Source: Mustelus asterias
Lineage: Eukaryota
Assembly: GCF_964213995.1 (NCBI RefSeq)
Contig: NW_027591173.1
Coordinates: 1 to 64,000, forward strand
Length of the DNA stretch: 64,000 nucleotides
Reading direction: 5' to 3'
A program made the translations under genes and the position numbers. The notes beneath the pieces were generated by a model that made no database searches, was not told where the DNA came from, and was given only the letters and a program-made list of their open reading frames with translations. This document shows, in pieces, positions 1-64,000 of this stretch (position 1 is the stretch's first letter; every line of letters begins with the position of its first letter).

Positions 1-158
1 CACCCTGCAAAAGAAATTCAGGAAAATGATATGAAGTATGGATAGAAACTCCGAACAGACAATTCTTGTTTCTCTGGAACATTTTTCCTCTCTTGTTCCC
101 CCAAATCTGTAAATCCCCGTCACACACACTCTCCCTCCTCCCTGGGCTGAAATCCAAA

Positions 159-273
159 TGTGGAAATGCCGACGTTGGACTGGGGTAAACACAGTAAGAA
201 GTTTAACAACACCAGGTTAAAAGGCCATTCACCTGTGTGTCTATTTAACCTGATGTTGTTAAACTTCTTACTG
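159..273. mobile_element. Short Penelope-like inverted-repeat insertion
   Basis: About 30-bp inverted repeat cagtaagaagtttaacaacaccaggttaaa / tttaacctgatgttgttaaacttcttactg, same terminus as 46266-46679; flanked by direct repeat ctgaaatccaaa (147-158, 271-282). Confidence 0.7.
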
Positions 274-298
274 AAATCCAAACCCATCTCACCATTTA

Positions 299-628
299 AT
301 CATAGAAACCCTACAGTGCAGAAGGAGGCCATTCAGCCCATCGAGTCTGCACTGACCACAATCCCACCCAGGCCCTACCCCCACATATTTACCCGCTAAT
401 CCCTCTCACCTACTCATCTCAGGATTCTAAGGGGCAATTTTTAGCATGGCCAATCAACCTAAGCCGCACATCTTTGGACTGTGGGAGGAAACCGGAGCAC
501 CCGGAGGAAACCCACGCAGACATGGGGAGAATGTGCAAACTCCACACAGACAGTGGCCCAAGCCAGGAATCGAACCCAGGTCCCTGGAGCTGTGAAGCAG
601 CAGTGCTAACCATTGTGCTACCGGTCCA
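299..628 (-). mobile_element. HE1-type tRNA-derived V-SINE
   Basis: Reverse complement of head gcacaatggttagcactgctg...gggttcgattcc, V-domain gtggagtttgcacattctccc...gggtttcctccgggtgctccgg and CR1-like tail. Confidence 0.85.
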
Positions 629-979
629 CTCCCAGTTTTCTCCCTCCCTCTCCTCTGTCTGGGTTCAGTTCTCCAGCTCCTGTCTGCAGACTGACAATAA
701 AACCAATGGGTCTTATTGGGGGTGTTGGAGCCTCCAGCGGGTGTTTGTGAATCCTCCCCGCCCACCTCCCAGGGTTTCCTTCCTTCCCAGAGATCAGAGT
801 CCTCATTGATTTGAGGCCAAAGTGTAACCTCTTATTTATTGTCCCCCTCCCCCATCCTCTGATGTGAACCATCCTCCAGTGGCTGAGCCAGGATGGGGCC
901 GTTAACCTGGGCCTGTTCCCGGGAGGGAGGGAGGGAGAAGCCCCGCAGCTGCAAACCAGGGAGCTGACAATGATTCTGA

Positions 980-1550
980 TGGGTTTGCGGATCCACAAAG
1001 TGTTTCCAAATCCTCCCAGCCACCGCCTAACGCTGACTCCGCTTCTCCGGGACAAACAAGCGCCAAGGACAGCAATGACACTGCGCATGCTCCACATCAC
1101 AATGCTTGGGGACTGATTGACGGCAGCTCCGGACCAATAGGAAGAGGGGGCGGGGCTGGAGGACCAAGCGGGAGCGGCTGGTCCTCCAACCAATCGGAGT
1201 GAATGAGGGGCGGGGCTGGAGGACCGAGCGGGAGTGGCTGGTCCTCCAACCAATCGGAGTGAATGAGGGGCAGGAAGTGCGGGTAATGGCGACGGACAGA
1301 CGGCCGGTTTTATCTTGGAAACGAGATCAATACGAGGTAGCGGGCGGCGTGCGGGGAATGATAAATGTGGCGGGTGGGTGGAGAGACTTTGTAAACATGT
1401 TGTTCAAACCCAAACCCCGGAAATGAACTTCCCGGTCCCCCCCTTTGTACCAAATGGAGCGGCAGCTGGTAGTGTTAGACCCGGGCTGACTGCCGCCATT
1501 GAGGCTGCATGTGGGAGGCCGGCAGGGATTGTGATCGGAGAGTGAAGCCC
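980..1550. promoter_or_regulatory. CpG-island, probably bidirectional promoter of a ZNF gene pair
   Basis: CpG-rich; NRF1-like tgcgcatgctc, three CCAAT boxes, GGGGCGGGG boxes (60-bp internal duplication 1146-1270), ETS-like caggaagtg/ccggaaatg, YY1-like gccgccatt; homologous in inverted orientation to 47380-47505. Confidence 0.7.
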
Positions 1551-1800
1551 TGACGTCACAATGGGATGGGTGAGAGTGTGAGGTCACAATGGAATGGGTG
1601 AGAGATTGACGTCACAATGGAATGGGTGGGAGTGTGACGTCACAATGGAATGGGTGAGGGTGTGACATCACAATGGAATGGGTGAGGGTGTGACGTCACA
1701 TGGAATGGGTGAGAGTGTGACGTCACAATGGAATGGGTGAGGGTGTGACGTCACAATGAAATGGGTGAGGGTGTGATGTCACAATAGAATGGGTGAGGGT
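1548..1800. repeat. 28-bp minisatellite (9 units) containing CRE palindromes
   Basis: Unit tgacgtcacaatggaatgggtgagrgtg; 6 units with perfect TGACGTCA. Confidence 0.9.
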
Positions 1801-1848
1801 TCCAGATGAGCTGAGACTGGGCTGGAGTCGGGCGATGGCACTGACATG

Positions 1849-2150
1849 TGGCCCGGTGGCACAGTGGTTAGTGCAGCTGCCTAACAGCGCCAGGGACCCG
1901 GGTTCAATTCCAGCCTCGGGTCGCTGTCTGTGCAGAGTTTCTACATTCTCCCCGTGTCTGCGTGGGTTTCCTCCGGGTGTTCCGGTTTCCTTCCACAGTC
2001 CAAGGATGTGCCGGTTCGACGGATTGGCCATGATAAATTGCCACTTGGTATCAGGGGGATTAACAGGTAAATATGTGGATAGGGCCTGGATGGGATTGTT
2101 GTCGGTGCAGGCTCGATGGGCTGAATGGCCTCCTTCTATACTGTATTTTA
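1849..2150 (+). mobile_element. HE1-type V-SINE
   Basis: ggtggcacagtggttagtgcagctgcc...gggttcaattcc head, V-domain, tail ...gggctgaatggcctccttct. Confidence 0.85.
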
Positions 2151-3896
2151 TTATTCATTACTTTTAATTAATTACTATTAATGCTTCTATGAATGAAGGT
2201 GGTCTTGATGATGATGTGGACATGTGGCTGGAAGCTCATCTTGGGATGAACTATTTCACCCTGGTTGTCAACAGTGTGGTTCAGCCTCAGACAGTTGCCA
2301 GGAGGAGAGATAAAGTTGTTGGCGAGGGAGTGGAGTTTGTAGTGGGGACTGAACACAATGGGTTCAGTCTTCCCAGTATTTATATGAAATAAATTTCTGT
2401 TCTTTCAGTACTGGATGTCAGACAAGTCAGGATGGTGTGTGGGTTGGAGAGGAGCTTGGAGCTCATGGTGTTCACAGGGTTTGGAAATTCTGTCAAAGTT
2501 CCTGTTGAGTTGTAGATGTATAAAATCTCTCTCCTCACCTCCGGCCTCTCCTACTTCTCTCTGTTTCCACTCAGAGTGTGGAGATGCCGGCGTTGGACTG
2601 TGGTAAGCACAGTAAGAAGTCTCACAACACCAGGTGAGAATCCATTGATATGGATGGAGATTTACAACTTTTTGGGAATGAAATAGGAAAGAATGTTCTA
2701 TAGAAACTAGAATTGTCTGCTCTGAATTTCTATCCTATACTGATTGTGATGACTTTTGCAAACTCATTTCACAGGATTTTCAATGAGGAATCACAGGCAA
2801 AAATCTCAACGCCACGTCTAGACAGAGTCATATTCCTTGGGATCTGAATATCTTGTAATATGGAACTGTAGCTACGTTATATATTTCCAGACATCTCTTC
2901 CCTCAGAGGGTTGTGAGTCTTTTGGATTTCTCTTCTACAGGGACCAGTGGAGGCTGAGATTCATTGAATATATTCCAGTTAGACAGATCTTTGACTGACA
3001 AGGGTGTCAAGGGTTATGGGGAAAAGAAGATTTTGGAGCAAAAGCTAATATGTGGGGGGATTTCTTCACTGAAGGGTGTGGTAAAGCTTTGGAATTCTCA
3101 ACCCCTGAGGACAGTGAAGCCTCAGTCATTAACTATTTTCAAGAGCGAGATTGATTGGTTTCTAGATATTGAAGGTATCAAGGGACATGGGTTTAGTGCG
3201 GGGAGAATGATGCTGAGGTAGATGAACGAATTATCTCATTGAATAGTTTAAAAGGCTCGATGGGCCAAATGGCCGACTGCAGCTCCTATTTGTTCTGGTC
3301 TCTGTGTCCAGGACAGGAAGCAGTGAGCATGGATCTGTCAATCAGCCTCAATCAGCACCTTCAGGAGAATTGGGAGGGTGAATATTAGATACAGCAGAGT
3401 GAGAATGGAGGGAGAGTGTGTGGGATGGAGATTTACAGCTTTTTGGGACTGAAATAGGAAAGAATGTTCCATGGAAACTAGAATTGCGTGTTCTGAATTT
3501 CTATCCTGTACTGACACTGATGACCTTTGTAAACTCGTTTTACAGGATATTGAAAGAGGAATCACAGACTGAAATCTCAAACGTCACGTCTAGATCTGAC
3601 AGAGTTATATTCCTTGGGAGCTGAATATCATCGGCCTTTGAATCTAGAAGGAGAAATGGTTGTCCGGTCTGTCGATTTGAAAAGATTTCAAACATCAGTG
3701 TAACTGGACAAGCACCAACACACTGCCACACTCGAGTGAGAGTCTTCCAGTGCACTGACTAAAGAGCTTCAACCAGTTACACAGCCTGAATAAATATCAC
3801 ACCATTCACAGCAGGGAGAGACTGTACCCGTGTTCTGTGTGTGGACAAGGCTTCAACTGATTGTCCACCTAAGACAGAGGCAAGGACACCTGCACC

Positions 3897-4907
3897 ATGG
3901 AGAAACCATGGAAATGTGCAGACTGTGGGAAGAGATACAGAGTCCCATCTCTGCTGGAAGCTCATCGGCGCAGCCACACTGGGGAGAGACCATTCACCTG
4001 CTCTCAGTGTGGGAAGGGATTCACTCGGTCATCTGACCTGCAGACACACCAGCGAGTTCACACTGGGGAGAGACCGTTCACCTGCTCTCAGTGTGGGGAG
4101 GGATTCACTCAGTCATCCCACCTGCAGAGACACCAGCGAGTTCACACTGGAGAGAGACCATTCACCTGCTCTCAGTGTGGGGAGGGATTCACTCAGTCAT
4201 CCAGCCTGCAGGCACACCAGCGAGTTCACACTGGGGAGACGCCATTCAGCTGCTCTCAGTGTGGGAAGGGATTCACTTGTTCATCCCACCTGCGGAGGCA
4301 CCAGCGAGTTCACACGGGGGAGAGACCATTTACGTGTTCTCAGTGTGGGGAGGGATTCACTCAGTCATCCAGCCTGCGGACACACCAGCGAGTTCACACT
4401 GGGGAGAGGCCATTCAGCTGCTCTCAGTGTGGGAAGGGATTCACTTGTTCATCCAGCCTGCAGACACACCAGCGAGTTCACACTGGGGAGAGACCATTCA
4501 GCTGTGCTCAGTGTGGGAAGGGATTCACTCAGTTATCCAACCTGCAGAAACACCAGCGAGTTCATACTGGGGAGAGACCGTTCAGCTGCTCTCAGTGTGG
4601 GGAGGGATTCACTTGTTCATCCAGCCTGCAGACACACCAGCGAGTTCACACTAGGGAGAGACCATTCAGCTGCTCTCAGTGTGGGGAGGGATTCTGTGAT
4701 CCATCCAGTCTGCGGAGGCACCAGCGAGTTCACACTGGGGAGAGACCATTCACCTGCTCTGATTGTGGCAAGGGATTCAGTCAATCATCCAACCTGGTAA
4801 AGCACCAGCGAATTCACACTGGGGACAGGCCATTCACCTGCTCCGTGTGTGGGAAGGGATTCACTCAGTCACCTCACCTGCTGAAACACCATCATGTTCA
4901 CGAGTGA
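3897..4907 (+). CDS. C2H2 zinc-finger protein, 12 tandem fingers, no effector domain seen
   Basis: 336-aa ORF of CxxC-x12-HxxxH repeats with TGERP linkers; Kozak caccATGG; upstream acceptor ...tttacag at about 3546; AATAAA at about 4984. Confidence 0.9.
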
Positions 4908-5051
4908 CTGCAAGGACTGAATTTTGCTGTTAATCTCATCGAGGTCCCAACCATTTTCATTGGTGTCTGTTTCTGCTGATGTTAATAAACCCTGGCCCAG
5001 TTGTAAGATTTGTATTGTGGATTGTCTTGTCTGAGTCCTGAACTCGGAAAT

Positions 5052-5217
5052 AAAAACAAGAAGTGCTGTAAAAACTCAGCAGGTCTGACAGCATCTCTGG
5101 AGAGAGAAACAGAGCTAATGTTTTGACACTGAAGAAGAGTCACATTCAACTGGAAACATTAACTGTTCCTGTCTTTACAGATACTGTCAGACTTACTGAG
5201 ATTTTGCAGCAGTTTTT
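5052..5217. mobile_element. Palindromic Penelope-related short element
   Basis: Imperfect inverted arms (tgctgtaaaaactcagcaggtctgacagcatc / gatactgtcagacttactgagattttgcagca) around ctgaaga...gaaac; relatives at about 11815-11915, 23990-24140, 32610-32680. Confidence 0.5.
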
Positions 5218-5227
5218 AGAATGACGG

Positions 5228-6048
5228 TGAATAAAGAACAAAGAACAATACAGCACAGGAACAGGCCCTTTGGCCCTCCAAGCCCGCGCCGCTCCCTGGT
5301 CCAAACGAGACCATTCTTTTGTATCCCTCCATTCCCACTCCGTTCATGTGGCTATCTAGATAAGTCTTAAACGTTCCCAGTGTGTCCGCCTCCACCACCC
5401 TGCCTGGCAGCGCATTCCAGGCCCCCACCACCCTCTGTGTAAAATATGTCCTTCTGATATCCGTGTTAAACCCCCCCCCCGCCCTCACCTTGAACCTATG
5501 ACCCCTCGTGAACGTCACCACCGACCTGGGGAAAAGCTTCCCAGCGTTCACCCTATCTATGCCTTTCATAATTTTATACACCTCTATTAGGTCACCCCTC
5601 ATCCTCCGTCTTTCCAGTGAGAACAACCCCAGTTTACCCAATCTCTCCTCATAACTAAGCCCTTCCATACCAGGCAACATCCTGGTAAACCTCCTCTGTA
5701 CTCTCTCTAAAGCCTCCACGTCCTTCTGGTAGTGTGGCGACCAGAACTGGGCGCAGTATTCCAAATGCGGCCGAACCAACGTTCTATACATCTGCAACAT
5801 CAGACCCCAACTTTTATACTCTATGCCCCGTCCTATAAAGGCAAGCATGCCATATGCCTTCTTCACCACCTTCTCCACCTGTGACGTCGCCTTCAAGGAT
5901 CTGTGGACTTGCACACCCAGGTCCCTCTGCGTATCTACACCCTTTATGGTTCTGCCATTTATCGTATAGCTCCTCCCTACATTATTCCTACCAAAATGCA
6001 TCACTTCGCATTTATCAGGGTTGAACTCCACCTGCCATTTCTTTGCCC
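5228..6048 (-). mobile_element. Young 5'-truncated CR1 LINE (ORF2 3' end)
   Basis: WAKKWQVEFNPDKCEVMHFG...RPHLEYCAQFWSP...ERVQRRFTRM; tail (gttcttt)n; near-identical to 44732-46199. Confidence 0.9.
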
Positions 6049-6912
6049 AGGACGAGAAGGGGGGATGTAATAACTGGAAATGAGAAAATGGCTGAGGCAT
6101 TGAACAGGTATTTTGTGTCGGTCTTCACAGTGGAAGACACAAAGAACATGCCAAAAATTGATGACAGGAAGGCTATGGCAGGTGAGAACCTAGAAACTCT
6201 CATCACGAAAGAGGTAGTGTTGGGCAAGTTAATGGGGCGAAAGGTAGACAAGTCTCCTGGTCCTGATGGAATGCATCCCAGGGTAATAAAAGAGATGGCG
6301 GGAGAAATAGCAAATGCACTAGCGGTAATTTACCAAAATCCGCTGGACTCTGGGGTGGTTCCTGCAGATTGAAAACAGCAAATGTGACGCCACTGTTTAA
6401 AAAAGGAGGTAGACAAAAGGCAGGTAACTATAGGCCGGTTAGCTTCACTTCTGTAGTAGGGAAAATGCTTGAATCTATCATCAAGGAAGAAATAGCGAGA
6501 CATCTGGATATAAATTGTCCCATTGATAAGACACAGCATGGGTTCATGAAGGACAGGTCATGTTTGACTAATTTGGTGGAATTCTTTGAGAACATTTCAT
6601 GTGTAGTGGACAATGGGGAACTTGTGGATGTGGTGTATCTGGATTTCCAGAAGGCATTTGACAAGGTGCCGCACCAAAGACTGCTGCATAAGATAAAGGT
6701 GCAGTGTTATGGGTAATGTATTAGCATGGATAGAGGATTGGTTAACTAACAGAAAGCAAAGAGTGGGGGTAAGTGGGTGTTTTTCTGGTTGGCGATCAGT
6801 GACTAGTGGTGTGCCTCAGGGATCAGTGTTGGGACCGCAATTGTTTACGATTTACATAAATGATTTGGAGTTGGGGACTAAGTGTAGTGTGTCAAAATTC
6901 GCAGATGACACT
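6049..6912 (+). mobile_element. Older CR1 LINE RT fragment (stops/frameshifts)
   Basis: [47 protein letters not shown] motifs. Confidence 0.88.
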
Positions 6913-6975
6913 ATGCCTTATTCACTACCTGGAGAGAATTCAGAGATTGGTGTAAAACTGGGATCTGCTCCTAAA

Positions 6976-7457
6976 TGAAAGGATCAATGTTTACTTTTGC
7001 CACTCTTTTTCGTTTTATATATTTGTAGAAACTTTTGCTTTCTGTTTTTATATTCTGAGCTAGTTTACTCTCATAATCCATCTTACCTTTCTTTATAGCT
7101 TTTTTCATGGCTTTCTGCTGACCTTTAAAGATTTCCCAATCCTCTCAGTTCCCACTTATCTTTGCCACTTTGTATGCATTTTCTTTCAATTTGATACCTC
7201 CTTTATATCCTTCGATATCCATGGCTGATTATCTCTTTTTCTACAGTCTTCCTTATCACTGGTATATACTTTTGCTGAGCACTGTGAAAGATTGCTTTGA
7301 AAATCCTCCACTGTTCCTCAATTGTCCCACCATAAAGCTTTTGTCCCAGTCTACCTCAGCCAACTCCTCCTTCATCCCTTTATAGTCTCCTTAGTTTAAG
7401 TACAAGACACTGGCATTGGATTTTACCTTCTCACGCTCCATCTGTATTTTAAATTCA
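6976..7457 (-). mobile_element. Degraded CR1 ORF2 fragment
   Basis: Resembles CR1 endonuclease-RT spacer region on the minus strand; degraded. Confidence 0.5.
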
Positions 7458-7459
7458 AC

Positions 7460-8030
7460 CAAGGAAGGAATTCAATTACCCATCCCTGCTGGAAACTCAT
7501 CGACGCAGTCACACTGGGATGAGGCCATTCATCTGTCCCCAGTGTGGGAAGGGATTTGCTCACTCATCTACTCTGCTGAGACACCAGCAAATTCACACTG
7601 AGACGAGGCCATTCAATTGCTCTTGTGTAGGAAGGGATTCAGTTGGTCATCCAGTCTCCTGACACACCAGCGAGTTCACACCGTGGAGAAGCCATTCACC
7701 TGCACCCAGTGTGAGAAGAGATTCGCTGGACTCATCCAACCGAGCAATACAATGGCGAACTCACAACGAGGAGAGGCCATTCACCTGCTCCCAGTGTGGG
7801 AAGGGATTTAATAGTCATCCAAACTAGCAGTACACCAGCGAGTTCACACTGGAGAGAGGCCTTTTACCGACTGTGTGTGTGGCAAGAGATTCATTGACTC
7901 ATCCAGCCTAGCAATATACCAGCGAATTCACAAAGGGGAGAGGCCATTCACTTGCTCCCGGTGTGGGAAGGGATATGTTACCTCATCCACTCTTCTGAGA
8001 CACCAGCGAATTCACAAGGAACTATTGTGA
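7460..8030 (+). pseudogene. C2H2 ZNF pseudogene (paralog of 19885-20646)
   Basis: Finger/linker repeats with frameshifts and stops; ends [21 protein letters not shown] versus [21 protein letters not shown]. Confidence 0.85.
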
Positions 8031-8354
8031 TTGTATTTTCCTGTTGAGCATATTCAGACTAAACCATGTTCCTTTGGGTCTGTTTCTGCTGAATTGAAAA
8101 ATAACTTCAGCTCTGTTTAGGTGTTAATATAGTTGGTCTGAGAAGAGGAGGATTTGGGGTCAGGAAACTTGTACAAAGCATCAGATTATCTGAACAGCAG
8201 AGAATTTTGTACATGGAAGGAAACAACTCCGTTCTCAATCACATTATGGAGAAACCGTGCAAATGTGGAGACTGAAGTGATTGGTGGACCATTTTTTTTT
8301 GGTTTTCTAATTCAGCACATTTTTATTTTTATTCGTTTACTATCATATTATGGT

Positions 8355-8612
8355 GAGCACTCGGGTTTGATTCCTGGCTTGGGTCACTGTCTGTGTGGAG
8401 TTTGCACGTTCTCCCCGTGTCTGCATGGGTTTCCTCCGGTGCTCCGGTTTCCTCCCAGTCGGAAAGACATGCTGGTTCGGTGCATCGGCTATGCTAAATT
8501 CTCCCTCTGTGTATCCAAATAGGAGCTGGAGTGTGGCAACTCGGGGATTTTCAGTAACTTCATTGCTGTGTTAATGTAAGCCTACTTGTGACACTAATCA
8601 ATAAACTTAAAC
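8355..8612 (+). mobile_element. V-SINE with alternative 3' tail (5' truncated)
   Basis: V-domain followed by ...cagtaacttcattgctgtgttaatgtaagcctacttgtgacactaatcaataaac. Confidence 0.8.
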
Positions 8613-8714
8613 TATATTACATGTAGCTCCGCTGTATCTTTCCAGTCAGACTCATTACAGCTCAGAAGGAATGCATTGGGTTTCTCAAACCTATTTGACT
8701 CTTTGTAGACGAGT

Positions 8715-9176
8715 TACACGGCCTGAAAAAAACATCACAACATGCAGCGTGGGGAGAAACTGTAGACATGTTCTGTGTGTGGACGAAGCTTCAACCTGGA
8801 GAGATACGAGGACTCTGGCACCATGGAGAAACTGTGGAAATGAGAGGATTGTGGGAAGGGATTCAATTACCCATCTGTACTGAAAACTCATCAATGCAGT
8901 CACACTGGGGTAGAGGCTGTTCAGTTGTGCTGACTGTGGGAAGGGATTCACTCAGTCATCTGCTCTGCAGAAACAGCAAGTTCACACTGGAGAGAGACCA
9001 TTCACCTGCTCTGAGTTTGGGAAAGGATTCACTGAGTCATCATCTGTGGAGAAACCAGAGAGTTCATCTTGGTGAGAGGCCATTTACTGGCACTCAGTGT
9101 GGGAGCAAAAGAATGATTCAACCCCTGTTGAGACATTATGGCAATCACTCAGATTAGACCCATTATCTGCTCTGGG
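8715..9176 (+). pseudogene. C2H2 ZNF pseudogene (MEK-start type), truncated by LTR element
   Basis: ggcaccATGgagaaactgtggaaatga (early stop), decayed fingers, ends at LTR start. Confidence 0.75.
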
Positions 9177-11450
9177 TGTTAACTAAATTATTTGAGATTA
9201 AATATATACAAATGGAGGGCATTGATTGGATGAGTGCAAATAAAGAGACACTGTCACAGAGTGGAGTTGGGAGGTATGTACTTGTAATGTTTTACTCTGC
9301 AAATAAATCTATTCCAAATAAAGGTTAGCTTCAGTTTCTTCCTTCACCATAACGCTGTCAGGATTATAACATGGTAACAGGGAATGTTTGTCTCATGGTG
9401 AATTTTAAAAACTAAAGGAAAATATATTTCAGGCAGGAGCTTACAATCCCAGTAGCTTTTGTGAGAAATGGTTGAAAGCCAGTGGGAATTGTCAGGGTCT
9501 GATTACCCGCTGATGTTCTTGAAGTCTGAACCACACGATCAATGTAAGAATGAAGTGGAGATGTGGACACGGGTTACATCCCGACTAAGGAGAAAACAAG
9601 GTCTGGCCTTGGCACTGTCACTTCTTGACAAAAAGATCAGAAGCAAAGTATTTTGTGAGCTGGATGTCCATCAGTTGGATACTGATGAAGGTTTGAATCT
9701 TTTATAAAGATTCATTGAGATTTACAAGATAGATGATCTATTGGTTGCCTATGAAGCATAATTGGACTTTGACAGGTTTTGTGTGAGGGTGAAAGCATCT
9801 TTAGTGCGTCTGGATATCGCAACAAAAGACAGGATTGGAACAGCGCTAATAGGTGATTGAACCCCAGCAATGACTGGGGAACTATTAACAGGTGTTTCAG
9901 GTCTGAATGAAAACGTCATCGTGCAAGCATATGAGTTAGGAGCAAGCACTGGCCACTCAGCCCCTCGTGTCTGCTCTGTCGTTCAGTAAGATAATGGCTG
10001 ATCTGATTGTAACCTCAACCCCAAATTCCCACTTACCCCGTTAATCTTTCACCCCCTTGATAATCAAGAATCTATCTCGCTCTGCCTTCAAAATATTCAA
10101 AGGGATTCTGACAGCAACTTTTGAGGAAGAGTTCCAGGAACTCTCAACCCTGTGGAAAAAAAACTTTCCTCATCTCTGCTTTAAATGAACTTATTTTAAA
10201 CAGTAAGCCCTCATTCTCGATTCTCCCACTAGAGGAAACATGCCCTCCACATCCACCCTGTCAAAATGCCTCAGGATCTTATATGTTTCAGTCAAGTTGC
10301 CTCTTACTCATCTAAACTCCAGGGGACAAAACCCTCACCTGTCTAACCTTGCCTCATCATCCCATTCCACAGTGACTGCACCTCGACAGTGTGTGGATCA
10401 GATTGAAGATGTTATCCATATTCACCTCATGGTGAAGAGTGACACAAGGTTAAGGGGTATGAAAGGTTTCCAGTTGGTGATATCAATAGATTGAAGCCAT
10501 TAAAGAGAGTGTTGATTCGATGTAAAGTAGCTGGAGTCAGCACTCCAGGACTGGTGTAGTCTGGTGTGTCTGACAGTGAACCTGCTCAGTTTAATGTTGA
10601 GTGAACCTTCCATGAAAAAGGCACAAATGCAACTGGACATGGAACAAGGTATGATTGTTTACTCAAATCAGGACATTATTGTGTCCTCTTAACAAAACCT
10701 GATGTTTCTAATCCTCGGGTTCGAGAAGGATTCATGGCATCAGGTGAAGAGAAACAGAAAAAAATTACAAATTGTCTTAAAGCTGCACAAACAATTTGCT
10801 CGTCCTATCGAACAAAGATTAAAAACCCTGCTACAAGATGCAAGGTTGGTTGGTGAAGAGTATACGAGACTCAGAACAGATTAGTACAAAGTATCGGACA
10901 AAGCCATTACATCCTTCCCTTGGCTCATGAAGAAGTTGCTGTGCATCTAAAGGTATGAGACAAAGACAGAATTATTTTCATTCTACACTTTATCGATATG
11001 GTAACCCAACTTAGTCTTTCTCCAATAATACATGGTAAGGACAAAAGGGTGATTCTAGAACAAGTCATTGAGAAGTGGACAGGGACTGGACCTGGGGCAC
11101 CAGCTAAGGTTCTGGCTGATAATGGAGGGGAATTTGTTAATGATGAGTTTTGAGATGTGTGTAAAAACATGAACATTCTAGTCAGGAACACAGCAGCTGA
11201 AAGTCCTTTCAGTGATGGACTCTGTGAAAGGAATCACTCGGTGATCGATGAAATGCTGCAGAAAATCTTAGCTGGTCAGCCAAACTGCAAGTTGATAACT
11301 GCACTGGCCTGGACGGTTCATGTAAAGAATTCACTTCAGATGGTTGGAGGGTATAATCCTTGTCAATTGGTTTGGGAGAAATCCCAAATTACCCTCTGTG
11401 CCGGGTGATAAACCTGCTTTCGAAGGGATGACAATTAGCACAATTTTTAT
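9177..11450 (+). mobile_element. Decayed Ty1/Copia-like LTR retrotransposon (5' LTR 9177-9371, PBS, gag and integrase remnants)
   Basis: LTR TGTTA...TAACA with AATAAA, then tggtaacag (tRNA-iMet-like PBS); gag-like NEVEMWTRVT...QGLALALSL; integrase core LADNGGEF...TAAESPFSDGLCERNH; CR1 3' fragment inserted at about 9925-10360. Confidence 0.72.
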
Positions 11451-13476
11451 TCATTTATTATCGAATTGTTTCACTAAAATAATTGCTCGAGCTAAGAAAT
11501 TGTGGATCCTAGAAGAGCGGTGTCTTATAATGTAATACTTTGTACAAAATAAAGACCATCATATTTTTCTTCTACGATTTGTTTTGAAATATTGTTGTGT
11601 GAGTTGTTACAATTCGGGTTGGAAACATTATCGTTTCAAGAGAAATTTAAACACCCAGCGATTAACTGAAAAGATTACATCAGAAGATTGCAGGTTTTTA
11701 AACAAAAACAAACTTTATATATAAAACAAAAGAAATATTAAAAATCAGCATGATCAATTATATTTTATGAAGATTTATGCTGTAAACTCAGTTCTACTTT
11801 TCGACCCCTCTTTAGTTCTGAAGAGTCACGTGGACTCAAAACATGAACTCTATTTTCACTCACCACAGATGCTGTCAGTCCTGAGTGTTTGCAGTATTTT
11901 TCAGCTTTTGTTTGTACTTTTTACACCCCCCCCCCACCCCACCCCACCCCAACAAAAGAGTTCCCTTATATTTAACAATATAGAAACATCAAAACGAGAG
12001 GCAGGAATAGGTCATTTGGCCCTTTGAACCTGCTCCACCATTTATTGTGACCATGGCTGATCATCAACTTCAATATCCTGATCCCTCCCTGCCTCCCTAT
12101 CCCTTGACCCTTTTAGACCCAAGAGCTAGATCTAATTTCTTCTTGAAGGTTCATTCACTTCTGTTCCAGGAACCATCCCAAAGGAATGTCAAAGCTCTCC
12201 AAGATTCACTTCAATTCTCCTCACTTTTCCAGCTATTCTCCAAGCTCCAAGATTTTATGGGGGTCTGACCATTAGCTTTTGATAAAACAACTCTCCAACT
12301 TTCCATTAAGACCTCAAAACTGTGGCCTTCTAAGTTCAAGCATGGGCTTCACTGTGTTCTTCCTGAGGGATTTAAACATTGGGAACACCTCTGATTCCTA
12401 ATGACCTTCTCGGCTCCATGTCCCATAGCTGGTTCACAGCTCCTGGTCCCACAGCTGACGGTTTCCAAGCTAACTGCAGACTGCCTGCTTTCTGTGAGAA
12501 ACACCCAAAATTCCAACCAAGCTCCACCCTGAATCACTTATCCCCATGGTAACAGAGACCAATTGGGATGTCCAATAGATGTTTAAATTAATTAACTTGT
12601 AATTTCAAAACCAAACATGTGACCCTGAGGTCTGCCTGATGAGTTCCCCTCTGTAACAAAGGCAGGACAATAAGTGTCAGACCCAATGGCCCTCATTTTA
12701 CCGGCACGCTCGCCAAGGCTCACAGAACGGCATTCTCCGTTGCCCTCGGGCACGATCTTACGAACCTTGGGCAGGCGGGCGTGCCGGTAAAATTCCGGCA
12801 ATGTCTCCAGGTCTCCTGCTAAAAGAGGCTGAGCCCAGCCCCCTTTTTACAGCATTAGCTGCTGTACTCTGCTCAATAAGAGTTTAAATGTCCCAAATCT
12901 TGCGTTAATTATGCTACTTCCAGCTGATTTGAAAATGTGATTTTCAGTCTCTACAATAATCAAATATCCCGTGGTTGTTTTTTTCTGAATCAAATTACTG
13001 GCAATCTTCTTGAATGAACATGTCAAAACTGAGGGAATTCCCTCTGTGTATTTAATTAGAAATGTCTCACTGTGACTCAAAGAGGAAGAGTCCAGCTGTC
13101 CTTTTACAGTTCTTATCCTTCCAGCTTTGACTCCTTAAATCAACATGGGCCACATCTTGTGATTGCAAAGTCCCTTAGGGTGTTTTTACCAGATTCTCAA
13201 CCCAGATTTTTCATTTTTTTAAAACTAATTCTCAAGCTCAAAGTTAATTTGTAAAACAGGAATGATTCGACAGACACAAACCTCTTCCTCAGGAAGAAAT
13301 GAAAATGTATCACCATCTAAATATCCTATTTAGAATATTACAATTTTCTGTACATATTAATAACAGCCATGATCATATTGAATGGCCGAGCAGCTCAAAG
13401 AGCATCAGCCCACTGGAAGCAAAGTCATGAGATTGGTCAGTCCAGCAGAAAGAAACCCTCCGACCGTCCCACTTTG

Positions 13477-13808
13477 GGGAGGCGATGGCCTAGTGGTATT
13501 ATCGCTGGACTATTAATCCAGAAACGCAGCTAATGTTCTGGGGACATGGGTTCGAATCCCACCACGGCAGATGGTGGAATTTGACTAAAAAATATCTGGA
13601 ATTAAGAATCTACTGATGACCATGAAACCGTTGTCGATGGTCAGCGTTCTTTAGGGAAGGAAATTTGTCGTCCTTACCTGGTCTGGCCGACATGTGATTC
13701 CAGAGCCACAGCAATGTGACTGACACTCAACTGCCCTCTCGAGAGCAACTAGGGATGGGCAATAAATGCTGACCAGCGACACCCATGTCCCACGAATGAA
13801 TAATAAAA
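13477..13808 (+). mobile_element. tRNA-derived SINE, second family
   Basis: A box tggcctagtgg, B box ggttcgaatcc, tail gggcaataaatgctg...gaatgaataataaa; homolog at 52595-52987, partial at 26775-27005. Confidence 0.75.
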
Positions 13809-14022
13809 CTGTCAGAGTGAACATGGTTCAGTTCTGGATGTGAATAACAGCAGCAATAACAGCAGAATCCAGTCCCTGTAATCACTTGTGAACTCGCTGG
13901 TATCTGAACAGATTGGATAACTGAGTGAATGCCATCCTGCACAGACCCAGTGAATGGCCTCTCCCCAACATGAAGACACTGGTGTGTCATAAGGTTGGAT
14001 GAATCAATGATTGCTTTCTCAC

Positions 14023-14631
14023 TCAGCTGAACAGCCTCTCCCTACTGTGAACTCGCTGGTGTGTCTGCAAGTGAGATAATCGATTAAATCTCTTCTCACA
14101 CTCTGGACAGCTGAATGGCCTCTCCCCTGTGTGAACTCGTTCATGTCTCAGCAGGTCAGATGAAGTAGTGAATGCTTTCCCACACTCAGAGCAGGTGAAC
14201 GGTCTCTCCCTGGTGTGAACTCGCTGGTGTATCTGTAGGCTGTAGGAGAGAGAGAATCCCTTTCCACATTCAGAGCAGGTGAATGGCCTCTCCCCAGTGT
14301 GAACTCGCTGGTGTGTCTGCAACTGAGATAACCGACTGAAACTCATCACACACTTGGAGCAGGTAAATGGCCTCTCCCCACTGTGAATTCGCTGGTGTAT
14401 CCGGAGGTTGGAGGAGCGAGAGAATCCCTTTCCACACTGTGAACAGATGAACGGCCTCTCCCCTGTGTGAACCCGCTGGTGTGTCATTAAGTCGGATGAA
14501 TTAGTAAATCCCTTTGCACACTTAGTGCAGGTGAATGGTCTCTCCCCAGTGTGACTGCGCCGATGAATTTCCAGCTCTGAGGGGAATCTGAATCCCTTCC
14601 CACAATGTCCACATTTCCACAGTTTCTCCAT
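14023..14631 (-). CDS. C2H2 zinc-finger protein, 7 fingers
   Basis: 202-aa [13 protein letters not shown]...; stop replaces first Cys of finger 8 and decayed fingers continue to about 13890; acceptor cassette at about 14860-14935. Confidence 0.82.
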
Positions 14632-15599
14632 GGTGCCAGTGTCCTTGTATCTCTCCAGGTTTGCTGATTAGTTGCGGTTGGTGTGTGTGTATGTGTTACA
14701 CCAATGTTTAAAATCTTTTCAAGCAGATAAAAGAGAGAAATATTTCTCCTGGACTCAAATGCCGATAATATTCTGGTACCAATAATCAAACAATTCTGTT
14801 AATTCTTCACTTGATGTTTCCTTTGAGATTTCAATCTGTAAATCCTTCCCTCCATTATCCTGTAAAAGGAGTTGACAAAAGTCATCACCGTCAGTACTGG
14901 ATAGAAATTCAGAACAGATAATTCTGAATATAACTGGACTAAAAACATGTGGTATACAATGCTGCATTTCTTAATTAGATAGGTGATGGGAAGGAGATTT
15001 GAGAAAACTATATTTACTCCAGATTTTAAAAGCAATCTTTCTGAATTGTAATGTCTCTTTGACTGGAACTATATAACATAACTACATGCTATAATTACAA
15101 GAATAAAACAATGAATCTTATTACCGAAACATAAATATACCAAATATATGAACACAAGTTATATCTCTGTTGTGACTAATCTAAAAAGTAAACAAATTTC
15201 CAGAAAGTTCCAATGGAATACTGAAGGACAAGGTTTCACATTTTAAAAAATACTTTACAAATCAATCGAAAACCAGCATCACTAAATCATGCAAAGAGAG
15301 AAACACTATTTGAATGCACAAGATAAATTACACTTTAAAAAGCTCAGACAATAAAAACAGGTTTCACAAAATCACAAACATTTCCCCCTCAGTATATTTG
15401 GCTCTAATTCCAGTTACATAGTCCCACAACTCTCTGTAATTCCCAGGGGGAGAAAGAAAGTGTTTTACTCACAGCTGTTGTCCAGAGGATGAAGTTTGAG
15501 TCTGTGTGTGAAGTTTGAGTCTGTGTGTGAAGTTTGAGTCTGTGGTGAAGCTACAAACAGAAGCTGTTCTGTTTCAAATCAAACTGCGGGACTTGGAAG

Positions 15600-16090
15600 A
15601 AAATGATGGGAAGAGATTTTGCAAAGTCCCCTCCCCCACTCCCTCAGCTGGCAGCCCAGCACGCAGGCGCAGAGAGCGCTGCTGAGCCGAGCTGTCCGGA
15701 GCAGGCGCAGAGAGCGCTGCTGAGCCGAGCTGTCCGGAGCAGGCGCAGAGAGCGCTGCTCAGCCGAGCTGTCCGGAGCAGGCGCAGTGCGGCTGCCGCCA
15801 GCGGTCGCTCTCGATCTCTTTTTGGAGCAGCAGCCGCCGTAGAGAGAGGGGGGAGGGGGAGATCACCGAGCGGCTTCTCGCTCTGGCCGGAGCCGCCAGC
15901 CGGTTGCCCGGAAACCTTGGCTCGAGGAGGTGCAGGGGGAGGGGAACAATGAGTGGGGGCGGGGCTCCCGTGTCCGCTCGCCCGGGCCTGCGCACTGGAA
16001 CCCGAGGATGTCACTGCGGTGCAGACTGATTCCTATTGGCTGATATAGGCAGGCCTCCATTGACATCACAATGCGGAAGTTGTCCAATGA
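15600..16090. promoter_or_regulatory. CpG-island bidirectional promoter between divergent ZNF genes
   Basis: GC-rich, GC box, ATTGG/CCAAT, cggaagt; minus-strand donor gtgagt at about 15471. Confidence 0.65.
15664..15787. repeat. 38-bp tandem repeat x3 within promoter
   Basis: caggcgcagagagcgctgctgagccgagctgtccggag at 15664, 15702, 15740, partial 15778. Confidence 0.9.
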
Positions 16091-16842
16091 GCTTCAGAGT
16101 GAAACTTCCTCCTCTGGACAACATCAGGGAGGAAATCAATGTTTCCCCCTTTCCATTTCTTTTCTCATTCTGGGGGAAATTGGGGACTCGCAGCAACTGA
16201 AGGGAGAGGAAGTGAATTCAGGGAGGCTGCAGACTGGAACTATTACAGACGAACATCGGAATTAGGAGCAGGACGAGACCCAGGTATCTTTTTCTTTCTC
16301 TCTCTCAAAGATATTGACATCTTTTGGCTCCCTCAGGTTGTCACATTTATTTGTCTGACAAGATAACCTCTTACCTAATGTTCACAATTAAAGGGGGAGT
16401 TTTCCCAGGAGAAGACTGTTTAAATGAACAGTAAATTCGCTTGGGACAGAGATATGTTTAATGTAGTTATATGGTACGTGCTATGTTATTTATGATTCCC
16501 TATTTCTTGTCTTGACATATAAAAGGCACTGTGTCAACATTACCTATTTCCACTGATGGAGACATTCCAACATAGAAGGAATCCATTTGGCAATTCAAAT
16601 CCATGCCAACCCTCTGTGGAGCAATTCAGTCAGTCCCATTCCCTCTCTGTACTCCCATTCCCCTGAGTTTCACATCACAATGGAATGGATGAGAATTCCA
16701 GATGAGCTGAGACTGGGGTGGAGTCGGGTGATGTTACTGAGGTGGAAATAGTGATAATGATGTGGATGTGTGGCTGGAAGCTCATCTTGGGGTGAAATAT
16801 TTCACCAGGGTTGTGAACAGCCTGTTTCAGGTCAGACATGTT

Positions 16843-18124
16843 TGTGATTTATATAAACGATCTGGAAGAAGGTGTAACTGGGGTGATCAGTAAGTTTGCG
16901 GACGACACAAAATTGGCAGGACTTGCAGATAGTGAGGAATCATAGAAACCCTACAGTGCAGAAGGAGGCCATTCGGCCCATCAAGTCTGCACCGACCACA
17001 ATCCCACCCAGGCCCTACCCCCACATATTTACCCGCTAACCTACGCATCTCAGGACTCTAAGGGGCAATTTTTAACCTGGCCAATCAACCTAACCCGCAC
17101 ACCGTTGGACTGTGGGAGGAAACCGGAGCTCCCGGAGGAAACCCACGCAGACACGAGGAGAATGTGCAAACTCCACACAGACAGTGACCCGAGCCACGAA
17201 TCGAACCCAGGACCCTGGAGCTGTGAAGCAGCAGTGCTAACCACTGTGCTACCATGCCGCTCCTTAGAGGAGCATTGTCAGAAGCTACAGAAGGATATAG
17301 ATAGGCTGGAAATTTGGGCAAAGAAATGGCAGATGGAGTTCAATCCTGATAAATGCGAAGTGATGCATTTTGGTAGAAATAATGTAGGGAGAAGCTATAC
17401 GATAAATGGCAGAACCATAAAGGGTGTAGATACGCAGAGGGACCTGGGTGTGCAAGTCCACAGATCCTTGAAGGTGACGTCACAGGTGGAGAAGGTGGTG
17501 AAGAAGGCATATGGCATGCTTGCCTTTATAGGACGGGGCATAGAGTATAAAAGTTGGGGTCTGATGTTGCAGATGTATAGAACGTTGCTTCGGCCACATT
17601 TGGAATACTGCATCTAGTTCTGGTCGCCACACTATCAGAAGGATGTGGAGGCTTTGGAGAGAGTACAGAGGAGGTTTACCAGGATGTTGCCTGGTATGGA
17701 GGGGCTTAGTTATGTGGAAAGATTGGGTAAACTGGGGTTGTTCTCACTGGAAAGACGGAGGATGAGGGGAGACTTAATAGAGGTGTATAAAATTATGAAA
17801 GGCATAGATAGGGTGAACGGTGAGAAGCTTTTCCCCAGGTCGGTGGTGACGTTCACGAGGGGTCATAGGTTCAAGGTGAAGGGGGGGTGGTTCAACACAG
17901 ATATCAGAAGGACATATTTTACACAGAGGGTGGTGGGGGCCTGGAATACGCTGCCAGGCAAGGTGGTGGAGGCAGACACACTGGGAACGTTTAAGACTTA
18001 TCTAGATAGCCATATGAACGGAGTGGGAATGGAGGGATACAAAAGAATGGTCTAGTTTGGACCAGGGAGCGGCACGGGCTTGGAGGGCCGAAGGGCCTGT
18101 TCCTGTGCTGTATTGTTCTTTGTT
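16843..18124 (+). mobile_element. Young CR1 LINE, 5'-truncated, with SINE inserted
   Basis: FVIYINDLEEGVTGVISKFADDT...EGYKRMV; target duplication GACATGTT at 16835-16842 and 19106-19113. Confidence 0.9.
16938..17265 (-). mobile_element. HE1-type V-SINE inserted in CR1
   Basis: Full SINE flanked by gagga duplication. Confidence 0.88.
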
Positions 18125-19097
18125 AGAACCATAGAAAATTACAGCTCAGAAACATGCCTTTTGGCTCTTCTTGTCTGTGCCGAACCATTTTTTGCCTCGT
18201 CCCACTGACCTGCACTTGGACCATATCCCTCCACACCCTTCTCATCCATGAACCCGTCCAAGTTTTTCTTAAATGTTAAAAGTGACCCCGCATTTACCAC
18301 TTTATCCGGCAGCTCATTCCACACTCCCACCACTCTCTGCATGAAGAAGCCCCCCCTAATATTCCCTTTAAACTTTTCTCCTTTCATCCTTAACCCATGC
18401 CCTCTGGTTTTTTTCTCCCCTAGCCTCAGTGGAAAAAGCCTGCTTGCGTTCACTCTATCTATACCCATCAAAATCTTATACACCTCTATCAAATCTCCCC
18501 TCAATCTTCTACGCTCCAGGGAATAAAGTCCCAACCTATTCAATCTCTCTCTGTAACTCAGCTTCTCAAGTCCCGGCAACATCCTTGTGAACCTTCTCTG
18601 CACTCTTTCAACCTTATTTATATCGTTCCTGTAACTCGGTGACCAAAACTGTACACAATACTCCAAATTTGGCCTCACCAATGCCTTATATAACCTTACC
18701 ATAACACTCCAACTTTTATACTCGATACTCCGATTTATAAAGGCCAATGTACCAAAGGCACTCTTTACGACCCTATCCACCTGTGATGTCACTTTTAGGG
18801 AATTCTGTACCTGTATTCCCAGATCCCTCTATTCAACTGCACTCTTCAGAGTCCTACCATTTACCCTGTACGTTCTACTTTGGTTTGTCCTTCCAAAATG
18901 CAATATCTCACACTTGTCTGCGTTAAATTCCATTTGCCATTTTTCAGCCCATTTTTCTAGTTGGTCCAAATCCCTCTGCAAGCTTTGAAAACCTTCCTCA
19001 CTGTCCACGACACCTCCAATCTTTGTATCATCAGCAAACTTGCTGATCCAATTTACCACATTATCATCCAGATCATTGATATAGATGACAAACAACA
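18125..19097 (-). mobile_element. CR1 LINE (another subfamily) inserted in the tail of the previous CR1
   Basis: LFVIYINDLDDNVVNWISKFADDT...RPNLEYCVQFWSP. Confidence 0.9.
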
Positions 19098-19884
19098 TGT
19101 TCTTTGACATGTTGCCAGGAAGAGGGATAGAGTTGTTGGCAAGCGAGTGGAGTTTGGAGAGGGGCTGAAGACAGTGGGTTCAGTCTTCCCAGTATTTATA
19201 CGAAAGAAATTTCTGTTTGTTTAGTACTGGAAGTCAGATAAGTCAGGATGGTGTGTGAGTTGGGGGAACTCGGAGGTGATGGTGTTTATACCCATCTGCT
19301 ATCTCGGTCCTTCTTGTTGGTGAAGTTGAGGGTTTGTGAGATTCTGTCAAAGTTCTTGTCAAGTTGTAGATGTATAAAATCCCTTGCCTTCACCTCAGCC
19401 ACTCCTACTTCTCTCTATCTCCTCCCAAAGTGCCAAAAGAGTCTTATGTCGACCCAGGCTGTGTGGCAGGTTTCATTCCCTGAAGGATATCAGTGAACCA
19501 GTTGGGTTTGTATGACAATCCAGCAGCTTTCTTGGTTACCCTTTCCTCACGGCAGCTCCACAAATGAGCAGATTCATTCAGCTCAATTTCACAACCCACC
19601 GTTGTGTTTTTGTGGGTTCTTTCTCACTCACTTTTTTCTGTTTTAAATCAATTTCACAGGGGTTTACAAGAAGAAGATTTGCAGTTGAGAAACTGAAACA
19701 AAATATGATATCAGAATCTGATGAGTCGGCCAATTTATTGTAACCTGAATATCATTGTATTTTGAAATTGGAAGAAAAAAGCACCGTTCACAGTGGAGAG
19801 AAACTGTACACGTGTTCTGTTTGTGGACAAGACTTCAACCAATCATCTGGCCTTTGGGAACATAATTGCAGTCACAACAGGGAA

Positions 19885-20646
19885 ATGGCATGGAAGTGTG
19901 AGGATTGTGGGAAGGAATTCAATTACCCATCCCTGCTGGAAACTCATCGACGCAGTCACACTGGGGAGAGGCCATTCACCTGCTCCCAGTGTGGGAAGGG
20001 ATTCACTCAGTTATCCAGCTTAAATATACACCAGAGGACTCATGCTGAGGAGAGGCCGTTTACCTGCTCCCAATGTGGGAAGGGATTCAATCAGTCATCC
20101 AACCTAGCAATACACCAGCGAGTTCACACTGGGGAGAAACCGTTCACCTGCTCTGAATGTGGGAAGGGATTTGCTGACTCATCTACTTTGTTGAAATACC
20201 AGCGAGTTCACACTGGGGAGAGGCCATTCACCTGTTCCCAGTGTGGAAAGGGATTTGCTCAGTCAGCCACCTTGTTCACACACCAGCGAATTCACACTGG
20301 GGAGAGGCCATTCACCTGCTCTGTGTGTGGGAAAGGATTCAGTCGGTCATCAACTCTGCTGACACACCAGCGAGTTCACACTGGGGAGAAACCATTCATC
20401 TGCTCTGTGTGCGGGAAAGGCTTCAATCACTCATCCAACCTAGCAACACATGAGCGAATCCACACAGAGGAGAGGCCATTCATCTGCTGTGTGTGTGAGA
20501 AGGGATTCAATCAGTTGTCTAAACTAGCAATACATCAGCGGGTTCACACTGGGGAGAGGCCATTCACCTGCTTGCAGTGTGGGAAGGGATACGTTACCTC
20601 ATCGAATCTTCTGACGCACCAGCGAATTCACAATGAACTATTGTGA
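19885..20646 (+). CDS. C2H2 zinc-finger protein, 9 fingers from first ATG (frame open from 19762 with one more finger)
   Basis: Open frame; paralogous start aacATGgaa is aaaTTGgaa here; one finger has His->Tyr (LLKYQRVH). Confidence 0.8.
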
Positions 20647-20659
20647 TTGGATTTCAAAT

Positions 20660-21425
20660 TAGGGAGAAACCATGAAAATGTGCAGACTGTGAGGAGAGTT
20701 TCAGTTACTGTGAGAGCTGGAAGCACCGGGGACTGTTTGAAGATGGAGGGTTTCTACAAACTGCTCTAAGACTTGTCTTCTCTCTGAAAGCTTCAGGACA
20801 GTCTATACTCATTATAGCAAGTATATTTATGTTTTCTAACTGTAACTGAAGTGGGATCTACATCTCTGAGGAATGTTGCATATTTGGAACTGAAATTGTG
20901 CTAAATTAAAAATTAAAGTTGTTTCCTTTCACTGTTAAATATTGTTCAACAGTTAATAGTTAAGCTGCTTCATTTTTTGGAATTATATTTAAGCTGTTGT
21001 TAAATAAAGTTTGTTTTACCATGAAAGATTCCTAATTTGTCAGTGGAATTACTCCTGGAGTGAAGCATCCTATCCTCACATTTATGCCAAAATAGAAAGA
21101 TTTGTTTGGATCTAATCTGGCTTCCTAACATAATTTATGGGTTCTGGTCCAGGACACTTTTGGAAGGGATTCAGTCCATAATCTACCCTCCAACCATCCC
21201 CGCTTCACACTGGGGAGAGACCTTTTAAATGCCCAGACTGTGAGAACTGCTATAAAAGCTGTAGAGAACTGATGTCTCATCAACGTGTTCACACTGATGA
21301 GAGACCATTCAGCTGCTTTTACTGTGAGACGTGGTTCAGGGAATCATTCCAACTCCCTGTACACCAGCGAGTTCACACTGGGGAGAGGCTATTCACCTGC
21401 TCTGAGTTTGGGAAGAGATCCACTC
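20660..21425 (+). pseudogene. ZNF remnant split by an LTR-like insert (about 20725-21155)
   Basis: ggagaaaccatgaaaatgtgcagactgt...; resumes ggaagggattcagtc...cacactggggagaga with stops. Confidence 0.6.
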
Positions 21426-22714
21426 AGTTTTGAGATTCGATTTCCAGTATCTGCAGTATCTTATTTTGATCTGATTTTTTGTTTGATTTATTATTGTCGC
21501 ATGTATTGGGATCCAGTGAACAGTATTGTTTCTTGCGCGCCATACAGACAAAGCCTACCGTTCCAGCATTTTCTGTTTTAGTTCCTTTTGAAGGGTTCTC
21601 CCTCTCTCCTCCATCCTCACCGACAACAAGAAGTCTGAGGAGCTCATGGAGCTCCTTTGTCACTAAAATGGAGACAACCTGATCAGCTGCCTCTGTTGTT
21701 TCCCTCCCTTCCACTGGGTCAAACTGTGTCTAACAATTTTCCCAAGCTTAAACTCATCTTTCTTTAGTTTCTCTCTGTCAAGCAGTAGATTTAGTAATCT
21801 ATATTTGTATTATTGGATATTAGAAATAAGGTATAGATTTAAGTGAGTTTAATTCGGTGTTTCTGTGTACAGAAGGGTTAAAACTTTCATAGATTAATGT
21901 TAAATAAAGGTGTTTGCATGTATGAGGTTTTGGTTTCATTTCAAACTGTGCCCGTATTCTGTTTAGAGAATTTACAATGTGAAAACACACAAGTGTAAAA
22001 AAAGATTAGGTTGTTACTTGGCAACCAGTGGCCATTTTGGGTTCGAAAGAATTTCTGAGTTAGCTGAAGAGGAAACTGCCAGAAACACTGGGCAGAACAA
22101 TGGAGTAAGGACAAGAAAGAAAGTCCCAGAAGTTTAAGAACAGATAGTTCTAGAAACCAGGGCATGAAAAAAGTCTGAGGAAAACTGAAGTCAAAGGGAA
22201 TCTGAACAAGATACTGTTCCCTGAAGTTAAAGAAAGGGGCAAAGAGTGGTTTCCAGTTAAAGGCAACACACATGGTGACGTTAGCTGGTGAAAAGCCAGA
22301 CTCTGAAGTAATCCTAAGGTTGAGGACTTTGGTACCACCTGTGAAACAGTAGTGTTCTGTTGGCATGGCTGGGTACCTGAGAGATTACGTGGAAGCTTGA
22401 ATGCATGTGATAATCTAAGGCAGAAAAATAGTGAAAGGAGAGATTGAAATCCTGGAAGTGGATCCTTGCTGAAAAGATCTGAGAGAGCGCATTGTTTGGG
22501 AGAACATTTTCGAGAGTGGATCTGGTTGATGAAAATTTCTGTGCACCAATTTCAATGACAATGTTACAATTCGTGACGTTACACATGACAGAATCTCAGT
22601 GTGATTACTCAGCATCAGGTTATACTCTGAACCGGTGCAGTGCAAATGTTGGAACTTACTGATCAGGAACCGGTCAGAGATTACATTGAATCACAGAGAA
22701 TTCTCTAATTCTTG

Positions 22715-23028
22715 GGCGACACGGTGACACAGTGGTGAGCATTGCTGACTCACATGGCCAGGGTCCTGGGTTCGAATCCCGGCTCGGGTCACTGTCTGTG
22801 TGGAGTTTGCACATTCTCCCCGTGTCTGCGTGGGTTTCCTCCGGTTTCCTTCTCCAGTCCAAAGATGTGTGGGTTAGGTGGATTGGCCATGCTAAATTGC
22901 CCTGAGTGTCAGGGGGGCTAGCTAGGGTAAATGCATGAGGTTATGGGGAGAGGGCCTGGGTGGGATTGTGGTCGGTGCAGACTCAATGGGCCGAATGGAT
23001 TCCTTCTACACTGTCGGGATTCTATGAA
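22715..23028 (+). mobile_element. HE1-type V-SINE
   Basis: gggcgacacggtgacacagtggtgagc...gggttcgaatccc, V-domain, tail. Confidence 0.85.
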
Positions 23029-24337
23029 TATCCAGACCAGAAAGACATTGTTCGGTTTAACTAGTCTGTGCTGGTGTTTATATTTCATACAAGACACCTC
23101 CCATTCCATCTCCCTCATTTCAGCCTTCCAGCTCATCTTTCTAATCTCCTTTCCCTCACGTACTCATCACGTTTTCTTTTTAAATGATGAGTTGTCCAGC
23201 TAGTTCCTGTGGCAGTGAATTTCACATTGTAATCAATCTCTGAGTATAGATGGTGAGTGACTTGGAGGGGAACGTGCAGGTGATGATGTTCCCATGCATT
23301 TGCTGCCCTTCTCCAAGGTGCTGGAGGTTGCGGGTTTGCAAGATGCTGTCAAAGAAGCCTTGGTGAGTGCTTGCAGTGAATCTTGTAGGTGGTACACACA
23401 GCTGCCACGTGAGTCAGTGTTGGAGGGAGTAGATGTTTGTAGAAGGATTGCCAATCAAGCTGCTTTGTCTTGGATGGTGTTGAGCTTCCTGAGTTGTTGG
23501 AGCTGCACTAATTCAGAAAATTGGAGCTTATTCAATTAGACAGAAGAGTTGTGCCTTGTAGATGCTGGACTTTGGGGAGAAAGATTAAACAGACCTTTTA
23601 ATGGAAAATTTACCTGATCTGGCCCAGACACCACGAGGAGATGGAAATGGGATGTGTTCTGATTCTCAATTGAAACCCTACCCAACTGAAAAGGTGAACA
23701 TTGAAGACTCGAACACGGAGAGAGGTATGTCTGTTAGTGTTCTTCAGCAGTGGAAGTGGGGATCAGGATTGTGCTGGAAGAACAGGAGTGATGGTGAAAT
23801 GAGTCAGCAAATAGGGAATGGTTATTTAACCACCAGCTCGGGTTACTGAAGCCTGAATATTGTGGGAGAGAAAAGGCGAGAGTGTTGCAGAGTTTAAAGT
23901 GGAACAAGAGAGTTTTAAGCTGGTGAAGTCAGTGAAATCTGAGTCTCGTCTTTGTCTGCTGTCATTTTACAGAGGCCCCGTTTTGCTGAAAGCAATAGAG
24001 AAAACGTGGAAAATCTCAGCAGGTTTAGCAGCATCTGTCAGGAGAGAAAAGAGCTGATGTTTCGAGTCTGGATGACCCTTTGACAAAGCTTTTTCTCTTT
24101 TGGTTTCAGATTCCAGCATCCGCAGTAATTTGCTTTTATCCCATTTTGCTGAAACTCTTTATTTCCACAGCTACAGAATCAGTGAAAAGACACATTCTTC
24201 ACAGCAGCATCAAACTCACACTGACTGTTTCCTCACTCACCTCGAGGTTATCGATTCACCTCCGGCCTCTTCCGTTCACTCCTGCTTCGGGTGTGGTCTC
24301 AGAATGGGGAGGGGGAGGATTAGTGACCACCTCCCCG

Positions 24338-24457
24338 CACCCCCCTCCCCTCACCCCCCCTCCCCTCACCCCCCCTCCCCTCACCCCCCCTCCCCTCACC
24401 CCCCCTCCCCTCACCCCCCCTCCCCTCACCCCCCCTCCCCTCACCCCCCCTCCCCCC
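24338..24457. repeat. 15-bp C-rich minisatellite (about 7 units), G4-prone on minus strand
   Basis: (cccccctcccctcac)n. Confidence 0.9.
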
Positions 24458-24642
24458 ACAAACACACACACAGAGGAACAACTCAAACACAATCATTAAA
24501 TAAAGCAAACACACGCACGCACACACCAAACGTGTATGTGCTCGCACACAGGTACACACACACACACACGAACTGAAATGCGTGTACACCCACACAGACA
24601 CACACTCACTCATAGACACAAGCGTGCCTGCTCACAGACAAA

Positions 24643-25310
24643 ATCATAGAATTCCTACAGTGCAGAAGAGACCATTCAGCCCTTTGAGTCTGCACTGACT
24701 CTCTGACAGAGCATCTTACCCAGGCCCTATTCCCGTTACCCCATATATTTACCCCACTAATCACCCTGATCCACATATTTTGTGACATAAAGCAGCAATT
24801 TAGCATGGTCAATCCACCTAACCAGCACACTTTGGAGTTTGGGAGGAAACCAGAGCCCCTGGAGGAACCCATGCAGACATGGGGAGAACGTACAAACTCC
24901 ACACAGACACAGGGGCGGCACAATGGGGAGCACTGCTGCCTCACAGCACCAGGGACCTGGGTTCAAATCAAGCCTCAGGTTGTGTGAAGTGTGTGTGAAG
25001 TTTGTGCATTCTCCCCGTGTCTGTGAGGGTTTCCTCCAGTTGCTCCAGTTTCCACCCACACTCCAAAGACGTGCGATTGAGGTGGATTGGCCGTGCTAAA
25101 TTGCCCCTTAGTGTCGGGGATATGATCAGTGTAAATACGTGGGGTTATGGGGATAGGGCCTGGGTGGGGTTGTTGTTGGTGCAGGCTCGGTGGGCCGATT
25201 GGTCTCTTTCTGCACTGTCGGGATTCTATGATTTATCCAAGGCTGGAATCGAACCCAGGGCCCTGGCGCTGTGAGGCAGCAGTGCTAACCACCGTGCCAC
25301 CATGCTGCCC
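24643..25310. mobile_element. Nested V-SINEs: plus copy (about 24912-25230) inside a minus copy
   Basis: Minus SINE tail/body 24643-24910 and head 25235-25310 separated by a complete plus SINE. Confidence 0.8.
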
Positions 25311-25424
25311 AGGTGGGCACACAGACAGCTGCACACACTACACTGTCAATCACCTCCCTCCAGCTGTCAGTGCTGAGGAAGTGAAACCAAGCTCCCCCCC
25401 CTCCTCACTCACTGCTGTGTCAGG

Positions 25425-25600
25425 TGGATAGTAAAATCCCACGACCACTACTGGATGGAGCGAAGGAGAGCTCCCGCTGGTTTCAGAGGGTCGATCTTTA
25501 TCCTTCAAACAGCCTAACATTTGGTGGTTATCCGACAGGTTGTGGGATCTTGCTGTGTGCAGTGCCTGCCGGGTTTCCCAGGTGAACAGCAGTGACTGTG
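25425..25600 (+). mobile_element. Ancient Deu-domain SINE relic (AmnSINE1/SacSINE1-like)
   Basis: gtaaaatcccacgaccacta...tgtgggatcttgctgtgtgc...aacagcagtgact resembles the Deu domain as recalled; further relic at about 53930-53998. Confidence 0.5.
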
Positions 25601-26230
25601 TTTCGGAAACAGGAAGCTGCTGTGTTGATTCAGAGCGGACTGGGACAACCCAGAACAAGCACAGGAGCTAAATCACTCCCTCCTTTCGATGTTCCCGCCT
25701 GCCGTTCTGTAGGAAGAGATGGTGACTGCACAGCAAGATCCCACAAGGCACGATGCAACACACAGCCAGGGAACTTAATTTCAGAGACGATTTGAGGGAC
25801 CCCTGGGAGAACCTGTTACAGCAGCTCGAATCTCAGGAACAGGTTACACAAATCTGTGACCTTCTGACCTGGGTGAGAGAGAGAATGAGAGGCACCAGGA
25901 TAAGCCTGGAATGACTGATCCAGGAACTTCCAGTCCCATCGTCAACTCCAACAGGTCCCTTATCCGAGGCTCAGCAAAGGGGGTCAACATGACAAACAAC
26001 TGAATCCCCAGTGAAAAAATACACAGTCCCTGCTGTCAATATCTCCGGCCATTCCACATCGGTCACAGGTACACGGGCCAATGTCTATCTCTGTGTGCGT
26101 GGGGGGCAGTGATGGGAGGGCATGTTACCTACAGAAAGCCTGGTCCCAGGTTAGCCAGACGGCAGGTTATGTCCGGTGTCGATCGTCCTCGGGCCGTGTC
26201 TCAGTGAGCGACAGGAGGAGAGTGGGACCA

Positions 26231-26266
26231 TCACAGGACCAGGCCCCCGCCCGTGTACTCCACTCT
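26231..26266 (-). CDS. EMC4: EMC4 exon 5 (RVEYTGGGLVL*)
   Basis: Acceptor ctttcacacag; matches EMC4 C-terminus RMEFSGGGLLL; TGA. Confidence 0.88.
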   Translation of the reverse strand, partial: RVEYTGGGLVL

Positions 26267-26356
26267 CTGTGTGAAAGGAGAAGGTGGTAAGAATCGGAGT
26301 GGGAATAGCTTCTGTCGCGCCTGCTCCACTATTCATCATCAACCTCATCTCCACTT

Positions 26357-26760
26357 TCCCCGCACTCCTTCCCATCCCTTAATTCCCAAAGATATCTCCA
26401 CTTTCCCTGCACTCCTCCCCATCCCTCAATTCCCAAAGATATCCCCACTTTCCCCACACTCCTCCCCATGCCTCAGTTCCCAAAGATATCCCCACTTTCC
26501 CCGCAGTCTTCCCTCATCCTCCAATTCCCAAAGATATCCCACTTTCCCCGCACTCCTTCCCATCCCTCAATTCCCAAAGATATCTCCACTTTCCGCACAC
26601 TCCTCCCCATTCTTCAATTCCCAAAGATATCTCCACTTTACCCAGTCTTCCCCCATCCCTCAATTCCCAAAGATATCCCCACTTTCCCCACACTCTTCCT
26701 TCTATCTCTCAATTCCCAAAGATATCCCCACTTTCACTGCACTCCTCCCCCATCCCTCAT
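26357..26760. repeat. About 47-bp minisatellite (about 8-9 units) in EMC4 intron 4
   Basis: cccaaagatatccccactttccccgcactcctccccatccctcaatt. Confidence 0.88.
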
Positions 26761-27108
26761 TTGTTTTTGTTCAATTGTGGGATATGGGCGTCTCTGACTG
26801 GCCAGTATTTATTGCCCATCCCTAGTTACCCGAGGGCTGTTGAGAGTCAACCACGTTGCTGTAGCTCTGGAGTCACATGTAGGCCAGACCAGGTAAGGGC
26901 GGCAGATTTCCTGTGGTTGACTCTCAACTGCCCTTCAAGGGCAACGAGGGATGGACAATAAATGCTGATCGGCCAGTGATGCCCATGTCCCACGAATGAA
27001 TAAAAAGAATTGGGCCCAATCTACTCAACCTCTCAGGCTCCACAGCCCTGAATGGTTTCCTCTTCCTATTTTCCTGGCTCCCCCTCACATACAGAGTGCG
27101 GATCTCAC

Positions 27109-27269
27109 CTGGGGTGGCTGGATGAATGCCAGCCAGTCAGCGGCATGTGTGGGCAGCAGCCCCATTGCCTGGCACTTGTAGATGGCCAGGGCCAACCCCA
27201 GCAGGTTGCCGATGAAGTAGATGAGACGCTGCAGCCAGTGCTGATTCGAATTCCCCAGGACCCTAAAGA
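27109..27269 (-). CDS. EMC4: EMC4 exon 4
   Basis: 161 nt, AG...GT; [53 protein letters not shown]. Confidence 0.93.
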
Positions 27270-27436
27270 CTGAGAGCGAGAATGGAAAAGCAGGAAGTTC
27301 AGGAACATGTGAGAGCCTTCCCTCATAACACAGCCCATCCATTTTAGGTATTAGTCTGGTAAACCGTCTCTGAACTGTCTCCAGCATACTTGAACATACT
27401 TGATATCCAGCATACTTGAACACTTCCTTAACACAA

Positions 27437-27785
27437 GGGGCGGCACGGTAGCACAGTGGTTAGCACTGCTGCATCACAGCTCCAGGGACCTGGGTTCAAT
27501 TCCTGGCTTGGGTCACTGTCTGTGTGGAGTTTGCACATTCTCCTCGTGTCTGCGTGGGTTTCCTCCGGGTGCTCCGGTTTCCTCCCACAGTCCAAAGATG
27601 TGCGGGTTAGGTTGATTGGCCAGGTTAAAAAGAAAATTGCCCCTTAGAGTCCTGAGATGTGTAGGTTAGAGGGATTAGCGGGTAAATATGTGGGGGTAGG
27701 GCCTGGGTGGGATTATGGTTGGTGCAGACTCGATAGGCCAAATGGCCTCCTTCTGCACTGTAGGGTTTCTATGATTTCTATGATT
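27437..27785 (+). mobile_element. HE1-type V-SINE inserted in an older minus-strand CR1
   Basis: Full-length SINE; older CR1 pieces at about 27310-27430, 27790-27980, 28835-29090. Confidence 0.85.
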
Positions 27786-27980
27786 AAATAAGGTGACCAA
27801 TACTGCACACAGTACTCCAGATGTGGTCTCACTAGTGACCTGTACAACTGAAGCATAACCTCCCTAGTTCTGTATTTAATTCCCATCACAATGAATGATA
27901 ACATTCTATTAGTTTTCCTCATTACTTGCTGTACCTGCATATTAGCCTTTTGTGATTTATGCACTCAGACACCCAGATCT

Positions 27981-28832
27981 TGATCAATTGGGCCAGTGGG
28001 CTGACGAATAGCAGATGAAGTTTAATTTAGACAAATGCGAGGTGATGCATTTTGGTAGATTGAACCAGGGCAGGACTTACTCAGTTAATGGTAGGGCGTT
28101 GGGGAGAGTTACAGAACAAAGAGATCTAGGGGCACATGTTCATAGCTCCTTGAAAGTGGAGTCACAGGTGGACAGAGTGGTGAAGAAGGCATTCGGCATG
28201 CTTGGTTTCATCGGTCAGAACATTGAATACAGGAGTTGGAATGTCTTGTTGAAGTTTTACAAGACATTGGTAAGGCCGCACTTGCAATACTGTGTGCAGT
28301 TCCTATTATAGAAAGGATATTATTAAACTAGAAAGAGTGCAGAAAAGATTTACCAGGATGCTACCGGGACTTGATGGATTGAGTTATAAGGAGAGGCTGG
28401 ATAGACTGGGACGTTTTTCTCTGGAGCGTAGGAGGCTGAGGTATGATCTTCTAGAGGTCTATAAAATAATGAGGGGGCACAGATCAACTAGATAGTCAAT
28501 ATCTTTTCCCAAAGGTAGGGGAGTCTAAAACTGGAGGGCATAGGTTTAAGGTGAGAGGGGAGAGATACAAAAGTGTCCAGAGGGGCAGTTTTTTCACACA
28601 GAGGGTGGTGAGTGTCTGGAACAAGCTGCCAGAGGTAGTAGCAGAGGCAGGTACAATTTTGTCTTTTAAAAAGCATTTAGATAGTTACATGGGTACGATG
28701 GGTTTAGAGGGATATGGGCCAAATGCGGGCAATTGGGATTAGGTTCGGGGTTTTAAAAAAGAAAGGGCGGCATGGACAAGTTGGGCCGAAGGGCCTGTTT
28801 TCATGCTGTAAACCTCTATGACTCTCTGACTC
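27981..28832 (+). mobile_element. CR1 LINE 3' fragment
   Basis: KFNLDKCEVMHFG...RPHLQYCVQF...; tail ctctatgactct. Confidence 0.88.
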
Positions 28833-29274
28833 AATCCCTCTGAATCTCTGAGCTCTGCAATCTCTCAAAATTTAGACAAAATGCTTATTTTTCATTCTTC
28901 CTGCCGAAATGGACAATCTCACATTTGCCCACATTCTACTCCATTTGCCAGATATTTCCCCACTCACTTAACCTTTCTATCTTTCTGTACTCTCTGTATG
29001 TCCTCTTCACAACTTACTTTCCCATATATCTGTGTGTCATCGGCAAATTTGCCAAACATCCCTTCATCCAGTCATTCATATAAATTTCATTCCTTGCCTC
29101 AAATTTGATTCCTTTTCCACTATTTAGTTTGAAACCGTCTCTATTTTCCTCATCATGGGGTTCACAAGAACACCGGCCCCAGCACAGTTCAGATGTAGAC
29201 TGTCCCAATGGTACAGATCCACTTTACCCAGTACTGCTGTCAGTGTCCCATGAACCAGAACCCACCTCCCACAC

Positions 29275-29885
29275 CAGTTAGGGCAGCACAGTGGCACGTA
29301 CTGCTGCCTCACAACACCAGGGACTCGGTTCTATACTGGCTTAGAATCCCTACAATTCAGAAGGAGGCCATTCAGCCCATCGCTTCTGCACCGACCATAA
29401 TCCCACCCAGGCCCTATCCCTGTAACACAACGTATTTACTCTGTTAATCCCCCTGACACTATGGGAGAACTTACCATAGCCAATCAATTTAACCCGCACA
29501 TCTTTGAACTGTGGGAGGAAACCGGAGGACCCGGAGATAGACAGAGAACATGAAAACTCCACACACACAGTCACTCGACGCCGGAATTGAACCTGGGTCC
29601 CTGGCGCTGTGAGGCAGCAGTGCTAACCACTGTGCCACCGTACCGCCCCTTGGGTCACTATCTGTGCAGAGTTTGCACGTTCACCCCGTATCTGTGTGGG
29701 TTTTCTCCGGGTGCTCCGGTTTTCTCCCAGTCTGAAAGATGTGCTGGTTAGGTGCACTGGCCACGCTAAATTCTCCCTCAGTGTAACCCGAACACGTACT
29801 GGAGTGTGGCGACTCGGGGATTCTCACAGTAACTTCATTGCAGTGTTAACGTGAGCCTACTTGTGACACTAATAAATAAACTTTA
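29275..29885. mobile_element. Alternative-tail V-SINE (plus) interrupted by an HE1-type SINE (minus, 29342-29650)
   Basis: Head 29278-29330, body and tail 29651-29885. Confidence 0.78.
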
Positions 29886-29889
29886 ATGC

Positions 29890-30640
29890 AGCCTTTCAGT
29901 CACGCATTCATCCCTCCGTTCTGGTCTGTCCTATACCTATTAGCATGTGGCTCAGGTAATAATTCAGAGATTATAACCATTGAGGTTCTGCTTCTTAATT
30001 TAGTGCTTAGGTCCTCATATCGACACTGAAAACCTCCTTCTTTATCTCTGTTGTTCATACCTACATTGACGAGGACAACTGGAAGCTTCCCCTCTCCACT
30101 GAAAGTTCTTCTCCAGCCCTGATCAGATGTCCTGAGCCCCGGCCCCAGACAGGCACCACAGCTGCCTTGATTCACATTCTTTGCTGCAGAGAATGTGTCA
30201 ATCCCTCTGACTATACTGTCCCCCATTATCACTGCATTCCTTTTTGCTCCCCTCACTAGAATGGTTTCCTTACCACAGTGCCATGGTCAATTGGCTCATC
30301 CATCCTGCAGCTCCCACTCATCCAAACAAGCTGAAAATACCTCAAACTGGCTGGACAATGGTAAAGGCTCCTGTCTGTGAGTTCCCTAATCTGTCTCACT
30401 CTCCTGTTCCTGACCACTGACCAAATCAGCAGACCCTGGGCCAAGAGGTGTGACTGCTCCCTGATACAAAGAATCCAGGTAACCTTCCCCCTCCCTGATG
30501 CATTGCAGTGTCTGTAGTTCAGCCTCCAGCTCATAAACTCTGAACCAGAGCTGCTTGAACTTCACTTACTGCAGACATGGTTGCCCTGGATCAAACTGAC
30601 AGCCAGGAGCTCCCACACGCTGCAGCTGTGACACATCACC
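29890..30640 (-). mobile_element. CR1 ORF1 (SGNH esterase-like) fragment
   Basis: VIMGDSIVRG motif, VLVNVGMNN, VIISELLPEP; continues at about 29124-29275. Confidence 0.72.
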
Positions 30641-31008
30641 TGTTCGCATGTGTGCGAATAAACTGTTCAATTATTTTACCCAATTACATATTTTATTTTT
30701 GTTTTCAAGTATTTTAGTTTTTAAGTATTTTATTAACCTTACCACCAGTTGCTGTATTATTTTAATCCTTAAGAATAGAATAAACCTTCGTCACTTAGCA
30801 GATCCTCACCAAAAATCTAGCTTCTTCTCCTGTAGAAGAGTAAGATCACTTCCTGACGGCTGAGAAAGTTAGAAAGCAAAACAGCACCTCTTTCCCTTCC
30901 TTCTCTAACTCCCTTAATTACCCAACTCCCAGAACTCTATTCTAAGCTGCATTCAAGTGATGCCGGTTCAGAGCTGTTTCTGAGCTGCAGATTCAATATA
31001 GTACTCAC

Positions 31009-31162
31009 TTGCAGACATGGACATCAAGGCCTGTATGGGTCTCCAGGCCATCATGCACACCATCATGATAGGGAGGATGGAGATGGTGTTGCCAGCCATG
31101 TACATGGTGAACAGATTCATGGGCAGCTGTTTCAATGGGCCCAAGGCGATGTCCCAGCAGCG
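31009..31162 (-). CDS. EMC4: EMC4 exon 3
   Basis: 154 nt, ttttcag / gtgagt; [51 protein letters not shown]. Confidence 0.95.
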
Positions 31163-31376
31163 CTGAAAACAGAAAGTGAGCAGGGTATCAGTAAAGAGAG
31201 ACGGTTTGGGGAGGTCATATGCTGATCTTATACCCGGGCCTGGAAGTTAGGATGATGATTAACACAACAAGTCCCTTTAACACACAGGCTGCTGTGGTTC
31301 ACCAAGGTACTTCACCATCATGGACAAACCAGACGTTGTCAGCCACACACTAAAGACACATTCAAATCCAACTTAC

Positions 31377-31488
31377 TTTCTCAACCAGGATCCGGTCTGT
31401 TACTTGGACGCAGATGTCCGGTAGCTGTTTGTCCGAATATGTGACTGGACACATGGAGTCTCTGTGGCCACAATGTTGATCACAGCTC
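31377..31488 (-). CDS. EMC4: EMC4 exon 2
   Basis: 112 nt, ctcacag / gtaagt; ...[28 protein letters not shown]. Confidence 0.92.
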
Positions 31489-32139
31489 CTGTGAGAAACA
31501 GAAAACACAAATTGGTCACCCTTTCAAGACCTTCTTTCAAGAGGGAGTCTCTCTGTTGAGGACCCCAATGTGGTGGCAACAGTGTCAGCATGAACTAAAG
31601 CTTGGGCAAACCTCAGACACACACTGCCATTGCGTGTACCAAACTGCCAGGGGAATGGAGGGATGCAGAAGTGGATTAGTGTCAATTGATAATCAGGGTG
31701 CCAATCCGCTTGCCCTCCATTGAGGGACAAAGCGACAAATCACCAGATGTACCAAATTGTATCTCAAAAACAAACACTGCGGGATATTGAGAGAGATCCA
31801 GTTCAGCACCCGGCCCTGGAAACGAGCAATCGTTCCTCCAACCACCACCGCAGTTGGCACCTGATCAGGTGGAGGGGCTGAAACCAAAAGGGCATCTCAG
31901 GGTCATGACCTGGGGAAAAGATGCCAAGTGGGGTCTGAGTGGTTTCTGGGGGATTTGAGGGGCTGCTTTGTGCTGAGATGCTCGGTGAGGGGTAAAAGAG
32001 GCGCGAAAAACCCGGGTTGGGAAGTTTTGGGTTGGTTCCACATCCCCGGGTCATTGTGCGGTGGCCTCCCCTCGGGAGAGGCGGGCTGACCCGGCTTGCC
32101 TCCTACTCGAGCCCCCGGCTCCCCGCGCGGCCTCCGCAC

Positions 32140-32219
32140 CTGCTGCTACCGCTCAGGTTGAGCTCGAGGGTCCACTTGTGCCAGCGCGCGCGGTTGACAA
32201 GCCCCGCCCCTGCAGCCAT
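32140..32219 (-). CDS. EMC4: EMC4 exon 1 (ER membrane protein complex subunit 4; spliced CDS 543 nt, 180 aa)
   Basis: MAAGAGLVNRARWHKWTLELNLSGSS, donor gtgcgg; all five exon phases join in frame. Confidence 0.88.
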
Positions 32220-32470
32220 GACAACGCCGCCGACCGTTAACCGTCCCCCCTTTTCAAATCTGATTCCGATCCGAGGAAGAACCCGCGCGCTTCCGTCAAC
32301 AAACCACTCCCGCTGCAATGCGCATGTGCGGTCCCAACCTCCTCAGCTCTGTTTACGCCGCCCATTGCCCCGCCCCCACAACTCCGCCATGTTTATTAGG
32401 GGCACATCGGTTCCGACTCGATCCACTCTCCGGCCAAATGGAGCGTCTCTGACCCGCACAAAGATGGACA
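32220..32470 (-). promoter_or_regulatory. EMC4 CpG-island promoter
   Basis: tgcgcatgtgcg (NRF1-like), ccccgcccc, ccgccatgtt (YY1-like), cttccg. Confidence 0.65.
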
Positions 32471-32804
32471 CCACTCAATATCAGAGATTTATAATATTGC
32501 TTCCTTAATTCCCTCACGAAAATGTCTTACACCGTATAAAACATCAATAAAACCTAAAGGACCAGATTATCCTTCTCATTCTGCAACCAAAACCAATTCA
32601 ATGTTACTGGGTTTCTCCACAGATACTGCCAGACCTGCTGATGTTATCCATCATTTTCTGTTTTTATTTCACATTTCTGCAGTATTTTACATTCTGCCTC
32701 GAAGGGCTGATCCTTCCAACCAAGTTACAACGGACAGAACAATATAACATTGTGGCTTCCTCCAAGTATGAGAACTGAAGGGTGGACAATTTGCATGTAT
32801 TAGT

Positions 32805-33100
32805 TAAAGTAAAGTTTATATTAGTCACAAGTCGGCTGAGATTAACACTGCAATGAAGTTACTGTGAAAATCCCCCAGTACTCACAGTCCGGCACCTGTT
32901 CGGGTGCACTGAGGGAGAATTTAGCATAGCCAATGCACCTAACCAGCACATCTATCGGACTGTGGGAGGAAACCGGCGCACTCGGAGGAAACCCACGCAG
33001 ACACGGGGAGAACGTGCAGACTGCGCACAGACAGTGACCCAAGCTGGGTATCAAACCCAGGTCCCTGGCGCTGTGAGGCAGTAACGCTAACCACTGTGCC
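32805..33100 (-). mobile_element. V-SINE with alternative tail
   Basis: Reverse complement of head, V-domain and ...cagtaacttcattgcagtgttaat tail. Confidence 0.82.
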
Positions 33101-33346
33101 AAGGTTGATTAGAATCACAATATCACTGATGTAACCTAGTGATGCCAATGAAATAATGACAGTCATCTCATTGATGAGAGACAGTTTGATCTTCAATTAA
33201 TTTGAAATAAGTTGTCATATGGAAAGAATACAGGTGTTGAATATAAATGAAGAGTTCAGTTTATTTTGCTCACTCTGACGAATCAGGCTGAACCTTCTAC
33301 TGAGGACATACAAGGAGAAGATTTTGTCTTGTCATCCTGTTACTGA

Positions 33347-34240
33347 CAAAGAACAAAGAGAACAAAGAACAGTACAGCACAGGAAACAGGCCCTTCGGCC
33401 CTCCAAGCCTGTGCCGCTCCTTGGTCCAACTAGACCAATCGTTTGTATCCCTCCATTCCCAGGCTGCTCATGTGACTATCCAGGTAAGTCTTAAACGATG
33501 TCAGCATGCCTGCCTCCACCACCCTACTTGGCAGCGCATTCCAGGTCCCCACCACCCTCTGTGTAAAAAACATCCCTCTAATATCTGAGTTATACTTCGC
33601 CCCTCTCAGCTTGAGCCCGTGACCCCTCGTGAACGTCACTTCTGATCTGGGAAAAAGCTTCCCACCGTTCACCCTATCTATCCCCTTCATAATCTTGTAC
33701 ACCTCTATTAGATCTCCCCTCATTCTCCGTCTTTCCAGGGAGAACAACCCCAGTTTACCCAATCTCTCCTCATAGCTAAGACCCTCCATACCAGGCAACA
33801 TCCTGGTAAACCTTCTCTGCACTCTCTCTAACGCCTCCACGTCCTTCTGGTAGTGCGGCGACCAGAACTGGATGCAGTACTCCAAATGTGGCCTAACCAG
33901 CATTCTATACAGCTGCATCATCAGACTCCAGCTTTTATACTCTATACCCCGTCCTATAAAGGCAAGTATACCATATGCCTTCTTCACCACCTTCTCCACC
34001 TGTGTTGCCACCTTCAAGGATTTGTGGACTTGCACACCTAGGTCCCTCTGTGTTTCTATACTCCTGATGACTCTGCCATTTATTGTATAACTCCTCCCTA
34101 CATTATTTCTTCCAAAATGCATCACTTCGCATTTATCCGGATTAAACTCCATCTGCCACCTCTCCGCCCAATTTTCCACCTATCTATATCCTGCTGTATT
34201 GCCCGACAATGCTCTTCGCTATCCGCAAGTCCAGCCATCT
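33347..34240 (-). mobile_element. CR1 LINE 3' fragment
   Basis: 249-aa open ORF2 C-terminus; tail (gttcttt)n. Confidence 0.9.
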
Positions 34241-34779
34241 TGACATATTAAATAGAGCAGGAAAATACATGGGCATTGAATGGAATCTGACTTCTCCAAC
34301 TGGACTCAATGGGAGCTGTCTTGAGAACACATTGTCTGGACACTATTTTCAATAAAATACTGGAACTCTGCATATCTCCCTGCACAGCACATTTCTCCAT
34401 TCAGCTTGTTCCATTTTTGTACATGGTTCCCTCTGATTCCTGTCTCTGTGTCTCTCAGCCCGCAGTAATTTACCGTGCTGTCAGACAGCAGCTCGTGGAT
34501 GGTTCCTCACTTTTCAAACTGTCGAATGATGCAGAAAATTAAGTCCCCATACCCTCTGCTCTAAAAACACTTCCATAATTAGGGATGCGGATGAAGAAGT
34601 TAGGAGCTTTATCCTGGACTTGATGGTACAGCACTAAGGAATATGAACGAGCTGTGCTCGAAAAACTCTAATTAATGGTAACTGAATCTCCCTCACACTG
34701 TGTCATTGTAACTGACTCCTGTGAGACACGGACACTAAAACTGATTTATTTTACATATTCTGATATATCCTGACCATTG

Positions 34780-34985
34780 ATTAACTGTAAATAGCTACTG
34801 AACCTTGGGGAGGAAAGTGTGCAGGTGACTTTCTCCCTCTCTGATGCCCCACCATGACAGCAGCTCAGACTCCAGCTCAATAACCCTGAGCACAGATTCT
34901 GCCAGCTGCAGACACTCGCCACAGGTATGATTGTCCAGGTTTGCACAAACTCTCACATGCTGCAGTTCTAGCACACCACCTGCCC
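34780..34985 (-). mobile_element. CR1 ORF1 N-terminal remnant
   Basis: HTCGECLQLAESVLRVIELESEL (Zn-knuckle plus coiled coil typical of CR1 ORF1). Confidence 0.5.
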
Positions 34986-35061
34986 TGTGAAGAACATCAA
35001 ACTCCTGTCCAGTTACAGGAGAAATAAAAAAAGGATTAACAACAGCATTCAACCCCTGCAG

Positions 35062-35568
35062 TTACACATGAACTCGCTGGTGTCTCAGCAGGTTGGATGA
35101 CCGATTGAATCCCTTCCCACACTCTGAGCAGGTGAACGGCCTCTCCCCATTATGCGTGTGTTGGTGTGTCTGGAGATTGGATGATTGAGTGAACTGCTTC
35201 CCACACACACAGCACCTGAACATTCTTGCCCCAGTGTGAACTCGCTGGTGTTGAATAAGATGAGATGATTGTCTGAATCTCTTTTCACAGTGAGGACAGC
35301 TGAATGGTCTCTTGTCAGTGTGAACAAGCTGGTGTTTCATTAGATCCGGAGAGGTTTTAAAGCAATCCCCATAGTAAAAGCATTTATATGGTCTCTTGTC
35401 ACTGTGAACTCTCTGGTGTGACCCTAGGCTGGATGACTTTGTGAATCCCTTCCCACATGTGGAGCAGATGAACGGTCTCTCTCCAGTGTGAGCACGTCGA
35501 TGGGTTTCCAGCTGGGATGGGTAACTGAATCCCTTCCCACAGTCCCCACATTTCCATGGTTTATCCAT
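35062..35568 (-). CDS. C2H2 zinc-finger protein, 6 fingers (third degenerate)
   Basis: [10 protein letters not shown]...HQRVHV; finger 3 CFYY lacks second Cys; acceptor cassette at about 35920-35990. Confidence 0.82.
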   Translation of the reverse strand: MDKPWKCGDCGKGFSYPSQLETHRRAHTGERPFICSTCGKGFTKSSSLGSHQRVHSDKRPYKCFYYGDCFKTSPDLMKHQLVHTDKRPFSCPHCEKRFRQSSHLIQHQRVHTGARMFRCCVCGKQFTQSSNLQTHQHTHNGERPFTCSECGKGFNRSSNLLRHQRVHV

Positions 35569-36122
35569 GGTGTGGTACCCTTGTGTCTCTCCAGATTGGA
35601 TGATCAGTTGAAGCCTCGTCCAAACATGGAATACGTGTATGGTTTCTCCCCGCTGGGAATGGTATGATTTTCTTTCAGGCTGTGTAACTGGTTAAAGCTC
35701 TTTCCACAGTCAGTTCACTGGAACACTCACTCGGGTGTGTGTGTCTCGGTGCTTTTCCAGTCACACCGATGCTTGAACTCTTTCCCCACAGGCAGAACAG
35801 AGAAACATTTCTCCTTCCACAGTGAAAGGTCGATGATATTTAGCTCTTGATTAATTCAGTGACTCTGACTGATTGCAAAGAAATGTTTTTCTGTCTTCAG
35901 ATCATCTCCTACTAACTCCCTGTAAAAAGAATTGACGGTGTCAGTGTCACTCAGTCCAGGATAGAAATTCAGAACAGAAATATCTAGTTTCTGTGCAACA
36001 TTCCCACCCTCTGTTCTTCCAAATATGTGATCCAATTAAACTAAAATAAGCTAAAATCAGCAACAAAGTCCTCACAAAAGGAAAGGGAATGTTCTTAACT
36101 AAACCAGAATGTTTTTTACAAA

Positions 36123-37010
36123 CACATGAACAAGGAGCTGAAGTGGGCCATTCAGCCCCTCCACCATTTATTAAGACTGTGGCTGATTTGATAGTAACCT
36201 CAAATCTGCAAGATGCTTACCTCTGATAATCTATCACCCCCTTGCTTACCAAGAATCTATTCACCTCTGCCTTAAAAATATTCAAAGATTCTGCTTCCAC
36301 TACTTTTTCAGAAAGAGAGTTTCAAAGACTCACAACCCTCTGAGTGAAAGAATTTCTCCTGACCTCTGGTTTAAACGGACGACTCCTTATTTTTAAACAG
36401 TGACCCCTAATTCTAAGTTCTCTCACAGGAGGAAGCAGCCTCTTCACAACCACCTTGACAAGACATCTCAGGATCTTATAATGGTTTAGTCAAGTCTCCT
36501 CTTGGTATTCTAAACTCCAGTGGATACAAGCCAAGTCTGTTCAACCTTTCCTTACAAGACAATACACCCATTGCTGCTATTAGTCTGTTAAACCTTCTCT
36601 GAACTGCTTCCAACATATTGACATCCTTCCTTTAATAAGGTAACCAATACTGTACACAATATTCTAAATGTGGTCTCACCAATGCCCTGCACAACTGAAG
36701 CATAACCTGGTTACTTTTGCAATCAACTCCCTCACAATAAATGGTAACATGCTATTAGCTTTCCTAATTACTTGCCCTGCCTGTATAAGGGCCTTCTGTG
36801 ATTCATGCACTGTGACACAAAGGTCTCTCTGCACCTCAGAGCTCTGCAATCTCTCACCATTTAGATAAGTTTATCTTTTATTCTTTCTGCCAAAGTGGAC
36901 ATTTTACAGTTGCCCAATTCTACTCCATTTACCAGTTTTTTGCCCACTCACTTATCCTATGTGTATATTTTTGTAGTCTCCTTATGTCATATTTACGACT
37001 TATTTTCCTG
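36123..37010 (-). mobile_element. Older CR1 3' fragment
   Basis: Degraded CR1 ORF2 3' end and UTR on the minus strand. Confidence 0.7.
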
Positions 37011-37455
37011 CTTATAGTAGATTGGCCATGCTTAGTGTCCAAAGATATGTAGGTTAGGTAGTCTAACCATGATGAAATGTGTGGCATTATAGGGATAGGG
37101 CTGGTGGTGGGCCTGGGTAAGGTGCTCTTTTGGAGAGTCAGGGCAGACCTTATGGGCCAAATGGCCTCCTTCTCCACTGTACGGATTCAATGCTTCTATG
37201 GTTTATCTTGTGTGATCATCAAATTTGGCAATCATTGCTGCAATTCCTTCATCAAAGTCATTTCAATATATTGTAAACAGTTCAGTTCCCAGCAGTGATT
37301 CCTGTGGCACACCACTTGCCAAAAGGGCCACCTAGATTTCCCTCAGTGTACCTGAACAGGCGCCGGTGTGTGACAGTAACTTCATTGCCGTGTTAATTTA
37401 CCCTACTTGCGGCACTAATAAATAAACTTTAAACGTTAATGATCCACAAACTCCT

Positions 37456-37752
37456 CTGGGCAGCACAGTGGTTAGCACTGTTGCCTCACAGCGCCAGGGA
37501 CCCCGGGTGCTTTCCCAGCTTGGGTCACTGTCTGTGTGGAGTTTGCACGTTCTCCCCGTGCCTGCGTGGGTTTCCTCCGGGTGCTTCTGTTTCCTCCCAC
37601 AATCCGAAAGACGTGCTGGTTAGGTGTATTGGCCATGCTAAATTCTCCCTCAGTGTACCTGAACAAGCGCCGGAGTGTGGCAACTGGGGGATTTTCACAG
37701 TAACTTCATTGCAGTGTTAATGTAAGCCTACTTGCGACACTAATAAATAAAC
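37456..37752 (+). mobile_element. V-SINE with alternative tail (extra tail copy at 37335-37432)
   Basis: Head, V-domain, tail gtaagcctacttgcgacactaataaataaa. Confidence 0.82.
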
Positions 37753-37759
37753 GTTGAAA

Positions 37760-38180
37760 CTTTCTATTGGTTCCTGTGACTCTGCGGGAACTGGGACCTC
37801 ATTGGAAACAGACACTAAAGCCCCGCCCTCTATTGCGTCACCAAGGGGGGCACGCATGCGCGCCATTCCCCGTTGGAACAAGATGGCGGCCGTTAACTAC
37901 GCCTTTGTCCCGGGAAACAGACACGGAGCTGCAGACACGGGACCTTCAGGTCAGTATTTGGGGTTTGAGGCTTTCACCACGTGTTTCGAAACATTCCCCG
38001 TTCCACGGTTGGCACTATCACTCCCTCTCGGTCACCATATTCTTACCCGTTTGGAGATACGACGAACAACAAACACTCCGTTGGCCATTGCTGCGCATGC
38101 TCCGAATACAGAGCGCTATTGCGTTTGCGCACTGCCCTGGATAGGGGACATCCACCGCCGCGGAGAACTCTGGGTAAAGT
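37760..38180. promoter_or_regulatory. CpG-island bidirectional promoter between ZNF 35568(-) and ZNF 39807(+)
   Basis: ATTGG boxes, ccccgccc, cgcatgcgcg, perfect YY1 caagatggcggc, tgcgcatgctc, donor-like caggtcagt and gggtaaag. Confidence 0.7.
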
Positions 38181-38869
38181 ACCCACCATCTACTGTCCAA
38201 ATTAATTTTTCTGCTATGATGTGGGGATTAGGGCGGCGAGGCAAATAAATGAAGTTAGGAACCAAATAAAATGAAAATCCAAGTGCACAGATCCTCCATA
38301 GAAAGAAGGAAAGTGCGAATTGGTGGAGAATCAAGAGTTCACAAAGCAGTGGCAAGAACTGCAGAAACCAACCCCTGCAATCACATAGGAACTGACCAAG
38401 TGAATCCTATCAGTGAGTAATTGTATGACCTCGTGTATGACTTAGATCATATATTTTAGTCATGTTAGCACACTAATAAAACTGAATTACTGGAAACAGG
38501 CTGCAGCTCTTTTCATTTTCATTTACTACAGTATGCAGGTGTCACTGGCATCTATTATCATTGCTGAATACTTTTGAGAAGGTGATGATAATCTGTCTTC
38601 CCTAACCACAGCAGCCCATGGAGGTTTCGGATGGTTTCTGGGTCCCCAGAATATTAGCCTGGGCCTTTGGATTACTAGTCCTGTGATATTACCACTGTGT
38701 CACCATCTTCCATCACAAAAAATACTCATTTTAGCATTTCCTGCTATTGAGGCAATTTTGTATCCAAAATGTAACTTGCTCATGGATCTCTTGAGATTTG
38801 ATGTTTCTGCCCAGTCTGCCATGTGGGAACACTGTAGATGTGGATAGAATGTTTCCTTGTGTGGGAGAA

Positions 38870-39135
38870 TGGGTGGCACAGTGGTTAGCACTGCTGCCTG
38901 ACAGCGTCGGAGACCTGGGTTCAATTCCCAGCTTGGGGCACTGCCTGTTCGGAGTCTGCACATTCTCCGTGGGTTTCCTCCCACAGTCCAAAAGACGTGC
39001 TGGTTAGGTGCATTGGCCATGCTAACTTCTCCCTCAGTGTATCCGAACCGTGGTTAGAGTGTGGCGAGGCGGGGATTTTCACAGTAACTTAATTGCAGTG
39101 TTAATGTAAGCCTACTTGTGACACTAGTAAATAAA
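38870..39135 (+). mobile_element. V-SINE with alternative tail
   Basis: gggtggcacagtggttagcactgctgcc...gtaagcctacttgtgacactagtaaataaa. Confidence 0.82.
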
Positions 39136-39806
39136 TAAGTAGAATCATCCAAAATGAGGGGCCAGAAATGTAAGATAGTCACAGACAAATCCAATAGGGG
39201 AAATAAGGAGAAATGTGTTGATCAGAGCAGCTACAATGTGGAACTCGCTACTACAGGAAATAGTTGTGGCAAAAAACCTTTCAAAATGAAACAAAATGAG
39301 TGGATAAGAGGGAAAAGAATAGAATGAGAAAGTGAAAGACTGAGCTGAGGGAGGTGGAATGGAAGGAGATGCTTGTGGAGTATCAACAACAGCAGAGACT
39401 GACTGGGCCAAATGGCCAGTTTCTGTTATGTATATTCTGTGTAATTCCATATAAACTGTTTCCACAGGATGTTCGAAGAGGAGGATTTACAGATAGGAAA
39501 AAAAATAATTTTTAAGATCTTCAGAGTGACACAATTCATCAGGACCTGAATATCATCGGCTGTTCAATGTGGAAGGAAAAATGCTTTTCTGTTCAAACAT
39601 CAGTGTGACTGGAAAAGCACCGAGACACACACACACCCGAGTGAGAGTGTTCCAGTGAACTGACTGTGGAAAGAGCTTTAACCAATTACACAGCCTGAAA
39701 AAAACATCACACCATTCGCAGCGAGGAGAAACTGTACACGTGGTTTATGTGTGGTTGAGGCTTCAACTGATCATCCAACCTGGAGAGAGACAATGACACT
39801 GGCACC

Positions 39807-40313
39807 ATGGAGAAACCATGGAAATGTGGGGACTGTGGGAAGGGATTCAAATACCAATCTCGGCTGGAATATCATCGACACACTCACACTGGGGAGAGAC
39901 CGTTCCTCTGCTCCATGTGCGGGAAGGGATTCACTCGGTCATCCGACCTTCTGAGACACCAAACCACTCACAATGAGGAAAGACCATTCACCTGCTCCAC
40001 GTGTGAGAAGGCATTCATTCAATCATCCGATCTCAGGATACACCAGCGAGTTCACACTGGAGAGAGGCCATTCACCTGCTCTGACTGTGGGAAGAGATTC
40101 AGTCAGTCAGCCCACCTGCTGGCACACCAGCGAGTTCACACTGGGGAAAAGCCGTTCACCTGCTCTGAGTGTGGGAAAGCATTCATCCATTCATCCCACC
40201 TGTTGAGACACCAGCGAGTTCACACTGGGGAGAAGTTGTTTAACTGCTCCATGTGTGGGAAGGGATTCACTCAGTCACCCCATCTGGTGAGACACCAGCG
40301 GCTTCACAAATGA
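39807..40313 (+). CDS. C2H2 zinc-finger protein, 6 intact fingers
   Basis: [10 protein letters not shown]...HQRLHK; caccATGG; acceptor ccacag at about 39467; AATAAA at about 40435. Confidence 0.87.
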
Positions 40314-41177
40314 CTGCAGGGATTAGATTCTGCTGTTAATCACATCCAGAACTGAACCATGTTCATTCTGACAGTTAGTGTTTCCTTCTGCTGAAAATAA
40401 TTTAACTGAAGTTTTATATTCTGGTTATATGTCCAATAAACCAGCTTTGTTTTGAACCTATTGTTTTAGATTTTTATCTTTCCCACCCAAGTGTTTAACA
40501 TCACCTGTCTGGGGCTCAAAAAGGACAATCTGGGGGAGGATCGTACGGCAGGAACGGAACTTCAGGCTGGACACAGTCCAGGAACACGGTGACCATCCAC
40601 ATTTTGTCCCTGTTGAATAAAATCAAACACAGCGTTTATTCTCCATCCAGTTATCTGACCTTTTCTATTTGTACAGCTTACACTGATCTCCCTGGTAACA
40701 GTTATTGTGCTTCCTTCCCTCATTTCCAATTAGTTATTATAAAATCTGTTTCTTCCAATCTATCTGGAACATCAGGTGGACCTTCCCAAGTGGAATTGAG
40801 ACAGAGGTGAGATCAGCCATGATCAGATTGAATGGTGGAGCAGGCTTGAGGGGCTGAATTGCCGACTCCTGTTCCTAGTTCTTACGTTTTTCAGTTAACT
40901 ATCATCACTGTCCCTGTGAGGGAATGTTTCTATCCTGGACTCGCTGTGATGGATTTTGGAAACTCCTTTCAAATGGACTTAGAGGGGGAGGATTTACACA
41001 TCGTAAACCTAAACTAAGAAAAATATTTGTCTTTGATCAATCTTTAACTTTGGACATTTTTTTCACAGGACTTCAGAAGCTCAGTGGTGGAAGGCAAAAA
41101 ACTCAAACAAAACATCGCAGCAGCATCTGACGCTATCACCTAAATAATTGTAATCCGAATATTATTGTAAGTTGAAC

Positions 41178-41810
41178 ATGGAAGGGGAAAGCACGGTTAA
41201 CAGTGGGGAGAAACCATACACGTGTTCTGTGAGTGGACAAGGATCCAGCCCATCACCTGGCCTGTCAAGACACCAGCACAGTCAAGCTGGGGGAAACCAT
41301 GGAAATGTGGGGACTGTGGGAAGGGATTCATTTGTTCATTCCCCCCCGAAACACCTGCTGAAACACAAGTGGGCTCACACTGGGGAGAGGCCTTCTTCCT
41401 GCCATAAGTGTGCGAAGGGATTTACTACCTCATCCATCTTGTTGACACACCAGTGTGTTCACACAGGGGAGAGGTCATTCACATGCCCTGAGTGTGGGAA
41501 GGAATTCACTCGTTCATCTATCCTGCTGAATCACCAGCGAGTTCACACTGGGGAGAGAGCTTTTACCTACCTGCTCTGAGTGTAGAAAAAGATTCACTGA
41601 TTCATCCAACCTGCTGAAACACCAGCGAATTCACAATGGGGAGAGGCTGTTTATCTGTTCTGAGTGTGGGAAGGGATTCACTCAGTCATCTATCCTGCTG
41701 AAACACCCAGCGAGGTTCACACTGGGGAGAGACCGTTAACCTGCTCTGTGTGTGGGAAGGAATTTACTCCATTATCTCAGCTGCTGAAACACCAGCAAGT
41801 TCATGAGTGA
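41178..41810 (+). pseudogene. C2H2 ZNF pseudogene (MEG-start type)
   Basis: [16 protein letters not shown]..., several frameshifts across about 7 fingers. Confidence 0.82.
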
Positions 41811-42670
41811 CTGGATTTGCTGTTAATCACACGCAGGACTGAACCGTTCTCATTGGCACCTGTTTCTGCTGATGTTAATCAGCCCCAGCCCAGTTGTAGA
41901 GCTTATGTTGTGGGTTAAAAGTCAAATAAACCGGCGATGTGTGAAATACGGTTTGATGAATGTTTATAATTTCTCTGACACAGGTTAGTTCCTTTTGAAG
42001 AGCTCCCCTCCTCCACTGTCTCCTCCATCGTCACCTCAACAGCAAGTATGAGGACTCATGGAGCTTCTTTGTCACTTAGTCAGGGATTCTGCTGTAATTG
42101 CTGCTGTTAATCACATCCAGGACTGAACCATGTTCATTCTGACAGTCCCTATAACTGGAATGGAGACTGTCAAGTAACTGAGCTTTGTTTAAACCTATTG
42201 TATATTTTTGTCTTTCCCACCTGAGTGTTTAACATCACTTGATTGGAACTCAGAAAGGGTAATCTAGGGGAGGATCATATGGCAGGAAGAGAACTTCAAC
42301 CTGGACACAGTCCTTCAGGGTCACACTGAGAGGGACAAACAGCACTTTGGTCTTTCTAGAAAACCATAAGACATCGGAGCATTAGGCCACTCAGCCCATC
42401 GATTCTGCTCTGCCATTCAATCATGGTTGAAACTTTTCTCATCCTCATTCGCCTGCCTTTTCCCCATAACCCCTGATCCCCTAATTAATCAAGAACCTAT
42501 CTATCTCTGTTCTAAAGACACTCAATGACCCGGCCTCCACAGCCTTCTGCGCTAAAGAGTTCCACAGATTCACCACTCTCTGGCTGAAGAAAGAAGGGCA
42601 TGGACAGGGTGCACTGGGAGCAGCTGTTCCTCTTAGTTGAAGAGTCAGTTATGAGGGGACACAAGATAAA

Positions 42671-42810
42671 AGCACAGTCAAGCTGGGGGAAACCATGGAA
42701 ATGTGGGGACTGTGGGAAGTGATTCATTTGTTCATTCCACCCCCCCTCCCCCTTCCCCCCCCCCCCCCCCCCCCCACCCCCCCGGCTGAAGCACAAGTGG
42801 GCTCACCCTC
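42671..42810 (+). pseudogene. Duplicated ZNF fragment with poly-C expansion
   Basis: Matches 41274-41380 with an expanded C tract. Confidence 0.75.
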
Positions 42811-43114
42811 CACTTTATCTTTATCTCACCTCTCTTCACTGACAGCAAAATCTCCATGTGGGTTAATCCTGAGGTGCGTGAGAAATGTGTCCAGCCGCTC
42901 TCTTCCATGACTCTGAGCTCCTGGACACGGAACAGAAACTCCTTTACAATGTGTTTTAGAGTCAGGAAGAACAACAGTGAATAATGGAAACGGGCTGTCA
43001 AATCAGAGATTGGTGTAAAATTGGGATCTGTTCCTGACTGAGTAAAATGGCAGGTTTAAGTTTCAAAATGTTAGTGTAACATTTGTGAATCTACCAATGT
43101 AAGGTCATGGTAAC

Positions 43115-43480
43115 AGAATCACAGATTACTACAGTGCAGAAGATGCCCTTTGGCCCATCGAGTCTGCACTGATGCATGAAAGGCCCTGACCTGCCCACCT
43201 AATCCCACTTGCCAGCACTTGGCCCATGTTATGAATGTTATGGCGTGCCAGGTACTCATGCAGGTACTTTTTGAAGGATGTGAGGCATCCCGCCTCCACC
43301 CCCTCTCAGGCAGTGCATTCCAGACTGTCACCACCCTCTGGGTAAAGTTTTTCCTCAAATCCCCCCTAAACCTCCAACCCCCCACTTTTATCTTGTGTCC
43401 CCTTGTAACTGACTGTTCAACTAAGGGGAACAGTTGCTCCCTCTGCACCCTGTCCATGCCCCTCATAATCTTCAACACAT
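43115..43480 (-). mobile_element. CR1 3' fragment
   Basis: KIMRGMDRV...TRGHK...FTQRVVTVWNALP. Confidence 0.8.
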
Positions 43481-43689
43481 CAAGTTACATTTCTATATGG
43501 AACCTTTAACCATTTCTCCCCTTCCATTGACTTCAATGTGATGGAAGCTGACTGTTAGAATGTCAACATATAAAATATATTTACAAATGATTGGACAGTT
43601 TCTTACATTTGGGATCTTTCTCTGTTTTGTGCACTTGAGGTGATAGATAACAGACTTTCTCATGTGACTATCTAGCAGGAATATTAGTT

Positions 43690-43980
43690 TTAAAGTTCTT
43701 TTTTATTAGTGTCACAAGTAGGCTTACATTAACACTGCAATGAAGTTACAGTGAAAATTCCCCAGTCGCCACACTCCAGCACCTATTCGGGTACACTGAA
43801 GGAGAATTTAGCATAGCCAATGCCCTAACCAGCACAAGAAAACCAGAACATCCAGAGAAAACCCACACAGGCACAGGGAGAATGTGCAGACTCCACATAG
43901 ATAGTGACCCAAGTCAAGAATTGAACCCATGTCCCTGGTGCTGTGAGGCAGCAGTGCTAACTACTGTGCCACCGTGCCGT
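43690..43980 (-). mobile_element. V-SINE with alternative tail
   Basis: Reverse complement of head, V-domain and tail. Confidence 0.8.
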
Positions 43981-44261
43981 CCAAAATCAGTTGTGAAACA
44001 CAAATAATCTGATTTTAAGGCTTCCTGGTGCAATAAACTGATCATGCTCTTCCCAGCTAACACCATTTCACACCCGCATCTGTTGGATTTTAATGTGATT
44101 GTCCAATGTAGAAACCTTGCATCTTTTAGCCACTTTGAATTCATACACGCCCTTCTCCCTCCACCCCCTTCTCCCTCCCCCCCCCTTCTCGCTCCCCCCC
44201 CCCCCCCACCCCACCTAAAGAGATTGTCTTTGAAATCAGTCGTTCCTGAATGATATAAAAT

Positions 44262-44607
44262 TGTGTATAAAATTATGAAGGGCATAGATAGAGTGAACAG
44301 TGGGAAGCTTTTTCCCAGGTCGGAGGTGACGAACACAAGGGGTCACGGGTTCAAGGTGAGGGGGGCAAGGTTAAACACAGATGTCAGGGGGACGTATTTT
44401 ACACAGAGGGTGGTGGGGGCCTGGAATGCACTGCCAAGCAAGGTGATTGAGGCGGACACGCTGGGATTGTTTAAGACTCATCTAGATAACCACATGAACA
44501 GACTGGGAATAGAGGGATACAAAAGAATGGTCTAGTGGGCACATGAGCAGCGCAGGCTTAGAGGGCCAAAGGGCCTGTTCCTGTGCTGTATTGTTCTTTG
44601 TTCTTTG
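44262..44607 (+). mobile_element. CR1 3' fragment
   Basis: YKIMKGIDRV...EGYKRMV plus tail. Confidence 0.85.
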
Positions 44608-44731
44608 ATGACAATATAAGCTTCTCTCTAACCTGTCCAAAACCTCCTGTCAGTTCATTAATTGAAACCAGGGACTCTCTCCCTTTTTAACCTGTCGGCA
44701 CGGTTATTCCTTTAATTTACCTCTTGAATTA

Positions 44732-46199
44732 AACAAAGAACGAAGAACAATACAGCACAGGAACAGGCCCTTCGGCCCTCCAAGCCCGTGCCGCTCCCTG
44801 GTCCAACTAGACCATTCTTTTGTATCCCTCCATTCCCACTCCGTTCATATGGCTCTCTAGATAAGTCTTAAATGTTCCCAGTGTGTCCGCCTCCACCACC
44901 TTGCCTGGCAGCGCATTCCAGGACCCCACCACCCTCTGTGTAAAATATATCCTTCTGATATCTGTGTTAAACCTCCCCCCCTTCACCTTGAACCTATGAC
45001 CCCTCGTGAACGTCACCACCGACCTGGGGAAAAGCTTCCCACCGTTCACCCTATCTATGCCTTTCATAATTTTATACACCTCTATTAAGTCTCCCCTCAT
45101 CCTCCGTCTTTCCAGGGAGAACAACCCCAGTTTACCCAATCTCTCCTCATAACTAAGCCCCTCCATACCAGGCAACATCCTGGTAAACCTCCTCTGTACT
45201 CTCTCCAAAGCCTCCACGTCCTTCTGGTAGTGTGGCGACCAGAACTGGACGCAGTACTCCAAATGCGGCCGAACCAACGTTCTATACATCTGCAACATCA
45301 GACCCCAACTTTTATACTCTATGCCCCGTCCTATAAAGGCAAGCATGCCATATGCCTTCTTCACCACCTTTTCCACCTGTGACGTCACCTTCAAGGATCT
45401 GTGGACTTGCACACCCAGGTCCCTCTGCGTATCTACACCCTTTATGGTTCTGCCATTTATCGTATAGCTCCTCCCTACATTATTTCTACCAAAATGCATC
45501 ACTTCGCATTTATCAGAATTGAACGCCATCTGCCATTTCTTTGCCCAAATTTGCAGCCTATCTATATCCTTCTGTAGCTTCTGACAATGCTCCTCACTAT
45601 CTGCAAGTCCTGCCAATTTTGTGTCGTCCGCAAACTTACTGATCACCCCAGTTACACCTTCTTCCAGATCGTTTATATAAATCACAAACAGCAGAGGTCC
45701 CAATACAGAGCCCTGCGGAACACCACTAGTCACAGGCCTCCAGCCGGAAAAAGACCCTTCCACTACCACCCTCTGTCTTCTGTGACCAAGCCAGTTCTCC
45801 ACCCATCTAGCCACCTCCCTCTTTATCCCATGAGATCCAACCTTTTTCACCAGCCTACCATGAGGGACTTTGTCAAACGCTTTACTAAAGTCCATATAGA
45901 CGACATCCACGGCCCTTCCCTCGACAACCATTCTGGTCACTTCTTCAAATAACTCCACCAGGCTAGTGAGGCATGACCTCCCTCTCACAAAATCATGCTG
46001 ACTATCGGTAATGAGTTTATTCCTTTCTAAATGCGCATACATCCTATCTCTAAGAATCTTCTCCAACAACCTCCCCACCACGGACGTTAAGCTCACCGGT
46101 CTATAATTACCCGGGTTATCCTTCCTACCCTTCTTAAATAACGGGACCACATTAGCTATCCTCCAATCCTCTGGGACCTCACATGCGTCCAGTGACGAG
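44732..46199 (-). mobile_element. Young CR1 LINE, 5'-truncated, uninterrupted RT frame
   Basis: About 460 stop-free codons: [46 protein letters not shown]. Confidence 0.92.
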
Positions 46200-46265
46200 A
46201 CACTGTTTGTGAATTGTTTGATGTTCCCATATCTCAGTGACAAATATTGAGCTGTTTGCTCCACG

Positions 46266-46679
46266 CAGTAAGAAGTCTCACAACCCCAGGTTAAAGTCCA
46301 ACAGGTTTATTTGGTCGCACAAGCCACTAGCTTTCGGAGCACTGCTCTTTCATCAGGTCAGTGGGAGTTCTGTTCACAAACAGGGCATATAAAGACACAA
46401 AATCAATTTACAAAATTTACAGCCTGCATACAATACGCATCTCTTTAACCTGTGCTTGACCCCCTCTCCACTCACATTGTCTGTACCTTTAAGACTTGAT
46501 TACCTTAAAGACTCGCATTCCAACCATTATTTTGTAAATTGAGTTTGTGTCTGTAAATGCCCTGTTTGTGAACAGAACTCCCACTCACCTGATGAAGGAG
46601 CAGCGCTCCGAAAGCTTGTGGCTTGTGCTACCAAATAAACCTGTTGGACTTTAACCTGGTGTTGTGAGACTTCTTACTG
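46266..46679. mobile_element. Penelope-like element with about 150-bp inverted arms, each holding a hammerhead core
   Basis: cagtaagaagtctcacaac...tttacaaaat / attttgtaaa...gtgagacttcttactg. Confidence 0.8.
46586..46620 (+). ncRNA. Minimal type I hammerhead ribozyme motif (mirror copy on minus strand at about 46324-46360)
   Basis: CAC-CTGATGA-A-GGAGC agc GCTCC-GAA-AGCT-T-GTG. Confidence 0.65.
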
Positions 46680-46837
46680 TACTAATACATGTGACAATAA
46701 TAAATCAAATTGTACGTTCAAATTGAAATTCTGTTCTCCAAGGGATGAGTTCAAAGATAAATAATTACTGCGCTTAATTCTTGAATTAATCCCTGCTGTC
46801 TGTGCTGAATGAACCCATCTCAGTGGTAAATGTTGAT

Positions 46838-47279
46838 GTGTTTGCTCCGCACCCACAGGGCTCCATCTGTTTGCTCCACACCCACAGGGCTCCATCTGTT
46901 TGCTCCGCACCCACAGGGCTCCATCTGTTTGCTTCGCACCCACAGGGCTCCATCTGTTTGCTCCACACCCACAGGGCTCCATCTGTTTGCTCCGCACCCA
47001 CAGGGCTCCATCTGTTTGCTTCGCACCCACAGGGCTCCATCTGTTTGCTCCACACCCACAGGGCTCCATCTGTTTGCTCCGCACCCACAGGGCTCCATCT
47101 GTTTGCTCCGCACCCACAGGGCTCCATCTGTTTGCTCCGCACCCACAGGGCTCCATCTGTTTGCTCCGCACCCACAGGGCTCCATCTGTTTGCTCCGCAC
47201 CCACAGGGCTCCATCTGTTTGCTCCGCACCCACAGGGCTCCATCTGTTTGCTCCGCACCCACAGGGCTCCATCTGTTTG
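46838..47279. repeat. 29-bp minisatellite (about 15 units)
   Basis: tgtttgctccgcacccacagggctccatc. Confidence 0.95.
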
Positions 47280-47339
47280 AAGCCACAAACAGAAAGGTCC
47301 AGTTTTCTCCTGGAGTTTGACACAAAGCAGCTTTCACAA

Positions 47340-47765
47340 TGATGCAGAGTTTCAGCCAATGAGAGCGATCCGGAGTCAGCCCCGCCCCTCATTCACTCCG
47401 ATTGGTTGGAGGACCAGCCGCTCCCGCTCAGTCCTCCAGCCCCGCCCCCTCTTCCTATTGGTCCGGAGCCGCCGTCAATCACAGTATGGAGTACATGCGC
47501 AGTGTGGATTAGCTTTGACCGATTCACAGACGGTGAGTTTGCGGCGTGGCCGGAGAGATAGAGTTGGCGGGTGGATGGAGAAGCTTCATAAGCACTTGTA
47601 ATGGACCTGAAAGCAGCATAAGGTGCTAACGGTCCCGAATTTGTATCTCTGCGGCAACAGCTGCTCCGCGCCGCTTCGCTCGGTAACAAACCCGGGTTAA
47701 CGGCCACCATCTTTGGGGCGATGTGCAGGAGTGCGCATGCTCGCTGCTTCCTGTCAGCAGGAGGA
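47340..47765. promoter_or_regulatory. CpG-island promoter upstream of ZNF 49034
   Basis: Inverted homolog of 1080-1215 (GC boxes, CCAAT, NRF1-like), plus ccaccatctt, tgcgcatgctc, cttcctg. Confidence 0.68.
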
Positions 47766-48249
47766 GAGAATGTTGTGAATTTCTCTCCGGGACTGACAGG
47801 GATGGACTTTGGAAACTCCTTTTACAGGGAGTTAGAAGGGGAGGATTTACACACAGAAAACTCAACCCAAGAGAAATATTTATCTCTTCTAAATTTCTGT
47901 CCTGGATTAACAGTGATTTTTGTTTTGTAATCTTGATTTACAGAATACGACAATTGGAAAATTCAAACCGAAGATCACATCACATCTGGCAGCCATCCCG
48001 TTCTTTAGAATCTGAATATCATCAGCTTTTGAATGTGAAAGGTCAAAGGTTTGTCTGCTCTGTCTGTTGGGAACGATTTCAGATTTCTGGGGTGGCACAG
48101 TGGTTAAGCATTACTGCAACACAACGCCAGAGACCCAGGTTCGATTCCAGCCTCGGGTGATTGTGTGGAGTTTGCATGTCCTCCCCCATATTTCCTCCCA
48201 CAGTCTAAAGATGTGCAGATGAGGTGGGTGGCCAATAACTGGTGTGAAG

Positions 48250-48690
48250 ATAATCCCAGAAACTATAGTCAGTTTAGACTTGGCGATAGGGAAAATTCCT
48301 GAAACAATAATTGAGGACAAATTTAATAGTCACCTGAGTAAATGTGGGTTAATAAGGAAAGCCAGCATGGATTTGTGAAGGGAACTAACCTGCTTAACCT
48401 GTTTTTTGATGAGGTTACAGACACCAGTGTTGAGGATAATGCTATTAATATGGTGAACATGGACTTCCAAAAGGCATTAGGTAAATTGCTGCACAACAGA
48501 CTTAGGAACAAAGTTATGACTCGTGGAATGAAAGGGACAGTAACAACATTGACACAAAATTGTCCACGGGACAGGAAACTAATGAAATATTGGTTAATGG
48601 ATGTTTGGGAGTTCTCAGGAGCTGGTGTTAACACCCTGCTCTTCCTAATGTTCACAAATGACCCAGACCTTGGTGTTCAGGAACAGTTTT
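48250..48690 (+). mobile_element. Old CR1 RT fragment (partial SINE at 48089-48235)
   Basis: ESQHGFVKG...MDFQKAL. Confidence 0.65.
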
Positions 48691-49033
48691 GAAATTAGTG
48701 GGGACAGTCTTCTGTAGACCCAGACCGTGTGGCAGGTTCCCTTCTCCGAAGGATATCAGTGAATAAGTTGCATTTTTACAACAATCCAGCAGTTTTCATT
48801 GTCACTTTTTCCCAGTGACGGACGTACAAATGACCAGATTAATTCAGTTCAATTTCACAAACTGCCTGTGTTTTTATGAGTTCTCTCTCACTCCCTTTTT
48901 TTCTGTTTTGAAACAGTTATACAGGGTTTTAGAAGAGCAGGATTTGCAGTCGGGAAATTGAAACGAAACATCACATCACAACCTGGTGGAGTTTTCCAAT
49001 GTATCGTAACCTGAATATCATTTGATTTTGAAC

Positions 49034-50080
49034 ATGGAAGGAACAAGCACCGTTCACAGTGGGGAAAATCCATACACGTGTTCTGTGTGTGGACGAGGCT
49101 TCAGCCAATCATCTGACCTGTTGAAACACAAATGCAGTCAATCCAGGAAGAAACCGTGGAAATGCAGGGATTGTGGGAAGGGATTCAAATCCCCGTCTGA
49201 CCTGGAAAGTCATTGGCTCAGTCACACTGGGGAGAAACCGTTCACGTGCTTCAAATGTGGGAAGGGATTCACTCGTCAATCCTACCTTCTGACACATCAG
49301 CGACTTCACACTGGGGAAAGGCCGTTCACCTGTTCTGTGTGTGGGAAGGGATTCATTCAGTCATCTTCCCTGTTGAATCACCAGCGAGTTCACACTGAGG
49401 AGAGACCAATTAAATGCTCAGACTGTGGGAAGTGTTACAAATGTTCTGGGGAACAGGTGCGCCATCAACGTGTTCACAGCAATGAGAGGCCATTCACCTG
49501 TTCCTTGTGTGGGAAAGGATTTACTCAGCAATACAAACTGCTGACACACCAGCGAGTTCACACTGATGAGAGACCTTTTACATGTCCAGACTGTGGAAAA
49601 CACTTTAAAAGTTCCCAGGACTTGATGCAGCATCAACTTGTTCACACTGATGAGAGACCGTTCAGATGCTCTCACTGTGGGTCTGCATTCAAGCGATCGT
49701 CTCACCTCACTGTACACCAGCAAATTCACACTGGGGAGAGGCTGTTCACCTGCCCTGAGTGTAGCAAAGGGTTTACTCAGTCATCCGTCCTTCTGACACA
49801 CCAGTGTGTTCAAACTGGGGGGAGACCATTCATCTGCTCTGAGTGTGGGAAGGGTTTCCCTTCCTCATCCAAACTTCTGATGCACCAGCACGTGCACACT
49901 GGGGAGAGACCGTTCACCTGCTCTGTGTGTGGGAAGGGTTTCACTCAGTCATCGAACCTGCTGACACACCAGCGAGTTCACACTGGGGAGAGGCCGTTCA
50001 CATGTGCTGAATGTGGGAAGGGATTTGCTTATTTTTCTGTACTGATGAGACACCAACAAGCTCACAAACAACGACAATGA
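49034..50080 (+). CDS. C2H2 zinc-finger protein, 12 fingers (two lack the final His)
   Basis: [19 protein letters not shown]...HQQAHKQRQ; acceptor atacag at about 48924; AATAAA at about 50188. Confidence 0.88.
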
Positions 50081-50267
50081 TTGAATTTTGCTGTCAATGA
50101 CATCCAGGATTATGTTCGTTGGGGTCTATTGGATGATGTCAATACATTCCAGCCAGTTGTTTGGGCTAATATTGTGGATAAAGGTCAAATAAATCAGTTT
50201 CATGTTACTATTTTTATATTGAACACACTGTGTTGCATCTATTTAATGTCTCTAACTCACTTAAGTT

Positions 50268-51822
50268 AGATAAATCGCCGGGACCGGATGGGATGTACCC
50301 CAGGTTACTGTGGGAGGTGAGGAAGAGATTGCTGATCCTCTGGCGATGATCTTTGCGTCATCAATGGAGACGGGAGAGGTTCCGGTGGATTGGAGGATGG
50401 CGGATGTGGTTCCGTTATTCAAGAAAGGGAGAAGAAATTGCCCAGGAAATTATAGACCAGTGAGTCTAACCTCAGTGGTAGGTAAGTTGATGGAGAAGAT
50501 CCTGAGAGGCAGGATTTATGAACATTTGGAAAGGAATAGTATGATCAGAAGTAGCCAGCACGGCTTTGTCCGAGGCAGATCATCCCTTACGAGTCTGATT
50601 GAGTTTTTTTAAGATGTGACTAGACACTTAGACGGCGGAAGAGCGGTAAATGTGGTTTATATGGATTTCAGTAAGGTGTTTGATAAGGTGCCCCATGCAA
50701 GGCTTATGGAGAAAGTGAAGGGGCAAGGGATACAAGGGGATGTTGCTTTGTGTATTCAGAACTGGCTTGCTCACAGAAGGCAAAGGGTGGTTCTAGATGG
50801 GTCTTTTTCAGAGTGGAGGTCGGTCACCAGTGGGGTGCCCCAGGGATCTGTTCTGGGACCCTTGCTCTTTGTGATTTTTATAAATGACCTGGATGAGGAA
50901 GTGGAAGAATGGGTTGGCAAGTTTGCTGATGACACAAAAGTTGGAGGTGTTGTGGATAGTGTAGAGGGATGTCAACAGTTGCAACGAGACATAGATAAGA
51001 TGCAAGACTGGGCAGAGAAATGGCAGATGGACTTCAACCCAGATAAGTGAGTGGTGGGTCATTTTGGTCGGTCGAATAGGATGGAAGAATATAATATTAA
51101 GGGTAAGACGCTTGGCAGTGTGGAAGAACAGAGGGATCTTGGGGTCCGGGTTCATAGGACGCTCAAAGCAGCGTCACAGGTAGAGGCTGTGGTTAAGAAG
51201 GCGTATGGAATACTGGCCTTCATCAATAGAGGAATTGAGTTTAGAAATCGGGAGATAATGCTGCAGCTGTATAGGATCCTGGTCAGACCCCAACTGGAGT
51301 ACTGTGCCCAGTTCTGGTCGCCTCATTACAGAAAGGATGTGGAAGCCATAGAACGGGTGCAGAGGAGATTTACGAGGATGTTGCCAGGATTAAGTGGTAT
51401 GCCTTTTGAGGATAGGTTGAGAGAGCTAGGTCTTTTCTCCTTGGAGAGGCGAAGGATGAGAGGTGACCTGATAGAGGTGTATAAGATGTTGAGGGGTATT
51501 GATAGAATGGATTCTCAGATGCTTTTACCCAGGGCTGAAATGGTTGTCATGAGAGGCCACAGGTTTAGGGTGCTGGGGAGTAGGTACAGAGGAGATGTTC
51601 GGGGTAAGTGTTTCACTCAGAGGGTGGTGGGTGCGTGGAATCGGCTGCCGGTGGTGATGGTGGAGGTGGATTCGATTGAGTCTTTTAAGAAACTTTTGGA
51701 TAGGTTCATGGAGGTTAGTAAGAAAGAGGGTTATAGATGAGCCTAGAAGGTAAGGAAATTGTTCGGCACAACTTGTGGGCCGAAGGGCCTGTTTGTGCTG
51801 TAGCTTTTCTATGTTCTATGTT
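50268..51822 (+). mobile_element. CR1 LINE, 5'-truncated, with stops
   Basis: KSPGPDG through RT to C-terminus; tail ttctatgttctatg. Confidence 0.9.
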
Positions 51823-51919
51823 CACTTTGGATCCTTTTGAAGGGCTCTCCCTCTCCTTTGTCTTCTCCATCCTCACCTCCAACAACAAGTGTGAGGAGCG
51901 CATGGAGCTTCTTTGTCAC

Positions 51920-52580
51920 TGTTGTAGGTAAAAAACCTCTGACACTATTTGTGGTTCAAAATGCAGTGTTTATTTTCACAATTGTGGGAGAAGTGAGGTT
52001 CCTAACAGTGGACCCCCAGCCTTCTCATCGAACACAAGTAAGAACAGAATTTATATATGTCCCGGGCCCCGCCCTCATTACATTGCAATTCTCTAAGATG
52101 TCTGTCATTGTTCATGGTGAGATTCTTGTTGCATCAGCAGTATCTTCCTCTGCGTAGTTTGTTCGATCTCCAAGGCCACGATTGTTCGTCATTTATATCC
52201 TTGAAACAACATCACAGGTTTTGCACAAACAAGTTAACTAATCTACATACAAGTTTGTATAATACTTTATATCAGGATAAGATGAATAACGTATGATGAA
52301 TATATATATGAATCTATGGTGATTCAAAGACAGACGGCATACATGTCAACTCCATCGTGTTAAACAAAGGTACATAAAAATGGAGACTGTTTAGCTTATT
52401 TCGAGCTGGGTTAATCGCATTTCTTAATAACAAGAATAGCTGTTCCTCTTATCTGGTACAGACATGAAAAACACCGAACTCTGACGAAAACATGAACTCT
52501 GCAGTCTTCTCAACAAAATCACAGAGTTTGGGTCTTAATCCTTAAGTGTGACAAAGTTCATTAACCCATTCCCGACTTCA
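51920..52580 (-). mobile_element. Solo LTR (661 bp)
   Basis: TG...CA ends, 5-bp target duplication GTCAC (51915-51919, 52581-52585); empty site in paralog 21655-21670; minus-strand GC box, TATA and AATAAA. Confidence 0.75.
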
Positions 52581-52594
52581 GTCACTAAGATTGA

Positions 52595-52987
52595 GGGGAG
52601 GTGATGGCCTAGTGGTATTAACACTAGACGGTTAATCCAAAAACTCAGCTAATGTTCTGGGTACCAGGTTTCAATCCCACCAGGGCAGATGGTGAAATTT
52701 GAATTCAATAAAACATATCTGGAATTAAGAATTTACTGATGACCGTGAAACAATTGTCGTAAAAACCCATCTGGTTTAATGATGTCCTTTAGGGAAGGAA
52801 ATCTGCCGTCCTTGCCTGGTCTGGCCTACATGGGACTCCAGAGCCACAGCAATGTGGTTGACTCTAAAATGGCCGAGCAAGCCACTCAGTTGTTCAAGAA
52901 GGCAGCTCACCACCACCTTCTCAAGGGCAACTTGCAATAAATGCTGGCCATGCAACAACATCCATGTCCCATAGATGAAATTTAAAA
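52595..52987 (+). mobile_element. tRNA-derived SINE, second family
   Basis: Homolog of 13477-13808. Confidence 0.75.
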
Positions 52988-55122
52988 AGCTGCCTCTGTT
53001 GCTTCCCTTCCTCCCACGAGTCCATCCTTGACCCCAGTGTCTTTGTTCCCCTCCTGCCCATCTCTCATTACAACTTCCAAAATCCCTGTCGTCTCCCAAA
53101 TCTCTGCCCATATGTCCTGAAATTCCCTGTGTGAATCCCTCCGATTACATTTGTCTTTCGCACAGTATTAAACCAGCTCTTACCAAAGTCTCAAATTACT
53201 GTGTGAATATGACTGAGGTAAGCTATCTGTCACTGTGCTTCTCAGCCAGTCTGCAGTTATTGACACCATTGACCAAACCATCTTCCTCCAGTGCCTCTCC
53301 ATTGTTGTGCAGCTGGGTGGGACTGCACACTTCGGATTAATTTCTTATCTGATTGTAGTCAGAGAATCACCGGCAGCCACTGTGATTATTACAGACAGAG
53401 AGCAAGTGAATAGAGGGAGCAAAGTAAATGGGGAAAAGAGACGGTGAGAGTGAATGGGATGGAAGTTCGTAAACTGAGACAAAGAGAAACAGATTGAGAC
53501 AGAAAATGGGGTCAACATTGTTCCAAAGAGAAGAGATTAATGCTTTTCAAACCTTCCTGATCATTATAACTTATCAATTTCTGTAAAATATTTTGAGTGA
53601 ATGGAACAAGGCCTGGATATGAGATTCTGAAACTCCCTCCCTAACTGTCCAGATTAAAGGTGTTTGTTCAGGTCTGTCTCTCCAAACAAGGTTTTGGCCA
53701 TCCATCCTAATATTGTGCTCTGTGACCCAGTATTTCTAGTTGCTGATCTATCAGTAATGGACTTGCTGCCGTCTGGAACAAAACTGTTTTCACCACTAAG
53801 GCTCCGCTGTGATGTAATAGTCTCTATGACATCATCACAGCAGGACTGGATGACATCATCAGAGTCCATTGTTTCTGAATGATCCACATCAATAACAACA
53901 GGAAATACTCATCAAGCTGAGCACATTATCTAGGCTGACACTGCAGTCTGACATTGAGGGACTGCTGCACTCTGACACACACTGCCCTTCACATGGAGCT
54001 TGTGGAGGCTCTGGCCACAATCTTCCAATCCTTCTCATAGAGTTGTGGTGCAAAAAGGCTGAGAGATTGGAAATGTTACATCCCTGTTCAAAAAATTACA
54101 GAACAATCATCTTAACATCAGCGGTGGAGAAAAATGAAACCAATAATCTGGGGCACAATCAACTGGTACTTGGAAAAGTGTGGATTCTTATTGTCAGCAT
54201 TTTCTGTTTTAATGCTGAAAACTTCCCTGGATCTCAAGGCTGAGAAAGACATTCTGGAATGTCATCCCCCCCCCATTCCTCTCTCTATCCCTCCTCCCAT
54301 CCCTCCCTACAACAAGAACCATTCACTCTGCACCGCAGTTTCACCCTCATTCCCCCAGTTTGTATTCCAGCCTTTACCACACCCACTCTGCTCCCAGATA
54401 CTTCACACCATTAGATATTAAAATTCAAACTTTATAATCTCTACAATTTAATATTTGTTCAGACAGCAGACAAATCATCAATTCCACTCCCACCCTGAGC
54501 TATGGGGATATATTTATACATTATTTCATTTCACAATAAAACTCACACACTGAATTTCAGATTTGCTTCTGTTGTTTTAATTTGCCCAGCAGATTATTTG
54601 GAGTGAGACTGACATCAACCCTTCATGGTCTCAGTCTGTCTCTGTGTTTGTGAGAGTGTCTGAGATAGTGTGTGTGTCTGAACGTGTGTATGTATGAGTG
54701 TGTATCTGTGTGTGCTGTGTGTGTGTTTGTGTGAGATTATAGAAAGATAGAAACTAGAAGCAGGAGTAAGCCATTCGGCCCTTCGAGCCTGCTCCGCCAT
54801 TCATTTTGATCATGGCTGATCATCGAATTCAATATTCTGATCCCCCTTCTTCCCACACCTTTAGCCCCAAGAGCTATATCTAATTTATTCTTGGAATCAT
54901 ATGTATGTGTCTGCATTTTTCTGAGTATTTGTGTGTCTATGAGTTTGTCTGTATTTGTTTCCGAGATTGATATCAGTTATGAGAATAGATTCGTCTGCAT
55001 TAAAATATATTAAAATAAGAATAATAGGAATAAGAAAAATACAGCAGCACAATCCTCCAACAGGATCCTTCAGTCATCTGAGAATTCAGTGATTTCCCAG
55101 GCAGAGGCCGTTTACCTCACAT

Positions 55123-55140
55123 CGCCACAAGAGGGAGCTC
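55123..55140 (+). promoter_or_regulatory. CTCF-like motif at satellite border
   Basis: cgCCACAAGAGGGAGCtc versus consensus CCASYAGRKGGCRS (2 mismatches). Confidence 0.4.
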
Positions 55141-55186
55141 CCTCGCTGTATTTGTGTGTTCACTGCAGCAGGAGCGGGTTCCATTT

Positions 55187-58100
55187 CACAGTGAAATGTA
55201 ACAGAGCAGAAATCCAGGAGAACTGGATTAATTGTTAGATTACACAGTGATATGTTACAGAGCAGAAATCCAGGGGAACTGGATTAATTGTTGGATTACA
55301 CAGTGATATGTAACAGAGCAGGAATCCAGGAGAACTGGATTAATTGTTAGATTACACAGTGATATGTTACAGAGCAGGAATCCAGGGGAACTGGATTAAT
55401 TGTTGGATTACACAGTGATATGTTACAGAGCAGGAATCCAGGGGAACTGGATTAATTGTTAGATTACACAGTGATATGTTACAGAGCAGAAATCCAGGAG
55501 AACTGGATTAATTGTTGGATTACACAGTGATATGTTACAGAGCAGTAATCCAGGGGAACTGGATTAATTGTTGGATTACACAGTGATATGTTACAGAGCA
55601 GTAATCCAGGGGAACTGGATTAATTGTTAGATTACACAGTGATATGTAACAGAGCAGAAATCCAGGGGAACTGGATTAATTGTTGGATTACACAGTGATA
55701 TGTTACAGAGCAGAAATCCAGGAGAACTGGATTAATTGTTGGATTTCACAGTGATATGTTACAGAGCAGAAATCCAGGGGAACTGGATTAATTGTTGGAT
55801 TACACAGTGATATGTTACAGAGCAGTAATCCAGGGGAACTGGATTAATTGTTGGATTACACAGTGATATGTTACAGAGCAGTAATCCAGGGGAACTGGAG
55901 TAATTGTTGGATTTCACAGTGATATGTTACAGAGCAGAAATCCAGGAGAACTGGATTAATTGTTGGATTACACAGTGATATGTTACAGAGCAGTAATCCA
56001 GGGGAACTGGATTAATTGTTAGATTACACAGTGATATGTTACAGAGCAGTAATCCAGGGGAACTGGATTAATTGTTAGATTACACAGTGATATGTTACAG
56101 AGCAGTAATCCAGGGGAACTGGATTAATTGTTGGATTACACAGTGATATGTTACAGAGCAGTAATCCAGGGAACTGGATTAATTGTTGGATTACACAGTG
56201 ATATGTTACAGAGCAGTAATCCAGGGGAACTGGATTAATTGTTAGATTACACAGTGATATGTAACAGAGCAGTAATCCAGGGGAACTGGAGTAATTGTTG
56301 GATTACACAGTGATATGTTACAGAGCAGTAATCCAGGAGAACTGGATTAATTGTTGGATTACACAGTGATATGTTACAGAGCAGTAATCCAGGAGAACTG
56401 GATTAATTGTTGGATTACACAGTGATATGTTACAGAGCAGTAATCCAGGGGAACTGGAGTAATTGTTGGATTACACAGTGATATGTTACAGAGCAGAAAT
56501 CCAGGAGAACTGGATTAATTGTTGGATTACACAGTGATATGTTACAGAGCAGTAATCCAGGGGAACTGGATTAATTGTTAGATTACACAGTGATATGTTA
56601 CAGAGCAGTAATCCAGGGGAACTGGAGTAATTGTTGGATTACACAGTGATATGTTACAGAGCAGTAATCCAGGAGAACTGGATTAATTGTTGGATTACAC
56701 AGTGATATGTTACAGAGCAGTAATCCAGGAGAACTGGATTAATTGTTGGATTACACAGTGATATGTTACAGAGCAGAAATCCAGGAGAACTGGATTAATT
56801 GTTGGATTACACAGTGATATGTTACAGAGCAGAAATCCAGGGGAACTGGATTAATTGTTGGATTACACAGTGATATGTAACAGAACAGAAATCCAGGGGA
56901 ACTGGATTAATTGTTAGATTACACAGTGATATGTTACAGAGCAGTAATCCAGGAGAACTGGATTAATTGTTGGATTACACAGTGATATGTTACAGAGCAG
57001 AAATCCAGGGGAACTGGATTAATTGTTGGATTACACAGTGATATGTTACAGAGCAGAAATCCAGGGGAACTGGATTAATTGTTGGATTACACAGTGATAT
57101 GTAACAGAGCAGTAATCCAGGGGAACTAGATTAATTGTTGGATTACACAGTGATATGTAACAGAGCAGAAATCCAGGGGAACTGGATTAATTGTTAGATT
57201 ACACAGTGATATGTTACAGAGCAGTAATCCAGGAGAACTGGATTAATTGTTGGATTACACAGTGATATGTTACAGAGCAGTAATCCAGGGGAACTGGATT
57301 AATTGTTAGATTACACAGTGATATGTTACAGAGCAGTAATCCAGGGGAACTGGATTAATTGTTGGATTACACAGTGATATGTTACAGAGCAGAAATCCAG
57401 GAGAACTGGATTAATTGTTGGATTACACAGTGATATGTTACAGAGCAGAAATCCAGGGGAACTGGATTAATTGTTAGATTACACAGTGATGTGTTACAGA
57501 GCAGTAATCCAGGAGAACTGGATTAATTGTTAGATTACACAGTGACATGTAACAGAGCAGAAATCGAGGAGAACTGGATTAATTGTTAGATTACACAGTG
57601 ATATGTTACAGAGCAGTAATCCAGGGGAACTGGATTAATTGTTGGATTACACAGTGATATGTTACAGAGCAGTAATCCAGGGGAACTGGATTAATTGTTA
57701 GATTACACAGTGATATGTTACAGAGCAGTAATCCAGGAGAACTGGATTAATTGTTGGATTACACAGTGATATGTTACAGAGCAGAAATCCAGGGGAACTG
57801 GATTAATTGTTAGATTACACAGTGATATGTTACAGAGCAGTAATCCAGGGGAACTGGATTAATTGTTAGATTACACAGTGATATGTAACAGAGCAGAAAT
57901 CGAGGAGAACTGGATTAATTGTTAGATTACACAGTGATATGTTACAGAGCAGTAATCCAGGAGAACTGGATTAATTGTTAGATTACACAGTGATATGTTA
58001 CAGAGCAGAAATCCAGGGGAACTGGATTAATTGTTAGATTACACAGTGATATGTTACAGAGCAGTAATCCAGGGGAACTGGATTAATTGTTAGATTACAC

Positions 58101-61100
58101 AGTGATATGTAACAGAGCAGAAATCGAGGAGAACTGGTTAATTGTTGGATTACACAGTGATATGTTACAGAGCAGTAATCCAGGGGAACTGGAGTAATTG
58201 TTGGATTACACAGTGACATATAACAGAGCAGAAATCCAGGGGAACTGGATTAATTGTTAGATTACACAGTGACATGTAACAGAGCAGAAATCCAGGGGAA
58301 CTGGATTAATTGTTAGATTACACAGTGATATGTTACAGAGCAGAAATCCAGGGGAACTGGATTAATTGTTGGATTACACAGTGATATGTTACAGAGCAGT
58401 AATCCAGGGGAACTGGATTAATTGTTAGATTACACAGTGATATGTTACAGAGCAGTAATCCAGGGGAACTGCATTAATTGTTGGATTACACAGTGATATG
58501 TTACAGAGCAGAAATCCAGGGGAACTGGATTAATTGTTGGATTTCACAGTGATATGTAACAGAGCAGTAATCCAGGGGAACTGGAGTAATTGTTGGATTA
58601 CACAGTGATATGTTACAGAGCAGTAATCCAGGAGAACTGGATTAATTGTTGGATTACACAGTGATATGTAACAGAGCAGAAATCGAGGAGAACTGGATTA
58701 ATTGTTGGATTACACAGTGATATGTTACAGAGCAGTAATCCAGGGGAACTGGATTAATTGTTAGATTACACAGTGATATGTTACAGAGCAGTAATCCAGG
58801 GGAACTGGATTAATTGTTGGATTACACAGTGATATGTTACAGAGCAGAAATCCAGGGGAACTGGATTAATTGTTAGATTACACAGTGATATGTTACAGAG
58901 CAGTAATCCAGGGGAACTGGATTAATTGTTGGATTACACAGTGATATGTTACAGAGCAGAAATCCAGGGGAACTGGATTAATTGTTGGATTTCACAGTGA
59001 CATGTAACAGAGCAGAAATCTAGGAGAACTGGATTAATTGTTGGATTACACAGTGATATGTAACAGAACAGAAATCCAGGGGAACTGGATTAATTGTTGG
59101 ATTACACAGTGATATGTTACAGAGCAGAAATCCAGGGGAACTGGATTAATTGTTAGATTACACAGTGATATGTTACAGAGCAGTAATCCAGGAGAACTGG
59201 ATTAATTGTTGGATTACACAGTGATATGTAACAGAACAGAAATCCAGGGGAACTGGATTAATTGTTGGATTACACAGTGATATGTTACAGAGCAGAAATC
59301 CAGGGGAACTGGATTAATTGTTAGATTACACAGTGATATGTTACAGAGCAGTAATCCAGGAGAACTGGATTAATTGTTGGATTACACAGTGATATGTTAC
59401 AGAGCAGTAATCCAGGGGAACTGGATTAATTGTTAGATTACACAGTGATATGTTACAGAGCAGTAATCCAGGAGAACTGGATTAATTGTTGGATTACACA
59501 GTGATATGTTACAGAGCAGAAATCCAGGAGAACTGGATTAATTGTTGGATTACACAGTGATATGTTACAGAGCAGAAATCCAGGAGAACTGGAGTAATTG
59601 TTGGATTACACAGTGATATGTTACAGAGCAGGAATCCAGGGGAACTGGATTAATTGTTGGATTACACAGTGATATGTTACAGAACAGGAATCCAGGGGAA
59701 CTGGATTAATTGTTGGATTACACAGTGATATGTTACAGAGCAGAAATCCAGGAGAACTGGAGTAATTGTTGGATTACACAGTGATATGTTACAGAGCAGT
59801 AATCCAGGAGAACTGGAGTAATTGTTGGATTACACAGTGATATGTTACAGAGCAGGAATCCAGGGGAACTGGATTAATTGTTGGATTACACAGTGATATG
59901 TTACAGAGCAGTAATCCAGGGGAACTGGATTAATTGTTGGATTACACAGTGATATGTTACAGAGCAGGAATCCAGGAGAACTGGATTAATTGTTGGATTA
60001 CACAGTGATATGTTACAGAGCAGGAATCCAGGGGAACTGGAGTAATTGTTGGATTACACAGTGATATGTTACAGAGCAGTAATCCAGGAGAACTGGATTA
60101 ATTGTTAGATTTCACAGTGATATGTTACAGAGCAGAAATCCAGGAGAACTGGAGTAATTGTTGGATTACACAGTGATATGTTACAGAGCAGGAATCCAGG
60201 GGAACTGGATTAATTGTTGGATTACACAGTGATATGTTACAGAGCAGTAATCCAGGGGAACTGGATTAATTGTTGGATTACACAGTGATATGTTACAGAG
60301 CAGAAATCCAGGAGAACTGGAGTAATTGTTGGATTACACAGTGATATGTTACAGAGCAGGAATCCAGGGGAACTGGATTAATTGTTGGATTACACAGTGA
60401 TATGTTACAGCACAGGAATCCAGGAGAACTGGATTAATTGTTAGATTACACAGTGATATGTTACAGAGCAGTAATCCAGGGGAACTGGATTAATTGTTAG
60501 ATTACACAGTGATATGTTACAGAACAGGAATCCAGGGGAACTGGATTAATTGTTGGATTACACAGTGATATGTTACAGAACAGGAATCCAGGAGAACTGG
60601 ATTAATTGTTAGATTACACAGTGATATGTTACAGAGCAGTAATCCAGGGAAACTGGATTAATTGTTGGATTACACAGTGGTATGTTACAGAGCAGGAATC
60701 CAGGAGAACTGGATTAATTGTTGGATTACACAGTGATATGTTACAGAGCAGGAATCCAGGAGAACTGGATTAATTGTTGGATTACACAGTGATATGTTAC
60801 AGAGCAGAAATCCAGGGGAACTGGAATAATTGTTGGATTACACAGTGATATGTTACAGAGCAGAAATCCAGGGGAACTGGATTAATTGTTAGATTACACA
60901 GTGATATGTTACAGAGCAGTAATCCAGGGGAACTGGATTAATTGTTGGATTTCACAGTGATATGTTACAGAGCAGTAATCCAGGGGAACTGGATTAATTG
61001 TTGGATTACACAGTGATATGTTACAGAGCAGTAATCCACGAGAACTGGATTAATTGTTAGATTACACAGTGATATGTTACAGAGCAGAAATCCAGGGGAA

Positions 61101-64000
61101 CTGGATTAATTGTTGGATTTCACAGTGATATGTTACAGAGCAGTAATCCAGGGGAACTGGAGTAATTGTTGGATTACACAGTGATATGTTACAGAGCAGT
61201 AATCCAGGAGAACTGGATTAATTGTTGGATTACACAGTGATATGTTACAGAGCAGTAATCCAGGAGAACTGGATTAATTGTTGGATTACACAGTGATATG
61301 TTACAGAGCAGTAATCCAGGGGAACTGGATTAATTGTTGGATTACACAGTGATATGTTACAGAGCAGAAATCCAGGGGAACTGGATTAATTGTTGGATTA
61401 CACAGTGATATGTTACAGAGCAGTAATCCAGGGGAACTGGAGTAATTGTTGGATTACACAGTGATATGTTACAGAGCAGTAATCCAGGGGAACTGGATTA
61501 ATTGTTAGATTACACAGTGATATGTTACAGAGCAGTAATCCAGGGGAACTGGATTAATTGTTGGATTACACAGTGATATGTTACAGAGCAGTAATCCAGG
61601 GGAACTGGATTAATTGTTAGATTACACAGTGATATGTTACAGAGCAGTAATCCATGAGAACTGGATTAATTGTTAGATTACACAGTGATATGTTACAGAG
61701 CAGTAATCCAGGGGAACTGGAGTAATTGTTGGATTACACAGTGATATGTTACAGAGCAGAAATCCAGGGGAACTGGATTAATTGTTGGATTACACAGTGA
61801 TATGTTACAGAGCAGTAATCCAGGGGAACTGGATTAATTGTTGGATTACACAGTGATATGTTACAGAGCAGTAATCCAGGAGAACTGGATTAATTGTTAG
61901 ATTACACAGTGATATGTTACAGAGCAGTAATCCAGGGGAACTGGATTAATTGTTAGATTACACAGTGATATGTCACAGAGCAGAAATCCAAGAGAACTGG
62001 ATTAATTGTTGGATTACACAGTGATATGTTACAGAGCAGTAATCCAGGAGAACTGGATTAATTGTTAGATTACACAGTGATATGTTACAGAGCAGTAATC
62101 CAGGGGAACTGGATTAATTGTTGGATTACACAGTGATATGTTACAGAGCAGAAATCCAAGAGAACTGGATTAATTGTTGGATTACACAGTGATATTTTAC
62201 AGAGCAGTAATCCAGGGGAACTGGATTAATTGTTGGATTACACAGTGATATGTTACAGAGCAGAAATCCAGGAGAACTGGATTAATTGTTGGATTACACA
62301 GTGATATGTTACAGAGCAGTAATCCAGGGGAACTGGATTAATTGTTAGATTACACAGTGATATGTTACAGAGCAGTAATCCAGGAGAACTGGATTAATTG
62401 TTAGATTACACAGTGATATGTTACAGAGCAGAAATCCAGGAGAACTGGATTAATTGTTGGATTACACAGTGATATGTTACAGAGCAGAAATCCAGGGGAA
62501 CTGGATTAATTGTTGGATTACACAGTGATATGTTACAGAGCAGTAATCCAGGGGAACTGGATTAATTGTTGGATTACACAGTGATATGTTACAGAGCAGT
62601 AATCCAGGGGAACTGGATTAATTGTTGGATTACACAGTGATATGTTACAGAGCAGTAATCCAGGAGAACTGGATTAATTGTTGGATTACACAGTGATATG
62701 TTACAGAGCAGAAATCCAGGGGAACTGGATTAATTGTTGGATTACACAGTGATATGTTACAGAGCAGTAATCCAGGGGAACTGGATTAATTGTTGGATTA
62801 CACAGTGATATGTAACAGAGCAGTAATCCAGGAGAACTGGATTAATTGTTAGATTACACAGTGATATGTTACAGAGCAGGAATCCAGGAGAACTGGATTA
62901 ATTGTTGGATTACACAGTGATATGTTACAGAGCAGAAATCCAAGAGAACTGGATTAATTGTTGGATTACACAGTGATATGTTACAGAGCAGTAATCCAGG
63001 GGAACTGGATTAATTGTTGGATTACACAGTGATATGTAACAGAGCAGAAATCCAGGGGAACTGGATTAATTGTTAGATTACACAGTGATATGTTACAGAG
63101 CAGTAATCCAGGGGAACTGGATTAATTGTTGGATTACACAGTGATATGTAACAGAGCAGAAATCCAGGAGAACTGGATTAATTGTTAGATTACACAGTGA
63201 TATGTTACAGAGCAGGAATCCAGGAGAACTGGATTAATTGTTGGATTACACAGTGATATGTTACAGAGCAGTAATCCAGGGGAACTGGATTAATTGTTGG
63301 ATTACACAGTGATATGTAACAGAGCAGAAATCCAGGAGAACTGGATTAATTGTTAGATTACACAGTGATATGTTACAGAGCAGGAATCCAGGAGAACTGG
63401 ATTAATTGTTGGATTACACAGTGATATGTAACAGAGCAGAAATCCAGGAGAACTGGATTAATTGTTAGATTACACAGTGACATATTACAGAGCAGTAATC
63501 CAGGGGAACTGGATTAATTGTTGGATTACACAGTGATATGTTACAGAGCAGAAATCCAAGAGAACTGGATTAATTGTTGGATTACACAGTGATATGTTAC
63601 AGAGCAGTAATCCAGGGGAACTGGATTAATTGTTAGATTACACAGTGATATGTTACAGAGCAGTAATCCAAGAGAACTGGATTAATTGTTGGATTACACA
63701 GTGACATATTACAGAGCAGTAATCCAGGGAACTGGATTAATTGTGGGATTACACAGTGATATGTTACAGAGCAGTAATCCAGGGGAACGGGATTAATTGT
63801 TAGATTACACAGTGATATGTTACAGAGCAGTAATCCAGGGAACTGGAGTAATTGTTGGATTACACAGTGATATGTTACAGAGCAGAAATCCAGGGGAACT
63901 GGATTAATTGTTGGATTACACAGTGATATGTTACAGAGCAGGAATCCTGGAGAACTGGATTAATTGTTGGATTACACAGTGATATGTTACAGAGCAGTAA
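55187..64000. repeat. 56-bp satellite array, about 157 units, runs past the window end
   Basis: acagagcag[t/a/g]aatccagg[g/a]gaactgga[t/g]taattgtt[g/a]gattacacagtgatatgt[t/a]. Confidence 0.97.

Follow-up and report, generated by a model that had tools for sequence, protein, structure and literature searches.

Finger-only C2H2 genes, often arranged head-to-head around CpG islands, form a large elasmobranch family with a distinctive first finger

The window, as we call the whole 64,000-nucleotide stretch analysed here, begins at an end of contig NW_027591173.1 of Mustelus asterias. The six zinc-finger (ZNF) open reading frames named in a preliminary description of this DNA have the coordinates given there, are all intact, and carry a purine at −3 and G at +4. 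The plus-strand frame 3897–4907 encodes 336 aa with 12 fingers and starts with MEKPWK within a former linker; the acceptor and non-coding 5′ part of its finger exon (3546–3896) consist of decayed fingers with nine in-frame stops. It is followed by 14023–14631 on the minus strand (202 aa, 7 fingers; acceptor 14859), 19885–20646 on the plus strand (253 aa, 8 fingers; acceptor ~19660), 35062–35568 on the minus strand (168 aa, 5 canonical fingers and one degenerate; acceptor 35919), and 39807–40313 on the plus strand (168 aa, 6 fingers; acceptor 39469). A solo plus-strand gene at 49034–50080 (348 aa, 10 fingers) uses a second start type, MEGTST. At the left edge, cassette homology identifies minus-strand positions 1–140 as the intron end and acceptor cassette (acceptor near base 4) of an off-window gene; a 99.8% identical copy on C955 has an intact 8-finger minus-strand frame ~0.4–1.0 kb to the left of base 1. 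The three divergent pairs proposed earlier are real, including the one with the off-window member, and so are the interleaved pseudogenes: two broken plus-strand arrays in 7509–9157 (7509–8017 and 8699–9157), a frameshifted plus-strand array with its own acceptor and no island (41147–41810), and further broken or fragmentary arrays at 21206–21420, 42662–42743, and 47828–48081.

Against a window-wide CpG observed/expected ratio of 0.34, all four islands of the preliminary description were recovered, including the one ahead of the solo gene, and a fifth that it had missed (31931–32520) covers the start of EMC4 rather than of a ZNF gene. Island 1 (941–1540) has a core of repeated CCAAT and GC boxes (1134–1255) with homologous, outward-facing arms on either side. 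Its left arm (907–1085, minus strand) contains an NRF1-like site and a non-coding exon 1 ending in the donor CAG/GTTAAC at 907/906, which is present in 20/20 paralogs, and its right arm contains a predicted plus-strand exon 1 (1272–1336), whose putative donor at 1336 retains GT in 20/20 paralogs. Island 2 (15571–16100) is flanked by outward predicted donors at 15473 (minus) and 16283 (plus), with GT in 15/15 and 19/19 alignable paralogs, respectively (of 20 each); its partners lie ~0.9 kb and 3.8 kb away, an inequality due to LINE fragments in the longer-side intron. In island 3 (37721–38240), whose left arm is homologous to the arms of island 1, candidate donors are found at 38047 or 37898 (minus) and 38173 (plus); a reading of this island as two crossed promoters was dropped after alignment of the arms. 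Island 4 (47301–47860) is an inverted island-1 core (97% over 105 bases) with a right arm only, followed by the truncated finger-exon start at 47828–48081. Pairwise comparison shows homology among the arms of islands 1, 3, and 4, with z values of 9–16 in four of six pairings and of 3.4 and 4.6 in the remaining two. The EMC4 promoter was considered as the source of the ZNF arm and rejected (z = 3.4 against one arm and ≤1.1 against the other three).

The arms bear NRF1-, CCAAT-, GC-, ETS-, and YY1-like words, and a single ZNF143 pattern run on the five islands matched none of them. Donors and motifs together predict that a single island carries divergent first exons separated by less than 1 kb and accompanied by motifs usual for bidirectional promoters. 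Human bidirectional promoters are described as enriched in NRF1, NF-Y, GABPA, and YY1 words (PMC3082894); the divergent shark genes surround the same motif set, as in vertebrate bidirectional CpG-island promoters, but differ in that island 1 has arms that share homology with one another and that its promoter exists in many copies. The homologue of the left-arm donor is spliced to a ZNF acceptor cassette in contigs of runs X2 and X3 from related species, the joints being those of paralogs at 80% likeness in runs that we can only guess to be RNA; no right-arm joint occurs among the matches listed for the spliced contigs. For pair 3 itself no run with RNA was listed, which speaks neither for nor against its expression, and the RNA support comes from a paralogous locus. 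One X5 contig begins exactly at the plus acceptor, and one X2 contig has 25 unaligned letters before a plus acceptor, a weak hint at most. The claim of shared islands with outward first exons on both sides is thereby supported, with one of these exons joined to a finger exon in related species. Both arms very probably fire, and the promoter of a pair is likely a bidirectional CpG island. Head-to-head pairing with an island is a family-wide pattern: in four regions picked regardless of islands, the interval between neighbours contains an island in 8 of 10 divergent, 2 of 11 convergent, and 8 of 14 tandem cases (Fisher p = 0.009), and 47 of 60 island paralogs have minus/plus flanks. This arrangement probably had a single origin, by inverted duplication of one promoter arm with its gene.

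The window is collinear with paralogous blocks of 75–80 kb that contain several pairs, solo genes, EMC4, and a minisatellite. EMC4 (26231–32219, minus strand) has five exons; joining these by hand at their ends gives an open frame of ~180 aa, and the Pfam matches to EMC4 have E = 9e-21 and 7e-15. This housekeeping gene is a passenger of the duplicated block: its exon 3 has 106 matches in the genome, located in the ZNF blocks and many with stops. A match on C25 was rejected as the parent locus, being an exon-3 fragment only. The 56-bp minisatellite (55183–64000) spans 21.5 kb at this locus and 1.6 and 0.1 kb in two paralogous blocks; we discarded it as a likely protein target, as it is block-embedded and variable in length and nothing ties it to the proteins. 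The homology of one block begins within the island-1 core, at base 1201, and this block has a different left partner. Copies of islands 1 and 2 each have three or more partner types, and in 14 of 20 island-1 copies the partner lacks a start codon (four of these are frameshifted). Pair 3 is kept in 9/9 close copies on the left side, with a plus array in all nine.

Genome-wide, the exact start site has 2,048 matches (control, 0), and C71 carries 11–17 arrays of five or more fingers per 200 kb. The suggested chondrichthyan expansion is borne out as an elasmobranch one by this count and by the occurrence of the same finger in other sharks and a ray. Like TE-targeting tandem ZNF expansions, the family is large, clustered, lineage-specific, and accompanied by pseudogenes. 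A literature search whose coverage excluded most subscription journals found no published description of this finger-only shark family.

The products consist of fingers only, as had been proposed. Pfam searches of the stop-to-stop frames of the six window genes returned zinc-finger-type families exclusively, and in a profile search an in-frame stop precedes the fingers in 66 of the 67 arrays with a located acceptor (90 arrays examined, 23 with no acceptor located). Reading phases after the main acceptor are mixed. The 5′ stretch from acceptor to first finger changes as fast as intron (in pair 3, 0.121 against 0.108 per site; both are tree counts, as pairwise UTR rates share the window's branch). 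A context of ACCATGG or AACATGG surrounds 115 of 137 starts; in MEKPWK genes the start codon arose inside a former linker, and in 40 of 177 long frames no methionine precedes the first finger. After the last finger a single residue remains in 86 of 132 proteins. Stops and intron-like 5′ evolution argue against an upstream exon that encodes a conserved acidic domain at the N-terminus. No KRAB domain is found in frame with a finger array, as judged from Pfam on the window frames, the 66/67 stops, and the island-spanning frames; in the genome, a search run without a positive control gave 0 KRAB matches among 76 candidates. A start-less subfamily has 34–41 open codons before finger 1 with an omega of 0.66, calculated leaving out one misregistered gene and one further misregistered step. 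The earlier term "effector-less" holds for known domains and may not hold for the first finger, which could itself act as an effector.

Coding sequence in this family is selected, in line with the earlier suggestion of non-neutral evolution. Zero-fold sites change at 0.35 of the intron rate (p = 6e-12), with one gap event in 1,614 coding bases versus 18 in 3,621 intron bases, and 31 of 34 copies of three window genes are intact (14023–14631, 10/11; 35062–35568, 12/12; 39807–40313, 9/11). Young copies, both pair-3 genes included, are under purifying selection. The proposed dN/dS test at contact residues gave a divided answer. Between fingers (716 steps), contact positions have an omega of 1.2–1.4 versus 0.4–0.5 in linkers, values that pool synonymous sites and would be inflated where gene conversion homogenises these. 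In the youngest copies of whole genes, these positions show conservation instead (omega 0.25–0.49), which is not a fast arms race. A conserved framework with diversifying contact residues is present between fingers, and the proteins very likely bind DNA with changing specificity.

The first finger stands out from the rest of the array. In 121 of 132 proteins a W-type finger occupies the first or second place, and it never occurs further in. Four of its non-contact positions, picked after inspection of the data, have an omega of 0.19 (15 changes, 78 expected); second, internal, and last fingers reach 1.0–1.7 there, with no difference in synonymous rate. Of the first finger's positions, 6 of 18 remain significant after correction. 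Among the conserved residues, Glu+5 and an inter-cysteine Asp are acidic, and their positions are free to vary in all other finger classes, even in the last finger, which is just as terminal. The contact positions of the first finger have an omega of 1.86, so it probably touches DNA. The type is kept across sharks and one ray: in proteins of other elasmobranchs, retrieved with the first finger itself as query, Pro+1 and Glu+5 occur in 20 of 22 cases, and the named species are Heterodontus, Cetorhinus, Pristiophorus, Scyliorhinus, and Hemitrygon. MEKPWK genes retain the first finger in 91/91 cases and genes with other starts in 30/41; in the former the finger is linked with the start codon, and this link suffices to account for its being kept there. 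Searches of the ESM Atlas and the PDB with finger 1 returned generic C2H2 matches only. We tentatively regard the first finger as a candidate built-in cofactor dock rather than a structural cap only, at somewhat less than even probability.

We slightly favour the following explanation, drawn from sequence comparisons. Finger-only C2H2 genes, commonly standing head to head with a likely bidirectional CpG-island promoter between them, make up a very large elasmobranch family that would have spread inside multi-gene segmental blocks; the proteins would read repeat DNA sequence-specifically, and the specialised first finger would recruit a cofactor. The chance that transposons or other repeats are the main targets seems about even to us. 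In its boldest and rather unlikely form, this would be a third, independent vertebrate ZNF genome-defence system in sharks and rays, with at least a thousand genes, which shed its effector exon, may dock a silencing cofactor on the first finger, and by divergent promoters might switch on two new specificities per duplication or promoter swap.

An explanation that dispenses with cofactors is that the proteins have no effector at all and act simply by occupying DNA, where they would keep off activators, polymerase, or transposases; the first finger would then be conserved only as a structural cap or general DNA clamp. The absence of any domain except fingers, the single residue that usually ends the protein, and the diversifying contact positions of a first finger that probably touches DNA all suit this account, as does one fixed first-finger residue at the lysine position that generally contacts phosphate. 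Glu+5 and the inter-cysteine Asp, acidic residues whose positions vary freely in the other finger classes, and the retention of this finger across sharks and a ray count against occupancy, and we consider it unlikely. Nor do we give much weight to an upstream coding exon with an unrecognised effector, spliced in frame to the fingers through a different acceptor in the manner of KRAB- and FiNZ-ZNFs. Ahead of its coding frame the finger exon does read as a decayed acidic segment followed by fingers, so the ancestor had a longer N-terminus; the open codons of the start-less subfamily, an alternative acceptor in one X2 contig, and the 232 residues ahead of the fingers in ray gene model P0019 point in the same direction. 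Against these stand the stops after the main acceptor with their mixed phases and the start contexts. Among all loci compared, moreover, a single open frame of ≥55 aa crosses the cassette and has no relative among longer proteins (a weak search), and five island-spanning frames have no Pfam match; this reading is scarcely probable.

The preliminary description had made the pair itself the functional and duplicating unit, with two co-expressed proteins on one promoter. The 47 divergently flanked island paralogs and the retention of pair 3, with both its genes under purifying selection, are what such a unit would leave. As a unit of duplication, however, the pair is largely refuted: copies travel in 75–80 kb blocks with EMC4 and solo genes, the homology of one block has its edge within the island-1 core, islands have exchanged partners of at least three types, most island-1 copies have a start-less partner, and island 4 is one-armed. 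We find this model highly improbable. It is just as improbable, in our estimate, that the family owes its size mainly to a chromosome that is unstable and duplicates segmentally, selection keeping frames intact only for functions that are weak or dosage-neutral. The amplification of EMC4, a housekeeping gene, in the same blocks, the many broken arrays, and the identical contact residues of young copies are consistent with it; the intact copies, the slowed 0-fold sites, and a contact omega above 1 between fingers count against it.

KRAB-ZNF genes of tetrapods, lungfish, and coelacanth are clustered, evolve by birth and death, and have one finger exon and diversifying contacts (PMC3971581, PMC10380595). 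The shark genes share all these features and differ in lacking a KRAB frame able to join the fingers; families lost in cartilaginous fishes were reported as enriched for KRAB in a whale-shark paper (PMC8455134). Cyprinid FiNZ-ZNFs and ray-finned KRAB-like ZNFs are lineage-specific expansions on one chromosome arm, with two exons and selected finger arrays (10.1101/2022.11.29.518450), and the shark family resembles them in its lineage-specific expansion, two-exon layout, and selection in the arrays. The upstream FiNZ exon encodes an acidic domain of 28 aa, a possible binder of TRIM33 (PMC11603059), whereas the shark exon 1 is non-coding and its acidic-looking segment is decayed UTR; TE repression has been demonstrated by knock-down for FiNZ-ZNFs, while the shark family is known here from sequence. 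"ZNF-only" polydactyl vertebrate models likewise lack BTB, SCAN, and KRAB and number hundreds per genome (PMC3971581, Table 1). Human "ZNF-only" genes are mostly old and conserved, and counts from unfinished genomes may be fragments; in the shark family, by contrast, effector absence is enforced by stops, the copies are young and, judged by start sites, number in the thousands, and a signature first finger marks them.

Wells et al. attribute TE targeting to finger plasticity rather than to a given accessory domain and refer to dozens of uncharacterised families (10.1101/2022.11.29.518450). The shark family offers a direct test of this view: it lacks any accessory domain, is subject to selection, and presents one concrete candidate surface, finger 1. 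If the repeat role is true, cartilaginous fishes would cease to be a gap in the picture of vertebrate TE control. In itself the head-to-head layout is of modest significance, being most likely an old inverted duplication spread through segmental copying. With its 106 exon-3 matches, EMC4 illustrates how strongly the blocks amplify bystanders and is a warning against adaptive reading of gene-family counts in shark assemblies.

The genome spans 3.68 Gb, and the window forms the first 64 kb of its contig. All six intact finger ORFs of the preliminary description were recovered (3897+, 14631-, 19885+, 35568-, 39807+ and 49034+), with Pfam matches solely of zinc-finger type, as its view of pure finger arrays required; the closest named relatives are shark and ray proteins. 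The partner it had postulated to the left of the window is an intact 8-finger minus-strand ORF on contig C955, whose copy of window positions 1-14240 is 99.8% identical and extends further left. Five CpG islands stand out, namely the four already described and one covering the EMC4 start (31931-32520). Young LINE fragments with reverse-transcriptase frames, up to 97% alike and presumably CR1/L2-like, are inserted in introns and spacers (5216-6900, 16840-19100, 33350-34240, 44260-46300 and 50260-51800).

The proposed absence of an effector domain was borne out for the main acceptor. A profile built from five window acceptors located this site in 67 of 90 arrays, and in 66 of the 67 one or more in-frame stops precede finger 1, with all three phases represented. 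The 230-370 bases that follow the acceptor resemble a stretch coding for an acidic segment and the decayed remains of as many as three fingers, with the usual start codon occupying the former TGEKP linker (MEKPWK). This 5' part accumulated 0.121 substitutions per site versus 0.108 in the intron for pair 3 (35568-/39807+), and 0.053 versus 0.077 for the minus gene of pair 2 (14631-/19885+; trees of 10 copies each), and contains indels in copies of both. Given these stops and the intron-like 5' part, an upstream coding exon joined through the main acceptor is excluded, transcripts being unneeded for this conclusion, which leaves aside the 23 of 90 arrays without a located acceptor and the 40 of 177 long frames without a Met. 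In the other 137 frames a Met precedes finger 1, and for 115 of these the context is ACCATGG or AACATGG. An alternative acceptor was seen in one contig. Predicted leaders of three genes contain 2-6 upstream ATGs, none extending to the main frame, and the MEKPWK-type start with its fossil leader recurs in Heterodontus, Pristiophorus and Scyliorhinus gene models. Several genes share a short cassette ~600 bases upstream of finger 1 (window 3312-3377, plus strand, and paralogs); it has a good acceptor (ctctgtgtccag|GACAGGAAG) and is possibly an optional non-coding exon.

RNA comparison used L121, a repeat-free paralog of pair 1 (the pair at island 1). Contigs of two presumed RNA runs from different studies and organisms (X2 and X3) jump from its left-arm donor, homologous to window position 907/906, to the finger-exon start. 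For this paralog and related species, rather than the window's own genes, such jumps support a transcript in which a non-coding exon 1 is spliced to the finger exon. No right-arm joint was present among the joints listed for L121 (98 further joints lie outside that set).

As anticipated, the ORFs do not evolve neutrally. Omega among young same-length copies ranged from 0.33 (three window families) to 0.41 (17 clusters), with 0.25-0.49 at the DNA-contacting positions; 0-fold sites change at 0.35 of the intron rate (0.38 without CpG sites), and three window genes were checked in 34 copies, 31 of them intact. Between fingers (780 unique fingers, spanning-tree steps up to 14 differences), omega was 1.23-1.40 at contact positions, 1.25-1.7 at positions -1, 3 and 6, 0.40-0.46 in linkers and ~1 for the closest steps; values for the structural class are circular, since the search pattern fixes Cys and His. 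The picture from these sequence comparisons is one in which copies would be retained after duplication and specificity would shift over longer times.

The family-specific first finger is under protein-level constraint. Of 132 unique proteins, 121 have a finger whose first aromatic residue is Trp, always one of the first two in the array. In this finger, positions -1, 3 and 6 are diversifying (omega 1.86). Four others, the Lys that follows the Trp, the Asp preceding the second Cys, Pro+1 and Glu+5, together give 0.19, versus 1.67, 0.99 and 1.17 at these four positions in second, internal and last fingers, at equal synonymous rates. After correction, 6 of 18 free positions tested were constrained, and Pro+1 and Glu+5 are kept in 20 of 22 such fingers from 15 elasmobranch proteins (found with this finger as query). 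Such constraint makes the finger a candidate cofactor dock, the rival reading being a structural cap. In layout and evolution the family resembles KRAB- and FiNZ-type expansions, but it lacks the coding effector exon that defines them. ZNF-only gene models appear as a known class in parts of PMC3971581. Sharks go unmentioned in the main text of the Wells preprint (10.1101/2022.11.29.518450), and the literature searched yielded no published description of this family. That the family acts on transposons is, in our judgement, an even call.

The proposed divergent pairing around islands held beyond the window. Across six regions, four of which share paralogs, islands separated 22 of 25 divergent neighbour pairs, against 5 of 24 convergent and 17 of 29 tandem ones. 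Four regions chosen without regard to islands gave 8/10, 2/11 and 8/14 (p=0.009); two of them, on contig C71, were picked by position and the others, one on C23 and one on C12, through start-site hits. Pairs are thus common, but so are tandem and solo genes that have an island to themselves. Among the retrieved paralogs of islands 1-3, 20 for each island, 47 of 60 had a minus array to the left and a plus array to the right within ~5 kb (19/20, 13/20 and 15/20, respectively).

The outward-facing arms of islands 1, 3 and 4 (the last at 47301-47860, preceding 49034+) form one sequence family, in which an NRF1-like word is followed after ~190 bases by GTTAAC and a YY1-like word; island 2 and the right arm of island 3 consist of other modules. 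Since the island-4 arm matches the island-1 arms strongly (z 11.6 and 10.4) and these match each other weakly (z 3.4), the sequence suggests that an old inverted duplication of one promoter-plus-gene may have produced the two-armed island. Outward GT donors are retained on both sides of islands 1, 2 and 3, moderate evidence given that the copies are 88-99% alike. Parts of PMC3082894 describe human bidirectional promoters with a motif set matching that of the islands. Islands are mosaics of modules, as seen in a reversed island-2 piece fused behind island 1 (L121:5459-5790). Short tandem repeats adjoin island edges: a 28-mer with six TGACGTCA words (window 1551-1800), a 38-mer (15663-15786) and a 29-mer occupying the place of island 4's missing left arm (46839-47279).

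The promoter-plus-pair duplication unit of the preliminary description was not supported. Two C71 blocks are collinear with the window contig at 92-99% identity, the first over positions 7348-82049 and the second over 1201-82047; besides pairs 2 and 3 they carry solo genes, pseudogenes, a minisatellite and EMC4. The second of them starts within the island-1 core and has a different left partner, and partner genes vary among island copies. What duplicates is therefore a segment of several genes, and exchange at islands reshuffles it. In 14 of 20 island-1 copies the left partner has no start codon (4 are frameshifted). An amplified 13-16-finger subfamily at L121:3560-3663 (minus strand) and 13 other island-1 loci has no ATG before finger 1 and Leu in place of the Trp; at omega 0.66, it may be decaying or initiated otherwise (non-AUG or downstream start). 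EMC4 exon 3 was matched by 106 of 139 candidates; nearly all of these lie on island-bearing contigs, and many contain stops. The window EMC4 (26231-32219, minus strand) is apparently intact, its five exons, joined by hand, giving an open frame; a genome search with exon 3 revealed no complete copy outside the ZNF cluster. The CpG-free 56-bp minisatellite (window 55183-64000, on to 76689 of the contig) has lengths of 21.5, 1.6 and 0.1 kb across three paralogous blocks and is a local expansion inside the cluster.

An exact search with the 26 bases spanning the most frequent start codon gave 2,048 genomic matches (reversed control, 0), a figure that captures part of the family and is not a gene count, because near-identical overlapping contigs (C1141, the window contig, C955 and C2366) are also in the assembly. 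On C71 (20.4 Mb) these matches begin at 3.8 Mb and continue along the contig, with more clusters on C23 and C12; island copies extend to 19.6 Mb of C71 and onto many unplaced contigs. Four 200-kb samples of C71 held 11-17 arrays of at least 5 fingers each. Long Heterodontus models named zinc finger protein 850/271/721-like (P0006-P0015) contain 2 or 3 first-type fingers 350-830 residues apart and are likely merged neighbouring genes. On C12, three very long CpG-rich tracts (54.52-54.54 Mb; L191-L193) of 5-6 kb and 350-500 CpG each lie between ZNF genes and are probably tandem arrays.
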